This document shows, piece by piece, positions 1 to 64,000 of a stretch of DNA of 64,000 bases; within the stretch, counting starts at the first letter, position 1, and the number at the start of each line of letters is the position of its first letter. Made by a program: the position numbers and the translations under genes. Source of the DNA: Cyclobacteriaceae bacterium (GTDB lineage: Bacteria > Bacteroidota > Bacteroidia > Cytophagales > Cyclobacteriaceae); NCBI GenBank assembly GCA_040222715.1, contig JAVKCN010000015.1, forward strand, positions 39,163 through 103,162. Reading direction: 5' to 3'. The notes beneath the pieces are model-generated. The model had not been told where the DNA came from and did not search any database. It was given only the letters and a program-made list of their open reading frames with translations.

Positions 1-261
1 ATACTCCCGGTCGCGGACAGTAAAGTAGTCGATGAATGATTTTACCCTATGATTATAGGTAAGTGGAATATCCGACTCAATACAGGCAACCCGATCTTCC
101 ACCAAATCGTAAGAGGCATCCGGCACATACTCAAAATCATATGCAGGCTGATACAAAACCACTGAATCGATAGGATCAGCCCCTGCCGCCGCTCCCCCGC
201 AAGAGGGCATCATTAAAGTAGCCATCAATCCAAAAGAAAAGAGTCCCGCTATTCTCGTCAT
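1..261 (-). CDS. Lytic transglycosylase (MltD-like), N-terminal part; gene continues beyond the window start
   Basis: Manual translation from ATG at 261: MTRIAGLFSFGLMATLMMPSC...IPLTYNHRVKSFIDYFTVRDREY, open to base 1. Signal peptide plus a segment I recognise as typical of Bacteroidota MltD-like proteins. Not in the ORF track. Confidence 0.6.
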   Translation of the reverse strand, partial: MTRIAGLFSFGLMATLMMPSCGGAAAGADPIDSVVLYQPAYDFEYVPDASYDLVEDRVACIESDIPLTYNHRVKSFIDYFTVRDREY

Positions 262-371
262 TACCTGTTTTTTATTTAACTCATCAGTGGTACCAAAGTA
301 CTTTATACAAACAAATTCTGTACAATTTAATGAAAAAAGTTGACTAAATAAAGTGGTATTTACTTACTATG

Positions 372-1802
372 TTAGTTTGCCGCGTGGTTATCCATAAAAT
401 ACCGGGCAAAAGCCAGAAGCTCTGTTTCTTTAAAAGCGTCTCCGATCACCTGCAACCCAATGGGTAAACCTTCCTCACTATTTCCTACCGGGATAGAAAT
501 CGCCGGCACTCCGGCAATAGAGGCCTGAACTGTAAATAAATCAGCCAGATACATCTCTATAGGATTCGCCCGTTCGCCGAGTTTAAAGGCGGGAGTTGGG
601 GTCGTTGGTAGTACAATAAAATCATACTCCTGTAATAACTTACACGTGGCATCTTGCAAGAGCCGACGCACTTTTTGTGCTTTGGTATAATATGCGTCGT
701 AGTAACTTGCACTTAGCACGAACGTTCCCAACATAATACGCCGTTGTACCTCCTCTCCAAACGCTTCGGTTCGGGTTTTCTTGTACATAGCTTCCATGGT
801 TTTACTGTTGGGACTACGATACCCGTACCGCACTCCATCGAACCGGGATAAGTTGGAACTGGCCTCGGCCATGGTCAGAATGTAGTAGGTAGGCAATACA
901 TATTCTAACAAGGGAAAATCCACCGCTTCCACGCGGTGTCCATCCTGACGCAGTTGTTGTAAAGCCTGCTCCGTTTTTTCTCTCACCTCCGGATGAATAC
1001 CGGCATGTACGAGGGTATTTTGCAGATAAGCAATCTTACGCGGTGCTGCGTCTGAGTTCAGGTTATTTAAGTAGGAGGGCACAGGTTGCTGAGAAACAGT
1101 GCTATCGTATTCGTCTTCTCCAGCCATAATCTCCGTCAGCAAAGCAGCATCTTCCACAGTATGAGTAAGGGTACCAATCACATCGAAGGAAGAAGCGTAG
1201 GCAATGAGCCCGTAGCGGGAAATGCGGGAATACGTTGGTTTCATCCCTACCAAGCCACAAAAGGCGGCTGGCTGGCGAATTGACCCTCCAGTGTCTGATC
1301 CAAGCGAGGCCGTGCACATATGCGCCTGCACTGCTACGGCTGATCCCCCGGAAGAGCCGCCAGGAACCCGTCCGGGGTCAGCAGCATTACGGGTAGGAAA
1401 AAATGAGGAGTTTTCCGTAGAAGAGCCCATCGCAAACTCATCGCAATTTTGTCTTCCAATGATAATCGCGTCCTCGTCGAGGAGGCGTTGTACAGCAGTG
1501 GCGGTAAACTGAGAGCGAAAGCTTTCCAGAATCTGGCTTCCGGCCTGCATCTCATGATCACGATGGCAGAGCACGTCTTTTAGTCCAATGACCATACCGG
1601 CCAGACGACCAGCTGTACCCTCTGAAAGTTTCTGATCCACTGCGACTGCCTGCAACCGGGCTTCCTCTTCGTATACTTCTACAAAAGCACCAAGGTGCTC
1701 CTGCTCTCGAATATTCGTGAGGTAGTGCTCAACAATACCTTGGCAGGAAATTGATTTTTCCTGCAACAACTGTTGAATGTCGTGAAATGAAGTAAACTCC
1801 AG
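372..1802 (-). CDS. gatA: Asp-tRNA(Asn)/Glu-tRNA(Gln) amidotransferase subunit A
   Basis: Amidase signature GGSSGGS, GSDTGGSIRQPAAFCG, SSNLSRFDGVRYG. The ORF-track start (1898) overlaps tatA; the probable start is near CTG 1802, just after the tatA stop. Confidence 0.95.
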   Translation of the reverse strand: MEFTSFHDIQQLLQEKSISCQGIVEHYLTNIREQEHLGAFVEVYEEEARLQAVAVDQKLSEGTAGRLAGMVIGLKDVLCHRDHEMQAGSQILESFRSQFTATAVQRLLDEDAIIIGRQNCDEFAMGSSTENSSFFPTRNAADPGRVPGGSSGGSAVAVQAHMCTASLGSDTGGSIRQPAAFCGLVGMKPTYSRISRYGLIAYASSFDVIGTLTHTVEDAALLTEIMAGEDEYDSTVSQQPVPSYLNNLNSDAAPRKIAYLQNTLVHAGIHPEVREKTEQALQQLRQDGHRVEAVDFPLLEYVLPTYYILTMAEASSNLSRFDGVRYGYRSPNSKTMEAMYKKTRTEAFGEEVQRRIMLGTFVLSASYYDAYYTKAQKVRRLLQDATCKLLQEYDFIVLPTTPTPAFKLGERANPIEMYLADLFTVQASIAGVPAISIPVGNSEEGLPIGLQVIGDAFKETELLAFARYFMDNHAAN

Positions 1803-1806
1803 GGGT

Positions 1807-2019
1807 TTACGATTTGGTAGTGGTTGTGGTGTTTCGAGTGCCTTCTTCAATTTCGTCCTTGATTTCTTTAGTAGCGTCCTTAAACTCGCGGATACCACGA
1901 CCTAGCCCTTTTGCCAATTCCGGTATACGTTTGGCCCCAAAGAAAATAAGTAATACTAAAACAATCAAGAGGATTTCCCAACCTCCTAAACCTCCGATAA
2001 ATGCAAAGTTCGTAACCAT
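1807..2019 (-). CDS. tatA: Twin-arginine translocase subunit TatA/E
   Basis: N-terminal TM helix followed by [23 protein letters not shown]. Confidence 0.95.
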
Positions 2020-2227
2020 ATCAATTTCAATTTTAGTAAACTACTATGTAGCTAAGAGGTAAATATAATGAATAAATAAGTACACTTTCTGTTTTCTACC
2101 GACTAATTCGTTACACTTTAGCCCAATGATAACTCTCTAAGCAATGAAAAAATCGTGTTGAAAAGTTCATCTTTTCAGGATTCTTTTTCAGAAAAAACAT
2201 ATGGATGCGTAAAGAATTCCCCCTTGG

Positions 2228-3466
2228 CTAACGACGCTGTAACCAGGGTTCAGGATTTAGTTTCTGCTGGTTATGCCAGATCTGAAACTGAAGGGCGGAA
2301 ATACCATCGGCATCGGTATATACCATTCCTACGGGTTGTTCAGCCCGTACTGCCTGTCCTTTCCGCACATTCACATCTTTCAGGCGGGAATACACTGTGA
2401 AATATTCGCCATGCTGCATGATCACTGCTTTATTGTTCCCTGGGCCGGGAATAGGGGTGATGGCAATGACCACTCCATCGAACACGGCAGTTACCTGGGC
2501 ATCCTGGTTGGTTTGAATATCCACGCCATCATTAGGGACCAGAATATTTTTCATTACCGGGTGGGGATTGTTGCCAAACCGTTGCGAGATAAATCCGGTA
2601 TTGACCGGCCACTGCAATTGCGCTTTTTTACTGGCAAACGTAGTAGACAGTGCTTCTTTAGACGTGTTGAGGGCTACTGCATTTTCGGTTTTATTAGTCG
2701 CACTCTCTTCGATCTCCTTCTTAATCAGGGTGGCAATTAATCGCTCCAAACGCTGTACATCGCTCCGGCGGGAGTCTACTTCCTCTTTAAGTTCCGCCTC
2801 CCGCTGGCCCAAATCCCGGATCAAGGCCCGCTGTTTGGTTTTCAGGGCAATCAGGTCCTGATTGGCGATGAGTTGCTGATCGAGCAGTACCTGGCGCTCC
2901 AGGCGCTTACTTTCAATCACCTCCCGCTGGTTGATCAGTGTTTCCCGCACTTTCTGGATTTGCTCTACCTGATTTTTCCGGGCTTCGGAATATTGCTGCA
3001 TGTATTTGATGCGCCGAAAAAGCTGGTTGAAGGTTTCGGCAGAAAAAAGAAAGGTAAGCCGATCGTAGCTATTATTGGTTTTGCTGGCCGCATATACCAT
3101 GTAGGCGTACTCCTGTTTCAGGTTGACCAGATCCTCTTCCAGCGCACTAATTACGCTGCCAAGTTCCGTAATCTGCATCTCCAGTAAATCCAGCTCCTGA
3201 CTGATGGACTGAATGAGCGACTCACGGGCACCAATTTGCTGATTAATGGCATTGAGCTGTCCGATGCTGCTTTCCCGGCGGGTAGATGTTTCGGAGAGAA
3301 TTCGCTGCGCCTCTTTGATGCGCTGAAGGTTTTCTTTTTTCTCTTTCTCCAATTGCTCACGGCTGACCGGAGACTGCTGCGCCCAGCCTGGTGTAGTGAA
3401 CACCAGCAGAGCAATACAGAGTCCTAACAATACACGCTTACAGTAGGTGCTGCTACCTGCGGGCAT
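2228..3466 (-). CDS. Murein hydrolase activator EnvC family protein (coiled coil + M23/LytM domain)
   Basis: Signal peptide from ATG 3466, long coiled coil, C-terminal LQWPV...GVDI...HGEYFTVYSRL; lacks an intact HxH metal motif, as in EnvC. Confidence 0.85.
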   Translation of the reverse strand: MPAGSSTYCKRVLLGLCIALLVFTTPGWAQQSPVSREQLEKEKKENLQRIKEAQRILSETSTRRESSIGQLNAINQQIGARESLIQSISQELDLLEMQITELGSVISALEEDLVNLKQEYAYMVYAASKTNNSYDRLTFLFSAETFNQLFRRIKYMQQYSEARKNQVEQIQKVRETLINQREVIESKRLERQVLLDQQLIANQDLIALKTKQRALIRDLGQREAELKEEVDSRRSDVQRLERLIATLIKKEIEESATNKTENAVALNTSKEALSTTFASKKAQLQWPVNTGFISQRFGNNPHPVMKNILVPNDGVDIQTNQDAQVTAVFDGVVIAITPIPGPGNNKAVIMQHGEYFTVYSRLKDVNVRKGQAVRAEQPVGMVYTDADGISALQFQIWHNQQKLNPEPWLQRR

Positions 3467-4289
3467 ACTTGGAAGGAACCGAAAAAGGGAAACGCAAGGC
3501 TTCGTCAACAATCGAAACTTTTTTGTGCTCAATGTCAATTTGTGTCCTACGTTTTTGGCCATGTTGCCGATAATCCAAGGAAACCAAATTACTGAACGGT
3601 AATATCTCTTCATCCAACTGCTTAAAATCGCCGTATTGCAAATTGAGTGTATTCTTTTCCGCCTTGTTTCTGGGCGAACCATTTGCACTCTCCTCCACCA
3701 TTGCAATACGTTCTACTTTCATAAGCTGCCGGTCGATAAAATTATCAATTGTTACTGGCCCTTCTGCCTGCCGAACCACAAAGTGATTTGCTTCTTGCCA
3801 GACTTCATCATCCGCTACAATTGATCGGGGCATATCACCCAATAATACCGCCTGCAACAGGTCGTAATTAATCGTAAAATTATATTTTTCACTAAGCTCC
3901 TGAAAGTTATAGCTGCGATATTCTTTGTCCAGGCGGTTGATAAATGCCAGAGAATCCCGATCAATCACCGCTCGGGCAGCCTCAATACCAAAACCCGGAG
4001 TGACCGAAATCCAGATCACACTGTCTTTCTTCATTCGGATATTCGCGGTAGCGCTCACACTCTGCCCCTCGTTGCGAAACTTAATTTTGCTACTGGCAGT
4101 CAGATACTCAAAATCAACATCCTCGATCTGAAGTTCATCGGCCTTCATCCCCCCTCTATCGACTCCGGCAATTTTCTTACTACAACCTGCCAACAACAAC
4201 AAAAAAGACAGCCCAACAGTCAGCCGGGTAAGGTTACTCGTATAGTTTTCGATCGGCAATTTTTTTATCAATAAGTTCGGAAGCATCAT
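3453..4289 (-). CDS. DUF4292-like lipoprotein
   Basis: Lipobox LAGC; IRMKKDSVIWISVTPGFGIEAARAVI motif; usual position between the TPR and EnvC-like genes. Start uncertain. Confidence 0.75.
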   Translation of the reverse strand: MMLPNLLIKKLPIENYTSNLTRLTVGLSFLLLLAGCSKKIAGVDRGGMKADELQIEDVDFEYLTASSKIKFRNEGQSVSATANIRMKKDSVIWISVTPGFGIEAARAVIDRDSLAFINRLDKEYRSYNFQELSEKYNFTINYDLLQAVLLGDMPRSIVADDEVWQEANHFVVRQAEGPVTIDNFIDRQLMKVERIAMVEESANGSPRNKAEKNTLNLQYGDFKQLDEEILPFSNLVSLDYRQHGQKRRTQIDIEHKKVSIVDEALRFPFSVPSKYARR

Positions 4290-5955
4290 TCATGCCTTTG
4301 GCTTTCATCCACTGTTGCACGGCCTGGTCTACATCTCCAAGTTTAAAAAGAACATCTCCATAGTGCTCAACTACTTCTCCACTACCAGCCCCTTGCTCCA
4401 ATGCCTGCTCAATGTATTTTTTGGCTTGCTTGTACTCACCCAACATGTATAAGACCCAGGCGTGCGTATCCAGATAATTAGCATTGTTAGGATTTAGTTC
4501 AAGTAAGCGGGTAGAAAGTTGTTTGGCATAGGGCAATTTTTCCTGACGTAAGGCTAAGAAATAGCTGTAGTTATTAAGCACATAGTCGTTGCTAGGGTCC
4601 GCTTTGAGCACCGCCTCGTAAGCCTCTTCTGATTTATCATATTCTTCCAGCCCATTGTAAACATCGCCCAGGTAGATATTACAGTAGAGACTAAGTTCTT
4701 CGTTATTGGACAAGCGCCTGGCCTGGTCCAGAGAATAAGCGGCTTCGTCGTAATTTTGTTTGGCCGCATGCGCTGCACCATTGTAGAAGTAAACAATACC
4801 CTGATTAGGAAACATTTCCAGGGCTTCTTCCGAATGCTTGATCACACTGTCGGTTTCCTGTAATGTTTGAAATTCAAGCGTCAGCAGATTTTGCCATACA
4901 TCAAAGTTGGTATCATCGTATTTGGTAGATTCCAGATAATAATCTCGAGCCTGACTTACGCTATCAATGGCATTCAGGAAGTCACCTTTCAAAATGTAGG
5001 CCTCGGCTTCATCGGGGTGCGATGCCAGAATCTTATCAGTTAAGGTACTGACCAATTGCTGGGTTTTGGCATTGGGTAGCTCCTGAATATACTTGGCAAC
5101 CAGTTCCAGCTTTAATTTCAGATTCAGATTAGGGTTGGTAAACGCCACCCCCATGTGCTCCTCAGCTTTGGCATCATCTCCCATGTTCTGGTAAATTTTC
5201 GCCAGTAGCAACTGCGCCTCCGGGTTGTCTGGTGCAATCTCCAGCAGGGATTCTAAGTAGGGAATAGCTTCCCGGTCTTTGCCATTTGAGATAAAAATTT
5301 CGGATAACGCGATTACATAATCCCCTTCTCCCGGAAACGCTGCGATTAACCGTTCTCCTTCTGCTATGGCTTTATCCAGCCTGTTTTGTTGCAGGTAAAT
5401 CCGTTGTTTGGCGGTAATTACTTCAGGAAGCATACCGTATTTCTGCTCAATTTTGTCGTAGGTTTCTATCGCCTGATCAAAGCTTTGCTGATAGAGATAA
5501 ATGGCTGCCAAATCAAACAGGTAATCATCGGTACCGTCTAACCGATCAATCATGGTTTCGTATACCAACGCTGCCCCTTCAAAATCAGACTGCTGGGTAA
5601 GCACCTCGGCTTTGGTAAGATAGTAGTACTTATTATCAGGGTCCAGTTCAATAGCCTGGTTGGCATGCTCTAAGGCTTTATCCAAGACGCCCTGTCGGGA
5701 GAATATATCCGCAATTTTAAAATGGGCCGCGTCGTTATCAGGGTCACTTTCCAGTGATTTCTCAAATAATGCCAGCGCTTTCTCCATGTCCTCCAGAATG
5801 TAATACTTTACCCCTTCGGTAAAATAATACGTGGCCTCCCGTACTTTCCGATCTTCCCGGGTAGACTTATCCCGCTGGGCATAAGCACTCGATATGAAAG
5901 AAAAAAGCAGTACGTAAACTAACCAAATACTTCGCTTTATCTGAGGTATTTTCAT
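4234..5955 (-). CDS. Tetratricopeptide repeat protein, exported
   Basis: Signal peptide from MKIPQ (ATG 5955); many TPR-like units; C-terminal LNNYSYFLA...YLDTHAWVLY...EHYGD. Confidence 0.85.
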   Translation of the reverse strand: MKIPQIKRSIWLVYVLLFSFISSAYAQRDKSTREDRKVREATYYFTEGVKYYILEDMEKALALFEKSLESDPDNDAAHFKIADIFSRQGVLDKALEHANQAIELDPDNKYYYLTKAEVLTQQSDFEGAALVYETMIDRLDGTDDYLFDLAAIYLYQQSFDQAIETYDKIEQKYGMLPEVITAKQRIYLQQNRLDKAIAEGERLIAAFPGEGDYVIALSEIFISNGKDREAIPYLESLLEIAPDNPEAQLLLAKIYQNMGDDAKAEEHMGVAFTNPNLNLKLKLELVAKYIQELPNAKTQQLVSTLTDKILASHPDEAEAYILKGDFLNAIDSVSQARDYYLESTKYDDTNFDVWQNLLTLEFQTLQETDSVIKHSEEALEMFPNQGIVYFYNGAAHAAKQNYDEAAYSLDQARRLSNNEELSLYCNIYLGDVYNGLEEYDKSEEAYEAVLKADPSNDYVLNNYSYFLALRQEKLPYAKQLSTRLLELNPNNANYLDTHAWVLYMLGEYKQAKKYIEQALEQGAGSGEVVEHYGDVLFKLGDVDQAVQQWMKAKGMNDASELIDKKIADRKLYE

Positions 5956-6100
5956 AACACAAGCCTTCTTGGCCACTGATCATCCGGTTCACGACTTATT
6001 ACCAAATGATGAATACACAATTCGTTCATCTTTTTCTGTAACCCATACACGTACTAGCAACGATAAAGTTCAAGGCAGTAGTATGGCAACCTTAAAGGTA

Positions 6101-7117
6101 TTAGTGCATATTTTCAACCACTGAATTATAATCGCCAATGCTTAAATCAGACGAACTTAGTTTTAAGGTAACAAAATTTCCTAACATAGAATTCTCCAGA
6201 TTGGCATTTGCTACAACAGTATTGGTCTGAACGATAGAATTTTGAATACGTGAATTGCTTACTTCCGTATTATCGCCAATAGAAACGTAGGGACCAATGA
6301 CTGAATTATGCATCTTAACATGCTCACCCAGATAGACGGGTGGAATGATGATAGAATTCTCGGTACTTACCGAATCGGGAACTTTCAGATCGTCCTGAAT
6401 ATACTGCAAATATCGTTGATTAGTATGCACTGTCGCATCTTTATTACCACAATCCAGCCATTCATCAACCTGTCCCGGTACAAACCGCACTCCCTTATTC
6501 TTCATATTTTCCAGCGCATTGGTGATCTGAAATTCGCCGGAGTTTTTAATATCATTGTCAATCAGGTACTGTAATTCACTTCGTAAGAAAGCTCCATCCC
6601 GGAAGTAGTAAATTCCAATGATGGCTAGGTCTGAAATATACGTCGCTGGCTTCTCGACAAAATCTATAATGGTATTTTTATCATTTACCTGCACCACTCC
6701 AAAGGCTGAAGGGTCAGCCACTTTCTGTACCCAGACAATCCCATCCTGCTTTGCATCTAAGGTAAAATCTGCTCGAAATAGGGTGTCGGCATAAGCAACA
6801 ATCACGTTTCCGTCCAGCAGATCTTTGGCACAGTAGAGTGCATGAGCAGTGCCCAAAGCCTCATCCTGGTAGTAAATCTTTCCTTGAGCTCCAATTGAAG
6901 CGGCAACGTTGAGCAGGCTCGTTTCCACTTCTTCACCAAAGCTTCTCCCGATCACAAAGCCTACCTCCTCAATCGGTTGTGCTACTACTTTGGCAATATC
7001 TTCTACCAGACGATGGACAATCGGTTTCCCGGCAATGGGAATAAGCGGCTTGGGAATGGTTAGCGTATGAGGGCGCATGCGCTTACCCATTCCCGCCATC
7101 GGAACAATGATTCTCAC
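6101..7117 (-). CDS. Sugar-phosphate nucleotidyltransferase with left-handed beta-helix tail
   Basis: IIVPMAGMGKRMRPHT...PKPLIPIAGKP; WLDCG; hexapeptide-like C-terminus. Confidence 0.85.
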   Translation of the reverse strand: MRIIVPMAGMGKRMRPHTLTIPKPLIPIAGKPIVHRLVEDIAKVVAQPIEEVGFVIGRSFGEEVETSLLNVAASIGAQGKIYYQDEALGTAHALYCAKDLLDGNVIVAYADTLFRADFTLDAKQDGIVWVQKVADPSAFGVVQVNDKNTIIDFVEKPATYISDLAIIGIYYFRDGAFLRSELQYLIDNDIKNSGEFQITNALENMKNKGVRFVPGQVDEWLDCGNKDATVHTNQRYLQYIQDDLKVPDSVSTENSIIIPPVYLGEHVKMHNSVIGPYVSIGDNTEVSNSRIQNSIVQTNTVVANANLENSMLGNFVTLKLSSSDLSIGDYNSVVENMH

Positions 7118-7263
7118 GATATATTGGTTTGCTGTTAAAAATCACCAAGGTACTGTTATAGGCATCTCTAAAAAAACAGAAATGAATTGATTTAGTACAC
7201 CTTAAAACAATGGGCAGTGAGCAAAATACAATGTGCAATTTCAGATTGTTAACTGCACACTGT

Positions 7264-7701
7264 TCATTGTAAACCGGTACTACCGTAGCCTCCGGTACCG
7301 CGGGTGGTTTCACTTAGGGTTTCAACTTCTTTCCAGGTTACCTGTTCGTGTTTTGCTACTACCACCTGAGCAATCCGCTCTCCGGGTTGCACGGTATAAG
7401 CTTCGTTGGATAGATTAACCAGTAGCACTTTTACTTCTCCCCGATAGTCGGCATCAATGGTTCCGGGGCTGTTGAGCACAGTCAGACCATGTTTGTAGGC
7501 TAATCCACTACGAGGTCGTACCTGGGCTTCGTAGCCTACGGGTAGTTCTATAAAAAACCCGGTGCTGATCAATGAACGCTCCAGTGGTTGCAAAGTCACT
7601 GGTTCTTTCAGGCTGGCATATACGTCCATCCCGGCAGCATGTTCGGTTTGGTAGGTGGGTAGTGGATGGTCAGATTGGTTAACGATTTTTACGTGGATCA
7701 T
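7264..7701 (-). CDS. dut: dUTP diphosphatase
   Basis: Motifs [35 protein letters not shown]; probable start ATG 7701. Confidence 0.97.
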
Positions 7702-7711
7702 AAGGTTAGAT

Positions 7712-9217
7712 TCAGTTAGGTACGTTTTTTCGCTGTTGTTGTAACTGGCTTCGCTCAATCAGAAAAACTACGGTGGCAAACACAAGGGTAATGCCAATAT
7801 TTATCATATTCTTTAACAGTTCACTCGATAGCTCTAGCTTAAATGTCCCGTAGATGATGAGCAAAGCCGCCAGCAGATACCAAAAGGAAGGTGTGAAATT
7901 ATACGGAATAGGATAATATTTTCTGCCATAATAATAACAGACCAGACACATCACCATAAAACAGGTAATGCTGGCTACCGCACTGCCCAGATAGCCTAAT
8001 ACTGGAATTAATAGAAAATTTCCGGCCAGCGTTATCACGGCTCCAATGACACTGGTGACGGTGCCAAAATAGGTTTTATCCGTTAGTTTAAACCAGATAG
8101 ATAAGTTGATGTAGATCCCATACAACAATTTCGCAAATAGTAAGAATGGCACTACGTACAATGCATCCCAGTAGATTGAATTTGGTATCAGTAGGTGCCC
8201 CAGAAGATCCACGTTGACACTGACTCCTACCAAAATTAAAATACTGAATATGGTGAAATAATGCATCACCTGGGCAAATAGCTGAGGGGCTTCTTTATCT
8301 TCTGCGTTAGAAAAAAAGAAAGGTTCGCCCGCATACCGGAAAGCCTGAATCGCCAGCATCATAAAAATACTGAGCTTGTAGCATGCCCCATAGGCGCCCA
8401 GTGCCTGTTGTGGGGTTTTATCCGGATAAAAATCAACGGGCAGCAGATCATTCAACAGTATCTTCTCAATATTCTCATTAATCATACCCCCAACTCCCAT
8501 CAGGAAGATGGGAAAAGCGTAGACCAGCATTGGGCGCAATACAGCGGCATCCAACCGAAATCGCACCTGAATCAAATACCGCCAAAGCATAAAAGGAATA
8601 ATGGCATTACCGATCAGGTTGGCCAGGAATACATAGCCTACTCCCAGATCAAGCTGATAAAGTGCATCCAGCCACGTAGTGGTTGTATGAATTTTGGGTA
8701 GCAGGAAAAGAAAAAACAGGTTCAGCACTACCTGCAGTACAATTGCCGATATCTTGGTAATTGTAAACCGAAGGGGACGATTTTCGTGACGAAGTCTGGC
8801 ATAAGGAACTGCTACCACCGCATCAATCCACAGGATGATGGCCAGCCAGCGTACGATATAGCCCAGTCCGGCGTAGCCTAGCGAAGCGGCAATGGTATCC
8901 GCATTTAATAATAGTAAGGCTGAGGAAAGGGTACTGATCAGAAATATTGTAGTGAAAACAGCATAATAAACCTGCCGTTCCGCCCGCTCGTCGCCCTGCA
9001 CCCGGGCGGTAAAGCGAAAATAAGCCGTTTCCATACCGAAGGTATAGAGAATGTTGAAGAAAGCAACATAGGCGTAAAGCTCGGTGATGATCCCATAATT
9101 TTCCAATGCAAATATTGCGGTATGGATAGGAACCAGGGCATAATTAAGGATGCGCCCCAGGATTGTACTAACACCATACAGTGCGGTTTGCCCCGCCAGT
9201 TTTTTGAGTGGATTCAT
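7712..9217 (-). CDS. Polysaccharide biosynthesis/oligosaccharide flippase (Wzx/MATE-like)
   Basis: About 14 hydrophobic segments; N-terminal [18 protein letters not shown] typical of the family. Confidence 0.8.
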
Positions 9218-9293
9218 ACATTGGCTTTCTCAACCGTCTAAGCCGCAAGGATCATACCTTCTCTTGAGAGAGGTAATAGAAAGCGTAGAATTG

Positions 9294-10079
9294 TTACTCG
9301 CCGATAAATTTTGGTGCGCGTTTTTCTAAGAATGCCTGCGTTCCTTCCACAAAATCGCGTGACTTGCAGCAGGCGGCAAAACTATTGGCTTCGGTCTGGT
9401 ACCCGTTTTCTTCGGCTTCGTAGGCGGCATTCACGCAGTCTACAATCATGCCGATGGCGAGGGGTGCTTTGGAGATGATTTTCTGTAGCAATCGTTCACA
9501 ATACTCAATCAACGCGGCTTTGTCTTCTACAATCTGGTTGACCAGCCCTATTTCGTGAGCCCGTTCAGCCGAGATCGTATCAGCAGTCATCATCATTTCC
9601 AGAGCACGGCCCCGGCCAATCAGGTTGGTGAGTCGCTGGGTGCCTCCAAATCCGGGAATCAGTCCTAAATTAACTTCAGGTTGTCCGAATACCGCACTCT
9701 TTGAGGCGATCCGTATATGGCATGCCATGGCCAGTTCGCAACCTCCACCCAGGGCAAACCCATTCACTGCCGCCACAATCGGCTTATCACACTTCTCAAT
9801 GGAAGCAAACACTTCCTGCCCAATCTCAGAAAACTTCCGTCCGTTCACCTCGTTCAAATCGGCCACCTCGCTAATGTCGGCGCCCGCCACAAACGCTTTC
9901 TCACCAGCGCCGGTGATAATCACTCCTTTTATCTCACTATCATCGTACACTTCCTGAATAGCCTCACCGATTTCCTCCAGGGTCGTCTTGTTCAAAGCAT
10001 TCAGCTTATCGGCGCGGTCAATGGTGAGGGTCATAATACCCTCTGTGGTTGCAATACTGATATACTTAAAGTTTGCCAT
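9294..10079 (-). CDS. Enoyl-CoA hydratase/crotonase family protein
   Basis: AFVAGADI, VNGFALGGGCELAMACHIR, GQPEVNLGLIPGFGGTQRL. Confidence 0.9.
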   Translation of the reverse strand: MANFKYISIATTEGIMTLTIDRADKLNALNKTTLEEIGEAIQEVYDDSEIKGVIITGAGEKAFVAGADISEVADLNEVNGRKFSEIGQEVFASIEKCDKPIVAAVNGFALGGGCELAMACHIRIASKSAVFGQPEVNLGLIPGFGGTQRLTNLIGRGRALEMMMTADTISAERAHEIGLVNQIVEDKAALIEYCERLLQKIISKAPLAIGMIVDCVNAAYEAEENGYQTEANSFAACCKSRDFVEGTQAFLEKRAPKFIGE

Positions 10080-10152
10080 AGTATCATCTTTAAACCTAAA
10101 CTGCACGTCCACGACCGTAAAAGACAGCCGTGGACGTACGCTTTTTCAAGCC

Positions 10153-10183
10153 CAAATATAACAGGTGGGGTACTATTCTCAAA
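10153..10183 (-). promoter_or_regulatory. Bacteroidota primary-sigma promoter for the enoyl-CoA hydratase gene
   Basis: On the minus strand, TTTG (10183-10180), a 19-nt spacer, then TATATTTG (10160-10153); matches the -33/-7 consensus. Confidence 0.6.
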
Positions 10184-10348
10184 AACTCAGAGAGAATGAT
10201 CCTGCGGGTCGGCATCAAGTGTAACAAATAGAGGGTTTTTTCATAAACATCTTTTGAAAATACCACGTTACCTTTCTTTGCCCGAACGCCCCCACCAAAA
10301 CTCAGAATTGATTTTATTTTTTTAAACACATTCGTAAAACCACATTGT

Positions 10349-11794
10349 ATGTCAGAAAAACGAAAAATCACCGTAGCCCACGGTGACGGCATAGGCCCAG
10401 AGATTATGAAGGCCACACTTGCTATTTTGGAAGCTTCTGAAGCAGCCATAGAACCCGAGGTTATTGAAATTGGGGAAAAGGTCTACCGAAGCGGTGTTAG
10501 TTCGGGTATTGAACCCGCCGCCTGGGATTCTTTGCGTAGTACCAAAGTTTTTCTAAAAGCTCCAATTACTACTCCCCAGGGTGGCGGTTACAAATCGTTG
10601 AACGTAACTACCCGGAAAACGTTGGGTTTGTACGCCAATGTGCGCCCCTGCCGTTCGTACAGCCCTTATGTGGCCACCCGACACGATACCATCGATATGG
10701 TCATTGTCCGCGAAAACGAAGAGGACTTATACGCAGGTATTGAGCACCAGCAAACCGAAGAAGTAGTACAATGCCTGAAACTGGTCAGCCGACCCGGTTG
10801 CGAGAAAATTGTGCGGTATGCCTTTGAGTACGCCAAAGCCTATAACCGCAAGAAAGTAACCTGCTTTTCCAAAGATAATATCATGAAGCTGACCGACGGT
10901 TTGTTTCACCGGGTCTTTGATGAAATCGGAGAAGAGTACCCGGATATTGAGAAAGAGCACATGATCATCGATATCGGCTCGGCCATCCTGGCAGATAAGC
11001 CCGAAACGCTGGATGTGGTGGTTACCCTAAACCTTTATGGTGATATTATTTCTGACATTGCCGCCCAGATTGCGGGTTCGGTTGGTCTGGGAGGATCGTC
11101 TAATGTAGGCGAAGGCTGCGCCATGTTTGAAGCCATCCACGGCTCGGCCCCCAACATTGCCGGAAAAGATGTAGCCAATCCCTCAGGACTGATTAACGCG
11201 GCCATCATGATGCTGGTACATATTGGGCAACCAGACGTGGCCACCCGCATTAACAATGCCTGGCTCTATACGCTGGAATCCGGCATCCATACGGCTGACA
11301 TTTACCGGATTGGATTGAGCAAAGAACTGGTCGGCACGCAGGCTTTTGCTGAGGAAATTATTAAAAACCTGGGGCAGAAGCCCAAACGCTTGAAAGCGGC
11401 CGACTATCATCCGGTAGAAGGGCAAAAGCTTCATCAGGTCTCGCCGCCCAAACCAAACTTGAAGAAAGAACTGGTTGGAGTGGATGTATTTGTGGATTGG
11501 AACGAAAATGGCCGCGACTCGAATGTCCTCGGTGAACGAATGACCGCCCTGAATGGCCAGGGGTTATCCCTGCAAGCAATCACCAACCGGGGCGTAAAAG
11601 TATATCCCGAAGGTGTTCCCGAAACTTTCCGTTCCGACCACTGGCGATGCCGATTTGTAGCCCCCGAGGGAGAAACGGCTTCGCACCAACAGATCATCGA
11701 TCTGCTACAGCGGATAAGCGAAGCCGGATTCGACTTTATCAAAACTGAACAGCTTTACCACTTCAATGGCCAACGCGCCTATTCAATGGCTTAG
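10349..11794 (+). CDS. icd: NADP-dependent isocitrate dehydrogenase (~480-aa type)
   Basis: AHGDGIGPEI, KAPITTPQGGGYKSLNV, NLYGDIISD, FEAIHGSAP; C-terminal extension ending in FNGQRAYSMA. Confidence 0.92.
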   Translation: MSEKRKITVAHGDGIGPEIMKATLAILEASEAAIEPEVIEIGEKVYRSGVSSGIEPAAWDSLRSTKVFLKAPITTPQGGGYKSLNVTTRKTLGLYANVRPCRSYSPYVATRHDTIDMVIVRENEEDLYAGIEHQQTEEVVQCLKLVSRPGCEKIVRYAFEYAKAYNRKKVTCFSKDNIMKLTDGLFHRVFDEIGEEYPDIEKEHMIIDIGSAILADKPETLDVVVTLNLYGDIISDIAAQIAGSVGLGGSSNVGEGCAMFEAIHGSAPNIAGKDVANPSGLINAAIMMLVHIGQPDVATRINNAWLYTLESGIHTADIYRIGLSKELVGTQAFAEEIIKNLGQKPKRLKAADYHPVEGQKLHQVSPPKPNLKKELVGVDVFVDWNENGRDSNVLGERMTALNGQGLSLQAITNRGVKVYPEGVPETFRSDHWRCRFVAPEGETASHQQIIDLLQRISEAGFDFIKTEQLYHFNGQRAYSMA

Positions 11795-11810
11795 GGATAA
11801 TAACTTTGAT

Positions 11811-11874
11811 AATGAAGAATGATTAATGAATGATGACTAACCCATTACTCATCATTCATTAATCATTCTTCATT
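11811..11874. repeat. Perfect 26-bp inverted repeat between convergent genes (probable bidirectional terminator/REP-like)
   Basis: AATGAAGAATGATTAATGAATGATGA (11811-11836), a 12-nt loop, and its exact reverse complement (11849-11874). Confidence 0.85.
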
Positions 11875-11880
11875 CATTGA

Positions 11881-12399
11881 TTACTCTTCTTTTTTATCAG
11901 TTGCGGTGGCCTCTTCCGCGGGCGACTCGGCAGTTGCCTCAGCTTCTTCTTTGGGAGTTTCCGCTGATGCTGACTCCGCTGGCTTTTCCTCTTTTTTGGC
12001 ATCTTCCGGTGTAAGTACTTCCGGGGCATATTTTAGTAATAGACCGTACCAGTTCACCAGCTTCTTCATATCGGAAACATACACCCGGTCTTCATCATAA
12101 TCGGGCACCACGTGTTTAAGAAAGGCTTTTAGTTCTTCTCCGTCAGAAGTATCTACTCCGGGATCATCGCCAAATTCCTGGAAGATCTTTTGAAAAACAT
12201 CTTCCAGAGGAACGGCCCCCTCGGCACTGGTGGTGTAGATGGATACTTCTTTCAGTACCGATACTCTTTGGTTCACACCAATTACCAGTTTCTTCTTCTG
12301 CTCATCCAGTGTTTCTACAATCATTCCCGTACGGGTAGGTTTCAACACCTGAAATAATCCTCCCTTTCCTGTAATAGAGGCAATTTCGCTTAATTCCAT
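11881..12399 (-). CDS. DUF5606-like conserved Bacteroidota protein
   Basis: MELSEIASITGKGGLF...EVSIYT...VPDYDEDRVYVSDMKKLVNWY; acidic/Ala-rich tail. Confidence 0.75.
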   Translation of the reverse strand: MELSEIASITGKGGLFQVLKPTRTGMIVETLDEQKKKLVIGVNQRVSVLKEVSIYTTSAEGAVPLEDVFQKIFQEFGDDPGVDTSDGEELKAFLKHVVPDYDEDRVYVSDMKKLVNWYGLLLKYAPEVLTPEDAKKEEKPAESASAETPKEEAEATAESPAEEATATDKKEE

Positions 12400-12475
12400 A
12401 GTATCAATTTAGTTTTATTAGCTAACGACCAGCGCCGGGCACTGTTGTGAAAACGGGGGCGAATATAATAAAAAG

Positions 12476-13078
12476 CTATTGGGTTGTTGTCAGCAAGGTA
12501 GACAGATACTGTAAAATTTCTTCCCGGCCCTCCTTGGTCACCGCCGAGCTAACCAGCCTGGGAGGCAATTCGGCCCAGGTTTCCAGCATCGCTGCCTCAA
12601 AGGCGCGGATAGATTTCCGGGTTTTCTTCTCATTTTGCTTATCCGCCTTGGTGAAGATAATGGCAAACGGAACGCCCTGCTGCCCTAACCAGTCTACAAA
12701 TGCCAGGTCAATGGCCTGGGGCGGGAGGCGGGAGTCGATAAGTACGAACAGATTGACCAACTGAGGGCGATTGAGCAGATAGGCTTCAATCATGTGGCCC
12801 CAGTCGTTGCGGAGGGTTTTGCTTACTTTGGCGTAGCCATAGCCCGGTAAATCCACCAGGTGCCACTCCTGATTAATCAGGAAATGATTGATGGTCTGGG
12901 TTTTTCCGGGAGTATTGGAAGTCTTGGCCAGCTTTTTCCGCTCCGTCAACATATTAATGAGGGACGACTTGCCCACATTAGACCGGCCAATGAAGGCGAA
13001 CTCAGGCAGCTTGCTGGTAGGGCATTGCTCGATCAGGGTGCTGCTGGTCACAAACTCCGACTGCTTAATTTTCATCAT
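12476..13078 (-). CDS. engB: Ribosome biogenesis GTP-binding protein YihA/YsxC
   Basis: G1 GRSNVGKSS, G3 DLPGYG, G4 TKAD. Confidence 0.95.
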   Translation of the reverse strand: MMKIKQSEFVTSSTLIEQCPTSKLPEFAFIGRSNVGKSSLINMLTERKKLAKTSNTPGKTQTINHFLINQEWHLVDLPGYGYAKVSKTLRNDWGHMIEAYLLNRPQLVNLFVLIDSRLPPQAIDLAFVDWLGQQGVPFAIIFTKADKQNEKKTRKSIRAFEAAMLETWAELPPRLVSSAVTKEGREEILQYLSTLLTTTQ

Positions 13079-13722
13079 TACTTAGGTGCTTCAACGTCTT
13101 CGGGTTCGTTTACGAGTTTAAACATCGGACGTTTAAATACCGGACGGCCGGTGCTGTCCAGCGTAGACATTAATTCTTTGTTTTCCTCAATAAAGCGGTT
13201 AAAATCCCGGCTGAAATGATCGTACCGTAAGCGATAGAGCATCACACTGCTGTTCTCACTGATGATCTTATCAGTCAGGTACATCACGCGGGGGTGTTCC
13301 CCATCGTCAGGGTAACGATCGGTGAGGGTGATGAGCGAGTCACTGACCAGCACCGTCAGGCTATCGTACTGACGGATCTGCTGCGCGTTGGCCATGGTCA
13401 CCGAATCGAAGGTGATCTGCCGAAGCTCTTCTACCATCTGCTGAAGGGTGTCGAGCGTATCGCGGCTTACCAGATCGCTCTTACTTACCTCCTGAAGCAA
13501 CTGATCCAGATAGGCGAGCTTCTGATCATCGCTTTGCTTCAGTGTAGTCCAGGCATAATTCAGGCTGTCGTTCAGACTGTAATAGGTACTACGCAGGGAA
13601 TCGAACTGCTCGATAGATACTTGTTCTCCCTGCCGGTTGATGGTGGTACTACAACCTAAAAGCCAAAACCATACAATAGAAAGAAAGCTCATCCAAAGCC
13701 GGGGCCGATGCGTATACTGCAT
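13078..13722 (-). CDS. Hypothetical lipoprotein, helical
   Basis: Lipobox LLGC; 214-aa ORF abutting engB. Confidence 0.65.
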   Translation of the reverse strand: MQYTHRPRLWMSFLSIVWFWLLGCSTTINRQGEQVSIEQFDSLRSTYYSLNDSLNYAWTTLKQSDDQKLAYLDQLLQEVSKSDLVSRDTLDTLQQMVEELRQITFDSVTMANAQQIRQYDSLTVLVSDSLITLTDRYPDDGEHPRVMYLTDKIISENSSVMLYRLRYDHFSRDFNRFIEENKELMSTLDSTGRPVFKRPMFKLVNEPEDVEAPK

Positions 13723-13842
13723 AGAAAATCAGGATTTGCCTACTATATAAGGATTACCGGTAAAAATGCAAATGGTACGTACGAATATACGCCATTTTGT
13801 ACCGGATTTGTTAATTTCGTCCAAAATTTGTTCTCTTCGCGT

Positions 13843-14421
13843 ATGTCTTCTTCCAAAAAATATTTACAAAATGCTTACGATTATTTCCACATCCTCAATA
13901 TTGTTTTTTACATACTGATTGCCCTGCCCCTGCTGGGGTTTTGTTATGCCTATTTACAATATGAAGCCCAGGGTGGGCTGCTCCCCACCCAACAATTTTC
14001 TGCCCTGCACCTGGCACTGATCTTAGGCACCGGACTGGTACTCGGACTGGCTTTCTGGTGGTATCGCCGCGGCATGCAGCAGGTAGAAGCCGACTGGTCG
14101 CTTCAGCGCAAGCTGGAGTTTTTTTACCACCGAATCCGGGAGAAATATTTTTTGTTCATGATTGCCAACAGCCTGGCGGCCCTGGGCCTGTACCTGACGG
14201 GCGAGCAGTTGTTTGCTGCCGTGTACACTGTAGCCCTGGTGGCATTCTCCTTGCACCGCCCCACCCCCCAGCGGGTAATTAAGGACCTGAGACTCTCCAA
14301 ACCGGAACAGAACCACCTCGTCAGCAACCGACCGTACGACCTACCCACCGAGGTGGAGGAGGAAGAAGCGTTCGAAGAAGTTGAGGAGGAGGACGATGAG
14401 GAAGATGAAAGATACGAATAG
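13843..14421 (+). CDS. Hypothetical membrane protein with acidic C-terminal tail
   Basis: Four hydrophobic segments from ATG 13843 (MSSSKK); the upstream ORF extension overlaps the divergent promoter region. Confidence 0.7.
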   Translation: MSSSKKYLQNAYDYFHILNIVFYILIALPLLGFCYAYLQYEAQGGLLPTQQFSALHLALILGTGLVLGLAFWWYRRGMQQVEADWSLQRKLEFFYHRIREKYFLFMIANSLAALGLYLTGEQLFAAVYTVALVAFSLHRPTPQRVIKDLRLSKPEQNHLVSNRPYDLPTEVEEEEAFEEVEEEDDEEDERYE

Positions 14422-14571
14422 GCCGAAGCTCCGGCCAGGACTTCTTCACCACCTTCTCAAATACCGTCAGCACCCTTCCACGCCGCCCTTAATGCACCCG
14501 GGCTCCAGCGTATAAGACGTTAGGTACCGTCTGGTTTTGGCGCACCCATCAGGAAAAAGATGGCTCAGTAG

Positions 14572-15690
14572 ATGACAATTCATCTGAAAACAACACTAAT
14601 ATGTAGGAGAAGCGCTTCAGGCAATCATGCTACTATCGTAAATCCTAATTTTATGAGTCAAACGGAAGAAAGAATCTGGGCCGATGCCCACTCCCGGGGT
14701 AGGATAGAACAAGATCCGGGACCTGTCTTCTGGCTCTGGAATTTTGATATCAATGATGACCAGCCCCGGCCCGAGCACATCAGTTTTTTAGCAGGCCCGG
14801 ACTTTATGCGCTTCCTGATACTGCAATTCCGGCATGGCCACCCCATTGAGATTACCGGTTTGGCCAGCTCCAGCGGTAGTCAAAGATTAAACCTGGATCT
14901 TTCCCGAAGAAGGGCTCAGCAGGTAAAGCAACTGGTGATTGAGGTGCTTAAAATTATGCGCAATCGCCGCCTGATAGATCCTTCTTTTACCGATCCCCTA
15001 CTGAACCGTAGCATTATCGCCAGTGGGGCGGGCAGATCTACCATATTCTTCCACCGAGCCAGCGATACTATTCCGGTGCCGGTGCACGAGGAAGGCGGTC
15101 AGTATGCCAACAACCGGGGAGTGCGTATCTGCCTGAGCCCCAACGGGAAGCTGACTGACGATCAGATTGAAATTATTGGCCGGGCCTACTTACGCACCAA
15201 GTTTCCCCAACTTCCTGCCTATTTCTCTTTTTGGGAGATGTGGGCCCCCACCTCCGATGCCATCGTACAATTGGTGCCGCGGCTACCCAATGAAAATAGC
15301 ACGCTAAGAGGGCGCCGAGTACCGCCCAATTGGCCATGGCGAAACTTTCGCCCTGGTTCCCGGGCTATGATTGAAGCTGGATTCGCGGAAGGAGAATTTT
15401 CTACCATGCGGTACTGGCTGCGAAATTTTATGTATAACGATGCGGAAGTGCACCGAAATATTGACCGTTTCATCAGCAATGCCGCCGCCGCCAAAAACCG
15501 CATTCAGGAGCTGGAACGGAGAATCGTACAGTGGTCGCACCGAACTGCCGCCATTGGGGGCGGAGGAATGATGGTGCATGACCTACGCCGGTATCTGACT
15601 TTCCGAAGAATTGTGTTTCTTGAAGACCCGAACTGTCTGTTACATTATAACGGATTTCGCCCAACAGACTTTCCCTTACCGGCCCGATAA
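14572..15690 (+). CDS. Hypothetical protein with N-terminal OmpA-like (peptidoglycan-binding) domain and unknown C-terminal domain
   Basis: LWNFDIND...IEITGLASSSGSQRLNLDLSRRRAQQVK...ASGAG...NRGVRI resembles the OmpA C-domain; no signal peptide; start may be ATG 14653. Confidence 0.6.
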   Translation: MTIHLKTTLICRRSASGNHATIVNPNFMSQTEERIWADAHSRGRIEQDPGPVFWLWNFDINDDQPRPEHISFLAGPDFMRFLILQFRHGHPIEITGLASSSGSQRLNLDLSRRRAQQVKQLVIEVLKIMRNRRLIDPSFTDPLLNRSIIASGAGRSTIFFHRASDTIPVPVHEEGGQYANNRGVRICLSPNGKLTDDQIEIIGRAYLRTKFPQLPAYFSFWEMWAPTSDAIVQLVPRLPNENSTLRGRRVPPNWPWRNFRPGSRAMIEAGFAEGEFSTMRYWLRNFMYNDAEVHRNIDRFISNAAAAKNRIQELERRIVQWSHRTAAIGGGGMMVHDLRRYLTFRRIVFLEDPNCLLHYNGFRPTDFPLPAR

Positions 15691-15857
15691 TTTTTCTCAC
15701 GATTGAGGAGCATTAGCGTTGAAAAGACTTTCCCGATAATCACAAGATCATATACTGACCAAGCTCCTCATATCGAGATTCAAGACCAATTAGCAAGGTA
15801 ATATCGCTTTATACCCTTTGGCTTACATTGCTCATTAATCTTCTTTCAGAAGCCAAA

Positions 15858-16010
15858 GCAGGCAGGAAATATGGCTGCGACACCCGGCGAAACAACAAAG
15901 CAGGGCGGGAATGGTCTCACGACGCCTGTCGGAAAAAGAAAACCGGGGTGCATTGGTGCGACGACACCCGGAGGATGTACAATGACGGGCTGAAAAATAA
16001 TTCCGACAGG
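15858..16010 (+). repeat. Degenerate 42-bp tandem repeat array (~3.6 units)
   Basis: CGAC recurs at 15878, 15920, 15962 and 16004 with GG and other positions in register; 10-bp perfect inverted repeat CCTGTCGGAA (15925) / TTCCGACAGG (16001). Confidence 0.65.
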
Positions 16011-16214
16011 AGAGGATTCCTTCTCCCGCCTGATTCCTACATGTTTTTTACCTACAAGTATGCGGTTAAACAGGTATTTTGAAGCCTATAAGCTATTTTT
16101 TTAAGACAGACTGGTTTAAATTCTTGCATGCACCCATAACACGATCAGTTTGTCTTTTTTTACGGGCTGTTCGCTATGGTTTTTGCTCGCTTTCGGCAAA
16201 CAACCCTGTGTGTT

Positions 16215-16850
16215 ATGAAAAATGAGGCCACGCTGATCCGACAGTTTAAGATTGCCACGCACAATGCGCTGGCTTTCCCGGAAATATTGCAGCAACTGGA
16301 GCAGCATACCCTCAATGAGGCTAAGGTTAAAGAAGGTAAGAAGATTGGGCAACGGGCCATACAACTGCGGCAACAACACCAGCAACTGAAAGCGGATTCT
16401 AAAGAAGCGACCCGGCTCTTTCAGGAAGCTTTTGCCAAAGCCGATTTCCTCTACGGAGAACATCGCACCCTGGCCCAGGTAGCATTTAAAGATCAGGCGA
16501 CCGCATGGGATAAACTGAATCTGAATGGTAGCCGCAAACTACCCCTCATCCACTGGCTGGAGCAGGCCCAGCAATTCTATTCTAATGCCCTTCCCTATAC
16601 TGATACCCTGGCGAAATATAATATGCCTCAGGCAACGCTGAACGAAGCTCGAAAGTTGGTAGATCATATTGAAACGCTGGATATTCTTCGGCAACAGACC
16701 AAAAGCCAGTTACAGGTACTTACCCAGCAAAAGCAGGAAGCAATGACCGAGTTGGAACAATGGATGCGTCGCTTTTACCGTATTGCCCGCGTAGCGCTTG
16801 AAGAGCAGCCTCAACACCTGGAAGCCCTGGGCCTGGTCGTAAAGGCATAG
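16215..16850 (+). CDS. Hypothetical all-helical cytoplasmic protein (~211 aa), paralog of 61486-62118
   Basis: Shares motifs with 61486-62118 by eye alignment, e.g. LEQWMRRFYRIARVALEEQPQHLEALG vs LQAWMYRFDKIAQLAFDDNPQQREALG; probable start ATG 16215. Confidence 0.8.
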   Translation: MKNEATLIRQFKIATHNALAFPEILQQLEQHTLNEAKVKEGKKIGQRAIQLRQQHQQLKADSKEATRLFQEAFAKADFLYGEHRTLAQVAFKDQATAWDKLNLNGSRKLPLIHWLEQAQQFYSNALPYTDTLAKYNMPQATLNEARKLVDHIETLDILRQQTKSQLQVLTQQKQEAMTELEQWMRRFYRIARVALEEQPQHLEALGLVVKA

Positions 16851-16901
16851 TACCAGACTCACTCCCTATATTTCTTATTATCCAACTTACCATTTACCGT
16901 A

Positions 16902-18599
16902 GTGCTACGAAAAAATTGCTATCTATTGCTGGGCGCCCTCTTCGTCCTTATTGGGTGCGAAAAAGAAGAACCCGTTGTATTACCCAATCTCGAGATTGTT
17001 AACGCCACCCAGATTACCAACAACGCCGCCACCTTACAGGCCAAAATTTTAGAGAAAGGAACAGCAGAGATTATAGAATTTGGTTTTATCTGGCAAGCCA
17101 ACGGTGAACCCTTCCTGGATAACCCGGCCACCCAAAAAGTCATTCTCGATACCCCGGTAGAAGAAGGCGCTATTTCGGCAACCATCTCCGGCTTACAGGC
17201 AGGCACGGCCTACTCCTATAAAGCCTTCGTCAGTACCCAGTCGGATACGTATACCAGTATGGTAACTTCCTTCCAAACGCAGACCCCGCTGATAGAAAGC
17301 ATCAGCCCAGCCGAGGGTATACAGGATACTGAAGTAACCCTTACCGGACAATACTTCAGCTCTAACCCGGATCAGGTAAAAGTATTTGTAGAAGGAGAAG
17401 CCGCCGAAGTAACCGCCGCATCTGAGACCCAGCTAACCTTTATCATGCCTGAAAACACCCCCGGAAATGTAGTAGTTCAGGTAGAGGTGAATGGAGTACG
17501 CAGCACCGAAGCGGCAAATTTCAACTACCTCTACAGCTTCACCCTAAGACATCATGAGGTAAGAGCCGGTAAAACGGTGGTTGTCAATGTTTTTAACTCT
17601 AGTCAGGGGAATACCTATAAGATTGGAGGCATAGAGGCTAAGCAAGCATGGACCTGGCTTAACGATGGGTATCGGGAAATTGGGGTTGAAGTTCCGGCCA
17701 GCCTGCCCCCCGGTGAGACAACCATAGAGGTATTTGATACTGATGGAAACCCGCTGGCCAATGCGCACCCCGATCCTCTTACGATTATCCCCAGCGGCAC
17801 CTGGGCAAAAAAACAGGATGTTGATGTGGGGGGATACTATAAAACGGTAGGGTTTGTGGTTAACGGCAAAGGATACGTCATTGCGGGAGATAAAGTACAT
17901 CCCTACGATCAGGATACTGATTCCTGGTCGGCCCCTGCAACCATAGATTTTCTTTCTAATTCATTCTTCTATCTGAATGCATTTATTATAGAGGGAGATG
18001 CCTACATTTTAGCCGATACTGAACTTTATCGCTTTGATCCGGCTACGCTGTCGCTGGAAGTTCGCCAAAGTTTTCCCGGAGCTGGAAAACACTACTTAAT
18101 ATCTTTTTCGGATGGCAATCATCTCTTTACCGGACTAGGCTACTATTACTCTGATACAAACGAGCAGATAGCCCCGGCCGACTTCTGGAAATACCAGCCC
18201 TCATCCGACACCTGGATGCAATTGGCTGATCTTCCGTCATCCATTCATTACGCAAATCCCGCTCCGGTAGCCGCTTACCTGCATGGCAAGGGGTACATAT
18301 TTGGGCTCGATAAACAAGTAGTGTATGATACAAAGGCAGCCAGCACATTGGAAACCGATGTCATGGTAGACCGGTTTGAGATTGACCATATATTTACTTT
18401 AAACAATAGACTATACTACGGAAGAGATACGTTCTACGAGTTTGATCCGTCAAAAGAGATCGTACTGGAAGAATCTACGAGTGCTGCCGTATCGGCAAAT
18501 CCCAGATTCACTCTCATTTTTGAAGACAAAGCCTATGTTGGAGTAGCGAAAGATGGCACCCCGGCTATTGAACTATGGAAATTTACTCCAGGGTGGTAG
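16902..18599 (+). CDS. Surface lipoprotein with Fn3-like, IPT/TIG and Kelch-like beta-propeller regions
   Basis: Lipobox LIGC; ISGLQAGTAYSYKAF (Fn3-like); IESISPAEG...VTLTGQYF (IPT/TIG); GFVVNGKGYV, WMQLADLP (Kelch-like). Confidence 0.75.
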   Translation: MLRKNCYLLLGALFVLIGCEKEEPVVLPNLEIVNATQITNNAATLQAKILEKGTAEIIEFGFIWQANGEPFLDNPATQKVILDTPVEEGAISATISGLQAGTAYSYKAFVSTQSDTYTSMVTSFQTQTPLIESISPAEGIQDTEVTLTGQYFSSNPDQVKVFVEGEAAEVTAASETQLTFIMPENTPGNVVVQVEVNGVRSTEAANFNYLYSFTLRHHEVRAGKTVVVNVFNSSQGNTYKIGGIEAKQAWTWLNDGYREIGVEVPASLPPGETTIEVFDTDGNPLANAHPDPLTIIPSGTWAKKQDVDVGGYYKTVGFVVNGKGYVIAGDKVHPYDQDTDSWSAPATIDFLSNSFFYLNAFIIEGDAYILADTELYRFDPATLSLEVRQSFPGAGKHYLISFSDGNHLFTGLGYYYSDTNEQIAPADFWKYQPSSDTWMQLADLPSSIHYANPAPVAAYLHGKGYIFGLDKQVVYDTKAASTLETDVMVDRFEIDHIFTLNNRLYYGRDTFYEFDPSKEIVLEESTSAAVSANPRFTLIFEDKAYVGVAKDGTPAIELWKFTPGW

Positions 18600-18704
18600 G
18601 CATTTCATGAGTCAGAGGGGGGGGCGCTAATCCGTATTATTTTAAATGAACTCAGAATTTTCGTTTGGTTGTTGTATCTTTAAAACCGCAACACCTACGT
18701 TATT

Positions 18705-20483
18705 ATGCCAAGAATCTTCTTTCGTTCGCTTATTTTACTTGCCTCCCTCTCCTGTTATTTTATTGCCTGCACTCCCAAGTCCGAGGAAGCTTCTGGTGAC
18801 ACCTCGGGCGAAACCCCCACGGAAGAAGCCTCATTTGTGCGGGATGAATTATCGGTGCAACACGGGCAGGAGTTATTCAACATGTACTGTGCCTCCTGCC
18901 ATAACTTTGACGAAAACAGCATTGGTCCCAACCTGAGCGGGGTAACTACCGAAGTAGAAAAAGATTGGCTGGTATCCTTTATCAACAATGCTCCCAAAGT
19001 GATTGATAGTGGCGACGACCGGGCACAGGAGCTGTTTGCCACCTACAAGCAATACATGCCCGCCTTCACCATGCTGGAAGAAGAGCAGATTGAGCATATC
19101 CTGGGCTTTATCCACAAATTTTCTCAGGGACAACAGAGAAGCCAGAATAACCGCCCCGGTGGAATACTGGACCCTATTCCCGAGAAAATCCCCTCCTCTA
19201 ACCTGGCGCTGGTGCTGGAAAAAGTACTTACCCTGCCCTCCAGTGCGGAAGAAGCCCCTCTGGCCCGCATCAATAAACTTCAGGCAATAAAAGGCAAGGC
19301 TGGCGAGCGGCTCTTCATGCACGACCTGCGCGGTAAACTTTACGAGATCAAGGGCGACAGCTCAGTGGTATATCTGGACCTGGCTGCCGAGCAACCCGAC
19401 TTTATGGAGAACCCTGGCTATGCTACCGGCTTTGGCAGTTTCGATTTCCACCCCGAGTTTGAAAAGAACGGCCTGTTCTACACCTCCCACACTGAACCCG
19501 ATAGCAGCGCGGCGGCTGACTTTGCCCTGCCCGATAGCATTAAGGCCCGACTACAGTGGGTTGTATTAGAGTGGAAGGCGGATGATCCCCAGGCAGGGAC
19601 CTTCTCCGGAACGCATCGGGAATTGCTAAGGATCGAGATGTACGGTACCTCCCACGGTATGCAGGAACTCACCTTCAATCCGCTGGCCAAACCCGGCGAT
19701 GCTGACTACGGCCTGCTGTATATCAGCGTGGGTGACGGGGGCTCCGGCATCAGATACCCCTTCGTAAGTGATAATGATGCCCAGCGTATCTGGGGCAGCG
19801 TCATCCGCATTGACCCCGCGGGCAACAACAGCACCAATGGCCAGTACGGCATTCCGAAGGATAACCCCTTCATTAATAGCCCGGATGCCGTGGATGAAGT
19901 ATGGACCCGAGGGTTCCGCAACCCCCACCGCATCTCCTGGGATCAGGGCGGTTCGGGTAAAATGTTTATCACCAATATTGGGCAGCATAGCGTAGAAGAG
20001 GTAAACTTAGGCATTGCCGGAGCCGACTACGGCTGGCCCAACCGGGAAGGCACCTTCCTGTTTGACCCATTGGCCAACCCCGAAATAGTCTATCCCCTCC
20101 CTGATGACGACTCAGGATACGTTTATCCAGTAGCCCAGTATGACCATGACGAAGGCAATGCCATCTCCGGCGGATTCGCTTATGCCGGTACCAAAGTACC
20201 GCAACTGAAGGGCAAATACGTGTTCGGAGATATTCCCCGAGGTAAAATATTTTACGCAGAAGTAGATGAGATGGAATTGGGTCAGCAGGCTCAGGTCTAC
20301 AGCTTAGGCGTAGAATTCGACGGAAAGCAAACTGATCTGGAAACCCTGACCGAAAACAAACGCGTTGATCTGCGCTTCGGTATCGATAGTACAGGTGAAT
20401 TGTACATCTTTACCAAAAGCAATGCTACTCTCTACAAAGTAGTTGGCTGCAAAACGAGCGCAGATACACTCGAAGCAGGGTAG
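18705..20483 (+). CDS. Cytochrome c / PQQ-dependent sugar (glucose-sorbosone) dehydrogenase fusion lipoprotein
   Basis: Lipobox FIAC; heme motif CASCH; GSDH-like motifs LYISVGDGG, WTRGFRNPHR, DYGWP. Confidence 0.8.
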   Translation: MPRIFFRSLILLASLSCYFIACTPKSEEASGDTSGETPTEEASFVRDELSVQHGQELFNMYCASCHNFDENSIGPNLSGVTTEVEKDWLVSFINNAPKVIDSGDDRAQELFATYKQYMPAFTMLEEEQIEHILGFIHKFSQGQQRSQNNRPGGILDPIPEKIPSSNLALVLEKVLTLPSSAEEAPLARINKLQAIKGKAGERLFMHDLRGKLYEIKGDSSVVYLDLAAEQPDFMENPGYATGFGSFDFHPEFEKNGLFYTSHTEPDSSAAADFALPDSIKARLQWVVLEWKADDPQAGTFSGTHRELLRIEMYGTSHGMQELTFNPLAKPGDADYGLLYISVGDGGSGIRYPFVSDNDAQRIWGSVIRIDPAGNNSTNGQYGIPKDNPFINSPDAVDEVWTRGFRNPHRISWDQGGSGKMFITNIGQHSVEEVNLGIAGADYGWPNREGTFLFDPLANPEIVYPLPDDDSGYVYPVAQYDHDEGNAISGGFAYAGTKVPQLKGKYVFGDIPRGKIFYAEVDEMELGQQAQVYSLGVEFDGKQTDLETLTENKRVDLRFGIDSTGELYIFTKSNATLYKVVGCKTSADTLEAG

Positions 20484-20496
20484 GCACCTTGTCTAT

Positions 20497-21846
20497 TTAC
20501 AAACCCTCGTCATCGTGTAGTAAACCTACAATCCGTTCATAGTCCTGATCGGAAAGCTCAGTAGCATAATCGTAGTGCTTCATAATACGGCGCATGATTT
20601 TGTCCTGCAACTGCCCGATACGCAGAGCCTCCGAATACCGCATATCGGTAAACGTAACCATGGTGTACAATGGCACCCACCGCTCAGGGTAGCGGCGGTG
20701 GAGTTCGGCTTCTATCTTTTTCCGCTCCAGAAATTCCCGATCGGCCACCAGATCGCGCATCTCAATGAAGTTATGCAGCGCCAGTTCGGCTACCGCATCC
20801 GCATCTGGTTTTCGTAAATCCTGGAAGTGCGAGACCAACCCGGCATAATCGTTCCGGTAATTTCCCAGCAGATCCATAAAAATACGAGCGTCTTCAAATC
20901 CGGCATTCATGCCCTGCCCGTAAAATGGCACAATAGCATGGGCCGCATCTCCCATCAGCACGCTCTTGCCATACCGCGACCAGGGGAAGCATTGTATCGT
21001 CACCAGGTCGGAAGTAGGGTTCTGAAAAAACTCTTCTGTCAGTTGAGGCATCACCGCCAGGGCATCCGGGAAGCGTTCTTCAAAAAAGCGTGTTACCTTC
21101 GACGGGCTGTCCAGTTCAGCAAAGGATTCCCTTCCTTCGTAAGGCAGAAACAGCGTGCAGGTGAAACTTCGGTCGTAGTTGGGCAACGCAATCAGCATGT
21201 ATCCACCGCGAGGCCAGATGTGCAGGGCATGCGAGGCCAGGGCGTGCTCTCCCGCTTTTGCCGGAATGGTCAACTCTTTATAACCATGCTCAATATATGA
21301 CTGACTGTAATTGTAGCGGGGCGTTTTTTGCATGGCGGTCCGCAAGGTGGAGTATGCCCCATCCGCACCAATCAGCAGATCCGGCTCGGAAATAAAGGAG
21401 CTTTTGTCTTCCAGATTCAAGATACGCGCCGCTCCTCGTTCCAGGTAAATCTCTTCGCAGCGATGCTCGAAATGCAACTCGGCTCCGGCCTGTTCGGCTT
21501 CTTCTACCAGCAACTGGTTCAGCCCTCCCCGAGACACCGAATAAATTGCCTGATTGTCCGTACCATAGGGTTGAAAAGACAATTCGCCCTGTACGCTGTG
21601 CATCATCCGCCCCCGCATGGCAATGGCCTGCGCCTGAACCTTTTCCCGCAGCCCAGCCTGTTCCAGGGCTTTCCATCCCCGATAGCTCAGCGCCAGATTG
21701 ATAGACCTTCCTACCTCCACCCCACTCTTACGAGGGTCAGGGCGCTTTTCGTAGAGTTGTACCCGGTAGTTCTTTTGGGCCAATAAGGTACTGAGCAGTG
21801 CCCCGGACAGGCCCGCTCCTAAAATAGTCATGGTAGCTTGGTTCAT
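20497..21846 (-). CDS. kmo: Kynurenine 3-monooxygenase
   Basis: GAGLSG, GRSINLALSYRG, GDAAHAIVPFYGQGMNAGFED; coupled to kynU. Confidence 0.93.
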   Translation of the reverse strand: MNQATMTILGAGLSGALLSTLLAQKNYRVQLYEKRPDPRKSGVEVGRSINLALSYRGWKALEQAGLREKVQAQAIAMRGRMMHSVQGELSFQPYGTDNQAIYSVSRGGLNQLLVEEAEQAGAELHFEHRCEEIYLERGAARILNLEDKSSFISEPDLLIGADGAYSTLRTAMQKTPRYNYSQSYIEHGYKELTIPAKAGEHALASHALHIWPRGGYMLIALPNYDRSFTCTLFLPYEGRESFAELDSPSKVTRFFEERFPDALAVMPQLTEEFFQNPTSDLVTIQCFPWSRYGKSVLMGDAAHAIVPFYGQGMNAGFEDARIFMDLLGNYRNDYAGLVSHFQDLRKPDADAVAELALHNFIEMRDLVADREFLERKKIEAELHRRYPERWVPLYTMVTFTDMRYSEALRIGQLQDKIMRRIMKHYDYATELSDQDYERIVGLLHDDEGL

Positions 21847-23111
21847 AATGGAAGGGTCTGGCGAAGGATCTCGCAGAACTGATATACTTCGGTAAAGGTG
21901 TTGTACAGTGGCGTAGGAGCCACGCGGATGACGCCCGGTTCCCGCCAGTCGGCAATGATACCAGATTGGGTTAGATTTTCAAAGACCTGTTTACCCTGTC
22001 GGGAGAATACCAGTGATAACTGACAGCCTCGTTCCTCCCCATTCGTAGGAGTTATAATGGTTACATAATGGCCCTTCGGGTCTAGGTTTTGGATACATTC
22101 TTCCAGAAAACCAGTGAGTTTCAGGCTTTTGGCACGTAGTCGGTCCATACCTGCCTGGTCAATAACCTCCAACGCCGCCCGTTGCGCCGCCAGGGGCAAA
22201 ATGTTAGCGTTGCTGAGTTGCCAGCCATCCACTCCGTACATTGGCTTAAAGCCCGGCTTCATCTGAAAGCGTTCTTCTTCCCGGTGCCCCCACCATCCCG
22301 CAAGGCGTAGCATGTCGGGATCATCGGCGTAGCGTTCGTGTACAAAAGCGCCCCCGGTATTTCCCGGGCCAGCATTCAGGTATTTGTAGCTACACCATAC
22401 TGCAAAGTCTACGTCCCAGTTGTGCAACTGTAAAGGTACATTCCCGATGGCATGCGCCAGATCATATCCAACTTTTGCTCCAGCCTGATGGGCCGCCACC
22501 GCCATGGCCTCTAATTCAAAGAACTGTCCGGTATAATACTGAATACCCGGTAGCAATACCAGAGCTAATGAGTCACGATGCTGATCAATGGCTTGCAGCA
22601 CATCTTCTGTATACAATAGCTCTTCCCCCATACGGGGTTTCAACTCTACCAGTGCCCGTTCAGGATCAAGACCATGCCAGCGGATTTGGCTTTCTACAGC
22701 ATAATGGTCGGAGGGAAAAGCTCCTGCCTCAATCAGAATTTTGTACCGCTCGGGAGTTGGTTGGTAGAAGGACGCCATCAACAAGTGGAGGTTGGTGGTC
22801 AGGTTATTCATAGCCACCACCTCATGTGCTTTCGCACCTGCCAAATGGGCCAGCGGTTTCTTCAGTTGCTTATGGTACGTCCACCAGGGATCAGGTTCAG
22901 CGAAGTGTCCTTCTACCCCTTTGGTTCGCCAATTTTGCAATTCTTTCTCTACCGCCGCCGCTACCGCCTTTGGCTGAAGCCCCAGCGAGTTACCGCAAAA
23001 ATAAATTAATTCTTTACCCTGGGCATCCGTAGGAATATGAAACCGGTTGCGAAAATCGCGCAGTTCATCTTCCTGATCGTAGGTTTGGGCCTGATTGTGC
23101 AGATCATTCAT
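21843..23111 (-). CDS. kynU: Kynureninase
   Basis: YFCGNSLGLQP; PLP lysine motif DFAVWCSYKYLNAGPG. Confidence 0.95.
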   Translation of the reverse strand: MNDLHNQAQTYDQEDELRDFRNRFHIPTDAQGKELIYFCGNSLGLQPKAVAAAVEKELQNWRTKGVEGHFAEPDPWWTYHKQLKKPLAHLAGAKAHEVVAMNNLTTNLHLLMASFYQPTPERYKILIEAGAFPSDHYAVESQIRWHGLDPERALVELKPRMGEELLYTEDVLQAIDQHRDSLALVLLPGIQYYTGQFFELEAMAVAAHQAGAKVGYDLAHAIGNVPLQLHNWDVDFAVWCSYKYLNAGPGNTGGAFVHERYADDPDMLRLAGWWGHREEERFQMKPGFKPMYGVDGWQLSNANILPLAAQRAALEVIDQAGMDRLRAKSLKLTGFLEECIQNLDPKGHYVTIITPTNGEERGCQLSLVFSRQGKQVFENLTQSGIIADWREPGVIRVAPTPLYNTFTEVYQFCEILRQTLPL

Positions 23112-23152
23112 ATTTTTATAACTTCACCCGAAGCAAAAAAGATGGCACAAAA

Positions 23153-23944
23153 ATGATGAATCTTACCTTAAAGGACAAAAAAGCAATTATTTGTGGAAGT
23201 ACGGACGGTATTGGCAAAGCCTGCGCCCTGGAAATCGCGGCCCTTGGGGCCAGTGTGACGCTGGTTGCCCGTAATGAAGCAAAGCTAAAGCAGACTCTCA
23301 CCGAGTTGCCAACTTCCGATGGGCAAACCCACGATTATCTCTGTGCAGACTTCCAACAGCCAGAGTATCTGAAAGCTGTGATACAAGATTACATGAGCAA
23401 ACAGTCAGAAATTCATATTCTGGTAAACAATACCGGTGGTCCTCCCGCTGGGCCAGCCCACGAAGCCAGCCTGGATGCGTTTCGTAAAGGGTTTGAAATG
23501 CATGTGATCAGTAACCAGATCCTGGTACAAGCCGTGTTGCCCAAGATGAAGTCGGCAGGTTATGGACGGATCATTAATATCATTTCTACCTCGGTGAAGG
23601 CGCCTATTCCCGGCTTAGGAGTATCCAATACGATTCGGGGTGCGGTGGGCAACTGGGCAAAAACGCTTTCCAAAGAACTGGGATCGTTCAGCATTACGGT
23701 GAATAATGTACTGCCGGGATCAACAGAAACGGGTCGTATTCGTGATCTGATTAAAAACCGGGCGACGAGTCAGGGAAAAACTACGGAAGAGATTGAGAAA
23801 AGTATGAAGGAGCAGATTCCGGTAGGGCGTTTTGCCGAGCCTGCCGAGATTGGTTACGCAGTAGCATTTCTGGCCTCTCCGGCAGCCGCGTATATTTCAG
23901 GGGTGAACCTAACGGTTGATGGGGGGAAGATGGGGAGCGCTTGA
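23153..23944 (+). CDS. SDR family oxidoreductase
   Basis: CGSTDGIG, LVNNTGGP, ITVNNVLPG, VDGG; lacks a canonical YxxxK (SNTIR instead). Confidence 0.85.
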   Translation: MMNLTLKDKKAIICGSTDGIGKACALEIAALGASVTLVARNEAKLKQTLTELPTSDGQTHDYLCADFQQPEYLKAVIQDYMSKQSEIHILVNNTGGPPAGPAHEASLDAFRKGFEMHVISNQILVQAVLPKMKSAGYGRIINIISTSVKAPIPGLGVSNTIRGAVGNWAKTLSKELGSFSITVNNVLPGSTETGRIRDLIKNRATSQGKTTEEIEKSMKEQIPVGRFAEPAEIGYAVAFLASPAAAYISGVNLTVDGGKMGSA

Positions 23945-23957
23945 AAATGGGAAGCCA

Positions 23958-23993
23958 TTGGCAGGAGGCAGAAGAAATACTACCTCCTGCTAA
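23958..23993. terminator. Hairpin between convergent genes (REP-like family member)
   Basis: TTGGCAGGAGG ... CCTCCTGCTAA, 11-bp stem with one G-U pair. Confidence 0.5.
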
Positions 23994-23999
23994 CAGTTC

Positions 24000-24740
24000 C
24001 TAGACTGAAACTAATGTTTTACCCGCTTCTTTAGGGTTTTTCTTCAGTTTGGCGATGTTGAATACTTTTTGGGTCTTGTACTTGGTATAACTGCACTCAT
24101 AGTGCTTGATCAGAATACCTTCCTTCTCTTCGGTAGGTGACTCGATGAGTTCTTCGCGCACCACACGTAAGGTATAATAGCCGCAGGTAGGCGATTTCTC
24201 AGCATGCAAGTGGCCTTTGTATTTCTCAATCACAGTCTCATCCGAGGCTTCGTCAACCCAAACATCGTAATCCACTGAAAAGATGTTTTCTTCGGCTTGT
24301 TGTCCTTCATCCAGATATACATCTTCTTCTTCTTCACTCAACAACTTCATTTCGTTGCCAGCTTTAGAAAAACGAGGTTTGTAACGTAACTTATGCAACC
24401 GTTCTTCAATAAAAGTAGGATAATAGTATTCTAAATAATTAAAGAGTACTACTCCGATAATCAGGCCGAACATGATAGAAACAAACAGGCCAACAAACAC
24501 GAACATCCACTCAGTAGCCAGAATAGAAGTAACGTAGCAGGCTCCTGCCGAAATAAAGGCAATACTACCATACCAAAGCAGCTTCTTTTCGTTCTGGTTG
24601 ATAAAGTCGTATTTCGCTTTATAATCTTTGGTGGTCACTAACTTTGCAAATAGATACAGTAGTATTAAAATGCCCACTCCAATGCATACGAAGGTTCCGT
24701 AGAAGAGCACTTGTCTGAAAATTGCCAGAAAACTTTCCAT
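24000..24740 (-). CDS. Conserved hypothetical membrane protein
   Basis: Three TM segments, then a soluble acidic domain with a zinc-ribbon-like C-terminus. Confidence 0.7.
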   Translation of the reverse strand: MESFLAIFRQVLFYGTFVCIGVGILILLYLFAKLVTTKDYKAKYDFINQNEKKLLWYGSIAFISAGACYVTSILATEWMFVFVGLFVSIMFGLIIGVVLFNYLEYYYPTFIEERLHKLRYKPRFSKAGNEMKLLSEEEEDVYLDEGQQAEENIFSVDYDVWVDEASDETVIEKYKGHLHAEKSPTCGYYTLRVVREELIESPTEEKEGILIKHYECSYTKYKTQKVFNIAKLKKNPKEAGKTLVSV

Positions 24741-24977
24741 GACCTAACCTATTAAATGGTAAATATTTTAATAAAAGATTGTTGTACAAATAACGCAACT
24801 GAATAGCACAAAAGTACTCTAAAATTTAAAGAAAAGGGTGATTACCACTCCGTTATCTTAAGGGTTTTCTTACATACCTCACTAAAAAATATTTCCTAGA
24901 AAATATACGTAAAAAACGGCAATAAGTAAAGTCATCTTCCCAATACTCATTCCGCTAAGGTCAATCTAATCAGCCAC

Positions 24978-25792
24978 CTACAGTTTTTTTTCAATAAACC
25001 GGATAATCATTCTAAACAGATGCAACCGAGGCTCCTTTCCAACTAGTACTGTGGCTCCGATTTCGATAGTAGTAAAGACTCAAAGGGCTTATTTGCGGCA
25101 GCCAAAGTATCCTGCATCGCAACGGTATTTTAAAAGTGAACATGATCATCTCCGGTACCATGAGTTAGCAACAGATTGCCTTTTGGCTAGGATCAGGGGT
25201 AAGTATTTACCTTGGTCTTTCCGTATTGAATAGCAGGATTTGAAGATAGTGATTGGTGTAAATTGTATCATAAAACTGCCAGTTCGTGACGGGGCTTACA
25301 TAAACTCCGGCTTCAAACACCTCTTTCCCCAACAATATATTGCGTAAGGTCATGTAACCTCCGTAGCTCCATCCCAAAATGCCTATTGATGCTGATCTAC
25401 GCGGAAGAGCGAAGCAAAATAATGGGCACTGCTATTTGATCAGCTATTTCCCAACTACTCATAGGTGAAGGCACAGACCTCTTTCCCTCACGCTTCGGTG
25501 CCCTGATTATCCACATAAACCTCCAAACAGCCTTTTTCTTGCCAGGTAATGAAACCAGGGTTCGTGTGGATATCATATTGAGTTACATGCTGGTAATCAT
25601 CATTTTCGTCCTGCACCTGCGCGGTAGAGTAGCGCCCATTGCCACCCCGTTGATTCCCTGAACATCCACCTGCGTGAATAGCTCCCACTCATAGATATCC
25701 TCCAGGGTCGGAGATTAAGGTTAGACAAACTCTTCGGATTGGATAAAGATACTGGATGTCCGTAAATACAAAAAAACAAAGCTTCTTTTCAT
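24978..25792 (-). pseudogene. Dipeptidyl-peptidase IV (S9B) pseudogene with frameshifts, stops and a large internal deletion
   Basis: Manual translation across frames gives YVDNQGT, GILGWSYGGYMT (25374-25357), SPVTNWQFYDTIYT, LLLTHGTGDDHVHF* (25162-25145), NRSHS and FIEKKL* (TAG 24978). Confidence 0.85.
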
Positions 25793-26077
25793 AAAATTTG
25801 ATACTTCGGGCATTTTCTTACATGGCTATCTGTATAACTACTTAATAGCCTCACAGCCTATGTAATCCTTTTAAGAGAAACAAAACAGTTTGCTGGGAGT
25901 GCAGTTATATACGGTAACTATTGCTAAATATGATTTTTTGAAGTAATAGGCATCTATTTTCTGGGCATTTTTTTTAATACCAACGCGAGATGGCTTTCAT
26001 AAATACATTATTTCTTACAAGTAGTCCGCGTAACCTTATGTGTGTGGTATAGTTTATGTACAGATAATTCGATCCTT

Positions 26078-26398
26078 ATGGGCGCTAAAAAAAGAACTTT
26101 TAACGAATTAATTACGCAATCTGAGATACCAGTATTGGTCGATTTTTATGCTACCTGGTGTGGGCCCTGTCAGGCGCTGAGTCCGGTAGTAAGCGACGTT
26201 GCAAACAATTTTAAGGGTGAGCTCAAAGTAATCAAAGTAGATGTTGACAAAAACCAGCAGGCTGCTTTGAAATACGGTATTCAGGGAGTTCCTACACTGA
26301 TTTTATTTCAGAAAGGAAAAATTCTCTGGCGAAAATCAGGATTAATGACCCGCAAAGAACTCAGCAAACTGATACAAGGCGCCATGCACAAAAATTAA
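26078..26398 (+). CDS. trxA: Thioredoxin
   Basis: LVDFYATWCGPC; probable start ATG 26078. Confidence 0.93.
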   Translation: MGAKKRTFNELITQSEIPVLVDFYATWCGPCQALSPVVSDVANNFKGELKVIKVDVDKNQQAALKYGIQGVPTLILFQKGKILWRKSGLMTRKELSKLIQGAMHKN

Positions 26399-26446
26399 AT
26401 CTTTATAAACCACAAACTATTTTCCATTAAACAAACACAGACAATT

Positions 26447-27400
26447 ATGAAGAAATTATTGTATTCATTTTTATGGCTTTTTACTGTAGGAGGTTTTCTA
26501 TTTCTTACCAGTTGCGGTGAAGACGGCGAGGATATTCTCCCAATCACTAATCCTACAATTACCGGATTTCAGGTAGACAACTCAGACACTACCGGTATTA
26601 CTGCAGAGCCAGGTGATGCTGTTACTGTTAGTGTTGCCTATGATCTAGACGGTGCTACCGGTATCTCTTTAATTGCTTACATTGGCGATAGTGCAATCAT
26701 ATCGGCACTTCCGCTGAGTGAGACATCTGCTAACCCTATTCAGACCAATTTCACTGTTCCTGCTGATGCAATGGAAGATTTTACGGTAGAATACGAGTTA
26801 ATGGATGCTGATAGCGCATCAGTTGACAGTGAAAACTTCGACGTTACAGTAGACGTATCGATAGATGCAACGGAGTACTCAGCTGTATTGCTAGCCGCTC
26901 CGGTTGGACAACAAGCGGGCGAACGTACTTCTGAGACATTCTTCAGCGCTACGGACGGAGAAACTTATTCGGTAGACGATGTAGTTGCTGGTACCGATGT
27001 TTCTTCGGCTGATATTCACTTTGGTTATTATTACGGTAATACTGGTTTGGCATCTATTGCTTCTCCGGCAGAGTATCCAACCAGTGTATATGACCTGAGC
27101 GCTTCTGGAGCAAACTGGGGAACTCTTAACGAAACCATGTTCCGCGAAGTAACGGACCTTACAGCCGATGATTTTGACGCGCTTATCCGAAGCGATGAGG
27201 TTGCGGCTTTGTTTGAAACAGCAGGAAACGCTAATGAGGCCGGTATTCTCAATCAGATTGATGAAGGAGCAATTTATGCTTTCAGCTTTAGCGAAGGTGA
27301 TGAAACTCGTTTCGGTGTATTCATGGTAGAAGAAATTGAGCCAGGCTTCGAATCAAATGACTATATGACCATTTCGGTAAAAATAGCCAACGAAGAGTAA
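26447..27400 (+). CDS. Hypothetical acidic lipoprotein
   Basis: Lipobox LTSC; very Asp/Glu-rich, beta-rich sequence; own terminator. Confidence 0.75.
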   Translation: MKKLLYSFLWLFTVGGFLFLTSCGEDGEDILPITNPTITGFQVDNSDTTGITAEPGDAVTVSVAYDLDGATGISLIAYIGDSAIISALPLSETSANPIQTNFTVPADAMEDFTVEYELMDADSASVDSENFDVTVDVSIDATEYSAVLLAAPVGQQAGERTSETFFSATDGETYSVDDVVAGTDVSSADIHFGYYYGNTGLASIASPAEYPTSVYDLSASGANWGTLNETMFREVTDLTADDFDALIRSDEVAALFETAGNANEAGILNQIDEGAIYAFSFSEGDETRFGVFMVEEIEPGFESNDYMTISVKIANEE

Positions 27401-27422
27401 GAATAAATAATTAGTATTTAAT

Positions 27423-27451
27423 AAAAAAGGCTTCTTAAGGGAGCCTTTTTT
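27423..27451 (+). terminator. Rho-independent terminator
   Basis: AAAAAAGGCTTC-TTAAG-GGAGCCTTTTTT. Confidence 0.8.
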
Positions 27452-27752
27452 ACTTTGTATGAACCCTATAATACTTATTTCAGGATGGGTCATATGAGTG
27501 ATTCTTTACAACAGTTTTATCAGTTAAGTACCCGACCAGAAATAAGTATAATCAATACGTCATCGCGAACGAATGTGAGGCGATCTTACGCCACGGCAGA
27601 CCGCTTTGCAGAGCCTCGCGGTGACGTCTGGAAAAATGATACTTTAATTTGGTTGGATACTTATCTCAGATAATAATTGATGTAATTTTGCTCTGCAAAC
27701 ACGAAAGTCTGGTATTTCACTTTCTTATAAAAAACTTTCTTTAAATAGGAAC

Positions 27753-27783
27753 TTTGATTCTCGCATAGCGTTTCCTATATTTG
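27753..27783 (+). promoter_or_regulatory. Bacteroidota primary-sigma promoter of rplS
   Basis: TTTG (27753), 19-nt spacer, TATATTTG (27776-27783), ~40 nt before the ATG. Confidence 0.7.
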
Positions 27784-27824
27784 CAGTCCTTTTCTGGGGA
27801 AGACTATTTTCAACGAACGATATC

Positions 27825-28196
27825 ATGAGCGATCTACTAGCATTTGTGGAACAAGAAACCGCGCAGGATAAGCGGGCTAACCACCCTGACTTTCAGGCCG
27901 GAGATACTGTTAATGTCCACGTAAAAATTACGGAGGGAAATAAGGAACGTATTCAGCAATTCCAGGGTGTGGTTATTCAACGAAAGAATGGCAACACCAG
28001 TGGTGAAACCTTCACGGTACGTAAAGTATCAAACAGTGTAGGTGTTGAGCGTATCTTTCCTTTTTTATCTCCCAGCATCGAAAAAATTGAAGTTGTTCGG
28101 CGAGGTAAAGTTCGGCGTGCCCGCCTGTATTACCTGCGAGGACGTCAGGGAAAAGCGGCTCGTATCAAAGAGCGTCGTCAGCATTCTTCAAAATAA
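27825..28196 (+). CDS. rplS: 50S ribosomal protein L19
   Basis: [26 protein letters not shown]...GVERIFP...[13 protein letters not shown]. Confidence 0.98.
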
Positions 28197-28217
28197 CGAC
28201 ACACATTATCATAAAAG

Positions 28218-28247
28218 AAAAGCGATGGTATTCCCATCGCTTTTTTT
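28218..28247 (+). terminator. Rho-independent terminator (bidirectional)
   Basis: AAAAGCGATGG-TATTC-CCATCGCTTTTTTT. Confidence 0.85.
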
Positions 28248-28274
28248 GTGCCTGATGATTGCGTGCGCTTATTT

Positions 28275-28775
28275 CTATTTCAGCCCTTTCATTTTCTCAT
28301 AGTCCATCTCGTCAGCGGGCTGGCTTTCCGGCCCTTCTTCAGTCACTTTTGCCGAACCTTCATAACCTTCGTGGGGATGGTCGGCAGTTTGTTCAGCCTG
28401 GTAATCCTCCTGACTTACGTCTTCTCTGGTCAGAAAATCACGGTAGCCATAATATTCCAGTAAACGCCCTACTTCCTCCCGGTCATAGTTTCTCAATTTA
28501 TCCAGATCCAGCTTTGGTGCATTGGTGAGTTTATCCCGACGTGCTTCCAGTAAAACTGAACCCGAATTGGTATTAAACTTCAACATAGGCCAGAGTAAAG
28601 CATAGGTATCACTGCCAATCCCCAGAAACCCTCCTTCAGATAGCACGACAAACATGGGCTGGTTGGTCTCCGGATTCATGAACACGTCCTGAATTACCCC
28701 CACTTTTTCTTCAACCGCATCGTATACGGTTTTATCAAGAATATGGTCTTTTACTGATAAAAATTTCGGAATCAT
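28275..28775 (-). CDS. PRC-barrel domain protein
   Basis: EEKVGVIQDVFM...FVVLSEGGFLGIG...ALLWPML...LTNAP. Confidence 0.85.
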   Translation of the reverse strand: MIPKFLSVKDHILDKTVYDAVEEKVGVIQDVFMNPETNQPMFVVLSEGGFLGIGSDTYALLWPMLKFNTNSGSVLLEARRDKLTNAPKLDLDKLRNYDREEVGRLLEYYGYRDFLTREDVSQEDYQAEQTADHPHEGYEGSAKVTEEGPESQPADEMDYEKMKGLK

Positions 28776-28994
28776 GGCGATGGGTGTTGAATTTAAAAAA
28801 ATTGACAACTGCAGCACCAGCTTTTATAAAGCATAAAAAATACATTGTACTGCTACCGAATAAAACCGCCGGCTATGGAAAAAGTTTGCTATAATCCTTA
28901 AAATCGCACACCAACAATTGGGCAGACTTCTCTCAACTACCTACGATAAATCTGGCAACGGCCAGTTGCAGAAACTCATTGAGTATGATCGCTT

Positions 28995-30344
28995 CTACAA
29001 CAATTCGTTGGCCAGATTGGCTAACTCAGACCTTTCACCACGTACCAGGGTTACGTGGGCGTAGAGCGGATGTTGGGCAACCCGATCAATAAGGTACGAC
29101 AGACCGTTACTTTGAGAATCCAGGTAGGGAGTGTCAATCTGATAGATATCTCCGGTAAACACAATCTTACAGTTCTCTCCCGCCCGGGTGATGATGGTTT
29201 TCACTTCGTGCGGAGTCAGGTTTTGGGCCTCATCCACGATGAAGAAGATATTGGATAAACTACGCCCACGAATATACGCCAACGGGGTAATTACCAGCTT
29301 CTCGTTATTGACCATCTCAGTGATACGGGTAAAGTCCTTATCGCTCTCAGAAAACTGGTTCTGAATGAACTTGAGATTATCCCACAGCGGCTCCATATAA
29401 GGATTAAGCTTGGACTTAATATCGCCTGGCAGATACCCAATGTCTTTATTACTCAAGGGAACAATAGGGCGCGCCAGATAAACCTGCTTGAAGTCACGCC
29501 GCTGTTCCAACGCACCAGCCAGAGCCAGCAACGTCTTGCCGGTACCGGCTACTCCCTGAACGGTCACCAACCGCACATTGGGGTTCATAATGGCATGCAA
29601 GGCAAAGGTTTGCTCGGCATTTTTGGGGCGGATTCCGTAGGCAGTTCGTTTATCCACCTTTTCCATCTTCTGAGTCTCGGGGTTGTAGTAACTCAGCGCT
29701 GAGTTCTTGGAGCTTTTCAGAATATAATACTGGTTGGATTTTACGTTTTTCAGTCCCCGAATATCTTCCACTTCACAGAAGCCATCCCGGTACATATCTG
29801 AAATTTTCTGACTGTTCACCCGTTCCAATACAGTCGTGCCCCGATCCAGATCATCTACGTGTTTGACTTTGCCGGTTTCATAATCCTGAGCCACCAGGTT
29901 GAGAGACTTGGCCTTCAGGCGCAGATTAATATCCTTCGTAACCAAGATGATGTTACGGTCAGGATAGGCTTCGCGCAGGGTGAGGGCGGCGTTCAGGATT
30001 TTGTGATCGGCTTTTCGTTCATCAAATATAAGTTCAGCATCCACCTCGCTCTCATTGCTCAATACTACCTTGAAACTACCTTTGGATTTTCCATTCAGCG
30101 GAATCCAGTCGGTCAGTGTGTGTTCAGCTGAAAGGGCATCTAACATGCGGATAAACTCCCGTGCCTCAAAATTCCGGGTATCACTCCCTTTTTTGAACTG
30201 ATCCAGCTCTTCCAGCACTGTAATGGGGATACCCACATCGTGCTCTTCAAAATTCATGATCGCATCGTGCGAATACAAAATTACAGATGTATCGAGTACA
30301 AATATTTTTTTAGCGTTCGTAACGCTCTTCTTACTTCGTGTCAT
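28995..30344 (-). CDS. PhoH family protein with N-terminal PIN domain (PhoH2/YlaK-like)
   Basis: FVLDTSV (PIN), LVTKDINLRLKA, Walker A GVAGTGKT, IRGRS, IVDEAQN. Confidence 0.92.
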   Translation of the reverse strand: MTRSKKSVTNAKKIFVLDTSVILYSHDAIMNFEEHDVGIPITVLEELDQFKKGSDTRNFEAREFIRMLDALSAEHTLTDWIPLNGKSKGSFKVVLSNESEVDAELIFDERKADHKILNAALTLREAYPDRNIILVTKDINLRLKAKSLNLVAQDYETGKVKHVDDLDRGTTVLERVNSQKISDMYRDGFCEVEDIRGLKNVKSNQYYILKSSKNSALSYYNPETQKMEKVDKRTAYGIRPKNAEQTFALHAIMNPNVRLVTVQGVAGTGKTLLALAGALEQRRDFKQVYLARPIVPLSNKDIGYLPGDIKSKLNPYMEPLWDNLKFIQNQFSESDKDFTRITEMVNNEKLVITPLAYIRGRSLSNIFFIVDEAQNLTPHEVKTIITRAGENCKIVFTGDIYQIDTPYLDSQSNGLSYLIDRVAQHPLYAHVTLVRGERSELANLANELL

Positions 30345-30421
30345 AAATTCAAGCTAATGTCTGCCTATACTTCGCAGGATACTACCTTATTTACTGGAGG
30401 GCAACAAAGTTAAAGAATAAT

Positions 30422-31138
30422 TCAGGAAAAGTTGAGAATGAACACGTCTTCTTTCTCTTTCGGTATGACTTTCAGCACATTAGCCAATACCAGGCGCACC
30501 AGGGTGCGGGATGCAACCCGGCGAGGAAGTTTTGCCAACAGGCTAAATTCACGTAAAGTAATTTTTTGATGCTGCTCGAGGTGCTGCATTAGCAGTTGCT
30601 CTTTATCACCGTAGGTAAAGCGAATATCCCGGGCATTACGGCTCTGCTTCAGGATTTGCCATACCTCCGTACTGGCTTGCAGACTTTTGTCCTGATGGCG
30701 CACATAAGCAGTGCCTTTGCGTCGATGTTGAGGTTTCTGAGGGGAGGGCGTAAATGGAGGATGGTCGGCTGCACCATTTTCAGAGAAAGATAAAGCACTA
30801 CTCAGCACCAGATATGGTTTCTGGGGACTTTCCTTAATGAAGTAATGCACCACCGCTCGTTTCTGGTTCAGGGGAATCACCTGATAATGGTAGTCAATCT
30901 GAGGGCGACACCAGCGCTGAATGGCACGCTCCAGCACAAAAATTTCCTCTTCGGCAAACTTAATACCCGGAATGCTCCCATCATCGTCCACCCCGATTAA
31001 CAAATGCCCTCCGGTAGTATTGGCAAATGCTACAATCTCCCGGACAATTTTATCAGGATGCGCGACTTTTCGCTTAAACTCAATATTTTCTCCTTCACCC
31101 TGCCCGACTAACCTCTGAATTTCCTGCAATGACATCAT
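30422..31138 (-). CDS. AlbA_2/Schlafen-like putative DNA-binding domain protein
   Basis: GEGENIEFKR...AFANTTGGHLLIGVDDDG; winged-HTH-like C-terminus. Confidence 0.85.
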   Translation of the reverse strand: MMSLQEIQRLVGQGEGENIEFKRKVAHPDKIVREIVAFANTTGGHLLIGVDDDGSIPGIKFAEEEIFVLERAIQRWCRPQIDYHYQVIPLNQKRAVVHYFIKESPQKPYLVLSSALSFSENGAADHPPFTPSPQKPQHRRKGTAYVRHQDKSLQASTEVWQILKQSRNARDIRFTYGDKEQLLMQHLEQHQKITLREFSLLAKLPRRVASRTLVRLVLANVLKVIPKEKEDVFILNFS

Positions 31139-31151
31139 TGTATGAATTGTC

Positions 31152-31249
31152 AGTAGGCGGTTGGCGGTAGGCGTAGGTTACATCACAGTTTATGGGTAAC
31201 AAATTTTATCAACTGTGGAGCGGACCCGGCCTCCTGCCAACGGCCTACT
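31152..31249. repeat. Nested imperfect inverted repeat (REP-like element)
   Basis: AGTAGGCGGTTGGCGG pairs with CCTGCCAACGGCCTACT; inner CACAGTT/AACTGTG. Confidence 0.6.
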
Positions 31250-31255
31250 ATTGTT

Positions 31256-32764
31256 TTAATCCTCATCCTCCTCATCATAATCCGACATGGAGAACATACT
31301 GCTTAGCAAATCTTTGAATTGGGTGCCCACCGTCAGTTGCTTCTTACTTACCTGGCTATACTCCGCCAAGCCATGTAAAGCAAACTCCATCATAAAAAAT
31401 TTCTCCTGCTCATCAAGTCCTTTATGGTATTCCCCTACCAGATCTTCTAATCCTGGGACATTTTTTAGTAGTTTCTTGTACTCGCTATTACTAAGATCGT
31501 TGAGTATGTCTATCTCATTCCCTTCCCCAAACCAGTTCACAATCTTACGGTAAGGATTTTTCTCCTTCTGCTTGCGCTTGTCTTCAGGATTTGGGAAATA
31601 GCCAACAAACTGCGTACGGATGGCTTTTCCCACCAGATTGTGGGCCACTATACCCGGTCCTTCCTGCTCCCCTTCGTATACCAGTTCTACCTTTCCGGTA
31701 ATGGAGGGAATCACTCCGATAAAATCGGATACCCGAATCACCGTTTGCTTTTCATTATTAATCAGTAATCGGCGTTCGGCAGAGCTGAGCAGGTTCTCGT
31801 AGGCTGAAATGGTCAGACGAGCGGATACTCCGCTTTTTTCATCTACGTATTCGCTATCGCGGGCTTCAAAGGAAATCTGTTCTATCAGGTCTTTTGCCAG
31901 GTCTGTCAAGGCAATTTTTTTCTGAGGCTCTTTAATATGTGCCTCCTGCTCGGTAATCTTACGGCTAATCTCAATTGAACGCGGATAGTGGGTGATAATC
32001 TGGCTATCAATCCGGTCTTTTAATGGAGTAACAATGCTACCGCGGTTGGTATAATCCTCCGGGTTGGCCGTGAAGACAAATTGAATATCCAGCGGCAGCC
32101 GCACCCGAAACCCGCGGATTTGAATATCTCCTTCCTGCAAAATATTGAAGAGGGCAACCTGAATTCGGGCTTGCAAGTCGGGCAACTCATTGATCACAAA
32201 AATACCTCGATGCGAACGAGGTATCAGGCCATAGTGAATCACCCGCTCGTCGGAGTACGGGAGTTTCAGCGAGGCGGCTTTGATGGGATCAGTATCTCCA
32301 ATCAAATCGGCTACAGACACATCAGGTGTGGCCAGTTTTTCGGTGTAGCGTTCGGAGCGATGCACCCAGGCAATGGGCGTTTTGTCTCCGTGTTCTTTTA
32401 CCATCATTTTGCCGTAGTGCGACAAAGGTTGCAGCGGGTCATCGTTTAGCTCGGTGTCTTTAATCACCGGCATGTACTCATCCATCAGGTCTACCATCAT
32501 CCGGGCCATTCTGGTTTTTGCCTGACCGCGTAATCCCAGAAAAATGATATTGTGCATGGACAAAATCGCTCGCTCAGTATCCGGAATAACGGACTCTTCG
32601 TAGCCCCAAATGCCGTCAAACACTTTTTCCCGATTTTGAAGTTTGTGAATGAGGTTATCCCGCAACTCTTGTTTTACTGACTTCGACTGGTAACCACTGG
32701 CTTTAAGCTCGCCCAGTGTGTGAATATTCACCAGTTTTTCAGAAGGTATCTCTTGGTATTTCAT
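31256..32764 (-). CDS. AAA+ ATPase, magnesium chelatase/MoxR-like
   Basis: Walker A-like GLRGQAKT, Walker B INELPDL, FTANPEDY, PLKDRI; follows a VWA gene. Confidence 0.85.
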   Translation of the reverse strand: MKYQEIPSEKLVNIHTLGELKASGYQSKSVKQELRDNLIHKLQNREKVFDGIWGYEESVIPDTERAILSMHNIIFLGLRGQAKTRMARMMVDLMDEYMPVIKDTELNDDPLQPLSHYGKMMVKEHGDKTPIAWVHRSERYTEKLATPDVSVADLIGDTDPIKAASLKLPYSDERVIHYGLIPRSHRGIFVINELPDLQARIQVALFNILQEGDIQIRGFRVRLPLDIQFVFTANPEDYTNRGSIVTPLKDRIDSQIITHYPRSIEISRKITEQEAHIKEPQKKIALTDLAKDLIEQISFEARDSEYVDEKSGVSARLTISAYENLLSSAERRLLINNEKQTVIRVSDFIGVIPSITGKVELVYEGEQEGPGIVAHNLVGKAIRTQFVGYFPNPEDKRKQKEKNPYRKIVNWFGEGNEIDILNDLSNSEYKKLLKNVPGLEDLVGEYHKGLDEQEKFFMMEFALHGLAEYSQVSKKQLTVGTQFKDLLSSMFSMSDYDEEDED

Positions 32765-32962
32765 GAAGCGTAAAGAAATGAATGATTAAAATCGCTGTGC
32801 GAAAGTCGCTACAACGCGGAAGTGAATGATTGATAGTAATCGTCTGGCTATGATGCTCATTCCAACATTGTGATACTGTGCTGGCCAAATCAGTCGGAAA
32901 ATCACTGCACTCTGGCGCGTGACGTCATCGGCCAATGAATATAAATAAAACGATTGAGTGCG

Positions 32963-34069
32963 TTATTGTTTGAAGTTTTTGCGTCGGTTACGGCGATAAT
33001 CTTCAAAGATCAGGTTTCCTAATCCTTTCAGGCTGCTGTAGTAAGCGTTTCCGCTGTTTACCTGCGTAAATTTCTGAACAAATTGTTTGAGGTAAGGATC
33101 GGAAGCAATCATAAAGGTGGTCACCGGAATGCCCAGACGACGGCACTGGGCGCCAAGGTTGAGTGTTTTGTTCAGTATCTTGCTATCCAGCCCAAAACTG
33201 TTTTTATAGTATTTAATGCCCTGCTTCAGGCAGGTAGGTTTTCCGTCCGTAATCATGAATATTTGCTTGTTCTGGGTTTTACGCCGTCGGAGAATATCCA
33301 TGGATAGTTCCAGCCCCGCCACCGTATTGGTGTGGTAAGGCCCTACCTGTAAGTAGGGTAAATCTTTGATCTGAATCTGCCAGGCGTCGTTGCCAAACAC
33401 GATAATGTCCAGCGTATCCTTGCGGTATTTGGTGGTAATTAACTCCGCCAGCGCCATGGCCACTTTCTTGGCCGGAGTGATCCGGTCTTCGCCGTACAGA
33501 ATCATGGAGTGCGAGATATCAATCATCAGCACCGTGGAGGTCTGCGTTTTGTACTCGGTATCATTGACCTCCAGATCGCCTTCGGTGAGCGTAAAATCCC
33601 CAATACCGTGGTTGATCTGGGCATTGCGAATGGAGTCGGTCATGGCAATCTGCTCCAGCGTATCGCCAAACTGGTAATCACGGCGGTCGGTACTGGGTTC
33701 GTCGCCAAACCCGCTGTAAGGGGTTTTATGCTCGCCCTTGCCCGACTTTTTCAGTTTGCCAAAAATCTCTTCCAGGGCGCTTTTCCTGATACTGCGTTCG
33801 GTTTTGGCAGTAATTTCAAACTCCCCTTTCGGGTTTTCATCGGTAATGTATCCTTTATCCTTCAGGTCCTGGATAAAATCGCCCATTCCGTAATCTTCGT
33901 TGGTAATGCCGTACTGGTTATCCAGACTGGTCATCCACTGCAATGTTTCAGACACATCTCCGGAGGTAACCACCATCAGTTCCATAAAGATTTTCAGGAG
34001 CTGGTCAAATGTGCTCTGTCCCTCTTGCTGAGGACCAGGGGTATATTCGGTAAATCGGTAGCCTATCAT
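32963..34069 (-). CDS. VWA domain-containing protein
   Basis: MIDAS motif IDISHSM, TNTVAGL, ITDG. Confidence 0.88.
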   Translation of the reverse strand: MIGYRFTEYTPGPQQEGQSTFDQLLKIFMELMVVTSGDVSETLQWMTSLDNQYGITNEDYGMGDFIQDLKDKGYITDENPKGEFEITAKTERSIRKSALEEIFGKLKKSGKGEHKTPYSGFGDEPSTDRRDYQFGDTLEQIAMTDSIRNAQINHGIGDFTLTEGDLEVNDTEYKTQTSTVLMIDISHSMILYGEDRITPAKKVAMALAELITTKYRKDTLDIIVFGNDAWQIQIKDLPYLQVGPYHTNTVAGLELSMDILRRRKTQNKQIFMITDGKPTCLKQGIKYYKNSFGLDSKILNKTLNLGAQCRRLGIPVTTFMIASDPYLKQFVQKFTQVNSGNAYYSSLKGLGNLIFEDYRRNRRKNFKQ

Positions 34070-34444
34070 ATCCTCGAGAACGTGGTTTAATCAGGTTTGT
34101 TTTCTGTATATATACGAAGCGTCTTCCAGAAATCAAAAAAGTAACTGTTCTGTAAAAACGGCTACTTTATGGGCAAAAGTTCATCAGTGTATTATACTTT
34201 TGGGGGAAGGCACAACTGGCAATTGTTCATTGCTTTATCATAGCTCATCAAACACTACTTCTGAAAAGGATCCATTGGTTTTCTATATCCCCTTTGTATT
34301 CTTTTTTCGATGTTAAACGCTAAAAAATGGCTTCCTATCCTAAACAATAGATTTCCATCGTTTTGTCCGGGATTTTCTGTTTGAAATGTAACAGGAATTT
34401 CGTTTGATAAGAGATGCTGAAAATATTCGCGTAAGACGGTGGTG

Positions 34445-35698
34445 CTATAGTATACGTTCCAGGCGAAACTTCTTTTTGAATAGAATACCACTACGATAAA
34501 TCTTCATGCGCACTCGCTTGCCCGGTCGGCGGCTCATCATGCTGCTAAACAGCCCCAGGTTCAGTTCCGGGAACTGCAATCCATTTACCGAGAGCACCAT
34601 ATCACCTTCCTGAATACCAACCTTGTCAGCCGGTGAACCGTCAATGACTTTACTCACCAGAAAGGTTTCCAACAGCGGCCCCACGGCGATTAACTCCATA
34701 CCACTCATGTTGTAATCGAAGGGTTGCCGGAAGTAGCGGTTTTTGTGCAGATACATGGCCTCATTAGCATAATCAAAAATTACCCGGAACCGCTTCAGCA
34801 CCGACCCTCCAATATTCCCATTATGTTCGGCTCGGGAGTGGGCTACTTGCAAAAAATCGCCTTCTTCCGGGAAAGAAGAAATTACGCCTTCGAGATCAAA
34901 ATCCTGGATAGACAATCCGGGTACCCGGGCCATATGCCCGAAGATTTCACCACTAAGCCCCCGCCCCAGATACCCGGAAAGGTGCGGGTCAGGCACCTTA
35001 ATAGAGTCGTTGCTGGCTGTATTGAGCATGAGTGAGTGGCTGGCTCCGGTATCAATCATCAGTTTGATATCTACCGTGGTAGAATCATTCACTGACAGCT
35101 TTATTCCATCGATATAGGGCTTGGTATCTTCTATGGTGATGGGAACCCTGGTAAACCGACGGCGGGGTTTGAAATATTCGGGTTTATGCAGCACCACTTC
35201 CTGCCGCATGTAATCTATCTCTACTACAAAACGACTGAAGATCTCATAACCCAGAATACCGTGTACCCGGGTGCCCAGATAACTGTCTAATCGTAAATAG
35301 TCTTCTTTCAGTACCAGCATGGCGTTTCCTTCGGCCGCTACGCCTTCGGGTAGAGCAAACGAAATACCATTGCTCACATAAGCGCTGACTTCACCTTCAT
35401 TACCCGCGCCCATCAGGGTGATCATCCGGTCGTTGATATCAGGAAGCCCCTCTACGTACAAGCCATTGGTCAGTATGGCCGTGCGTACTCCCGTATCCAG
35501 GATAAATTTTAATTCTTCACCGTTGTTTACCCGCACGGGAATGATGATCAGGTTACTCTGCAACTCAAAAGGAATGGATACGCGTTTGGCGCGATTATTC
35601 GTCATACGGAAGCCCCGATGGAATACCTGGGCCATTCCCGACGAAATCGTGAACGAGATACTGATTATCAAACATAAGGTACGAACGAAACTGCTCAT
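34445..35698 (-). CDS. Secreted aspartyl protease (two retropepsin-like domains) with C-terminal PDZ
   Basis: Two catalytic motifs LDTG and IDTG; VIDGSPADKVGIQEGD (PDZ); signal peptide from ATG 35698. Confidence 0.88.
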   Translation of the reverse strand: MSSFVRTLCLIISISFTISSGMAQVFHRGFRMTNNRAKRVSIPFELQSNLIIIPVRVNNGEELKFILDTGVRTAILTNGLYVEGLPDINDRMITLMGAGNEGEVSAYVSNGISFALPEGVAAEGNAMLVLKEDYLRLDSYLGTRVHGILGYEIFSRFVVEIDYMRQEVVLHKPEYFKPRRRFTRVPITIEDTKPYIDGIKLSVNDSTTVDIKLMIDTGASHSLMLNTASNDSIKVPDPHLSGYLGRGLSGEIFGHMARVPGLSIQDFDLEGVISSFPEEGDFLQVAHSRAEHNGNIGGSVLKRFRVIFDYANEAMYLHKNRYFRQPFDYNMSGMELIAVGPLLETFLVSKVIDGSPADKVGIQEGDMVLSVNGLQFPELNLGLFSSMMSRRPGKRVRMKIYRSGILFKKKFRLERIL

Positions 35699-36288
35699 AC
35701 ATCCTCTCATTTACTACAAATACTCCTAGTGCATCAGAACGGTGTCGCTTAAAAAAGGGTGGTTAGTCTGTAGGCTATATTCAATAACTAATTTAGAAAT
35801 ATACTAATAATATAGCAGATTATGCGTAATCTTTCCAATATTACAGTTTATTTTATCACCTTTTTTAGCATGGTATTTACTATACTACATTACGTGCATC
35901 TTCTACAAAAAGAAGCTGGCGTCAGGCTATAAATTAATCAGAAAAAACCACACAGCATTAATAAAACAGCAGATATCATGGTGCCTCGTTAGGGAATTCC
36001 CCTTGTTTGGGGGTAGTGACCTCCTACTTCCCCGCATTTCGAGAAAAAAAACCCAAACTTTTCTTATTCCCTCTTCAATATTTTGGCTGGATTACTTCGG
36101 ACTACGCGCAATGTCTGAGCGTCGAGTATGAGGAAGGGTCACAAAAAAGAAAGCATGAGCCTGCGCTGACAGGTACGTTGGTGCTATAAAGGTAAAACCG
36201 GCACAGCTTCTTCATCTGTTCATAATCTCTCGCCGCATTTACGAAAAAAGAAGATTTTTTTTATTTCTTTGCAGCCTAATTCCTATCC

Positions 36289-36873
36289 ATGTCCTCATTT
36301 TCGCTCTACTTCAACCTGGGCCTCACCCACATTCTGGATATCCAGGGCTACGATCATATCCTGTTTGTAGTCGCCTTATGCGCCTTATACATGCTGCGCG
36401 ACTGGCGTAAAGTATTAATCCTGGTAACGGCCTTCACTATTGGCCATTCTATTACCCTGGCTCTGGCTACCCTCAATATCATTCAGGTGAATGTCGGCCT
36501 CATCGAGTTTTTAATTCCGGTTACGATATTCATCACCGCCGTAAGCAATATTGTCCGCAGCCAGAAAAACCTGTCTCAGACCGGAGTACAGCTTAACTAT
36601 GGCTACGCCCTGTTTTTTGGCCTGATTCATGGTATGGGATTTTCTAATTACCTCCGCAGCCTGCTGGGCCGGGAAGAGAACATTGCGGTTCCCCTACTGG
36701 CCTTCAACCTGGGGCTGGAACTGGGTCAGATCGTGATTGTGATTACCGTATTGGTTACCGCTTCCATTTTTGTTACGATCTTAAATGTAGCCCGCCGCGA
36801 TTGGAAACTGGTACTTTCGTCAGCCGTAGCGGGAATCGCCCTGATCCTGATGATGGAAGCCAAGTTCTGGTAG
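36289..36873 (+). CDS. HupE/UreJ family membrane protein
   Basis: HILDIQGYDHILF, TAFTIGHSITL, FGLIHGMGF, FNLGLELGQ. Confidence 0.88.
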   Translation: MSSFSLYFNLGLTHILDIQGYDHILFVVALCALYMLRDWRKVLILVTAFTIGHSITLALATLNIIQVNVGLIEFLIPVTIFITAVSNIVRSQKNLSQTGVQLNYGYALFFGLIHGMGFSNYLRSLLGREENIAVPLLAFNLGLELGQIVIVITVLVTASIFVTILNVARRDWKLVLSSAVAGIALILMMEAKFW

Positions 36874-37095
36874 CTCGCCCAACTTAACACCCTGAGCATG
36901 CAATTTATTGGGTATAATGCAGCACAAACATCTGTTTATTTTGGAAAAACACATAAAAGCAGAAATTAAGATTGCTTAAATCGTTTTTCGCATAGCGTGT
37001 TTTTTCAAACCATTTCTGACGAGGGGAACATTTCATACAGAATTTGTGTAAATTTGCTACCCTGTTATCGATACATTACCTATCTATTAATACTT

Positions 37096-39438
37096 ATGAG
37101 ATACTTTGTTGCCTGCCTGAGCCTGATCTGCTTATTTATGCCTGCACTAACCTGGGCTCAGCAAGATAAGCATACCGACAAATTTGAGCAGTTGGGACCT
37201 GCCCTATTACCCACCCCCAATGTGTACCGCGCCGGATCAGGTGCTCCGGGGCACCAATACTGGCAGCAACGCGCTGATTATAAAATCCAGTGTACGCTGG
37301 ATGATGATACGCAGCGACTTACCGGATCAGAAACCATTACCTACTATAATAATTCGCCCGATGTGCTGGATTATCTATGGGTGCAGTTAGATCAGAACAT
37401 GCGCGCCAAAGATTCGGATACCTACAAAACGAATACGAATAGCATCTCTGACAAGATGAACTTAGACAATTTGGAGGCAATCATTGGCTATGATTTTGAC
37501 GGTGGCCATAAAATTCAGGCAGTGCAGGATGCTGATGGCAATGATCTACCCTACACCATCAACCGCACCATGATGCGAGTGGATATCCCTAAGCCTCTGA
37601 AACCCGGTGAAGACATCACTTTCTCAGTAGATTGGTATTACAATATCAATGACCGCAACCTGATGGGCGGTCGCGGTGGCTATGAATACTTCCCCGAGGA
37701 TGGTAACTATCTGTACACCATTACCCAGTGGTTCCCAAGAATGGCTGTATACGACGACCACAATGGGTGGCAGCATAAGCAATTCTTAGGTCGGGGCGAG
37801 TTTGCCCTTACCTTTGGTGATTACGAAGTAGAGATCACCGTGCCTTCCGACCACATTGTGGCTTCTACCGGAACACTGCAAAACCCGGAAGCTGTACTCA
37901 CTGCCGAGCAACGCGAACTGTATGAAAAATCCAAGACCGCTGATAAACCAGTAGTTATTGTAACGCAGGATGAAGTAGAGCAGAAAGAAAAACGACACGC
38001 CAAAGACACCAAAACCTGGATTTACCACGCTGACAGCGTTCGTGATTTCGCCTTCGGCAGTTCTCGCAAGTATATCTGGGATGCCATGGGCGTTGATATT
38101 GATGGACGTACCGTGATGGCCATGTCCTACTACCCAAAAGAAGGTAATCCGCTTTGGGAACAGTATTCTACTGAAGTCGTAGCGCATACTTTGAAAACAT
38201 ATTCCAAGCACACGATTCCTTACCCCTATCCAAAGGCAATCTCAGTGGAAGCCTCGAATGGCATGGAATATCCGATGATCTGCTTTAACTACGGGCGTCC
38301 GGCTGCGGATGGTACATACTCGGAGCGGGTTAAGTATGGTATGATTGGAGTGATTATTCACGAAGTAGGACATAATTTTTTCCCCATGATTGTGAACTCT
38401 GACGAGCGACAGTGGACCTGGATGGATGAAGGGCTGAATACGTTTGTACAGTACCTTACCGAGCAGGAATGGGACCGTAACTACCCATCCCGGCGGGGAC
38501 CAGCCTTTAAAATTGTGCCCTATATGAGCGGAGACAAATCGCAGATCAGTCCGATTATGACCAACTCGGAGCAAGTGCAGCAATTCGGCTGGAATGCCTA
38601 CGCCAAGCCCGCCACGGCCCTGAATATTCTGCGCGAAACAGTAATGGGTCGAGAACTGTTCGACTATGCCTTTAAAACTTATGCTGAACGCTGGGCCTTC
38701 AAGCACCCCGAACCCGGTGACTTTTTCCGAACAATGGAGGATGCCTCCGGCACTGATCTGGACTGGTTCTGGCGCGGCTGGTTCTACACCGTAGACCACA
38801 CCGATATTGGTATTGATCAGGTGAAATACTATCAGATCAACACCCAGAATCCCGAAATTGAAAAACCTATTGCCAAACAGCAGTATGAAGAAGAAGAGCA
38901 ACACATCAGCCAGATGTATAACAAAGACGATGTTGCTACCACGGCCATTGAGGCTGATCCTGCACTGTTAGACTTTTATAATAGATACGATCCTTTTGCT
39001 ATTACTCCTGAAGATGAAAAAGCCTACAATGCTTTTGTATCCAGCCTGGATGATAAGGAACGGCAGTTGATTGAGTCCAATAAAAATTTCTACGAGATCA
39101 CCTTTAAAAACACGGGAGGACTGGTAATGCCTATCATCCTGGAATGGACGTACGAAGACGGCAGCACCGAACTGGAGCGAATTCCAGCTGAGATATGGCG
39201 CCGCAATGCCGAACAGGTGACCAAAGTATTTGCGAAAGAAAAGCAGGTCACTCAGGTGGTGCTAGACCCTTACCGCGAAACAGCAGATACGGATGAAACC
39301 AACAATTACTTCCCCAAACGCAATGTACCCAGTCGCTTTGAGGTATTTAAAGAGCAGCAAAACGCCCGAGGCACTTCTGGAGAAAATCCTATGCAAAAGC
39401 AACGCAAGCGAGGGAACGGGAATATCGGGAATGAATAG
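37096..39438 (+). CDS. M1 family metallopeptidase, exported
   Basis: GMEYP, zinc motif HEVGH...WMDEG, YAKPA; signal peptide from ATG 37096. Confidence 0.92.
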   Translation: MRYFVACLSLICLFMPALTWAQQDKHTDKFEQLGPALLPTPNVYRAGSGAPGHQYWQQRADYKIQCTLDDDTQRLTGSETITYYNNSPDVLDYLWVQLDQNMRAKDSDTYKTNTNSISDKMNLDNLEAIIGYDFDGGHKIQAVQDADGNDLPYTINRTMMRVDIPKPLKPGEDITFSVDWYYNINDRNLMGGRGGYEYFPEDGNYLYTITQWFPRMAVYDDHNGWQHKQFLGRGEFALTFGDYEVEITVPSDHIVASTGTLQNPEAVLTAEQRELYEKSKTADKPVVIVTQDEVEQKEKRHAKDTKTWIYHADSVRDFAFGSSRKYIWDAMGVDIDGRTVMAMSYYPKEGNPLWEQYSTEVVAHTLKTYSKHTIPYPYPKAISVEASNGMEYPMICFNYGRPAADGTYSERVKYGMIGVIIHEVGHNFFPMIVNSDERQWTWMDEGLNTFVQYLTEQEWDRNYPSRRGPAFKIVPYMSGDKSQISPIMTNSEQVQQFGWNAYAKPATALNILRETVMGRELFDYAFKTYAERWAFKHPEPGDFFRTMEDASGTDLDWFWRGWFYTVDHTDIGIDQVKYYQINTQNPEIEKPIAKQQYEEEEQHISQMYNKDDVATTAIEADPALLDFYNRYDPFAITPEDEKAYNAFVSSLDDKERQLIESNKNFYEITFKNTGGLVMPIILEWTYEDGSTELERIPAEIWRRNAEQVTKVFAKEKQVTQVVLDPYRETADTDETNNYFPKRNVPSRFEVFKEQQNARGTSGENPMQKQRKRGNGNIGNE

Positions 39439-39446
39439 AGATGCGG

Positions 39447-39598
39447 TAAGCAGGAGGCTGGAGACAGGAGACGGTTGGCAGGCAGTTTGTTGAAACGTTA
39501 CAGTTTACAACTGTAAGGTTTGCTAACCGTCACTTATAACCTGTAACTCTATTTTATACAACTGCCCAATGCCTCCGGCTTACAACCTCCCGCCAACC
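39447..39598. repeat. Nested inverted-repeat element between convergent genes (REP-like)
   Basis: TAAGCAGGAGGC/GCCTCCGGCTTA, ACGGTTGGCA/TGCTAACCGT and TTACAGTT/AACTGTAA are nested arms. Confidence 0.6.
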
Positions 39599-39605
39599 TG
39601 ATCTA

Positions 39606-40223
39606 CTAATAATCAAATGCTTTCTCCCCCGCTTCAATCGGAACATCCATCACATTTTCCTGAGGGGGCAACGGGCAACTGAAGGTAGGATTATAGGCGC
39701 AATACGGATTATAGGCGAGATTAAAGTCCATCTCCAGTGTTTTTTGCCCGGTGCGGCTGGGCATTTCTATATTCAGGTAACGCCCTCCACCGTACGTTTC
39801 TTCCCCACTGGTGGCATCAGCAAACGCCAGAAATAATATAGGGGGTTGCTGTTGCTCAAAGGGTTGCAGTACCAGCAGCCGCTGGGGTTGTCCCCCAAGT
39901 TCAAATTGAGCATAACCATAGCGAATATACTTCTCATCTTCCCCACTGCTCGTAGGCAAAACAAGTAGCTTATGATCATCAATTCGCTCCAGGCGGGCAG
40001 TCACCCGGTAGGTGGGATTGGGTTCGTAGTAGCTCAACTCCTGAAATGGAATGCTGTCCGGAGCAAAAGGAGATTCATCAGATCCCCGCAAAAAATTACG
40101 GATTTGCTCCCGCTCCCGCACAATGCGTTCAATGTACTCCTCTTCCGATTCTCCCCCCTGCAATGCGTACACAAAGATCCCAATCATAACCAACCCGACT
40201 ATCCCCAGAATTACCTTATTCAT
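39606..40223 (-). CDS. DUF1684 domain-containing protein
   Basis: FADATSGEETYGGGRYL...DFNLAYNPYCAYN...CPLPP. Confidence 0.9.
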   Translation of the reverse strand: MNKVILGIVGLVMIGIFVYALQGGESEEEYIERIVREREQIRNFLRGSDESPFAPDSIPFQELSYYEPNPTYRVTARLERIDDHKLLVLPTSSGEDEKYIRYGYAQFELGGQPQRLLVLQPFEQQQPPILFLAFADATSGEETYGGGRYLNIEMPSRTGQKTLEMDFNLAYNPYCAYNPTFSCPLPPQENVMDVPIEAGEKAFDY

Positions 40224-40669
40224 AAGTATTGCTATTATATGTATGCCCTATTCGACACAAATTCACCAGGTATAAAAATAATAGCTTAGTCATTAGCGGG
40301 CAGCGTTGGGGTATAATTTTTTTCATCAGGAAAGCTTCTCTTTCATTTATCCTCTCAGATTTTTGGTATTAGTCTGGTACATGCCTGAATGATATCGGTA
40401 AACATTCGTTCCTTTCTTCTCCCATCGTCTTTTGCATATTCCCCCATAGAGTTTCTTCTACAACGATCTTACTTAAACGCGAAATTACTTTTGCCAGCCA
40501 CACAAACTCTGGATAGAGAAACCCCTATATACAAAAACCGAAGAAGATCCCTCCTTCGGTGCTGATTACTCTGTCAAAAACTATTATCCGTTTTAGCAGA
40601 TTCGTTTAGAAAATCATTTTGTAAAGATTCTCTCTGCTCTAAAACGACGACACTGTCAAATATAACTCA

Positions 40670-41230
40670 TTAGTATTTTCGGGCATATAGGTGTACCTCA
40701 GTGATTGCTGTACGGGGAAAAGAATACGATAATCCTTTATTCAAATAAGATTTTTCCGGCTGGGTCGTGAAAAAAGCTGCAGAATTCGGTACGCGAACTC
40801 CCCAGGAACCAGAAGATTGTAACTCCCCGGGAAGAATGTAAGCGAGATGTCCGATATTAGATTTATTGATATAAACCGCTACCACTGCTTTGTTTTCATT
40901 GGCTAGTTTTTGGGCTTTGGCAAGCACTTCCTGATCGTATCCTTTTCCCAGCAGCGTCCAGCGATTGTCGCTTTGTAAATAATCCTGTATTTCGCTCACC
41001 AGCATGTATCGGCCTTTTGTAGATGTATAAAAATCGTTAACTCTGTAAATGGTTTTCAGGGTCTGGCCGATAAAGGCATTGCACGAATTAACACCAATGT
41101 TGGAAGTATTCTCGCATGATTTGAATTGATTGATTTCCTCATGCAGTTCGCTACTCCAGTTTCGGTTAATTGTTTGCGCATGAGAAAGAGAGAAGCACAG
41201 TATGATAAAAGAGGTAATGACAAGTTTCAT
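40670..41230 (-). CDS. Secreted hypothetical protein, possible Cys/His peptidoglycan amidase-like fold
   Basis: Signal peptide ending in SHA; SCNAFI and GHLAYI motifs. Confidence 0.6.
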   Translation of the reverse strand: MKLVITSFIILCFSLSHAQTINRNWSSELHEEINQFKSCENTSNIGVNSCNAFIGQTLKTIYRVNDFYTSTKGRYMLVSEIQDYLQSDNRWTLLGKGYDQEVLAKAQKLANENKAVVAVYINKSNIGHLAYILPGELQSSGSWGVRVPNSAAFFTTQPEKSYLNKGLSYSFPRTAITEVHLYARKY

Positions 41231-41779
41231 AAGTAAGTACTGTTTGTGAGATTACAAATTTCATCAAATATGCTTCGTTCCACTAACCGTATATATTATT
41301 TTTGTTACATTGTTTATTAAAATAATGTAATTAATGCATTATTTTATTACTCTCCCCAATCTTGATTGCAAGCAATTTTTCTCAGCGTATCAGTATACTT
41401 ACTTATCAGTTAATGCACCTCCTTCATTTTAAGGCTATATATGTGAATCTGTATCTGGCAATATCATAGGTATTATCTACTACTATTTTGCGCAATGCAA
41501 AATTTACAAATCCCCTTCTGGGCAAAATATTTTATTATTATGCTTGCCAAAAACCCTGAAAATGTATTGTAGAACATCAAGGACCTAACCGTTTTTTACT
41601 ATAGAAGTAATATATTATCTCGCCTGACATGCCAGCTACACCACAAACCTTACACGAACTTTGTCCGCCATTTCTGCCTTCTACCACTCATTGAAAAGGG
41701 TATGCTCAATGTGATGGAGTTGCATCTTCTCTTTGCTATAATCCCCCCTGATCAATAAGCTACCTGATTTTCTTAATGA

Positions 41780-43087
41780 CAATAGTCCGTAGAGTTTTGA
41801 CTGGGGAATAAATTAAAAAGGCGGAAGCATAGTTTTGAGGTTGCGAGACCTTAAACGAGCACTTCCACCTATGAATGTAGAAACACTCACAGCACTAATA
41901 TTGGACAAAATGCCTGACATAGGCAAATGGCAACGAGACTTTATGATTCAGCTGATGCCTTTACTGTTGACCATCCGTGGCCGCCACAATTTTGAGAACC
42001 TATCTCGCTATAGTTCTTTCAACGAGGCGACCTACCGGGTACGCTATGAAAAGAGCTTTGCCTTTGAGCGGTTCAACAAGGGGTTGATCTTATCTATGCC
42101 CGAAGAGGAACGCATCATTGCTTTTGATCCTAGTTACCTGCCTAAAAGCGGAAAGCATACCCCAGGTACGGGCTACTTCTGGTCTGGCTGCGCCAACACT
42201 ACTAAGTACGGCCTGGAGATTAGCGGCTTTGCCAGTGTGGGATTAGAGAGTCGTACGGCCCTGCACCTGTACGCCAAGCAAACCATTGGTCAACAAAAAT
42301 ATGATTCACTACTGGACTATTACGCCAGCCTAGTGATAGAGCAAACTGATCAATTGAAAGCTGTCTCTGACAAGGTAGTAGCCGATGGCTACTTCTGGCG
42401 CAGACCTTTCGTTGATGCAGTGACTGGACAGGGTTTCACTTTCATTAGTAAGTTACCTAGTAACGCGGTATTGCAGTATCCTCATCTAGGGCCAAAGACC
42501 AAGCGCAGAGGCAGGCCCCCTAAGTATCAGGGACGCGTAGAGCGGCTTGCTTTGGATAAGGCTCACTTTACCCCCTGTCTGCAAGAAGGTAATATGATGG
42601 CTTATCAAGGCAAAGTCTATGTGAAAGCATTGGATCGGCTAGTGAAGTGTGTCATCGTGCAGATCACTAAAAAAGATGGCTCGGTGAGAGCCGAAGCCTT
42701 TTTTTGCACAGACCCTACTATGGAGGGTGCTAAAGTACTGGAATGCTATCCCTTGCGCTTCCAAATCGAGTTTCTGTACCGCGACGCTAAGCAACATACC
42801 GGTCTTACCGAATGCCAAGCGCGTAGTGAGCAGAGCATACATACTCATATCAACGCCAGTTTGACGGCCGTATCATTAGCCAAAGTAGCATACGCTTGGC
42901 CTCAAGCAGGGCAAGAAAGAAAACCATTCTCTTTATCCAGCATCAAAACCCGATACTTCAATGAACATTTGCTGAACCGATTTTTTACCGAGTTCGGCAT
43001 TTCCCCCGAAACTCATCAAAATTCACCACAGTACCATACATTATTCAACTACGGCTGCATTGCCGCTTAAAACTCTACAGACTATTG
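41780..43087 (+). mobile_element. Insertion sequence, IS4 superfamily (DDE), 1308 bp
   Basis: TIRs CAATAGTCCGTAGAGTTTT (41780-41798) and AAAACTCTACAGACTATTG (43069-43087), 18/19 match; direct repeat TAATGA at 41774-41779 and 43088-43093. Confidence 0.92.
41871..43070 (+). CDS. DDE transposase
   Basis: AFDPSYLPKSG, VADGYF, and Y(2)R(3)E(6)K signature YPLRFQIEFLYRDAK. Confidence 0.92.
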   Translation: MNVETLTALILDKMPDIGKWQRDFMIQLMPLLLTIRGRHNFENLSRYSSFNEATYRVRYEKSFAFERFNKGLILSMPEEERIIAFDPSYLPKSGKHTPGTGYFWSGCANTTKYGLEISGFASVGLESRTALHLYAKQTIGQQKYDSLLDYYASLVIEQTDQLKAVSDKVVADGYFWRRPFVDAVTGQGFTFISKLPSNAVLQYPHLGPKTKRRGRPPKYQGRVERLALDKAHFTPCLQEGNMMAYQGKVYVKALDRLVKCVIVQITKKDGSVRAEAFFCTDPTMEGAKVLECYPLRFQIEFLYRDAKQHTGLTECQARSEQSIHTHINASLTAVSLAKVAYAWPQAGQERKPFSLSSIKTRYFNEHLLNRFFTEFGISPETHQNSPQYHTLFNYGCIAA

Positions 43088-44574
43088 TAATGAGACAATA
43101 GGGGTTTCAACACAAGCAAAGCATCGGAACATCCAACGGGAGGCTTGGCATTCAGTCCTGCTTTGGAGACGGGTACTTCCGCTGCATCCGTATAAGTTCC
43201 GTCAGCCGGATTATACCACTGCATCGTTAGTATGTCTGATGCTTTGAACCGCGTTTTCAGGTTAAGTAATGCGCCACTCGTATCAGGAAAGTACACAATA
43301 CACTCCTGATTCGCTTCTGCCATAACGGCTACTTTTTGCAATTCTCCTTCGCCCAAGTTCGAAGAAACCACATCATGCACTGGCGTCCAGTCAGGCCAGT
43401 GGTGGTCGAGGCAAAAGGATTTAATAAAGTTCATACTCATTGCCCCTTCCATGTCCAGTAATTCCTTCCAGCCAGTAAAAGGACTGAATAAAGGTCCATG
43501 TCCCAACGTATCACGAAAGCCTCCGTAGGTAAACCCAGCTGCCCCTCCCAACATACTTTGGCAAGCCTGTCTTCTCATCTGTACTCCTGTAATTGCTCCG
43601 TTTGGGGTAGAAAAGCCTTCATAGCCTGGCTCCCCCATCACCGTAGGTTTTACCGGATTGCTTAACTGATAATCCTGTTGTACGGCCTGGTATACCGCAT
43701 CGGTGTGGGTAAATGTTTCAATCATGTTGAAATCCAGCCAGGCATCTTGGTGAAACCATTCCGAGGAGTTCACCATAGGCGCACCATCAGGGTGATAGGT
43801 CATCAGGGCACTATCCCACCAGGGTGATGCCTCATTCCAGTGCGCTGTTTCTCCGGTAACTCCTCCAACAATTCCTTCGGCCATAGCCCGGTAATACCCC
43901 CGAAAATCGCCTCCATGATCTGCCTTCACGTCTCCGCCCATCACCCAGATAATATGCGTGTAAGCCCGAAAACGCTTTCCTAAAAAGGCACCGTAGGAAC
44001 GCATACTCTCCCTGGAAAATACTTCCTCCGAGAACCCCTGATGGGTGGCATTTACGTAACGTCGCCCCCATACTGGCAGTATCGCCACCATGATCCCTCT
44101 CTCCTCAGCCGCCTGCAGTATGTAATCCACATGATCCCAATAATCATTGGGCAACTCCGGGCTTCCTCCTTCCACAACATGCGGTTGGTTGGGGGCAGGT
44201 TTTCCATTGGTTTCCATAAAAGCCCGAAAGCCATACGCATTGGGTGGGTTGGTGGTAAACGTTACCGGATCATCTTCCCGCTTACCCCAGAACAGGCAGA
44301 GTTGCACCACGTTGAACCCCTGCACTTTCCGATGATCCAGATACGCATCAACACCCTCTCGCGTGAGCCATTCTGACATCCCCCAGGTCGTTCCGCCCAG
44401 CCAGAAAAAAGGTTCACCGCTTTCATCCACCAGATACCGGGAATTGGCTGACACGCTCAGCGCAGGTAGCACCGTCCCTTCCTGCTCCACCGGTTGACAA
44501 CTCAGTAACAGGACAAAAAGCAAAGACAGAAGTAAAAACGGTTCATGAACAGTTGTATTAGGTTTACAGAGCAT
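43075..44574 (-). CDS. DUF4038/apiosidase-like (GH140-like) glycoside hydrolase lipoprotein
   Basis: Lipobox LLSC; YLVDESGEPFFWLG, QGFNVVQ, WVMGGD, TYHP, PTVMGEPGYE; C-terminal WYNP domain. Confidence 0.78.
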   Translation of the reverse strand: MLCKPNTTVHEPFLLLSLLFVLLLSCQPVEQEGTVLPALSVSANSRYLVDESGEPFFWLGGTTWGMSEWLTREGVDAYLDHRKVQGFNVVQLCLFWGKREDDPVTFTTNPPNAYGFRAFMETNGKPAPNQPHVVEGGSPELPNDYWDHVDYILQAAEERGIMVAILPVWGRRYVNATHQGFSEEVFSRESMRSYGAFLGKRFRAYTHIIWVMGGDVKADHGGDFRGYYRAMAEGIVGGVTGETAHWNEASPWWDSALMTYHPDGAPMVNSSEWFHQDAWLDFNMIETFTHTDAVYQAVQQDYQLSNPVKPTVMGEPGYEGFSTPNGAITGVQMRRQACQSMLGGAAGFTYGGFRDTLGHGPLFSPFTGWKELLDMEGAMSMNFIKSFCLDHHWPDWTPVHDVVSSNLGEGELQKVAVMAEANQECIVYFPDTSGALLNLKTRFKASDILTMQWYNPADGTYTDAAEVPVSKAGLNAKPPVGCSDALLVLKPLLSHYNSL

Positions 44575-44582
44575 ATGGTTTA

Positions 44583-45062
44583 TTATAATTCCTTGATCAT
44601 GCGATAATTGGTAATCTCAATTCCCCGAATCAGGTGCTTATTTTCTTTCACCACATGAAACCCTTTCTTCTCGAAAAAGGGACGGGCTGTTTTGCTCACA
44701 TTTGATGTTATGGAGGTTTTACCCAGCCCGGTGGCCTCCTGCTCTAATGCCTGATACAGCCTATCGGCAATACCCTTTCTCAAATAATCATGATGCACGT
44801 ACATGAAATCCAAGTAGTCCCCCTGCTCCAAAGAAGCAAATCCAACCATTGTATCCTGGATTTCTGCCACCAAAAAGTATTGGTGAGTCAATGCTTCCTG
44901 CCAACGATCTTTATTTTCCACTGATAAGGTCCAGACATCGATCTGGTCTGGATGATAATCCGGCTGGCAGGTGCTCCGGATGGTGTCTACAAATAGTTTA
45001 TGCATTGCAGACAGATCACCCATCACCGCGTGTCTGATGTTGATGTTCAAAGTATTTTTCAC
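44583..45062 (-). CDS. GNAT family N-acetyltransferase (YafP-like)
   Basis: YLDFMYVHHDYLRKGIA...SKTARPFFEKKGF. Confidence 0.9.
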   Translation of the reverse strand: MKNTLNINIRHAVMGDLSAMHKLFVDTIRSTCQPDYHPDQIDVWTLSVENKDRWQEALTHQYFLVAEIQDTMVGFASLEQGDYLDFMYVHHDYLRKGIADRLYQALEQEATGLGKTSITSNVSKTARPFFEKKGFHVVKENKHLIRGIEITNYRMIKEL

Positions 45063-45283
45063 GATCGTTTACCAGATTTGCACCCTGATTACCCAGCAGA
45101 GGTCATTCCACCTACTTACGCCCAACAAGTTAAGTGAATTTACAGATAGTCAAAAAGTACCTTTACTCGGTTGAAGTGAGTACTCAATATGCATATTTTG
45201 GTGCTGACATTGATGTTAGCTTCATGCTGTACACTTGCAGAAACCATAGAAAAAATGAGTAAAAGCAATTATCTTTGAACAAT

Positions 45284-45925
45284 ATGCCCCAACACCACTC
45301 CCCCAGCCTGACCAGCCCTTTTCATAACTTCGTTCCGAAAGCAGCAGAAGCCTACTGTCTGGCGTTGTGGAAAAAGTATCAGTTTAGGTTGAAGTGGTCG
45401 AAAGATCGACAGAGTAAATGGGGAGATTACCGCTACCGGAAGTTTCCCAGCGGGTTGGTTCAGCATCAGATTTCTGTCAACCACAACTTGCCCCCCGAGG
45501 CTTTTTTACTGACCTACCTGCATGAGGTAGCCCATCTGGTGGCTTTTCAACAGCATGGGTTCCGCATTCGCCCGCACGGGACGGAATGGAAAGCCTGTTT
45601 CCGGCAGTTGCTGAAACCTGTTTTAACAGAAGTTATGGTTTCTGAAGAAGTACTGGTTCCATTGCGGACTTACGCCAAAAATCCTAAAGCCACCGTACAT
45701 GCTGATGCGGCACTGCTCCGGGCCTTGCAACGGCAGCAATTACCTGCTGGAAGCACTCCGCTGGCCTCGGTAGCAGAACAGGAGCAATTTCTGTTTCAGG
45801 GACGGGCATTTCTGAAGGAAAAAGTACGGCGCACCCGGGCATTATGCCGGGAGGTAGCCACTGGAAAGCGCTATACCATTGCCGAAACGGCCCTCGTTAC
45901 GATGGCCACGACAGGCGGCGAGTGA
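45284..45925 (+). CDS. SprT-like domain protein
   Basis: TYLHEVAH, PHGTEWK. The ORF-track TTG start lies inside a TATCTTTG -7 box, so ATG 45284 is preferred. Confidence 0.85.
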   Translation: MPQHHSPSLTSPFHNFVPKAAEAYCLALWKKYQFRLKWSKDRQSKWGDYRYRKFPSGLVQHQISVNHNLPPEAFLLTYLHEVAHLVAFQQHGFRIRPHGTEWKACFRQLLKPVLTEVMVSEEVLVPLRTYAKNPKATVHADAALLRALQRQQLPAGSTPLASVAEQEQFLFQGRAFLKEKVRRTRALCREVATGKRYTIAETALVTMATTGGE

Positions 45926-46472
45926 TTAACCCATTGACTACCTGGTAAAAAGTGTGGGGCTTCATGGTGCGCCAGTTATCGATCTGCAAATTGCCTCCGA
46001 AGTTCAGGTAAGAATCAATGTTGTATTGAGTCATCTCGGAAAGCACGAAATCGCGAAACCCGACCAGAGCCACCCAACCATCCTCCACATCTTCAAACCA
46101 CTCTTCGTAATAGCAGTCATCTGAACCGTGGAAGTTCATCACATTTTCTCCAATCAGGATAAATTTGTTGATGCCGTATTTCTGTAGGTGGTCGATGATA
46201 CTGCGCTTAAGATGCATGATGTCATTATGGAGTGCATCATTCCACTCCCCGATCATCTCAATAATGACAAAACTCCGATCATAGTCAGTATATAAGATTT
46301 TGATATAGAGCGTTTCTGACCCCATAAAATCCCAGCCCGGATCAATGTAGTATCCGTAGATGGTATTGGAATACAGATCGTAATTATACTCTTTGCCAAA
46401 GAATGGTGACCGCTCATCCGACGCCACATCGTAGTCGGTATGCCAGCGGTAAAAAGGTTCAATCTTGTGCAT
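45897..46472 (-). CDS. Conserved hypothetical Bacteroidota protein
   Basis: 191-aa aromatic/acidic ORF downstream of murQ with normal coding character. Confidence 0.7.
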   Translation of the reverse strand: MHKIEPFYRWHTDYDVASDERSPFFGKEYNYDLYSNTIYGYYIDPGWDFMGSETLYIKILYTDYDRSFVIIEMIGEWNDALHNDIMHLKRSIIDHLQKYGINKFILIGENVMNFHGSDDCYYEEWFEDVEDGWVALVGFRDFVLSEMTQYNIDSYLNFGGNLQIDNWRTMKPHTFYQVVNGLITRRLSWPS

Positions 46473-46478
46473 ACATTG

Positions 46479-47288
46479 CTATTTTTGGTACGCCTCTACC
46501 GCTTTCCGCACCGAGCCGTGCTGTTCCAGGAGCTGTTTTGCTTGTTCCCGTTCCACCCCCAGTTCCTCCATGATCATGCGCTCTCCCCGGTCAACCAGTT
46601 TATTATTGCTCAGTTGCATATCCACCATGCGGTTTCCTTTCACTCGTCCCAAGCCGATCATGGTAGCGGTAGAGAGCATGTTTAACACTAATTTTTGGGC
46701 GGTACCCGCTTTCATCCGCGTGCTGCCTGTGACAAACTCCGGCCCCACCACTACCTCAATGGGCACTTCCACCTCAGCAGCCAACGCCGAACCCTGATTA
46801 CAGGTGATACAACCGGTCAGAATGCCTTTGGCCCGGGCAGTTTTCACCCCTCCAATCACATACGGAGTTCGGCCCGAAGCGGCGATACCCACCAGTATAT
46901 CATTCTCATTTATATTATACTCCTGTAGATCTTTCCAGGCCTGCTCCGGATCATCTTCGGCAAACTCCACTGCCTTGCGGATGGCTGAGTCGCCTCCGGC
47001 CATAATGCCGATCACCCAGTCGTGGGGTACGCCGTAGGTGGGGGGGCACTCGGAAGCATCTACAATGCCCAGTCGCCCGCTGGTTCCTGCTCCGATGTAG
47101 AACAATCGTCCGCCTTTTTTCATCCGGGCCACCGTACCTTCCACGAGTTTCTGCACTTGTGGAATAACATTCTCTACGGCAAAAGCCACTTTTTTATCTT
47201 CGTTGTTAATTCCGGCCAACAGTTCCCCCAGTGGCATCTTTTCCAGGTGATCATATAAGGAGACAGACTCGGTGGTTGACATTGACAT
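46479..47288 (-). CDS. murQ: N-acetylmuramic acid 6-phosphate etherase
   Basis: GAGTSGRLGIVDASECPPTYG; GPEFVTGSTRMKAGTAQK. Confidence 0.96.
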   Translation of the reverse strand: MSMSTTESVSLYDHLEKMPLGELLAGINNEDKKVAFAVENVIPQVQKLVEGTVARMKKGGRLFYIGAGTSGRLGIVDASECPPTYGVPHDWVIGIMAGGDSAIRKAVEFAEDDPEQAWKDLQEYNINENDILVGIAASGRTPYVIGGVKTARAKGILTGCITCNQGSALAAEVEVPIEVVVGPEFVTGSTRMKAGTAQKLVLNMLSTATMIGLGRVKGNRMVDMQLSNNKLVDRGERMIMEELGVEREQAKQLLEQHGSVRKAVEAYQK

Positions 47289-47364
47289 AGTAAATGATGA
47301 TTAATGGTTTGACAGAAACATAACTCCGGTTGCAAAAAAAAGGATCGGATAAATCAGAAAAAAA

Positions 47365-48219
47365 TCAGTCAGGCTGATGATAAAGGGTAAGTCCGGCAAT
47401 CGGGCTCTCCAGAATATTCTGGATGCGGATGCCCCGATCATTCGCCGCCTGCCGAAGCAGGTTGGCATAGTAAAACGCTACCCCACCCGTGAAGTGTACG
47501 CCCAGCTGCTGATAATTTTCGTACTGCGCCACATTTTTCTCCAGAAACTGGCTAAAGCCTTCGTATATCATGCGAGCCACCCACGGATGTTTTACGTGAT
47601 GAAACGCAAAACGGGAGAACTGCGCCAAATACCGATTCGCCTGAGGCTGCCGATAGACATGATCCAGCACTTCTCCGACTGATGGCGAAAAACGCTTCTC
47701 AAACGGAGCGCGTAAGACTTCCGGCATCGCCCTTTTGAAATACCCGTTCAGCAACTGTTTACCAATCCAGGTGGCACTGCCCTCATCGCCCAGAATATAG
47801 CCCAGCGGCGGCACGTTGTCTACGATTGTTTCACCGTCGTACAAACAAGAGTTAGCTCCAGTACCGATGATGCAGGCAATTCCGGCCTGATGCCCACAGA
47901 GTGCCCGGGCGGCGGCCAGCAAATCGTTATGCACTTCATTCTGACTATCCGGAAAAACCGCTTGCAGTGCTCTCTCAACCATTTGACAGGCCGCTTCAGT
48001 AGCACAGCCCGCTCCGTAGAAGTAGATTTTTAAGGCTTTACCTGCTACTTCTTTGGTAACCTGAGGCACTAATTCCTCTTGTAACTGCCGGGCAATATCT
48101 TCTGACGATTGATGATAAGGATTAAACCCCACCGTTTTGGCCTGAGAAATTTTCCCGCTTTCATCAATCAGGCGCCAATCCGTTTTAGTTGAGCCGCTAT
48201 CGGCAATAAGTATCATCAT
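47365..48219 (-). CDS. N-acetylglucosamine/N-acetylmuramate kinase (BadF/BadG ATPase family)
   Basis: IADSGSTKTDW, CIIGTGANSC, GYILGDEGS; upstream of murQ. Confidence 0.85.
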   Translation of the reverse strand: MMILIADSGSTKTDWRLIDESGKISQAKTVGFNPYHQSSEDIARQLQEELVPQVTKEVAGKALKIYFYGAGCATEAACQMVERALQAVFPDSQNEVHNDLLAAARALCGHQAGIACIIGTGANSCLYDGETIVDNVPPLGYILGDEGSATWIGKQLLNGYFKRAMPEVLRAPFEKRFSPSVGEVLDHVYRQPQANRYLAQFSRFAFHHVKHPWVARMIYEGFSQFLEKNVAQYENYQQLGVHFTGGVAFYYANLLRQAANDRGIRIQNILESPIAGLTLYHQPD

Positions 48220-48301
48220 CCGTTTATACAATTATCCTTTACATAGGTACAAATATATCTATGCATTTGACGTTACCTTCTTAAAATTTGTCATACCACG
48301 C

Positions 48302-49024
48302 ATGACGGCTTCGGTTGATTCCTTGCTATTTCTTTCCTGGGAAAGAACCTTTCTGCTAACTCTCCTTTTCTTCGGATTGTTGTACTTTATCTCAGCCGGG
48401 CTGGCCAGCGGATTAGCAAAGTGGCTCTCTCACCGCCAACAAGGGCAATCCATGCACACCACTCCGGTGACAAACCGACAGATTAGAAAAGAGATTCGCC
48501 GTTCGCTGGTTTCTATTGTAGTCTTCGCATTGCTGGCCATTCCGGTGCAGGTTGCCTATGCCCATCAGATTATTCATATCAACTGGTCGTTGCAGGTGTA
48601 TACGCTGATTCCTGAAATACTGGTTCTATTCTTCTGGAATGAGTTGCACTTTTATGCCTGTCACCGTTTATTGCATCATCCCTGGTTGTTTCGCCGGGTA
48701 CATTATCAGCACCATCAGTCTACTACGCCTACTCCCTACGCAACCTACAGCTTTCACTGGTTTGAGGCTTTCTTGCTGGGCACGGTGATCTACCTTCCAC
48801 TCAGCCTATTTTCATTTCAGTACCTGGCCCTGCTCTCGCTGCCGGTGCTTAGTATTCTTCTCAATACATTAGGGCACTGGGATTATGATCTGGCACCTGA
48901 AAAATCGCCGGATCACTGGCTTAAGTTCTCTTTTCGCCATAGCCAGCACCACCGCCGGGTGCGGGGAAACTACGGTTTCTTTCTGCCTTATTTCGATCAA
49001 CTCTTTCGTACCAAAACACCATGA
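48302..49024 (+). CDS. Sterol desaturase / fatty acid hydroxylase family protein
   Basis: His boxes HRLLH, HYQHH, HSQHH; membrane segments. Confidence 0.88.
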   Translation: MTASVDSLLFLSWERTFLLTLLFFGLLYFISAGLASGLAKWLSHRQQGQSMHTTPVTNRQIRKEIRRSLVSIVVFALLAIPVQVAYAHQIIHINWSLQVYTLIPEILVLFFWNELHFYACHRLLHHPWLFRRVHYQHHQSTTPTPYATYSFHWFEAFLLGTVIYLPLSLFSFQYLALLSLPVLSILLNTLGHWDYDLAPEKSPDHWLKFSFRHSQHHRRVRGNYGFFLPYFDQLFRTKTP

Positions 49025-50886
49025 TGAACCAAGCCAAAGCCTATATTACCAGCGCCGGAGCATTCCTGCCGGGCGAACCCATCAGTAACGAAGACATTGA
49101 AGAATATCTGGGAAAAATCCACGGCCAGCCTTCCCGTACCCGGCAGCGCATGCTTCGGCAAAACGGTATTCAGTCTCGCCACTACGCCCTGGATCGTCAG
49201 CAACAGGCAACCCATTCATTAGCCAACATGGCGGCTCGGGCCATTGATGCCTGTCTTAGCTCGGCCACTATTTCTCCTTCCTCCATAGACTTCCTGGCCG
49301 CCGCTACTACCCAGGGCGACCTACCAGTACCCGGTTTTGCCAGCATGGTACACGCCGAAAGCGGACTGGATAGTTGCGAGATTGCTACTCTGCACGGCGT
49401 TTGCGGCAGCGGAATGATGGCAATTAAGAATGCCTGGATGCAGGTGCTCCTGGGCGAGAAAAAAAACGCGCTGGTTTGTGCCGGAGAATTTGCCAGCCGG
49501 ATGTTCAAGGCCTCCCGCTTCGAGGGACAGCTATCAAAAAATGAGCATCTCTCATTAGAAACCGATTTCTTACGATGGATGCTTTCGGACGGAGCAGGCG
49601 CACTGCTCCTCCAACCCCAACCGGCCCCCCAAGGACTATCACTCGCGATCGACTGGATTGACATCCGCTCCTATGCTCACCTTTTTGATCCTTGTATGTA
49701 CGCTGGCTACAATAAAGATGATACTGCTTTCTCTTCGTGGCTGGACTATGCCGACTTTGCCCAGGCAGATAGGGCTGGAGCTATTAACCTAAAACAGGAC
49801 ATCAAACTCGTAGACAATATTGTAAAACTGGGCGTGCGGCGTTTTTTTGAGTTAGTAGATGAGGGAAATATCAAGCCCGATGCCATTGACTACCTGCTCT
49901 GCCATTATTCATCTCATTACTTTAAAGAACCTATCCTGAACCTGATGGAAAAGGGCGGAGTGGTGATTCCCGAGGAAAAATGGTTTACCAATCTGTATAC
50001 TAAAGGCAATACCGGCTCAGCCTCAATATTTATTATGCTGGAAGAATTGCTACGGGAGCGGCCACTACAGGCGGGGCAGAAAATTCTGTGCATGGTACCG
50101 GAGAGCGGACGTTTTCTGACTTCCTTTATGCAATTGACGGTGGTAGGTGCTCCGAAAGCACCAACTCGCGCATATACCAAAGCCATTCAGGCTCCTACCA
50201 TTCGCACCAGCGGCGGGGAAACCCAGGCGTGGCTGGTGCGCCAACTGACCAACGTGTGGATCACCTTCGAAACAAACCTCCGGCAGGTGCCCATCGTGGC
50301 TAAAATCCACCAAGGAAACCTATCGCTGGAGGAATACCGGGAGTTACTACTGAATCTCCGCCAGCAGGTGGTGGATGGTTCACAATGGATTGCCCGTGCG
50401 GCATCGCACGTGAGCATGGAATTCTTTGAAGTACGCTCTTCCTTTATTCGGCATGCCCGCGATGAGCACCGGGATTACCAGTTGCTGGAGAAAAACTACC
50501 AGAATGTGGGCGGAAAGCTGGAAGATATTATATCAGGTGAGAAAAACGTAGGAAGCGAAGCGTTGAGCGCCTTTATGTTTCACCGAGCCAGTCAGCCCAA
50601 CCCCTTTGACCTGCTCGGAGGCATGTTCATTATTGAGGGGCTGGGTAACCGGATGGCTGGGAGTTGGGGAAGAGCGATTCAGGAGCAATTGAACCTTCGG
50701 GAAGATCAGGTATCGTTTTTACTCTATCACGAAAGCAGCGATGCTAATGATAACCACTTCGAGCGCTTTGAAAAAGCCATTCAATCCGAATTACTGACTA
50801 TGCCCATTGCCCAACGGATTGTGAAGACGGCAAAAGTGGTCGCAAAATTGTATGAATTACAATTACGAGAACTAGGAAACTTCTAA
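49021..50886 (+). CDS. Ketoacyl-synthase III (StlD/DarB-like) fused to a C-terminal heme-oxygenase-like (TenA/PqqC-fold) redox domain
   Basis: KS triad HGVCGSG / LCHYSS / KGNTGSAS; C-terminal ~230-aa helical domain with RHARDEH, IEGLG, YHESSD...H. Confidence 0.8.
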   Translation: MMNQAKAYITSAGAFLPGEPISNEDIEEYLGKIHGQPSRTRQRMLRQNGIQSRHYALDRQQQATHSLANMAARAIDACLSSATISPSSIDFLAAATTQGDLPVPGFASMVHAESGLDSCEIATLHGVCGSGMMAIKNAWMQVLLGEKKNALVCAGEFASRMFKASRFEGQLSKNEHLSLETDFLRWMLSDGAGALLLQPQPAPQGLSLAIDWIDIRSYAHLFDPCMYAGYNKDDTAFSSWLDYADFAQADRAGAINLKQDIKLVDNIVKLGVRRFFELVDEGNIKPDAIDYLLCHYSSHYFKEPILNLMEKGGVVIPEEKWFTNLYTKGNTGSASIFIMLEELLRERPLQAGQKILCMVPESGRFLTSFMQLTVVGAPKAPTRAYTKAIQAPTIRTSGGETQAWLVRQLTNVWITFETNLRQVPIVAKIHQGNLSLEEYRELLLNLRQQVVDGSQWIARAASHVSMEFFEVRSSFIRHARDEHRDYQLLEKNYQNVGGKLEDIISGEKNVGSEALSAFMFHRASQPNPFDLLGGMFIIEGLGNRMAGSWGRAIQEQLNLREDQVSFLLYHESSDANDNHFERFEKAIQSELLTMPIAQRIVKTAKVVAKLYELQLRELGNF

Positions 50887-50889
50887 GCG

Positions 50890-51807
50890 ATGCGTTCATC
50901 TATTGACTATTTTGATCGGTTGGAGCATGATCCCCAAGATCCCAGCCCCTGGCAGGCCTTATTTTACGACCGCAGCATTCCATTTGATCAGCATGCGAAG
51001 GCCGCTTTTCTGTACGATTCACAATCGAAGTCGCGGCAGTTCTTACACCCCTTTGTCCGCTTGTTCGCCCGACTGGCTATCGGAGTGTTGCAGTTGCTGA
51101 AGGTCTTCTGGCCTAAAGTGCTTACCTCGCCTAAGCTGCTGCACCTCAGTTTGTACTGGGGCATGAAGTACTGGGTGACCCCGGAGGCCAATTACCTGAT
51201 TCTGCGCCACTTTAATCTGGGTTCGGAGGTGCTTCGGTTCATTGCCGACAATGTGCCCGGCATATCCCTCGAAACCACGCCCCTCAAACCTACCCGGCTG
51301 GCCGAAGTGAAGGATAACCTCTTTCTCCAGCACGATCTCAACCTATATAATTTCGTGATCAAGCTGAATAAGCTGATGCAGCAGGAGAAGGTGCAGATTG
51401 TGCCAGTGGAAAACCCCGATTTCTCCGCTATCTCTACCGAAGACTTTCCCTTCGAATCATTCCGCGACGGCTGGACGAACTTTCTGGATCTGAGTACAGC
51501 GATTGAAATTTTCACCCCAGTGTACCAGTTTTTCCTGACCAACCGGGATTTCTGGCGAGCATCCAATTCCCTGCAACTGGATGAAACGATTGGCTTGTAC
51601 GCGGCTACCATCCTGAACTGCCCCGAAAAGCTGGTCGCGCTTAACAATAAACACCCCATGATTCCGCTTTCTGTGCTTAATGCGGGCTTTCGCCTGACTC
51701 TACACGGTCTCTCTACCGAAGTACTGCACGGCTTACTGGTGGAACAAAAGAAGAAGCAGTCCCCGCCAGCTACGATGGTCTCACCCGAAAAAGTCGGTAA
51801 AGTATAG
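50890..51807 (+). CDS. Hypothetical protein (resembles what I recall as the DUF6999 family; unverified)
   Basis: 305-aa ORF starting 3 nt after the KS stop; motifs LILRHF, QHDLNLYN, QLDETIG. Confidence 0.6.
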   Translation: MRSSIDYFDRLEHDPQDPSPWQALFYDRSIPFDQHAKAAFLYDSQSKSRQFLHPFVRLFARLAIGVLQLLKVFWPKVLTSPKLLHLSLYWGMKYWVTPEANYLILRHFNLGSEVLRFIADNVPGISLETTPLKPTRLAEVKDNLFLQHDLNLYNFVIKLNKLMQQEKVQIVPVENPDFSAISTEDFPFESFRDGWTNFLDLSTAIEIFTPVYQFFLTNRDFWRASNSLQLDETIGLYAATILNCPEKLVALNNKHPMIPLSVLNAGFRLTLHGLSTEVLHGLLVEQKKKQSPPATMVSPEKVGKV

Positions 51808-51839
51808 ACTCTGCCTACTTTTTTCTGTAAACTGCGTCG

Positions 51840-52862
51840 GTGAATAATCGTATTGCCGACAGCTATAATATTGTATCCAAACTCTCGCCTAAGCGAATTG
51901 CCAATGCATCGCGCATTCTGGGCAGTTATTACCACTCGCGTTTTACTGGCCAACCTAATATCTCGGGTTTGCCTATCAGTCTGTCGGTAGAACCAACCAC
52001 CTCCTGCAATCTGCGCTGCCCCGAGTGCCCCAGTGGTTTGCGTTCTTTTACCCGCCCTACCGGACGACTACCCATTGAACTGTACCGAGATGTTATTGAC
52101 GAACTAGCGGATACGCTCATTTATCTGCTGCTTTATTTTCAGGGCGAACCTTATCTGCATCCGCAATTTCTGGAGCTGGTTCAATATGCGTCTCAAAAAA
52201 ATATCTACACGGCTACCTCCACCAACGCTCATTTTCTGCACGATGAAGCGGCTCGTAAAACCGTAGCTTCCGGACTGGATCGCCTGATTATTTCTATTGA
52301 CGGTACCACGCAGGAAACATACGAATCATATCGAATTGGCGGTAAGCTAACGAAGGTGCTGGAAGGGGCAGCGAACATTGTGCGTTGGAAGAAGCAGCTT
52401 CGCTCCCGCACCCCACAGGTTATTTTTCAGTTTCTGGTCGTGCGCCCCAACGAGCATCAGATTGAAGAAGTGCAGCAGCTAGCCCGGCAGATCGGGGTAG
52501 ATGAGGTCCGGTTTAAGACAGCTCAAATCTATGACTACGAACAAGGCTCTCCGCTGATACCAACCCAGGAGAAATACGCCCGCTACCGGCAACAGGCTGA
52601 CGGCAGCTTTGCCATTAAAAACAAACTGCTAGATCACTGCTGGAAGATGTGGCACTCCTGCGTAATGACTTGGGACGGGCGTATTGTGCCCTGCTGTTTT
52701 GATAAAGATGCCCACCACGTGCTGGGAAGTGTGCAGGAAAAATCATTCCGGGAAGTATGGCACAGCGAAGCCTACCGGCAATTCCGGACCCAGCTTTTAC
52801 AATCGCGCCAGCAAATTGATATTTGCCAGAACTGTACGGAAGGCACGAAGGTATGGGCATAA
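51840..52862 (+). CDS. Radical SAM / SPASM domain protein
   Basis: CNLRCPEC; YFQGEP; SPASM cysteines C-KMW-SC...PCCFD...CQNC. Confidence 0.92.
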   Translation: MNNRIADSYNIVSKLSPKRIANASRILGSYYHSRFTGQPNISGLPISLSVEPTTSCNLRCPECPSGLRSFTRPTGRLPIELYRDVIDELADTLIYLLLYFQGEPYLHPQFLELVQYASQKNIYTATSTNAHFLHDEAARKTVASGLDRLIISIDGTTQETYESYRIGGKLTKVLEGAANIVRWKKQLRSRTPQVIFQFLVVRPNEHQIEEVQQLARQIGVDEVRFKTAQIYDYEQGSPLIPTQEKYARYRQQADGSFAIKNKLLDHCWKMWHSCVMTWDGRIVPCCFDKDAHHVLGSVQEKSFREVWHSEAYRQFRTQLLQSRQQIDICQNCTEGTKVWA

Positions 52863-53083
52863 ATTGTCAGATAGGCGAGCCTTATTGCCAAAAAAGATGA
52901 TTATTTTGCAAGTTGACTGGCGAGACTAAACGAAGATGAAAATTTTTGCGTTGTATTCACAAACAGGCTTTTTTGAGGGTTATCGGAACTTTTAGTCTTC
53001 AAAAAACTGTCTAGGGTTGGTGAATTATCCTGGAGCAATAAAGATATTTACCAAATTAGATTGTAATTTACACGTATCCACAA

Positions 53084-53248
53084 ATGAAAGGTCGTATGAA
53101 AGTGTTAAAATTTACCCTGGCTATCTTCTTCTTGGCAGCAGTCAGCAGTTGCTCTTACAAGACATGCCCTACCTATTCTAAAATAGAGGCTCCTACCAAC
53201 CTCGTGGTAACCACCCAGCAAGCTAATAACCTGACTCCTGTCCGGTAA
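53084..53248 (+). CDS. Small lipoprotein (54 aa or 50 aa), below the ORF-track cutoff
   Basis: MKGRMKVLKFTLAIFFLAAVSSCSYKTCPTYSKIEAPTNLVVTTQQANNLTPVR*; basic n-region, hydrophobic h-region, lipobox VSSC. Confidence 0.65.
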   Translation: MKGRMKVLKFTLAIFFLAAVSSCSYKTCPTYSKIEAPTNLVVTTQQANNLTPVR

Positions 53249-54473
53249 CTTCAACGGAGACTCCTGCTTTTTGTAAATCTTCCCAGAAGCGGGGGTATGA
53301 TTTCTTAACCACATCCGGGTTCTCCAGGGTGAGGGGAGTACACATCGCCAGTGGGGCAAACGCCATCGCCATCCGGTGATCATCGTAGGTATCAATAATC
53401 AAATTATCCCGCGCAATATCTCCCTCCGAAGGAATCAGCTCCCAGGTACCGTCTTTCTCCTCCAGAAAAGCTCCAATCTTGGCTAGCTCCTGTTGCAGGG
53501 CCAGAATACGATCGGTTTCTTTGATACGCAAACTCTCCAACCCCGTCATGGTACAACGTACCCCTTTGGCCGCACAGGTGACGGCCACGGTTTGGGCCAG
53601 ATCCGGGCAGTCACTGAAATCAAAAGAAAAATCTTTTGCACCCTCCTGCCGGGTCAGCCGCACTCCGTCCGACTCAAATGTTGAGCTAACTCCCAGATTT
53701 TCCATAATGCGTACGATCGCCTGATCGCCCTGAAAAGAATCCTGACGCAACCCCATCAGTTTTACCTCAGCCTGACCAGCCAATGCCACCATACTATACC
53801 AGTAGCTCGCACCCGACCAGTCTGATTCAATCGTATAGCTGGCTGACTGGTAAACTCCCGGTTCTATGCGAATAGCCTGTTCGTTCTCCCAGGTATGGGG
53901 CACTCCGAATTGCTGCATCAATCCCAGGGTCATGGTGATATAAGGACGACTACCGACTTTACCCATTAGCTCCAGTAACAGCCCATGGTCAAATTTAGGA
54001 GCGATCATTAGCAGGGCGGAGATGTACTGGCTACTCACATCGCCTCGCATCCGCACGTATTTCATCTCCTGATCCAGCGTCATGCCCCGCACATGTACGG
54101 GCGGGTAACCTTCTTCCTGCATATACTGAATATCCGCTCCAATCTCCCGTAAAGCATCCACCAGAATACGCACGGGCCGCTGGTGCATCCGGGGGGTGCC
54201 CTTGATGACTTTGCCCAGACTATTCACGGCACAATAGGCAATCAGGAAACGCATGGTAGTTCCGGCATCCAGTACATCCAACTCTGGCTCGATGGACTGG
54301 AGTAGCTTCTGCATGGTTTGGGTATCCCGTGCTTCAGACAGGTTTTTCAGGGTAATTTCTTCATCCGTCAGGGCCTGAATGATCAGGGCCCGGTTGCTCT
54401 CGCTCTTGGAAGAAGGCAGGGTTACCGTGGTTGAAAGGGTACTATCTGCCTGCTTAATCTGTATATATTGCAA
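53223..54473 (-). CDS. aroA: 3-phosphoshikimate 1-carboxyvinyltransferase
   Basis: SKSESNR, DAGTTMRF, VSSQYISALL, KETDR, DDHRMAM. Confidence 0.96.
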   Translation of the reverse strand: MQYIQIKQADSTLSTTVTLPSSKSESNRALIIQALTDEEITLKNLSEARDTQTMQKLLQSIEPELDVLDAGTTMRFLIAYCAVNSLGKVIKGTPRMHQRPVRILVDALREIGADIQYMQEEGYPPVHVRGMTLDQEMKYVRMRGDVSSQYISALLMIAPKFDHGLLLELMGKVGSRPYITMTLGLMQQFGVPHTWENEQAIRIEPGVYQSASYTIESDWSGASYWYSMVALAGQAEVKLMGLRQDSFQGDQAIVRIMENLGVSSTFESDGVRLTRQEGAKDFSFDFSDCPDLAQTVAVTCAAKGVRCTMTGLESLRIKETDRILALQQELAKIGAFLEEKDGTWELIPSEGDIARDNLIIDTYDDHRMAMAFAPLAMCTPLTLENPDVVKKSYPRFWEDLQKAGVSVEVTGQESGY

Positions 54474-54639
54474 AAGAAATTCGTTTTTATGTCTACAATA
54501 ATCTCACTAACCCAATGCCTCGCCTCAGCCAATACAAATATCTCAAAAAAATTGGTGAGAGTACGGTTGAAGTTCTGGTTATTTTTTTTGTACCTTGACG
54601 ATTAACCTAATTTTTTATTCCACCGAAACTTTTTCATGC

Positions 54640-54882
54640 ATGGATAATTCAGAAAAAACCCTCATTGCTTTTTTAGTAGGAGCCATTGCCGGAACCATGG
54701 CAGGATTGCTAGTAGCTCCCAACAGCGGTCAGAAGACTCGAAAGAAACTGAACAAATCAGCCAACGATGTTTTATATGATCTGGAAGATGCCTGGGAAGA
54801 GAGTGCTGAGCGTATCAAAGATCTGGCAGATACTGCCGTAGAAGAGCTGGAGAAATACAGCAAAAAACTGACTAAGAAGTAG
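54640..54882 (+). CDS. YtxH domain-containing protein
   Basis: AFLVGAIAGTMAGLLVAPNSGQKTRKKL. Confidence 0.88.
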   Translation: MDNSEKTLIAFLVGAIAGTMAGLLVAPNSGQKTRKKLNKSANDVLYDLEDAWEESAERIKDLADTAVEELEKYSKKLTKK

Positions 54883-54902
54883 TAATTATATTCCAATCAT
54901 AG

Positions 54903-54942
54903 AAGCCGAATGGAGGTTACCCCCCTGTTCGGCTTTTTTTTT
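54903..54942 (+). terminator. Rho-independent terminator
   Basis: AAGCCGAA...TTCGGCTT followed by a poly-T run. Confidence 0.75.
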
Positions 54943-54948
54943 GCCCGA

Positions 54949-55989
54949 TCAGAGCCCCTGATAGTAGGTTAAGGCTTCCTGAACGTCCTTCTCTAGGATC
55001 GGCACATCATAATTGGCCAGCCCTATGCGCTCCAGCAGGGTGCAGCGAATCGTTTGCTGATCGTTTTTCTTATCCTGCTTAGTCAACTGCACAATATCTT
55101 CTACTGCTTCCGTCGGAATTTCAGGCTGACCGAAAACAGCGATAATGAAGTCGTTGATTTCTTCGGCTTCCTCCGGCGAAAGGCCGGTATGCCGGACCGA
55201 AAGGAAGGTTTCGGCAATCATGCCCACAGCAATGGCTTCTCCGTGTAATAAGGGACGGTCCGTCTCCAGAAAATAGCTTTCTACCGCATGCCCGATGGTA
55301 TGCCCGAAGTTCAGGACTTTCCGTAAGCCCCCTTCCAGAAAGTCTTTGTCAACGACCCGGGATTTCACCTGCACCGAATGCCCAATATGAGCACTCCAGT
55401 TCTGACGGGCAAAAGGCGCGCTTCGCAACGTATTCCAATATGCCGCATCGGCAATCAATGCATGCTTGATGACCTCGGCAAAGCCAGAGCGAAGCTCCCG
55501 TTCCGGTAACGTTTGCAGAAACACCGGATCGATGAAGACCTGCTTCGGCTCCTGAAACAGCCCGATGTGGTTCTTGAACCCCTGAAAGTCGATGCCGAGT
55601 TTACCGCCCACCGAAGCATCTACCTGGGCTAATAAAGTGGTCGGCAGGTTGATGAAGGGCATCCCCCGCTTATAGGTTGCCGCACAAAAACCTCCCATAT
55701 CACCGATCACCCCTCCACCGAGGTTAATCAGCAGGGATTTACGGTCGAAATGCGCTTCGGTCAGATGGTTCCAGATAATGGAACAGGTATCCAGGTTCTT
55801 TTGTAATTCACCGCTTTTTACCTCAATCACTGTATGCGCTGCGGGTAGCACATCCTGAATCAGCGGATAGCAGTGGGCAGCGGTATTTTCATCTACCACC
55901 ACAGCCAGGCGGGAAAAGCTTCCCTCTTCCAGAAATTTAGAAAGAGTGGCAGCAATGTCTTTGGTAATCGTTACGTTCTCGGCAGGCAT
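54949..55989 (-). CDS. aroB: 3-dehydroquinate synthase
   Basis: GGGVIGDMGGF, PTTLLAQVDASVGGK, LNFGHTIGHA, HGEA. Confidence 0.96.
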   Translation of the reverse strand: MPAENVTITKDIAATLSKFLEEGSFSRLAVVVDENTAAHCYPLIQDVLPAAHTVIEVKSGELQKNLDTCSIIWNHLTEAHFDRKSLLINLGGGVIGDMGGFCAATYKRGMPFINLPTTLLAQVDASVGGKLGIDFQGFKNHIGLFQEPKQVFIDPVFLQTLPERELRSGFAEVIKHALIADAAYWNTLRSAPFARQNWSAHIGHSVQVKSRVVDKDFLEGGLRKVLNFGHTIGHAVESYFLETDRPLLHGEAIAVGMIAETFLSVRHTGLSPEEAEEINDFIIAVFGQPEIPTEAVEDIVQLTKQDKKNDQQTIRCTLLERIGLANYDVPILEKDVQEALTYYQGL

Positions 55990-56055
55990 GGTTGATTGTT
56001 CTACAGACTGAATACTGAACAGAGATATGATATAAGCACGAGAGAAAGAGGCGGA

Positions 56056-57174
56056 CTAGGATTCTACCCGCAAGCCCGATTCCGTTTCGTTTTCGTTCTG
56101 GATATTATCCATCACTTCGGTTTGCTTTCGGATAGATTCTACGTGCATCAGGTTAAACAGATCCACGATAAATTTTTTGCGCAGATTCAGGTCTTTGGCC
56201 CAGTCCTTCCGCGACTCAAACACATCGTTCCAGCGATCAAGCTGAAAAGCAGCCACGTTGTTCTTTTTCTTCCACGCTCCGATCTGAGAGACCAGATCCA
56301 GGCGATGAGCCAATAGTTCTACCATTTCCCGGTCAGCATGGTCAATCTGGGTACGCAAATCTTCCAGATGGGTCACGTATTCAATATCCTCGGAAGAAGG
56401 CTTGCGAATTTGCAGTCCTCGAATAATCTCTCCCAGTGCCTGCGGGGTGACCTGCTGGCGGGCATCGCTCCAGGCATTTTCCGGGTCGCGGTGGGTTTCT
56501 ATGATCAGTCCGTCAAAGTTCAGGTCCATGGCAATCTGCGAGATCTCGGCCACGCCTTCCCGCTTACCAATAATATGGCTGGGGTCGCAGATCATCGGAA
56601 GATTGGGTAATTGCCGCTTCATCTCAATGGGCAACTGCCAGGTAGGCACATTGCGGAACCGAGTTTTCTGGTACGTAGAGAATCCTCGGTGAATGGCTCC
56701 CAGCTTGGCCACTCCAGCCTGGTGCAGGCGTTCCAATGCTCCCATCCACAGGGCTAGATCCGGGTTAATAGGGTTTTTGACCAGCACCGGCACATCGCAG
56801 CCACGTACGGCGTCGGCAATCTCCTGCACAATAAACGGGCTCACGGTGCTGCGGGCTCCTACCCAGAGCACATCAATTCCGTAGTGCAGGGCTTCTTCCA
56901 CGTGCATGGCGTTCGCCACCTCTACAGCAAATTGCACATTCAGCTCTTTCTTAATGTCTTTGATCCACTGCAAAGCTTCCTGGCCAATGCCCTCAAAGGT
57001 ATTGGGTCGGGTACGGGGTTTCCATACTCCCGCCCGCATCAGGGTCACGCCCTGCTCTTTCACGGCCTTCACTGTTTCGAACAGTTGCTCTTCGGTTTCG
57101 GCACTGCAAGGTCCGGCAATAACGAGCGGGTCCGTTTTACCTATATTCCACTGATGTAATTCCTTAAGTTCCAT
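56056..57174 (-). CDS. Bifunctional DAHP synthase / chorismate mutase
   Basis: IAGPCSAE, WKPRTRP, IHRGF, DPSH; C-terminal AroQ-like LRTQIDHAD...RLDLV. Confidence 0.9.
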   Translation of the reverse strand: MELKELHQWNIGKTDPLVIAGPCSAETEEQLFETVKAVKEQGVTLMRAGVWKPRTRPNTFEGIGQEALQWIKDIKKELNVQFAVEVANAMHVEEALHYGIDVLWVGARSTVSPFIVQEIADAVRGCDVPVLVKNPINPDLALWMGALERLHQAGVAKLGAIHRGFSTYQKTRFRNVPTWQLPIEMKRQLPNLPMICDPSHIIGKREGVAEISQIAMDLNFDGLIIETHRDPENAWSDARQQVTPQALGEIIRGLQIRKPSSEDIEYVTHLEDLRTQIDHADREMVELLAHRLDLVSQIGAWKKKNNVAAFQLDRWNDVFESRKDWAKDLNLRKKFIVDLFNLMHVESIRKQTEVMDNIQNENETESGLRVES

Positions 57175-57276
57175 AGCGTATTAAACAAATATACCTACTG
57201 TGATAGTTTATCTATTGTGAGAAATTATATAGACTGCGTTCTTTACGCGCAATGCTACCTTTGTATATAACCAATT

Positions 57277-58476
57277 ATGGAATATGTATTCACCGAAGCG
57301 CTTCCGGTTTCGTTTGATAATACCGAAATAGCTTTTTCCTACAAATCCAACCAGGATCTTCAGAAGACCTACTGGCTCTTCAAGGCCATCAACTATCCGG
57401 TGATGACCAACGTAGGCACAAAGGTTACAAAATTAGCCTTAAAATTAAAGTTGCCTATCCGTAATGTACTAAAAAACACACTATTCCAGCAATTCTGCGG
57501 GGGAGAGACCATTGCCGGTTGCTCCGGCACCATTCATATGCTGGCCTCCCACAATGTGAAAACCATCCTGGACTATTCGGTAGAGGTTGAGAAAACTGAG
57601 GAGGGCTTTGACCACACCACCGAAGAAACCCTGCGAACCATCACCGCGGCGAAGAATGCTCCCCACATGCCCTTCTGTGCGTTTAAGCTCACCGGTATTG
57701 TCAGCGCCAAGCTACTGGCCCGCGTACAGGCGGGAAAACAGCTCTCTGCGGAGCAGGAATCCGCCTATACTCGAGGGAAAGAACGCCTGAACCGACTATG
57801 CCAGGCGGCCCACGAAGCCGAGACGGGCCTGTTTATCGACGGAGAGGAATCCTGGATTCAGGAGGTGATTGACGACCTGGCCGATGAGATGATGAAGCGC
57901 TATAACCAGGATCGGGTGATTGTCTACAATACCTACCAGATGTACCGGCTCGACATGCTGGATAATCTCCGTAAAGCCTACCAGCAGGCCGTAACCCACC
58001 AGTATTATCTGGGAGCCAAACTGGTACGGGGGGCTTATATGGAAAAAGAACGGGAGCGGGCGGAGGAACTGGGTTACCCCGACCCTATCCAGCCGACCAA
58101 AAAAGATACGGACGAGCACTACAACCGGGCGCAACTGTTTTGCCTCAACCACAAGCAGCGCATTTCCCTGGTATCGGGCTCGCACAATGAGTACAGCAAC
58201 TACTACCTGACCTTGCTGATGGAGAAGCACTCCATGAAGCCCGGTGACCCCCGGGTGTATTTCGCCCAGCTCTACGGCATGAGCGATAACATCTCCTTCA
58301 ACCTCTCGGCCGCCGGATACAACGTGGCCAAATACCTGCCCTACGGCCCCCTGGAATCGGTGATGCCCTACCTGTTTCGCCGGGCCGAAGAAAACACCTC
58401 CGTACGCGGACAAAGCAGCCGGGAGCTGATCCTGGTAGAGCGGGAGCTGAAACGAAGAAAAAAGGGGGTATTGTAA
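57277..58476 (+). CDS. Proline dehydrogenase (monofunctional)
   Basis: QFCGGE, IDGEES, KLVRGAYMEKER, SHN, AQLYGM, KYLPYG, YLFRRAEEN. Confidence 0.92.
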   Translation: MEYVFTEALPVSFDNTEIAFSYKSNQDLQKTYWLFKAINYPVMTNVGTKVTKLALKLKLPIRNVLKNTLFQQFCGGETIAGCSGTIHMLASHNVKTILDYSVEVEKTEEGFDHTTEETLRTITAAKNAPHMPFCAFKLTGIVSAKLLARVQAGKQLSAEQESAYTRGKERLNRLCQAAHEAETGLFIDGEESWIQEVIDDLADEMMKRYNQDRVIVYNTYQMYRLDMLDNLRKAYQQAVTHQYYLGAKLVRGAYMEKERERAEELGYPDPIQPTKKDTDEHYNRAQLFCLNHKQRISLVSGSHNEYSNYYLTLLMEKHSMKPGDPRVYFAQLYGMSDNISFNLSAAGYNVAKYLPYGPLESVMPYLFRRAEENTSVRGQSSRELILVERELKRRKKGVL

Positions 58477-58483
58477 TTATCTA

Positions 58484-59569
58484 CTATCGCAATAAAAAGT
58501 TATAGCGTTGAGCTATCTTCCTTGCTTTGCTACTTGCCCCCTCTTGAATAAGCATCCCGATTGTAACGAATGATATGCCTGCCACAAACATTGGCTGATT
58601 AAACTCTCCCCCACCAAAGGAAGACCCCATGGGCCATCCAATCATGGCTCCGCCTATCGTGGCAACGATATTTGCTAAAATATAATTGCTACGGTACTCC
58701 TTATAATATAATATAAGCTGCTCATCATGGTACCTTTGAATTAGTGGGAGTATTTGCTTTGGCTTCGCAAAGCGATGCGTCCCTAAGTAAAACCCTGGTA
58801 CCAATCCGCCTTTGTAAATAAGACGGCTGTTATCTTCATTTAAGTTAATAAATGGAGTATCATTAATTTCTCCAAATGTCTTTCCTAAAGTAATTCCGCC
58901 TCTTAGCCCGTCCCACTGTGGTTTAATACGGACTCCATTGCTACGAAATAGATAAGTGGCGCCAGTTCCTTTACGGTATAGTTCTCTGCTAGTAGCTAAA
59001 TGGTAACCGATGTGGGCATTTACTAGTAACGAGCCCAATCGGTACCGGACTCCTACTTCAGGAGTGATTCCTCCGCCAATGGCGTCGAACTGAATAGAAT
59101 TAATTGAAGAATAATCGTAAACCCGGTTGAGCTCTTCGCTTTTCATAGAGGTAAACGTAAGAAGCAATTGGACAGCAGGTACTACTGACCAGTTTTCAGT
59201 AACTGGGATAATCCGCTCGTACATTCCCCCAATGTTTTCTGCCCTTACTAATTGATCAGAGCGTAATTCGCCAGAATAGTCGCTGTACGCTAGTCTACCT
59301 CCGGTAGATACGTGGCCCCATACAAAACCTAGTCCGTTGAGACCATCCCGCGAATGGTTCATAAATTGAATTTGCCAGTTGTAATAGGCAGGGAAAGCAC
59401 TGGTAGCTTTAATTGGCACATTGTAGATAGACATTAAATCTTGATGAAGAAGCTTTAAGTCTGACATATCGTAACTTCCGTAGCCAACTCTAGCCCGAAA
59501 TGAAGTGTACTGGCCAAGTGCAGGCAGGGCTACCAACAGCCAAAGAATAAACAAGTAGATGGATCGCAT
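58484..59569 (-). CDS. Hypothetical exported protein: outer-membrane beta-barrel-like N-domain plus hydrophobic-hairpin C-domain
   Basis: Signal peptide ending in ALG; alternating beta-strand pattern to GITLGKTF; Gly-rich hydrophobic hairpin afterwards. Confidence 0.6.
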   Translation of the reverse strand: MRSIYLFILWLLVALPALGQYTSFRARVGYGSYDMSDLKLLHQDLMSIYNVPIKATSAFPAYYNWQIQFMNHSRDGLNGLGFVWGHVSTGGRLAYSDYSGELRSDQLVRAENIGGMYERIIPVTENWSVVPAVQLLLTFTSMKSEELNRVYDYSSINSIQFDAIGGGITPEVGVRYRLGSLLVNAHIGYHLATSRELYRKGTGATYLFRSNGVRIKPQWDGLRGGITLGKTFGEINDTPFINLNEDNSRLIYKGGLVPGFYLGTHRFAKPKQILPLIQRYHDEQLILYYKEYRSNYILANIVATIGGAMIGWPMGSSFGGGEFNQPMFVAGISFVTIGMLIQEGASSKARKIAQRYNFLLR

Positions 59570-59578
59570 GGTATTTCT

Positions 59579-61459
59579 TTACAATGTGAGAGGAAGGTAG
59601 TAACCGCCACTGCTAAACAGGGTGCTATTATAGAAATAGTACTTGTAATTCGTTGAATTGTATACACTGACTTGCCGTACAAGCTGGCCCGAATTATAGT
59701 CGTAAATAAGATACTGTTCCGGATAAGCCTTACTCACCCCGCCTACGTAACCCGTTTTAGGGTCAATAGCAGGGTTGATGAGCGTGTGAGCTAACTGCTT
59801 GGTGTTTTGAGCCGCAACATCTGACCAGTTGAATACACGTATTCGCTGATCATCTACTACCATAAACTTCCCATATTCGTCGGGAACGTTCATAACGGTA
59901 TAATCGCCGATGAACGGAAACTGACCTACTTCTTGAATGCTATCAGTGGTAATTTTATAGACAGTCTGATTGCGGGCAAAGTACTCTCCATTGGGAGAAA
60001 GCACTAAAGACTTAAATACCCCATCGAAGGTATGACGACTGTGCAGATGAGCACTATCCATATCAACAATGACAATATCCTGAAGAAATTCGGTTGTATA
60101 CGCGTCCATAACTAAGCGATTGGTATTACTCACTCGCATTATAGACTTACTGCTTGACTGAACACTTCCGCCGACCAACTGCGTCTTACTGAAGGTTTTT
60201 ACCACTGAGAAATCGGAAAGGTTGATGGCTGATATATCAAAGCCGTATTGTCGATAAGCAATGCTGGCATCTTCAGATATTGTGAACGACCAAACCCCGT
60301 CAAAGTCTACCGTGCGGTTCACTTCAAAGCTGCTCTCGTCAAGGGATTGAAGAGTAACATCATAGTGTCCATTTTGGTCCAGCATGTAGATTCTCTTAGT
60401 GGCTGGCCGATACCAAATACGGGTAAATGGTTCCCCTTTCGTTCCGACTATCTGCTTCTCTGTTTCGTCAGCCGGTGCGGTATAATTGCTATCTTCATTC
60501 CGATTTATATACAAACGGTAGCTCACCGTGCTGCTAAAAGGGGCTGAATCTATGCACGTAGTATCATCTGGGTTTTCGGTTTTCTTTACAAGCTCCTCCT
60601 GTGTGCTATACCCATACGAGTCTTTTTCCAATCGATAAATAGAGTAATGGTGCAGATTTGCCGGATATTTGGTCTTCGACCAAGACAGAGCGATTGTAGT
60701 GTCGGTATTCTGTACGGAGTAGAACTCAGGAAAAGAGTCTTCGTATAGCACATCACCGCTACTCAGTTGCGGAAAGTAGTGCGAATCCTTATAATCATCG
60801 TACACGGTAGATACCTGATAGTATTTCCTGCCTCCAATGAATTCATTATCGATATACTCCGTAACTGTAGGATCATCAATCACGATTAGTTGATCAGAGC
60901 TATTATATAGTTGATAAGACACAAAATCTTCTCGGGTATAGGGCTCCCATTCTATTCTGAGGCTTCCTTCATAAGGCTCAATGGCGGTAATTTTAGGTGG
61001 CTGAGGTATCTTTATACGCACAACTATAGGTTGTTGATAGACTATTAATATCCGTTCACTTACTGCTTTTTGCTCTTCAGCCCAACTACCAGTGTTAATA
61101 TCCACAAGCACTTCTGCTTCTAACGTATAGTATCCATCAGGTATACTTTCGCTTCTAAGTCTGAACGAACCCTCTACAGCATAATCACCATAGGTATCGT
61201 GTACTTTGATATCATTTATTGAGAACTTAATATTTTGTATATCGCCTCTACGAACCTCTAGAGTATACCTTATATATTGATTTTCACTGCGCGCATACAC
61301 TGTATCCTCTCCGTCATTGATACGCATTGTCAAACCAATATCTTCTGCCGAAAGTGGATCTATTTGTACTGGATTAACTCCTTCCGGTTCATAATCACAG
61401 GCAATTAGCATGACAAAAACTACTAGTTGCCAATATGGATATGGCTGTCTTATTCGCAT
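59579..61459 (-). CDS. Hypothetical surface lipoprotein (Ig/Fn3-like domains plus beta-propeller-like C-terminus)
   Basis: Lipobox LIAC; Fn3-like LRIEWEPY...YQLY and IALSWSK...YSIYR; repeated beta blades. Confidence 0.7.
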   Translation of the reverse strand: MRIRQPYPYWQLVVFVMLIACDYEPEGVNPVQIDPLSAEDIGLTMRINDGEDTVYARSENQYIRYTLEVRRGDIQNIKFSINDIKVHDTYGDYAVEGSFRLRSESIPDGYYTLEAEVLVDINTGSWAEEQKAVSERILIVYQQPIVVRIKIPQPPKITAIEPYEGSLRIEWEPYTREDFVSYQLYNSSDQLIVIDDPTVTEYIDNEFIGGRKYYQVSTVYDDYKDSHYFPQLSSGDVLYEDSFPEFYSVQNTDTTIALSWSKTKYPANLHHYSIYRLEKDSYGYSTQEELVKKTENPDDTTCIDSAPFSSTVSYRLYINRNEDSNYTAPADETEKQIVGTKGEPFTRIWYRPATKRIYMLDQNGHYDVTLQSLDESSFEVNRTVDFDGVWSFTISEDASIAYRQYGFDISAINLSDFSVVKTFSKTQLVGGSVQSSSKSIMRVSNTNRLVMDAYTTEFLQDIVIVDMDSAHLHSRHTFDGVFKSLVLSPNGEYFARNQTVYKITTDSIQEVGQFPFIGDYTVMNVPDEYGKFMVVDDQRIRVFNWSDVAAQNTKQLAHTLINPAIDPKTGYVGGVSKAYPEQYLIYDYNSGQLVRQVSVYNSTNYKYYFYNSTLFSSGGYYLPLTL

Positions 61460-61485
61460 ACTGATGAATAGAGCATTTAGTATAA

Positions 61486-62118
61486 CTACCGCCGCACGGT
61501 CTGCCCCAGGGCTTCACGCTGCTGGGGGTTATCATCGAAGGCGAGTTGAGCTATTTTATCAAAACGGTACATCCAGGCTTGCAGTTTGTCCAGCGTTTGC
61601 TGGCGGGTATCGCTCAATTGCTGGGGCAAGCTCTTCGCTTTAATTTGCAGAGCAAGTAATTCCAGTATCCGATCTACCAAACGACTGGCATCGGTTAATT
61701 CTTTCTGAGGCACCACATACTTCTCCATCATGGCTACAGGAATATGAGCGTAAAACCGCTTGATATGCCGTAGACAATCGGTAGTACTGCGGGGAATAGG
61801 TCCGGTCAGCCGAAGGGTATCCTGGTATTGGGCGGCATCGCGCTGGTAGGCCAGTCGAGCAGTCTCCTGATGCATTCGGAAGCTCCCCATCAATTCCACT
61901 TTCGCCTGGGTGAGTACCTGGGTTGCCTGATACTGTGCTTCCTGGGCCTGTTCCCGCTGCAACGTAAGCTGCGCGATATCCTTATGCATTTTCAACCCAT
62001 CTCGAATTTTCTTTTCATCAAAAGAATACTGCGCCATCACGGTCAGCAGTTCGGGAGAGTTAAGCACGTTGGTCAGGGCGATATACGCCCGCTGAAGAAA
62101 TACATCCTGCTTTTCCAT
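61486..62118 (-). CDS. Hypothetical all-helical cytoplasmic protein (210 aa), paralog of 16215-16850
   Basis: Co-linear shared motifs: IAxxNxLxxPExL, ExKxxxGxK, KYxxPQxxLxxAxxLVDxI, WMxRFxxIAxxA...PQxxEALG. Confidence 0.8.
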   Translation of the reverse strand: MEKQDVFLQRAYIALTNVLNSPELLTVMAQYSFDEKKIRDGLKMHKDIAQLTLQREQAQEAQYQATQVLTQAKVELMGSFRMHQETARLAYQRDAAQYQDTLRLTGPIPRSTTDCLRHIKRFYAHIPVAMMEKYVVPQKELTDASRLVDRILELLALQIKAKSLPQQLSDTRQQTLDKLQAWMYRFDKIAQLAFDDNPQQREALGQTVRR

Positions 62119-62436
62119 ATCCTCATCACATTTTCTGTTACAAAATATTTCTTAAAATACACCTGCCTCACAGGCTACTTACTCAATGGTAAAATCATCT
62201 AAATCAAATCTATCATTTTGGTTTCATAGAGATATATGAATAAAACGAATGTCCAGATGTTTCATGCCATCAATAGCAGGCACGTAAAGATAAAATTGTA
62301 TTTTTTTGCAAAACATTCATAAAATAACCGAAACATGCTTATGTGCTTAATCTATGACTTTGTGTAGTCTACTATGATGTATTGGCCAAATAAGCAATAT
62401 ATAACGCTAGGGAAGAGGTATTCCTATGTAAGAAAA

Positions 62437-62660
62437 TAATCGCCGGTGCACGGGGAGGTGCTCCCCGCGCACCGGTCAGTTTACCGCCTCGCCGGGAGCA
62501 GCTCCCAATGCTCCGGAAAGTTTACCACCTCGCCGGGAGCAGCCACCAACGCTCCGGAAAGTTTACCGCTTCGCCGGGAGCAGCCACCAACGCTCCGGAA
62601 AGTTTATCGTTTCACGAGGAGCTACCCCTAGTACTCTGGAAAATTTACCGCAGGGCAGGA
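62437..62660. repeat. 41-bp tandem repeat array (~5.5 units)
   Basis: Units start at 62478, 62519, 62560, 62601 and 62642 (consensus AGTTTACCGCYTCGCCGGGAGCAGCCACCAACGCTCCGGAA); units 2 and 3 match 39/41, units 1 and 2 match 37/41; degenerate unit at 62437. Confidence 0.92.
62443..62475 (-). terminator. 15-bp GC-rich hairpin, possible terminator for the minus-strand transcript
   Basis: CCGGTGCACGGGGAG-GTG-CTCCCCGCGCACCGG; the single mismatch is a G-U pair on the minus-strand RNA, followed by CGATTATTTTCTT. Confidence 0.5.
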
Positions 62661-62694
62661 AGGTCCTCACTAAGCATCGGTGAGAGTTAACGAG

Positions 62695-63999
62695 CTATTT
62701 TTTTTGCTGGGATAGGAAGGTGACCAGGGAGGCGAATTCTTCGTACGACAGGGCATTGGCCAGTCCGGCGGGCATCATGGAGGTGTCCAGCTCCTTCCGG
62801 GTGGCGATGTTCTCGGCCTTCACGGTAAATACCTGGCCGGCAATGTTGCGGATGACCAGTTGCTCGGCTGATTCCTGAGAGACGAAGCCTACGTAGTTCT
62901 TACCGTCTTTGGTGGTAATCTGTACCGTGGCGAAGCCCTGCGAGATAGATGCATTGGGTTTGAGGATAGATTCGGCAATCTGTTCCCGGGTCATGATGGA
63001 GCCAATCTGGCCCATGAAGGGGCCTTTCATGGTTTCGGAGGTACTGAGACTGTGGCAGGCGACGCAGCCCTGTTTGGTGAAGAGCGTCTTGCCCAGTGCC
63101 GGGTCTCCTTTGATATCGTCTAGCGCCAGCATGATGTCTTCTATAGAGTTCTTCCCAATCTGCCCTTTCTCATTGCTGATTTTACTCAGATCAACTTTTG
63201 CCTCTTCCTGCGATGCCGCCTCTTCTTCTTCGCCCCCAAAGGAGATAATGCCCATGCGGAGCTTGCCGTTGAGGTCGGCAAAGAACTGCTTACCCGCGGT
63301 ATTGGCTTTGTTTCTCTCGGCCATTAGAAAGTCTTTAATCTCCGGAGAAGATTCCCAGGCCACGGCTTTGTAGTACGGGCCGTGGGTATCGGGTCGGGTA
63401 CTCCACCACCAGGAACCATCGTAGGGTGCTTCTTTCTGGTATATCCGCGATAGCGTAGTGAGGATTTCGGCCCGCAGGGCTTCGTTTTTATATTCTTTAT
63501 AGGCATAGATCAACCCTTCTACCGCCTGTGGGTCGTGCATATAGCGTAATGCCCATAGCGCAAGCGTGGAATGATCGGTGCCGATGGCTTGCACGCAGGC
63601 ATTTACGGCATCCAGACTTACCAATGCCTGTACTGCCAGGTGAGCGGGGATAATGGCTGAATTAGGAGTGGCATGTGGGCCTTCCGTCCCTTTTTCGGGC
63701 GCTACAAAGCTGGTGGGCACCGAAATTTCCAGCAGGGCTTCCGCAGCCTCTTTGCGGCCCAGTCGCCCCAGCCCAACAATGGCTGCTACCTGCACCCGGG
63801 GAGATGAGTCTTGAAGAGCATCTATAAATGGCTGCATCGGAACGTCAGCCAGCCAGGCCTTTCTATCGGCCAAAGCCCGGAGGGCAAACTCCTGCACCGT
63901 AGGCTCGCTGGTCAGGCTTACGAGCTTATCAATACCACCTTCGCCCGCTATTTGTGCGTAGGTGAAAATTCCGGCTACCCGTACGTCAAGCGATAAACT
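62695..63999 (-). CDS. HEAT-repeat / c-type heme-binding protein (PVC-type), C-terminal part; gene starts beyond the window end
   Basis: HEAT-like repeats; GDPALGKTLF...CVACH...GPFMGQIG...ESILKPNASISQGF...SMMPAGL; frame open to the window edge. Confidence 0.85.
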   Translation of the reverse strand, partial: SLSLDVRVAGIFTYAQIAGEGGIDKLVSLTSEPTVQEFALRALADRKAWLADVPMQPFIDALQDSSPRVQVAAIVGLGRLGRKEAAEALLEISVPTSFVAPEKGTEGPHATPNSAIIPAHLAVQALVSLDAVNACVQAIGTDHSTLALWALRYMHDPQAVEGLIYAYKEYKNEALRAEILTTLSRIYQKEAPYDGSWWWSTRPDTHGPYYKAVAWESSPEIKDFLMAERNKANTAGKQFFADLNGKLRMGIISFGGEEEEAASQEEAKVDLSKISNEKGQIGKNSIEDIMLALDDIKGDPALGKTLFTKQGCVACHSLSTSETMKGPFMGQIGSIMTREQIAESILKPNASISQGFATVQITTKDGKNYVGFVSQESAEQLVIRNIAGQVFTVKAENIATRKELDTSMMPAGLANALSYEEFASLVTFLSQQKK

Positions 64000-64000
64000 T

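Follow-up and report, generated by a model that had tools for sequence, protein, structure and literature searches.

Two places in a 64-kb stretch of DNA (the window, i.e. the whole stretch that was analysed) share an unusual arrangement, in which a tandem repeat array precedes a gene for a protein of about 210 amino acids and a lipoprotein gene follows. This raises the question of which of these parts belong together, and what the array might be to the protein next to it.

The PQLLE proteins

The window contains two copies of the protein and no more: copy 1 (211 aa, positions 16215..16850, plus strand) and copy 2 (210 aa, 61486..62118, minus strand). They had been predicted to be homologous and helical, and this is borne out, as they are paralogues, 31% identical over 211 aa (E=1e-28), and their predicted fold is an all-helical rod (AF2 model of copy 2, pLDDT 96.5). 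A protein identical to copy 1 (211 aa) is present in a public collection. The copies score 178.3 and 139.2 bits, respectively, against the NCBI profile NF052641, for which membership is set at a curated threshold of 80 bits, and cover profile positions 3-210 of 211, i.e. they are full-length matches. The original prediction knew of no described function for the family; NCBI indeed assigns none, but the family was already named (“PQLLE family”). It comprises ~3,000 clusters at 50% identity and is found in Bacteroidota, Ignavibacteriota, Chloroflexota and Cyanobacteria. To judge by the name, its source is probably the C-terminal motif PQxLExLG, which reads PQHLEALG and PQQREALG in the two copies; P198, Q199, E202 and L204 are invariant in alignment A1.

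In a profile comparison the N-terminal half of PQLLE matches the C-terminal half (probability 99.5%, E=3.6e-23), which shows a tandem duplication of a ~105-aa module. The pI of the family is bimodal, and many members are acidic (~4.8-5.1). Domain, profile and structure searches did not reveal a recognisable RNA-binding, DNA-binding or nuclease fold, nor a winged-helix, RHH, HTH or Rep_3 domain. There was no match in Pfam, PADLOC or PHROG searches, and no significant neighbour in a PDB fold search with the high-confidence all-alpha model. A tblastn search of 72,556 plasmids and 50,697 phages gave no match to PQLLE members, nor did a scan of IMG/VR; given these results and the lack of a Rep_3 or winged-helix match, an iteron plasmid replicon was rejected.

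Repeat arrays in the window

Array 1 (15854..15995, plus strand) is weak but real, and array 2 (62443..62657, minus strand) is robust. In the former, a 42-bp unit recurs ~3.4 times in degenerate form. A repeat search found 3 copies of 65-71% identity at a spacing of 42, and lag-42 autocorrelation is 0.61, whereas 1000 dinucleotide shuffles peaked, whatever the lag, at 0.384 +/- 0.023; TRF did not report this array at score 30. The latter has five 41-nt units (GGTAAACTTTCCGGAGCGTTGGTGGCTGCTCCCGGCGAGGC), the last of which is a long terminal hairpin. TRF assigned it a period of 41 (3.3-3.8 copies, 87-91% matches, score 210-216), the repeat search 4-5 copies at spacing 41, and its lag-41 autocorrelation is 0.79. 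A scan of the 64 kb in 3,193 sliding windows ranks the arrays as its two most periodic places. They lie 220 bp (array 1) and 325 bp (array 2) upstream of the start codons, in agreement with the predicted 41-42-bp arrays at 200-320 bp.

The predicted gap-free alignment of one array with the other (22/36 identities) did not rise above chance. When the unit consensuses were compared without gaps in every cyclic register, at most 20/41 positions agreed sense/sense and 21/41 sense/antisense, against 18.7 +/- 1.3 for shuffled consensuses (P=0.25), and blastn-short gave no cross-match. Orthologous to array 1 are the arrays of loci L009 and L010, with the common sequence CAAAGCAGGG(C/T)GGAAA...TTCCGAC. 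Neither unit recurs elsewhere in the window, nor is it dispersed in the orthologous loci (8.6-10.6 kb), on which grounds REP/BIME elements were rejected. CRISPR arrays have identical repeats and unique spacers; here the units lie head-to-tail without spacers.

Linkage of array and gene across the family

A census of 96 related loci covered the 700 bp upstream of each gene (57 kb in total). PQLLE genes almost always have a tandem repeat of strict 21-base period (21, 41/42 or 63) just upstream: in 83 of the 87 TRF arrays found there the period is a multiple of ~21. Array density is 1.5 per kb, whereas 430 kb of flanking sequence holds three strict 21/42-bp arrays. The upstream periodicity expected of homologues was likewise seen in autocorrelation, where 66 of 79 loci exceed the 99th percentile of controls, always at lag 21, 41/42 or 61-65. 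The linkage persists as protein identity falls from 78% to 21%, and in several phyla. The proposed conserved unit of array and helical protein therefore holds family-wide, in at least four phyla. The gene upstream of the array varies among loci and is often divergent, which means that the array goes together with the PQLLE gene. The real unit is of two parts, a tandem array and, directly downstream on the same strand, the PQLLE gene; no precedent for this pair was found in Rfam, Pfam, PDB or the literature.

Period, strand and core motif

Lags 21 and 42 give mean autocorrelations of 0.57 and 0.65 across arrays, and lags 20 and 22 give 0.30 and 0.28. A core, AAYSRYW, occurs once per 21 nt (in array 1 as AATGGTC and AATGACG), and successive motif sites are exactly 21 nt apart in 208 of 299 pairs. 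Most arrays are made of two alternating 21-nt sub-units, hence the 41/42-nt period in the window, and arrays in the family reach up to ~12 copies of the base unit. Since GGAAAAAT and AAAAATGA are found on the sense strand of 9-11 arrays and on the antisense strand of none, array orientation is fixed relative to the gene. Autocorrelation showed neither a 10-11-bp sub-period nor a 3-nt periodicity; an open reading frame runs across some arrays. In the same-genome pairs L009/L011 and L014/L015 the arrays differ by eye, and by sequence comparison the arrays of same-genome paralogues appear to have nothing significant in common.

Array AT skew (+0.19) is close to that of coding sequence (+0.21). 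In 42 of 64 arrays the sense strand has the weaker predicted folding of the two strands, and L028, L031 and L035 are examples of a nearly unstructured sense strand (-0.2 to -7 kcal/mol per 100 nt). Overall, no RNA structure beyond that of shuffles is predicted (median z = 0), and neither the window nor the arrays of 16 loci matched any Rfam covariance model at gathering score; relaxed E-values gave chance-level hairpin matches alone (e.g., traJ_5, FinP). A structured ncRNA is thus unsupported. Array-like sequence occurs in marine metatranscriptome contigs from related organisms, where DNA carry-over is possible.

Between array and gene

Upstream of copy 1, a hairpin (16005-16030) is followed by the box GATTCCTACATG (together 16005..16043, plus strand), both conserved in the clade comparison. 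The box is 183 nt before the start codon and is the counterpart of the PQ2-clade TTTTCTTAC(A/G)TG box; the T-run is distant in this spacer. Upstream of copy 2 there is a terminator-like element (62426..62475, minus strand), identified from local MFE and box conservation, in which a stem-loop (62475-62443) is followed by the box ATTATTTTCTTACAT. It has a 15-bp stem with 12 G-C pairs, a 3-nt loop and a T-run, all on the strand of the gene (local MFE -33 kcal/mol, z=-11 vs shuffles). Both paralogue clades have the box at -173 to -193, and the Cytophagales clade keeps hairpin and box. In the window's clade the sense-strand GC hairpin and T-run are fixed at this position, even below a divergent upstream gene. 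A terminator or stable hairpin is not general in the family, as terminator-like sites between array and gene number 7/64 in sense and 8/64 in antisense, and a local hairpin of z < -2 is present in 10/58 spacers. Array-to-ATG distance ranges from 8 to >400 nt. The array of L029 stops 8 nt short of the ATG and that of L092 ~35 nt short of the ribosome-binding site, leaving no space for a promoter downstream of the array.

The array as a proposed partner of PQLLE

On present analysis, the array is most likely PQLLE's own iterated nucleic-acid partner, in an architecture resembling type III toxin-antitoxin loci. An RNA form of this partner is slightly favoured over a DNA form, because of the missing promoter space in L029 and L092, the hairpin and T-run fixed in the window's clade, the coding-like AT skew, the less folded sense strand in 42 of 64 arrays, and the metatranscriptome contigs, subject to possible DNA carry-over. 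In the RNA form, the array would be transcribed ahead of the PQLLE gene or jointly with it, and in the window's clade transcription would be partly halted at the hairpin plus U-run. The repeat RNA would then bind PQLLE, and so titrate, neutralise or autoregulate it. One pseudo-dimeric PQLLE might be bound per 42-nt double unit, and since same-genome paralogues carry unrelated arrays, each array-protein pair would be private. We hold such private binding of a transcribed array to be plausible, if tentative. Several observations speak against it: the helical rod lacks a recognisable nucleic-acid-binding fold and many members are acidic; a terminator between array and gene is not general and the median folding z is 0; and the 21-nt unit is below known type III repeats, with no plasmid, phage or IMG/VR members found.

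Somewhat doubtful, on the same comparisons, is that the array represents double-stranded operator or iteron-like DNA sites, two helical turns apart on one helix face, which PQLLE would bind for promoter autoregulation or in a nucleoprotein filament, as in Rep-iteron, ParR-parC and omega-heptad systems. The periods are quantised at 21/42/63 bp, i.e. 2, 4 and 6 turns of 10.5 bp, and the core AAT-S-ATT is weakly palindromic, with G and C forms alternating in some arrays (e.g., L063). Paralogue-specific arrays are consistent with cognate recognition, and the array immediately precedes the gene, at times overlapping the necessary location of the promoter. In the autoregulated rep genes of iteron plasmids, repeats are likewise directly upstream of or over the promoter. 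However, winged-helix, RHH, HTH and Rep_3 domains were not found, many members are acidic, a 10-11-bp sub-period is absent, the distance to the ATG is variable (8 to >400 nt), and a plasmid or phage context was not found. Moreover, DNA sites would need neither the sense-strand composition bias nor the terminator-like element on the sense strand in the window's clade.

Less probably, PQLLE and its arrays might constitute a previously unrecognised class of cognate repeat and protein, with a new function outside the known toxin-antitoxin types, replication/partition systems and standard transcription factors. Each half of PQLLE would recognise a single 21-nt sub-unit (AAYSRYW plus variable flanks), with one protein per 42 nt and paralogues insulated by their private arrays.

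It is unlikely that the array is a cis element read by host machinery, with PQLLE as the regulated product, whether as phased DNA that boosts or gates transcription, an unstructured A-rich translation leader, or a copy-number tuner. The A-rich GGAAAAAT motifs at 21-bp spacing and the often nearly unstructured sense strand (L028, L031, L035) would suit such a role, as would PQLLE's lack of signs of nucleic-acid binding in structure comparison and the unit identity within arrays, which at 65% to 99% suggests that arrays turn over. Yet a single host factor for all would not be expected where same-genome paralogues have dissimilar arrays, A-tracts are missing from GC-rich arrays including those of the window, and retention across phyla by one protein family alone is hard to account for.

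A neutral by-product functionally unlinked to PQLLE (a slippage-prone region, REP-like element or translated repeat) is most improbable. Tandem repeats do originate easily, Y1 transposase (RAYT-like) genes are present at 9/98 loci, and 21, 42 and 63 are divisible by 3, with an open frame in some arrays. Nevertheless, position, strand, 21-nt period and core heptamer are kept from Cyanobacteria to Bacteroidota despite divergence of the remainder of the unit, the 41- and 20-nt periods (L015, L044, array 2) disrupt the reading frame, 3-nt periodicity is lacking, and unit copies are not dispersed in the window or loci.

Neighbouring genes

In the window, the predicted large lipoprotein gene does follow each PQLLE gene on the same strand: 52 bp downstream of copy 1 (16902..18599, plus strand; TIG plus Kelch in a domain search) and 27 bp downstream of copy 2 (59579-61459, minus strand; a weak Fn3 match alone). 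A lipoprotein signal sequence is present in each (LIGC, LIAC), and the two proteins are not related (best E 1.5). A gene for a 361-aa signal-peptide protein (58484-59569, minus strand) is present after the orthologue in L007 and not in L001. All three neighbours lie outside the conserved unit. The three-part module of the original prediction does not extend to relatives, where tabulation of downstream genes gave no conserved lipoprotein and a random orientation (same strand 36, opposite strand 35, in 71 loci). The closest orthologue of copy 2 (L001) has a GIY-YIG gene in the lipoprotein's place, and in that of copy 1 (L009) PQLLE leads directly into a glucose/sorbosone dehydrogenase gene; the pair of Fn3-type lipoprotein and outer-membrane protein is retained in L007 alone. 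That array and helical protein form a cassette mobilising or controlling a variable surface lipoprotein is thus scarcely credible: lipoprotein genes within 27-52 bp of both window copies, the L007 pair and the coming and going of lipoprotein genes among close relatives might favour it, but random orientation and the closest orthologues leave it unsupported and largely refuted. Y1 transposase-like genes are the sole downstream family that recurs across clades (RAYT-like genes adjoin 9 of 98 loci), and defence genes adjoin several PQLLE loci.

Significance

The array provides a first concrete functional lead for a family of ~3,000 clusters (50% identity) in at least four phyla, and as a cis element it is unusually regular, fixed in position and directly testable. 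If array RNA neutralises or regulates PQLLE, the three known type III families would be joined by a fourth, type III-like one that has no structural relation to them and comes from phyla in which hardly any such systems are known; in the DNA version, PQLLE would represent a new all-helical fold for recognising DNA at iterated sites. Neither the strict 21-nt rule nor the correspondence of duplicated protein and two-part repeat was foreseeable to a specialist, and they offer a simple search rule for further pairs.

Comparison with known systems

Iteron and centromere-like arrays include the Rep-iterons of P1, F and R6K, ParR-parC and the omega protein heptads. These resemble the PQLLE arrays in having direct repeats at ~21-22-bp spacing directly upstream of a gene, at times over the promoter region, and repeats cognate to each paralogue. 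In contrast, PQLLE has no Rep_3, winged-helix or ribbon-helix-helix domain and no partner NTPase, and its context is chromosomal and partly syntenic, without a replicon. TRAP with the trp leader, and CsrA with CsrB/RsmZ, share a short single-stranded motif, regularly repeated in otherwise poorly structured sequence, to which the window's clade adds a terminator-like hairpin. However, their motifs measure 3-7 nt and are spaced irregularly or closely, whereas PQLLE arrays keep a strict 21 nt, and their proteins are beta-rich rings or dimers, whereas PQLLE is helical and its RNA binding putative.

In type III toxin-antitoxin systems, processed repeat RNA neutralises a toxic protein, and a short palindromic terminator separates repeats and gene. 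Their loci are characterised by tandem nucleotide repeats that precede the protein gene and share its strand, with repeats of 31-62 nt in 1.9-5.6 copies (PMC3401426). PQLLE differs in being an all-helical duplicated rod outside the ToxN/CptN/TenpN endoribonuclease families, with no PADLOC or Pfam match. Its base unit of 21 nt (<= ~12 copies) is shorter than any known type III repeat, the intervening terminator is missing in most family members, and the arrays have no predicted RNA structure and no plasmid or phage copies found. On the other hand, like ToxIN, CptIN and TenpIN, PQLLE loci have a short direct-repeat array directly upstream of a gene for a protein of ~150-210 aa, on the same strand. 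The window's clade has a palindromic hairpin and U-run between array and gene, clear at copy 2 and with a distant T-run at copy 1, each array-PQLLE pair has its own repeats, and several loci are beside defence genes. With window units of 41/42 nt in 3.4-5 copies, inside the published ranges (PMC3401426), the architecture of array and PQLLE appears to match that by which type III loci are recognised.

PQLLE proteins and their arrays in the window

The two homologous proteins of about 210 amino acids named in the original prediction are encoded by copy 1 (16215-16850, + strand, 211 aa) and copy 2 (61486-62118, - strand, 210 aa), and their homology was borne out by 31% identity over the full length (E=1e-28). 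A six-frame search found no third copy in the window. Neither protein matches a Pfam family above threshold; both match the NCBIfam model NF052641, 'PQLLE family protein' (copy 1 178 bits, copy 2 139 bits, cutoff 80), and the family has thus already been named by curators, with no function attached. A full-text literature search for the name returned no paper about 'PQLLE'.

The 42-bp array 5' of copy 1 (array 1) and the 41-bp array 5' of copy 2 (array 2), likewise part of that prediction, are the two most periodic places in the 64 kb (3,193 sliding windows). Array 2 was reported by TRF at 62453-62651 (period 41 bp, 3.3-3.8 copies, 87-91% matches, score 210-216). On the strand of the gene it consists of five units of GGTAAACTTTCCGGAGCGTTGGTGGCTGCTCCCGGCGAGGC, the last of which has turned into a 15-bp hairpin (62475-62443) that precedes ATTATTTTCTTACAT; hairpin and tail together form a terminator-like element. 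TRF gave no report for the array 1 region at score 30; a repeat search found three copies there with 42-bp spacing and 65-71% identity. The lag-42 autocorrelation of array 1 (15854-15995) is 0.61, against a maximum over all lags of 0.384 +/- 0.023 in 1000 dinucleotide shuffles. The claim that the two arrays align with each other without gaps did not hold: the best alignment has 20/41 identities, where shuffled consensuses reach 18.7 +/- 1.3 (P=0.25); compared in antisense, the arrays score 21. Homology between the two arrays is therefore not supported, the similarity not being significant.

Elsewhere in the window, a stretch of 1.3 kb (24741-26041) lacks ORFs of >=70 aa on both strands and matches no Rfam family at E<=0.1, and AT-rich short tandem repeats (11809-11889, periods 4-18) that look ordinary lie between two convergent genes.

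Linkage of array and gene across the family

At 50% identity, an exhaustive profile search recovered 3,043 family clusters below E<=1e-3 and 2,162 below the stricter E<=1e-10, from sources including Roseihalotalea, Reichenbachiella, Tunicatimonas, Cyclobacteriaceae, Ignavibacteria, Roseiflexaceae, and Cyanobacteria. The cultivable Roseihalotalea indica has an orthologue with 72% identity. No members were found in plasmid, phage and IMG/VR collections, and searches of the family against Pfam, PADLOC and PHROGs gave nothing above threshold.

For comparison with the window, 96 loci (L001, L002 and so on; coordinates are within each locus) were fetched, 8 from reference genomes, 8 by exact protein look-up and 80 from metagenomes. 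Across them a two-part unit of array and PQLLE gene is conserved between phyla; the original prediction had proposed array and helical protein as a conserved unit. In orthologues of both copies, each 8.6-10.6-kb locus has its 41/42-bp periodicity only upstream of the PQLLE gene, and the same position is periodic in members with just 21-30% identity to the window proteins. Reichenbachiella, for example, has 21-bp units of AGCTACCA..., an Ignavibacteria genome has 41-bp units with 96% identity, and L050 has ten repeats of a 42-bp unit in which two 21-mers alternate. The upstream periodicity exceeds the 99th percentile of control windows at 66 of the 79 loci with >=350 bp upstream, and the best lag in these 66 is always 21, 41/42 or 61-65.

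In a TRF survey (score >= 50), the zone up to 700 bp upstream of the genes, 57 kb in total, holds 87 arrays (1.5 per kb), and the period is near a multiple of 21 in 83 of them (21 in 30, 41/42 in 38, 63 in 8). The remaining 430 kb contain 61 arrays of scattered periods; three have a strict period of 21 or 42, one of which is further upstream of a PQLLE gene. Because upstream neighbours vary between loci and are often divergent, the array goes with the PQLLE gene and not with the 3' end of the upstream gene.

How the arrays are built

Averaged over 59 arrays, the autocorrelation reaches 0.57 at lag 21 and 0.65 at lag 42, compared with 0.30 and 0.28 at the neighbouring lags 20 and 22, and sub-periods of 10-11 nt or 3 nt are absent. 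These peaks, with no shorter sub-period, give a base unit of 21 nt, and the pattern makes most arrays a series of two alternating 21-nt variants. A 10.5-bp half-site sub-period was rejected, being absent from the autocorrelation. After motif refinement, 208 of 299 pairs of successive sites had a spacing of exactly 21 nt. Lineages that differ widely share a heptamer core, AA(T/C)(G/C)(A/G)(T/C)(A/T), with one copy per unit; array 1 carries it as AATGGTC and AATGACG. The arrays have a fixed orientation with respect to the gene: 8-mers such as GGAAAAAT and AAAAATGA can be read on the sense strand of 9-11 arrays and on the antisense strand of none. The arrays follow a strict 21-nt rule on a fixed strand with a conserved core, and they differ between paralogues of one genome. 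From array end to start codon the median distance is 154 nt, ranging from 8 nt (L029) to >400 nt.

Two general explanations of the repeats were discarded. A coding or translated repeat is hard to reconcile with periods of 41 and 20 nt and with the absence of a 3-nt periodicity. A structured ncRNA was rejected, since no Rfam family matches the arrays and sense-strand folding has a median z = 0 relative to shuffled sequence; the sense strand folds worse than the antisense in 42 of 64 arrays, and unit hairpins in array 2 and L001 do not exceed shuffled sequence in stability.

Further sequence elements were seen at individual loci. Directly upstream of the 42-bp array of L057 lies a higher-order repeat (L057:2301-2738, TRF period 109, 4 copies, 98% identical) with three GC hairpins. 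In cyanobacterial loci (L048, L059, L069-L074, L081, L085) a spacer motif, TGTGTAC..(C/T)TACAGAC..GGG.A, is conserved between array and gene at about -62 from the ATG; these loci also contain the HIP1 motif GCGATCGC.

Hairpin and box in the Cytophagales loci

A GC-rich hairpin follows the array in the paralogue clade of copy 1 (with L010), in that of copy 2 (with L001-L008 and L011) and in L016; L009 has a T-run variant. Next, throughout this Cytophagales group (L001-L011, L016), comes the box TTTTCTTAC(A/G)TG, found on the sense strand at 62426-62440 for copy 2 and 16032-16043 for copy 1. Its distance from the start codon is nearly constant at -173 to -193, with copy 2 at -317. Even at loci with a divergent upstream gene the box keeps to the sense strand, which suggests transcription that crosses the array in the sense direction and ends at the hairpin and box. 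The box itself may serve as terminator tail, promoter element or processing site; scans for promoter consensuses (sigma-70 type, Bacteroidetes TAnnTTTG box) were uninformative for placement. Outside the window's clade the hairpin or terminator element after the array is not general, and a general element of this kind was rejected on that ground.

Possible roles of the array

An AlphaFold2 model, built on an alignment of 116 family sequences, is very confident (pLDDT 96.5, pTM 0.84) and has long helices at residues 35-90 and 138-193, each after two short helices and before one. The N- and C-terminal halves match in profile comparison (99.5% probability, E=3.6e-23, 102 columns), so the protein consists of two tandem copies of a ~105-aa module. 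Foldseek searches with two AlphaFold2 models against PDB and BFVD gave nothing at E<=0.001, generic coiled coils only, and a profile search against PDB sequences was empty. The pI of the family is bimodal, the window copies being basic (9.3) and many others acidic; a consistently basic stretch is seen only around residues 76-120.

We infer that the array is the PQLLE protein's own iterated partner. Tentatively, we favour array RNA as that partner, because some arrays reach right up to the start codon, a terminator-like element lies on the sense strand in the window's clade, the AT skew of the arrays (+0.19) matches that of coding sequence, array-to-gene distance is flexible, and marine metatranscriptome contigs carry array-like sequence. 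Those contigs (run X17) are indirect evidence, as they come from related, not identical, organisms; they match the arrays at L072:2740-2960 and L074:3243-3617 with a word depth of 15-43, the neighbouring gene having a depth of 7.7. The run also has a 3.2-kb contig with a PQLLE homologue, again from a related, not identical, organism. No RNA-seq runs containing the window were found.

It is possible that the arrays act instead as double-stranded DNA, as operators or iterons, a reading that explains the two-turn quantisation no less well than RNA does. A cis-regulatory element read by host machinery fits the absence of any binding fold in the protein but does not fit the private arrays of paralogues, and seems unlikely. 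That the arrays are a neutral by-product is very improbable.

Neighbouring genes

The lipoprotein genes reported downstream of both copies are real, lying 52 and 27 bp away, and mutually unrelated. The three-part module built on them did not survive comparison: the downstream gene is not conserved, and L001 and L009 have no lipoproteins. In L001, the closest copy 2 orthologue (78% identity), a GIY-YIG gene (L001:4633-5364) replaces the pair of lipoprotein and outer-membrane protein, which is kept only by L007. In L009, the closest copy 1 orthologue (76% identity), PQLLE is followed immediately by the dehydrogenase gene, which in the window comes after the lipoprotein, and L009:5636-5791 holds nothing in the lipoprotein slot. 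The slot just 3' of the PQLLE genes (16902-18599 and 58484-61459 in the window) seems variable, judging by presence and absence in the nearest orthologous loci. Among the tabulated loci no conserved downstream partner was found; the next gene is co-oriented at 36 and opposed at 35, with gaps mostly >60 bp. A three-part lipoprotein cassette is hardly credible.

Nine of 98 loci, representing at least 4 independent lineages, have a gene for a Y1 transposase-like protein (IS200/RAYT-type, PF01797) beside PQLLE (L002:3032-3487 on the - strand, L003:4705-5310, L005, L006, L008, L028:1369-1923, L029, L049, and L053:3820-4392). Given that such a gene normally has one or a few copies per genome, this adjacency is far above expectation. 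Defence-type genes also occur beside PQLLE (L001:1-3416, L015:1-2685, L016:767-1675, L094/L096:3880-4635, L060/L067), including Gabija GajA (E=8e-202) together with a UvrD-like helicase; AbiEii, AEP and SNF2; SIR2_2; SMODS; and a nucleotidyltransferase.

Comparison with known systems

For the link between array and protein, no record was found in Rfam, Pfam, PDB or the literature, nor did the literature yield anything on bacterial 21/42-bp arrays of this type. Type III toxin-antitoxin loci are defined by a promoter-repeats-terminator-gene layout (PMC3401426). The layout in the window's clade resembles this order, but the PQLLE protein is not a ToxN-type nuclease and PADLOC gives no match. Iteron and centromere arrays are alike in spacing, but the PQLLE protein is not a Rep/ParR-type binder and there is no replicon context. 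The unit thus fails a defining feature of each of these systems. There is a real, if minor, likelihood that it is categorically new, but we rate it as a repeat array paired with the product of the adjacent gene, a kind already known.

Follow-up and report, generated by a model that had tools for sequence, protein, structure and literature searches.

The window, by which we mean the whole 64,000-nt stretch of Cyclobacteriaceae DNA analyzed here, contains a gene that fuses a StlD/DarB-type ketosynthase (KS) to a predicted heme-oxygenase-like (HO-like) domain and is followed by a gene for a DUF6999 protein. KS, HO-like domain and DUF6999 form the invariant core of an architecture that is widespread and not peculiar to this genome. 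We give roughly even odds (a probability of about 0.5) to the reading that a conserved cassette at this locus produces an oxidised lipid derived from fatty acids, of the dialkyl-cyclohexanedione or dialkylresorcinol type, and does so without a DarA aromatase. The cassette probably makes an oxidised lipid that is not yet described.

Four co-directional genes lie at 48302-52862, with intergenic distances of -4, 3 and 32 nt. The features are as follows:

48302..49024, + strand: FA_hydroxylase-superfamily membrane (diiron) enzyme, 240 aa (PF04116, His boxes, hydrophobic segments)
49021-50886, + strand: KS/HO-like fusion gene, 621 aa, two domains (StlD alignment, AF2 model)
49036..50145, + strand: StlD/DarB-type KS-III (ketosynthase/cyclase) domain of the fusion, aa 6-375 (NCBIfam, PDB 5GK0)
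50146..50217, + strand: interdomain linker, ~24 aa, of low model confidence (AF2 model, split-gene break points)
50218..50883, + strand: HO-like putative dimetal oxidase domain of the fusion, aa ~400-621 (AF2, Foldseek, family profile)
50890..51807, + strand: DUF6999 protein, 305 aa (PF22523, AF2, neighbourhood survey)
51840..52862, + strand: radical SAM/SPASM protein, 340 aa (PF04055 and PF13186)

The first-pass annotation had described 48302-51807 as a compact operon, and the sequence observation behind it was confirmed. The TGA of the hydroxylase and the ATG of the fusion share the 4-nt ATGA at 49021-49024 (…CCATGATGAAC…), and the fusion stop (TAA, 50884-50886) is followed by GCG and then by the DUF6999 ATG at 50890, so both the overlap and the 3-nt gap are as reported. 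The first three genes are tightly coupled, and a fourth co-directional gene (51840-52862) lies outside the region then delimited. The annotation had also recognised neither an acyl carrier protein (ACP) nor a DarA-type cyclase, and here too we agree: no ACP gene fits within the cassette, because gaps of this size leave no room for one, and no DarA-like gene lies within ~6 kb on either side. The genes around the cassette in the window are ordinary chromosomal housekeeping genes.

The assignment of the KS to the StlD/DarB type, also proposed at first pass, is strong as judged from sequence comparison. Residues 6-375 align end-to-end with the sequence of the StlD crystal structure 5GK0 (43% identity over 367 aa, E 1.1e-85), and they match the NCBIfam model of the StlD/DarB family, NF005293, over its full length (positions 1-378 of 378) with 428.5 bits (E 2e-128), against a curated cut-off of 450. 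The score with the DarB model NF053539 is 374.8 bits (cut-off 550). The second-best NCBIfam match reaches 85 bits, PDB matches other than StlD have E 1e-13 or weaker, and a homologue from Niastella (P0025) bears the NCBI name StlD/DarB family. The Cys-His-Asn triad, which had been called intact, consists of Cys128 (49402-49404), His295 (49903-49905) and Asn330 (50008-50010); with Glu156 (49486-49488) these residues line up with the StlD motifs GACAAG, HYSSEYF, KGNTGSAS and TSEVPS. Glu156 aligns with StlD Glu154, to which the StlD structure paper reportedly assigns a catalytic role.

The C-terminal domain of the fusion is predicted with high confidence to adopt a heme-oxygenase-like fold, the outcome that the first-pass annotation had set as a test of its proposal. 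Residues ~400-619 are helical, and the AF2 model of the domain has a pLDDT of 93.8 and a pTM of 0.91. The linker before it scored lower (pLDDT 69-88 in the first AF2 blocks), with no secondary structure before domain residue 21, and it is at the linker position that the split alphaproteobacterial genes break. Foldseek matched HO-like structures with probability 1.00 and TM up to 0.8-0.85: 3DDE (TM 0.79-0.84) and CADD (8VAG and 1RCW, TM 0.75-0.85), then TenA, HmuO, PqqC and UndA. The nearest structural matches with a known function are those of the dimetal enzyme CADD (8VAG and 8VA9). Heme-oxygenase-like dimetal oxidases (HDOs) such as UndA and BesC carry out oxidative decarboxylation or desaturation.

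A family-derived profile finds 3DDE (E 5e-9), and the ligand positions coincide in the alignment. Across 76 sequences, which come from several phyla, seven residues never vary: H478, E482 and D485 (positions i, i+4 and i+7 of one helix), E539 (within a FIIEGLG motif), and H570, D574 and H579. The first three pair with H80/E84/H87 of 3DDE, E539 with its Glu, and H570-x3-D574-x2(+2)-H579 with its H-x3-D-x2-H, the helix carrying a 2-residue insertion in the window lineage. Invariant His, Glu and Asp residues thus occupy the ligand positions of 3DDE, in the helical domain for which Glu/His clusters had been noted at first pass. We regard the seven residues as candidate dimetal ligands, from which we infer metal binding and O2 use, and the domain as a probable O2-using two-metal oxidase. 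Since the equivalent of 3DDE H87 is an Asp (D485), the metal site may differ from those of characterised HDOs. The Pfam family PF14518 (“iron-containing redox enzyme”) matches the window protein with 25.2 bits, below the gathering score of 28.9; for many homologues this match is precomputed.

It is unlikely, in our assessment, that the two fused domains instead follow a chemistry in which head-to-head condensation by the KS is non-cyclising or of the pyrone type (as in OleA, PpyS and CorB) and the HO-like domain decarboxylates or desaturates the beta-keto acid as UndA does, giving a long-chain ketone, alkene or pyrone to be modified by the hydroxylase, the desaturase and DUF6999. The KS scores below the curated StlD/DarB and DarB cut-offs would fit such a route, as would the presence of UndA among the structural matches and of acyl-chain-modifying enzyme types among the accessory genes, and a different reactivity has been suggested for DarA-less DarB clades, which were proposed not to make carboxy-cyclohexanediones (PMC6836626). 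By family and structure, however, the KS is closest to StlD/DarB by a wide margin (428 bits against 85 for the next NCBIfam model; E 1e-13 or weaker for PDB entries other than StlD), and not to FabH, OleA or pyrone synthases, and it keeps the residue aligned with StlD Glu154.

The 305-aa protein downstream matches PF22523 (DUF6999) over the whole profile (positions 1-275 of 275; 405 bits, E 1e-121). The possibility raised at first pass that it might be a DarA-type cyclase was rejected: within Pfam it matched DUF6999 only, no NCBIfam model matched it, and neither a sequence match nor a fold relative was found in PDB (best Foldseek match E 0.43, TM <0.2). Its AF2 model is all-helical (pLDDT 89.8, pTM 0.87). 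H107, P134, H148, D149, D200, D231, H272 and E277 stay invariant even at 24% identity, and the three His and four acidic residues in this set suggest a metal site, making DUF6999 a putative metal-dependent enzyme. With a confident model that lacks any PDB relative and with its invariant His/Asp/Glu set, the protein is a promising candidate for an enzyme fold not seen before. The family is small, with 401 clusters at 50% identity among 1.84 billion representatives. A DUF6999 gene is the obligate partner of the fusion: in each of the 71 evaluable loci (71 of 71) one lies on the downstream side, at most 1.2 kb away.

The obligate partnership of DUF6999, with its own invariant His/Asp/Glu set, is also what could be expected if DUF6999 were the true oxidase or aromatase replacing DarA and the HO-like domain were a metal-free substrate-binding, scaffolding or regulatory module, resembling TenA or PqqC or else a helical bundle that binds lipid. 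The strong structural matches do include TenA, PqqC and true heme oxygenases, the PF14518 score is sub-threshold, and one canonical His position holds an Asp. We nevertheless find this division of roles less likely again, since invariance of seven His/Asp/Glu residues at ligand-bearing helix positions in 76 sequences of several phyla would be unexpected for a passive module; moreover, these residues align with those of 3DDE, and the closest structures of known function belong to the dimetal CADD.

The gene upstream of the fusion matches PF04116 (FA_hydroxylase) with 85.2 bits (cut-off 31, E 7e-24). Its His clusters (H116-x4-H121 then HH125-126; H134-x2-HH138; H213-x2-HH217) form the pattern HxxxxH…HH, HxxHH, HxxHH, bearing out the three His boxes reported for it, and it has three to four hydrophobic segments, among them 15-39, 64-91 and 154-190. 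It was rejected as an OlsE equivalog because of the weak match to that model (19.8 bits, cut-off 475). A homologue lies immediately upstream of the fusion in 45 of the 68 evaluable loci and convergently downstream in two Paenibacillus loci. An FA hydroxylase is adjacent in 47 loci; a PF00487 desaturase is inserted in ~9 loci. The hydroxylase, or a desaturase, often accompanies the invariant core without belonging to it. The fourth gene, 32 nt past DUF6999, matches PF04055 and PF13186 and has the cluster motif CNLRCPEC, its NCBIfam matches all being far below cut-offs. A radical SAM gene stands beside the cassette in one of 80 related loci, that of the nearest relative (L008), and it is probably a lineage-specific neighbour outside the conserved system.

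The HO-like domain and its cassette are present in at least 581 of 185,579 species genomes, mostly of aerobic Bacteroidota, and also of Paenibacillus, Planctomycetota, Verrucomicrobiota and Proteobacteria. The cassette is abundant in soil, rhizosphere and marine Bacteroidota. The survey of fused versus split genes suggested at first pass found KS and HO-like domain fused in 73 of 74 evaluable loci; genes for KS, HO-like domain and DUF6999 that are split yet adjacent occur in Parvularcula and on one other alphaproteobacterial contig. Among Bacteroidota classes all three proteins are 55-74% identical, and their identity to the Paenibacillus proteins is about 57-66%. The flanks of the cassette differ in every lineage examined, and among the matches listed one genome carries two copies (L058 and L071). 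In Chitinophaga pinensis the cassette occupies a locus unrelated to the canonical darAB of this species, whose darB and darA serve flexirubin (PMC3992019). That the product is a housekeeping compound and not a specialised one (a cofactor-like or respiratory-type quinonoid, or a structural lipid of the membrane that aerobic growth requires) is the least probable alternative: the unusual conservation of the three proteins, the housekeeping genes around the cassette and the co-occurrence of several O2-dependent enzyme types would agree with it, but the varying flanks, the patchy distribution, the two copies in one genome and a cross-phylum identity that looks like horizontal transfer are typical of accessory metabolism.

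For the lead reading, a dialkyl-cyclohexanedione or resorcinol-type lipid, we propose the following route. Because no ACP is encoded in the cassette, the KS would draw two fatty-acyl thioesters, one 3-oxoacyl and one 2-enoyl, from primary fatty-acid metabolism, and would couple them head to head (Michael and Claisen) to a carboxy-cyclohexanedione, as DarB and StlD do. The tethered HO-like domain would then oxidise the KS product in cis with O2 at a dinuclear Fe (or Fe/Mn) site. Its most economical reaction would be an oxidative decarboxylation like that of UndA or BesC, turning the carboxy-cyclohexanedione into a dialkylresorcinol by aromatisation, and the domain would thereby take over the task of DarA/StlC in the canonical systems, in which the substrates of DarA are carboxy-cyclohexanediones whose aromatisation goes with decarboxylation (PMC6836626), and StlC is the aromatase and StlD the ketosynthase/cyclase (bioRxiv 10.1101/2022.10.20.513026). 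DUF6999, predicted to be helical and soluble or peripherally membrane-bound, may further tailor the ring or the alkyl chains, as may the membrane hydroxylase and, in some lineages, a desaturase. The pathway would end in a phenolic or quinone-like lipid that is hydroxylated or unsaturated.

Several points weigh against the lead reading. The KS falls just under the StlD/DarB cut-off (428.5 against 450) and well under that of DarB, and a different reactivity has been suggested for DarA-less DarB clades (PMC6836626). In the HO-like domain, PF14518 stays below its gathering score, and with D485 in place of the H87 equivalent the metal site may not be that of characterised HDOs. DUF6999 itself could be the aromatase, leaving the HO-like domain with another role, and TenA and PqqC are examples of HO-fold proteins that function without metal. 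A more far-reaching form of the proposal, which we put forward only tentatively and think doubtful as a whole, is that the HO-like dimetal domain is an O2-dependent decarboxylative aromatase acting in cis, a non-homologous replacement of DarA; that DUF6999 is a metalloenzyme with a fold absent from PDB; and that the cassette is a widespread route, not recognised before, to oxidised dialkyl-aromatic or cyclohexanedione lipids of a new class, with a membrane or signalling lipid as the product in many aerobic Bacteroidota, Paenibacillus, Planctomycetota and some Proteobacteria.

DarB/StlD ketosynthases and HDOs are both active fields in enzymology and natural products, and a natural fusion of such a KS to a putative HDO, conserved across hundreds of species, suggests that a part of bacterial lipid or phenolic-lipid chemistry is still missing from the known picture. 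The fusion hints that HDOs may also act, by a new reaction, on a substrate resembling a polyketide; decarboxylative aromatisation, if true, would be a reaction type new for these enzymes. Given the abundance of the cassette in soil, rhizosphere and marine Bacteroidota, its product could be of ecological importance, for example in adapting membranes, in signalling or as an antioxidant. Heterologous expression and reconstitution in vitro seem feasible, since the core is small: two genes, or a third if the hydroxylase is counted, with no ACP gene among them.

Among known systems, the Streptomyces SrsABC alkylresorcinol/alkylquinone and the Azotobacter ArsABCD pathways share the logic of the proposed route: a condensing enzyme builds an alkyl-resorcinol core, and oxygenases convert it to a membrane-associated phenolic or quinone lipid. 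They use type III PKSs with flavin or methyltransferase tailoring, with no sequence kinship to the HO-like domain, DUF6999 or FA_hydroxylase described here. With the HDOs (CADD, UndA, BesC, SznF and the uncharacterised Sden_3740, the protein of 3DDE) the cassette domain shares the helical fold and His/carboxylates on the ligand-bearing helices; in contrast to them, it has Asp for His at one ligand position, the 2-residue insertion in the H-x3-D-x2-H helix of the window lineage, and a covalent link to a ketosynthase. Neither such a fusion, nor DUF6999, nor the cassette as a whole was found described in the literature searched. The KS is of the same StlD/DarB type, with the triad kept, as in the DarAB(C)/StlCDE systems of Pseudomonas and Photorhabdus, the flexirubin clusters of Chitinophaga and Flavobacterium, and the cyanobacterial bartoloside clusters. 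Unlike DarAB/StlCD, the cassette lacks the DarA/StlC aromatase and has the fused HO-like domain and the obligate DUF6999 neighbour; its KS scores slightly under the curated family cut-off, and in C. pinensis it coexists with darAB. The bartoloside and microcarbonin clusters resemble the cassette in having lipid-tailoring genes and no dedicated ACP (PMC6836626). The cyanobacterial DarA-less DarB homologues likewise combine a DarB-type KS with small clusters and no adjacent aromatase (PMC6836626), whereas the family reported here, which is mainly from Bacteroidota, has the fusion and DUF6999 as its defining features.

The + strand of the window carries four genes in tandem between 48302 and 52862, the first three of which make up the cassette:

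48302-49024, + strand: gene 1, a membrane protein of the fatty-acid-hydroxylase superfamily, 240 aa
49021-50886, + strand: gene 2, the fusion of a StlD/DarB-type ketosynthase (KS) with a heme-oxygenase-like (HO-like) domain, 621 aa, ending in a TAA stop
50890-51807, + strand: gene 3, the DUF6999 protein, 305 aa
51840-52862, + strand: gene 4, a radical SAM/SPASM protein, starting 32 nt after gene 3

The compact layout reported in the first-pass annotation was recovered in full: the TGA stop of gene 1 shares the bases ATGA (49021-49024) with the ATG of gene 2, gene 3 starts 3 bases past the TAA stop of the fusion, and the cassette has no acyl carrier protein (ACP), the intergenic gaps being too small for an ACP gene. 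Gene 1 matched PF04116 with 85 bits (cut-off 31), contains several hydrophobic segments, and carries the three His boxes previously noted, which we place at residues 116-126 (HxxxxH…HH), 134-138 (HxxHH) and 213-217 (HxxHH). The closest database proteins are those of Roseihalotalea indica (Cytophagales), at 98-99% identity.

Residues 6-375 of the fusion form a KS-III of the StlD/DarB type. This region matched the StlD/DarB family model over its whole length (428.5 bits, E 2e-128; curated cut-off 450) and the DarB model with 374.8 (cut-off 550), while ordinary FabH models gave at most 85 bits. Among solved structures, StlD (5GK0) was the sole strong match (E 1.1e-85, 43% identity over 367 residues); FabH-type structures matched with E 1e-13 or weaker. 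The catalytic triad, earlier described as intact, is indeed so: Cys128, His295 and Asn330 align in register with StlD, as does Glu156 with StlD Glu154. The KS probably belongs at the periphery of the StlD/DarB family and would work as its members do.

A linker of ~24 residues separates the KS from a helical domain (residues ~400-621), for which a heme-oxygenase fold had been proposed. This proposal was borne out by an AlphaFold2 model built from a 76-sequence alignment (pLDDT 93.8, pTM 0.91), for which Foldseek against PDB returned, all with probability 1.00, the heme-oxygenase-like DUF structure 3DDE (TM 0.79-0.84) and the dimetal enzyme CADD (8VAG, 8VA9 and 1RCW; TM 0.75-0.85), followed by TenA, HmuO, PqqC and UndA. 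A profile of the HO-like family also matched the 3DDE sequence (E 5e-9). The window fusion scored 25.2 bits against PF14518 (“iron-containing redox enzyme”), under the gathering score of 28.9; many of its homologues have a precomputed match to this family. Glu/His clusters had been noted in this domain; seven His/Asp/Glu residues prove invariant across the 76 sequences, which come from several phyla. These candidate ligands are H478, E482 and D485, at positions i, i+4 and i+7 of a single helix; E539, within a FIIEGLG motif; and H570-x3-D574…H579, a motif that has the canonical form H-x3-D-x2-H in most family members and a two-residue insertion in the window’s lineage. In the profile alignment they match H80, E84, H87, E and H-x3-D-x2-H of 3DDE, which suggests that the ligand-bearing positions are conserved, except that Asp takes the place of one His. 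By predicted fold and aligned ligands, the domain is a putative dimetal enzyme of the heme-oxygenase-like dimetal oxidase/oxygenase (HDO) kind.

The 305-aa protein is a full-length DUF6999 (PF22523, E 1e-121). None of our searches marks it as a DarA-type aromatase, the possibility left open by the first-pass annotation: DUF6999 was the only Pfam match at E up to 10, no NCBIfam model matched, PDB sequences searched with the single sequence or a profile gave nothing, and Foldseek against PDB found no relative (top match E 0.43, TM <0.2) for a confident, all-helical AlphaFold2 model (pLDDT 89.8, pTM 0.87). Searched with a profile of the family, 1.84 billion representative proteins yielded only 401 clusters, nearly all of single-domain proteins of ~290-310 aa. 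Apparent second domains in longer members were discarded: they comprised only a GATase_2 fragment (P0372) and a HO-like fragment (P0391), in gene models that are apparently chimeric or fragmentary. Even at 24% identity, members share H107, P134, H148, D149, D200, D231, H272 and E277; the invariance of three His and four acidic residues suggests a metal-dependent active site. A hydrophobic helix (residues 55-73) may serve as a membrane anchor.

Environmental Bacteroidota of the Cytophagales, Chitinophagales, Sphingobacteriales and Flavobacteriales all have full-length fusions, with 60-85% identity. When one genome per species was scanned, the HO-like domain turned up in at least 581 genomes, with carriers beyond Bacteroidota in Paenibacillus, Planctomycetota, Verrucomicrobiota, Burkholderiales and Glaciecola. 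Gene order was counted in 80 loci, the best-scoring among at least 581, with the number of evaluable loci varying by feature. Within this set, fusion is the rule: KS and HO-like domain share one ORF in 73 of 74 loci. Split, adjacent genes were seen in two contigs, Parvularcula marina (L005, 6822-9588) and L006 (6836-9579), where KS, HO-like and DUF6999 genes are neighbours and the last two overlap by 8 nt; a 10-Mb long-read contig (L007) with an apparently frameshifted KS was left out of the split count. DUF6999 follows within 150 nt in 63 of 71 loci and within 1.2 kb in all 71. A fatty-acid hydroxylase lies directly upstream in 45 of 68 loci, and convergent and downstream in two Paenibacillus loci. 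About nine loci, from a sub-group of Bacteroidota (Cyclobacteriaceae, Saprospiraceae and Putridiphycobacter), have a PF00487 fatty-acid desaturase of 256-262 aa with motifs HRxxxH, HRxHH and HxxHH between fusion and DUF6999 (L045, 6723-7505; L063, 6714-7502; L076, 1999-2769; also L042, L044, L054, L061, L073 and L086). Flanking genes vary from lineage to lineage. This survey of flanks and co-location thus indicates an invariant core of KS, HO-like domain and DUF6999, with hydroxylase and desaturase as recurrent accessories.

Individual genomes add further detail. Flagellimonas algicola AsT0115 has two cassette copies on two contigs (L058 and L071), both lacking the upstream hydroxylase. In Chitinophaga pinensis DSM 2588 the cassette (fusion P0080, 9.127-Mb contig) adjoins recBCD and glycoside-hydrolase genes. 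The gene upstream of the C. pinensis fusion (L001, 7180-7887, 235 aa) was considered as a divergent hydroxylase and rejected: it has no Pfam match, its N-terminus resembles a GT1-type glycosyltransferase, and it may be a truncated gene. A link to ubiquinone was prompted by COQ9 and UbiD genes around L006, where a flavoprotein of PF02441 (possibly UbiX-like) is also encoded, and by a faint Coq4 match near L003. Bacteroidota use menaquinone as their quinone; for this reason, and because the association is not recurrent, we rejected the link, and the genes at L006 are probably coincidental.

In the window, the cassette is flanked by ordinary chromosomal genes: an apiosidase-like hydrolase, GNAT, a SprT-like protein, a MurQ-like SIS protein, a BadF/BadG-type ATPase, aroA, a YtxH-like protein, aroB, a DAHP synthase-chorismate mutase fusion and proline dehydrogenase. 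Neighbouring features with coordinates are:

53223-57174, - strand: shikimate-pathway run of aroA (EPSP synthase), aroB (3-dehydroquinate synthase) and the DAHP synthase-chorismate mutase fusion
54595-54882, + strand: small YtxH-like gene breaking up the shikimate run
41835-43070, + strand: DDE transposase (PF01609/PF13546), ~5 kb upstream of the cassette

The shikimate genes were dismissed as suppliers of the pathway: they lie on the opposite strand, and this neighbourhood was not seen in the other lineages that we annotated. Gene 4, which has the cluster motif CNLRCPEC and whose best NCBIfam matches are far under their cut-offs (e.g., tungsten-cofactor maturase, 127 bits against 380), was likewise excluded from the pathway, a radical SAM gene being adjacent to the cassette in one locus of the 80 surveyed, namely the closest relative among these (L008). 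The transposase adjoins a low-GC stretch (40001-42000, GC 0.39), and the two may represent an insertion sequence. GC is also low at 24000-28000 (0.40-0.41), including ~1.3 kb (24740-26042) that lacks ORFs of at least 100 aa as well as Rfam and tRNA matches; around it lie genes for a thioredoxin, ribosomal protein L19 and two proteins with no Pfam match (24000-24740 and 26447-27400). No Rfam family or tRNA was found in the window. Promoter and terminator scans gave background levels only, with sigma-70 models that are ill-suited to Bacteroidota promoters, and a search of public runs returned only DNA metagenome or culture contigs, with no RNA run.

HDOs such as UndA and BesC catalyze O2-dependent oxidative decarboxylation or desaturation. 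In canonical systems, DarB/StlD performs a head-to-head condensation of a 3-oxoacyl with a 2-enoyl thioester to give a carboxy-cyclohexanedione (carboxy-CHD), which DarA/StlC aromatizes with loss of CO2 (PMC6836626; bioRxiv 10.1101/2022.10.20.513026). We propose that the KS would convert fatty-acid-synthesis intermediates into carboxy-CHD, that the tethered HO-like dimetal domain would oxidize it in cis, and that DUF6999 and the membrane hydroxylase, with the desaturase in some lineages, would then tailor the product. That the domains are fused, and that all three proteins are conserved in different phyla, speaks for an unstable intermediate that is channelled. We give this general scheme a probability of about 0.5. 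The simplest HO-like reaction would be decarboxylative aromatization, which would account for the absence of DarA; this specific role as aromatase is put forward tentatively. A non-cyclizing or pyrone-type condensation followed by UndA-like decarboxylation to ketones or alkenes appears unlikely. It seems quite improbable that the HO-like module is non-catalytic and DUF6999 the real oxidase. That the product is a housekeeping quinonoid or membrane lipid we consider very unlikely.

The cassette is real, widespread and uncharacterized, and our literature search found no description of DUF6999 or of a ketosynthase-HDO fusion. It would extend HDO chemistry by a new reaction and may also bring a new enzyme fold. 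In C. pinensis, a canonical darB/darA pair (Cpin_6850/6851) makes the flexirubin dialkylresorcinol (PMC3992019); since this genome has both the pair and the cassette, the latter constitutes a separate system. “DarA-less” DarB homologues with unassigned product have been noted in cyanobacteria in a review (PMC6836626). In contrast to DarAB systems, the cassette has no DarA, and for this reason it falls outside them.

Follow-up and report, generated by a model that had tools for sequence, protein, structure and literature searches.

Plasmid iterons and parC-type arrays are helix-phased direct repeats to which the product of an adjacent gene binds cooperatively, in many cases with autoregulation. 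KfrA of IncP plasmids, an elongated α-helical coiled coil, binds repeats before its own gene and represses that gene. Type III toxin–antitoxin loci comprise the three families ToxIN, CptIN and TenpIN, each with toxins that are structurally homologous to ToxN (Blower et al. 2012, PMC3401426); the repeats usually lie 1–50 nt from the gene, distances of up to 340 bp are recorded, and at most six such loci are reported for one genome (PMC3401426). Repeats of constant size and variable sequence, 20–21 nt long with a few at 40–41 nt, have been catalogued by Subirana and Messeguer (PMC8161180, which cites a J Bacteriol 2020 paper), who set the polymerisation of a protein on DNA against small RNAs as explanations and equate 21 nt with two helical turns. 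The available text of that article is a census, in which no function is proposed and no link to a neighbouring gene family is drawn; the words 'upstream' and 'intergenic' are absent from it.

Here we followed up a 41-bp tandem array that had been noticed in an initial annotation of a 64,000-nt window (the whole stretch of DNA analysed). The array lies upstream of, and on the same strand as, a gene of the PQLLE family (NF052641). Such loci share with type III systems a tandem array with units of tens of nucleotides and a gene for a protein of ~200 aa on one strand, with a palindromic terminator between them at this locus; in both, the repeat is private to each locus and several loci can occur in one genome. 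Unlike a type III toxin, the PQLLE protein is predicted to be an all-helical coiled-coil rod and no structural homologue of ToxN (no PDB match at E <0.2). Most PQLLE loci also differ in lacking a terminator, their spacer measures 100–500 nt, and there are 35 of them in the genome. The layout of this locus agrees with type III, but the defining trait is missing, as the all-helical AlphaFold2 model does not have the ToxN fold; the terminator, present here, seems to be no feature of the family.

Compared with iteron and parC arrays, the PQLLE loci lack both a Rep, ParM or ParA partner and the setting of a plasmid or origin, and their arrays are dozens of chromosomal copies of unrelated sequence; the protein has neither a winged helix nor a ribbon-helix-helix. 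The neighbours at this locus are HEAT/cytochrome c and fn3-like genes, with no Rep or ParR/ParM, and clustering the neighbours of all 35 loci gave no recurrent gene besides PQLLE. Since both the Rep or Par partner and the replicon context are missing, the array is not an iteron or parC array. For KfrA, no sequence or fold match to PQLLE was found, and it is a single plasmid gene, whereas PQLLE is a 35-member chromosomal family with constant-period arrays.

The repeats themselves match those of Subirana and Messeguer as the available text describes them: the PQLLE arrays are non-coding, fixed in length and different in sequence from locus to locus of one genome, and this genome has many loci that agree in repeat length while differing in sequence. 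They differ from the repeats in that text by a period mainly of 41–43 nt, a host from the Cytophagales and the presence of an array at most PQLLE genes. Literature searches on PQLLE and on Bacteroidetes repeat arrays yielded nothing of relevance, and no description of a pairing between PQLLE gene and repeat was found in the papers searched.

Layout of the array locus

On the minus strand, the order is HEAT/cytochrome c gene, 35 nt, array, hairpin with T-run, AT-rich spacer and 210-aa gene. The features, in coordinates of the window, are as follows.

62695–63999, minus: 3′ part of the HEAT-repeat/cytochrome c gene, the co-directional upstream neighbour (stop codon 62695–62697)
62433–62678, minus (the gene's strand): tandem array of six 41-nt registers, five to six units
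62678–62638, minus: degenerate register of the stacked units
62637–62597, minus: diverged register of the stacked units
62596–62474, minus: three near-identical core units of the stack
62473–62433, minus: terminal unit of the stack
62443–62475, minus: hairpin from the terminal unit, a 15-bp inverted repeat (62443–62457 with 62461–62475, 93% complementary, one G·U)
62428–62436, minus: T-run and CTTAC motif, TTTTCTTAC, directly after the last unit and kept at the 3′ edge of the array in related loci
62119–62427, minus: AT-rich spacer of about 310 nt from array to PQLLE gene, unalignable between orthologs
61486–62118, minus: gene for the 210-aa PQLLE-family protein (NF052641, E 1.4e-40, 139 bits against a cut-off of 80)
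15837–16850, plus: second module, a degenerate 42-nt array (15837–16016) and a PQLLE paralog (gene 16215–16850)

Tandem Repeats Finder placed the period-41 array at 62453–62613 (3.3–3.8 copies, 87–91% matches, score 210–216), and no other repeat in the 64-kb window scored >60; by self-similarity lag, the array extends from −562 to −304 relative to the PQLLE start codon. Four copies stand in register at spacings of 41, 41 and 41 nt, with identities to the reference copy of 100, 83, 77 and 66% towards the flank, which bears out the initial description of a near-identical centre and degenerate flanks. On the minus strand the units have the motif GGTAAAyTTTCCGG ... GGGAGC.GCTCCC in common, and on the plus strand the three central units read CCGGGAGC-N10-GCTCCGG; the pattern CCGG(G)AGC-N10-GCTCCGG had been annotated for these units, and both it and the quoted loops are exact in all three. 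The same annotation had each unit folding into a hairpin. This holds for the three central units and fails for the flanking ones, and in the minimum free energy (MFE) fold of the complete array, pairing runs between different units rather than within each of them as a hairpin. The separate gene-proximal hairpin of 15 bp that had been described, with a U-rich tract on the minus strand, was recovered at 62443–62475: the inverted repeat, 93% complementary, is followed by CGATTATTTT, and a terminator scan flags the site.

The array is non-coding, as had been proposed: 41 is not a multiple of 3, and the two plus-strand open reading frames of ~60 aa that span it are read-through artefacts. Two further exclusions in the initial annotation also held. 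Because the repeat takes in the entire 41-nt unit, it leaves no unique spacers of the kind that define a CRISPR array, and no Cas family was found with Pfam in the four flanking genes scanned. The array is likewise not a member of a dispersed REP/BIME family, since its 123-nt core matches itself alone in the 8.3-Mb genome, and a genome-wide search for a second copy of the unit found none.

The PQLLE protein and the neighbouring genes

The 210-aa protein is basic (pI 9.3) and all-helical, and consists of two homologous halves, each with a 56-residue helix. An AlphaFold2 model, for which the paralogs served as the input alignment, is entirely helical (pLDDT 96.4, pTM 0.84). Foldseek searches with this model returned generic coiled coils alone, with a best E of 0.24 in the PDB and 0.11 among viral models (BFVD), and the sequence had no significant match in Pfam, PHROGs, PADLOC or PDB. 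No recognisable DNA-binding domain was found in the protein, and its predicted fold is neither ToxN-like nor nuclease-like. The pI lies between 8.9 and 9.9 in 34 of the 35 paralogs, which is compatible with nucleic-acid binding without telling DNA from RNA; the acidic exception is on contig C82 (pI 5.3). Residues L102, F122, Y123, W182 and E202, together with G41, H83, P198, Q199 and G205, are invariant or nearly so among the 35 paralogs. Both halves contain the common pattern aromatic–x3–(H/F)–x3–AR, where x3 stands for three residues.

The HEAT/cytochrome c gene lies outside the array–PQLLE module, and its transcripts would enter the array. On the other side, a gene for a 626-aa protein with a weak fn3 match only begins 26 nt after the PQLLE gene and is followed by one for a 361-aa signal-peptide protein without a family match (58484–61459). 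Neither gene is kept beside the PQLLE paralogs or beside the ortholog in G003, a same-genus genome (uncultured Roseivirgaceae MAG, order Cytophagales). In the second module, the PQLLE paralog is 31% identical to the first, the array (lag score 0.62) lies ~200–380 nt before the gene, and the gene that comes after the module differs from that after the first.

Pairing of PQLLE genes with arrays

An iterative profile search identified 35 PQLLE paralogs in the 8.28-Mb assembly. When self-similarity lag was scored in the 1.2 kb upstream of each gene, the strongest lag was 41–43, 21 or 83–86 nt in 29–30 of the 35, compared with 11% of random 1.2-kb windows, and the signal was centred 100–700 nt before the start codon. 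The units of the paralogous arrays are unrelated in sequence (e.g. TTGCAGCCCTGCAA..., TTTCGACCGGTCGAAA..., ATGACCCGGTCAT...). As a rough estimate from ~50 detected arrays in the 8.3-Mb genome, arrays accompany <= ~1% of other genes. PQLLE genes from further genera of this family and order likewise have arrays, with periods of 20–22 or 41–43 nt; the PQLLE family itself is patchy, being present in 7 of 201 genomes of the order, with large expansions in a few.

Over the whole genome, the period histogram from Tandem Repeats Finder has a sharp peak at 41, 42 and 43 nt (10, 23 and 11 arrays, respectively), and an all-against-all BLAST of the arrays gave few related pairs only. About 38 of the 41–43-nt arrays found by Tandem Repeats Finder have no adjacent PQLLE gene. 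Eight of these resemble the array of one particular paralog; such satellite arrays have a 42–43-nt period, are 84–92% similar to that paralog's array and are intergenic, without an adjacent PQLLE gene (e.g. C163:43861-44046, C133:28729-28855, C44:40804-40903, C154:60229-60335, C49:168821-168930 and C15:20020-20114). The first of them is the look-alike of the array of the C51 paralog. The satellites could be trans targets or remnants. The ~30 further 41–43-nt arrays lack both an adjacent PQLLE gene and a PQLLE-linked look-alike. They form a few small families of their own (e.g. C118:37487, C13:119046 and C161:1902), and clustering of the neighbours of unlinked arrays revealed no second gene family beside them. 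By k-mer counts, no general conserved motif or canonical promoter accompanies the arrays; the only recurrent element is a clade-specific T-run with CTTAC.

The initial annotation had tied its proposal to conservation in relatives, and an orthologous array was indeed found in G003. It has 41-nt units, is 73% identical and lies directly before a PQLLE ortholog of 78% amino acid identity. The neighbours of this ortholog, a divergent ATPase gene upstream and a GIY-YIG gene downstream, differ from those of our locus, so that array and gene have stayed paired under changed neighbours. When the two upstream regions are aligned, the array and its 3′ edge alone align and the spacer does not. By eye, the divergent upstream gene on G003:C9 (L004 1–1227) seems to encode an OLD/AAA-type ATPase with the P-loop GENNVGKTN, and the gene 3′ of the ortholog a small GIY-YIG protein, which points to a variable setting akin to a defence island.

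A search for related loci with the single PQLLE protein returned none, and with a 3-sequence alignment it returned four. All arrays within the clade of the 210-aa protein have a period of 41. The motif T(4–6)CTTAC stands at the 3′ edge of the array in G003:C9, G000:C98, G069:C67 and G003:C13, whether a hairpin comes before it or not, and across the 41-nt clade (proteins 44–78% identical; L012, L013, L027 and G000:C98) it is better conserved than the repeat units. The present array and G000:C98 have a GGTAAAC motif in common, C98 and G069 have ACCG-N2-GGTTTTGG, and G003:C13 has the looser CCCG-N2-GGAAT.TGGG.

For an operational definition we took the unit of PQLLE gene and constant-period array as one module. 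In the present locus, an NF052641 match above the cut-off lies within ~1 kb downstream of the array, the period of 41 is close to a multiple of ~21 nt, and the unit is unrelated to the arrays of the paralogs. Comparison between loci shows the array as the non-coding half of a two-part module of repeat array and PQLLE gene, and the array is very probably the cis half of that module.

DNA or RNA

Several signals across the arrays bear on whether DNA or RNA is the active form. The mean period of 42 nt equals 4 × 10.5 nt, and in related genomes the period is 20–22 nt, in each case regardless of sequence. Compact dyads with arms of 6–8 bp occur in 10 of 19 consensus units, and 8 of these have 0–2 nt between the arms, a spacing seen typically at duplex sites and insufficient for an RNA loop. 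The A/T content within units has harmonics at 21 and 10.5 nt (z up to 4.8–6.3 against shuffles). Exact TAnnTTTG boxes (the Bacteroidota −7 element) were found at 13 of 96 loci within the 50 nt that immediately precede the start codon and at 0–4 per other 50-nt bin, with no clustering upstream of the arrays in the same 96 loci. As the boxes cluster just before the start codon, the arrays sit upstream of the likely promoter. The spacer of the present locus contains one exact −7 box, TAGATTTG, at 62205–62212.

These data lead us to favour, with a probability of roughly 0.4, that the array is a row of phased candidate DNA sites, spaced by four helical turns, which the cognate PQLLE protein would bind. 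The initial annotation had offered two readings, a structured RNA array and protein-binding sites phased every four helical turns, and of these the second fits the comparative data better. The eight unlinked arrays that resemble one paralog's array look as trans sites would. Also counted in favour of DNA are the basic pI of 34 of the 35 paralogs, the rarity of terminators after the arrays and, from the folding results below, the missing strand preference and the hairpin's lack of conservation and covariation. Other observations count against DNA sites. The PQLLE protein has no recognisable DNA-binding domain or structural relative, ~30 further 41–43-nt arrays have no PQLLE link, and this locus, taken by itself, fits the type III layout of array, terminator and gene. 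The 10.5-nt harmonic, with z = 4.8 relative to shuffles and p = 0.012 relative to random 42-mers, is not significantly above the adjacent spacer (p = 0.16). A further point against DNA is an excess of G·T over A·C pairs on the gene's strand, a pattern expected of sense-strand RNA: imperfect hairpins with 3–14-nt loops contain 62 G·T against 18 A·C in this genome (by arrays 16:2, p = 0.001).

The excess belongs to the case for an RNA partner, in which array RNA from the gene's strand, as a small RNA or a long leader, would be bound and perhaps cut to 41-nt units by the cognate PQLLE protein, a type III-like arrangement built on an unrelated helical protein. We consider this unlikely, if well short of negligible. 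The order of array, palindromic terminator and gene on one strand matches the published type III criteria, the gap is within the 340 bp on record for such loci, and many insulated paralogs with private repeats are what a cognate antitoxin needs; a basic protein would also suit. The G·T excess appears where loops are feasible for RNA and is absent from dyads with 0–2-nt loops (12:10), with control regions at 51–52%. However, it was not replicated in 40 arrays from other genomes (55:49; by arrays 14:10, p = 0.54) and vanishes on the consensus units alone, so we treat it as a lead and not as a result.

The array RNA on the gene's strand is more stable than its shuffles (z = −3.4) and folds better than the plus strand (z = −2.2), but the orthologous array of G003 folds no better than shuffles (z = −0.4). 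Over 19 arrays, the sense strand folds more stably in 12, which is no significant strand preference (p = 0.15). Among nine aligned units from the two species, the outer stem is paired in 76% of cases against 73% in shuffles and the inner GGGAG/CTCCC in 84% against 84%; as stem pairing is close to that of shuffles, there is no covariation in the hairpin. The hairpin with a 10-nt loop, central to the initial annotation, thus does not stand as a conserved feature, and the pairing potential of the array is that of a conserved self-complementary core; comparison lends no support to the processed RNA of that annotation either. Also against an RNA partner are the terminator-like sites, found after the array in only 4 of ~26 paralogous loci, the lack of an enriched canonical promoter motif upstream of the arrays, a PQLLE fold that resembles neither ToxN nor a nuclease, and periods of 21, 42 and 84 nt, each of them a multiple of the helical repeat of DNA.

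Origin of the repeats

A largely neutral minisatellite is an improbable account of the array. On this account the repeats would have a mechanical origin, such as slippage limited by nucleoid packing, and would be tolerated or trapped in the AT-rich regions upstream of PQLLE genes without a specific protein interaction. It would accommodate the ~38 arrays of the same period that lack an adjacent PQLLE gene, the homogenised centre and decaying flanks that any satellite has, and the repeats of constant size and variable sequence reported from many bacteria, with no function proposed, in the available text of PMC8161180. Sequence turnover fits as well: G000 and G003 arrays can be aligned when the proteins are 78–80% identical, and at 62–68% identity they are unalignable in all compared pairs but three, which have 44–49-nt matches. 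Against neutrality stands the association itself, with arrays at 29–30 of 35 PQLLE genes against the roughly estimated <= ~1% of others and the same pairing in other genera. It is also at odds with the two closest ortholog pairs, in which the array is the sole conserved part of the upstream region, and with the period, which agrees exactly (41, 42 or 43) in 9 of the 11 ortholog pairs with both arrays well defined, against 38% by chance (p ~0.004, our own binomial estimate).

That the array is the 3′-UTR or terminator region of the HEAT/cytochrome c gene, its repeats being decayed copies of the terminator hairpin, can be dismissed as very improbable: a co-directional gene does end 35 nt short of the array, whose far end has the only strong terminator-like site, and the units contain the same self-complementary core as the terminal hairpin, but the G003 array exists without a co-directional upstream gene, the arrays of ~30 other PQLLE genes follow unrelated neighbours, and the hairpin is a derived and not an ancestral state. 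The 3′-UTR array of the initial annotation is therefore contradicted in G003, where the array keeps its downstream ortholog between different neighbours and so belongs with the downstream gene.

The hairpin at 62443–62475 probably serves the co-directional upstream gene as an intrinsic terminator. The 15-bp hairpin is strong in this locus alone (z = −5.3) and absent from 4 of 5 related loci, including G003:C9, G000:C98 and G069; a palindromic terminator stands between array and gene here and is absent in the G003 ortholog. We infer that the placement of a co-directional gene just upstream led to the perfecting of the last repeat and the pre-existing T-run as a terminator. In Rfam, the best matches were traJ_5 with 30.8 bits (gathering threshold 50) and FinP with 23.1 bits (gathering threshold 45); both rest on the terminal hairpin and T-run, and membership was rejected.

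Discussion

If the array is a row of phased DNA sites, the module would act at the DNA level through five to six sites, one per 41 bp. As 41 bp is about four helical turns, these sites would all face the same side of the helix, and the basic, rod-shaped PQLLE protein, whose gene lies 320 nt downstream, may assemble on them. The complex of protein and array would act in cis, most simply by controlling the promoter of its own gene, near the gene. Since the unit sequence is private to each of the 35 paralogs, we propose that the modules work without cross-talk. At this locus, the last repeat and the clade-conserved T-run would in addition form the 15-bp hairpin terminator, halting read-through from the co-directional gene.

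More broadly, PQLLE and array may constitute a self-contained and previously undescribed recognition module, in which a two-halved basic rod would read a private unit at a 21/42-nt pitch, in dozens of insulated copies (35 here), some with satellite trans targets. We put this broader proposal at somewhat less than even odds. Should the arrays act as RNA instead, they would represent a type III-like system with an unrelated protein at its core.

Repeats of constant length and variable sequence have been catalogued without a function or a partner in the available text of PMC8161180, and the present genome offers the clearest handle on them yet. If each PQLLE protein reads its own array, a published puzzle would be explained and a new nucleic-acid-binding fold defined, and one organism would provide dozens of naturally orthogonal pairs of protein and site. 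If the recognition-module reading is true, the enigmatic constant-size repeats, or at least those of Bacteroidota, would serve PQLLE proteins as binding arrays.
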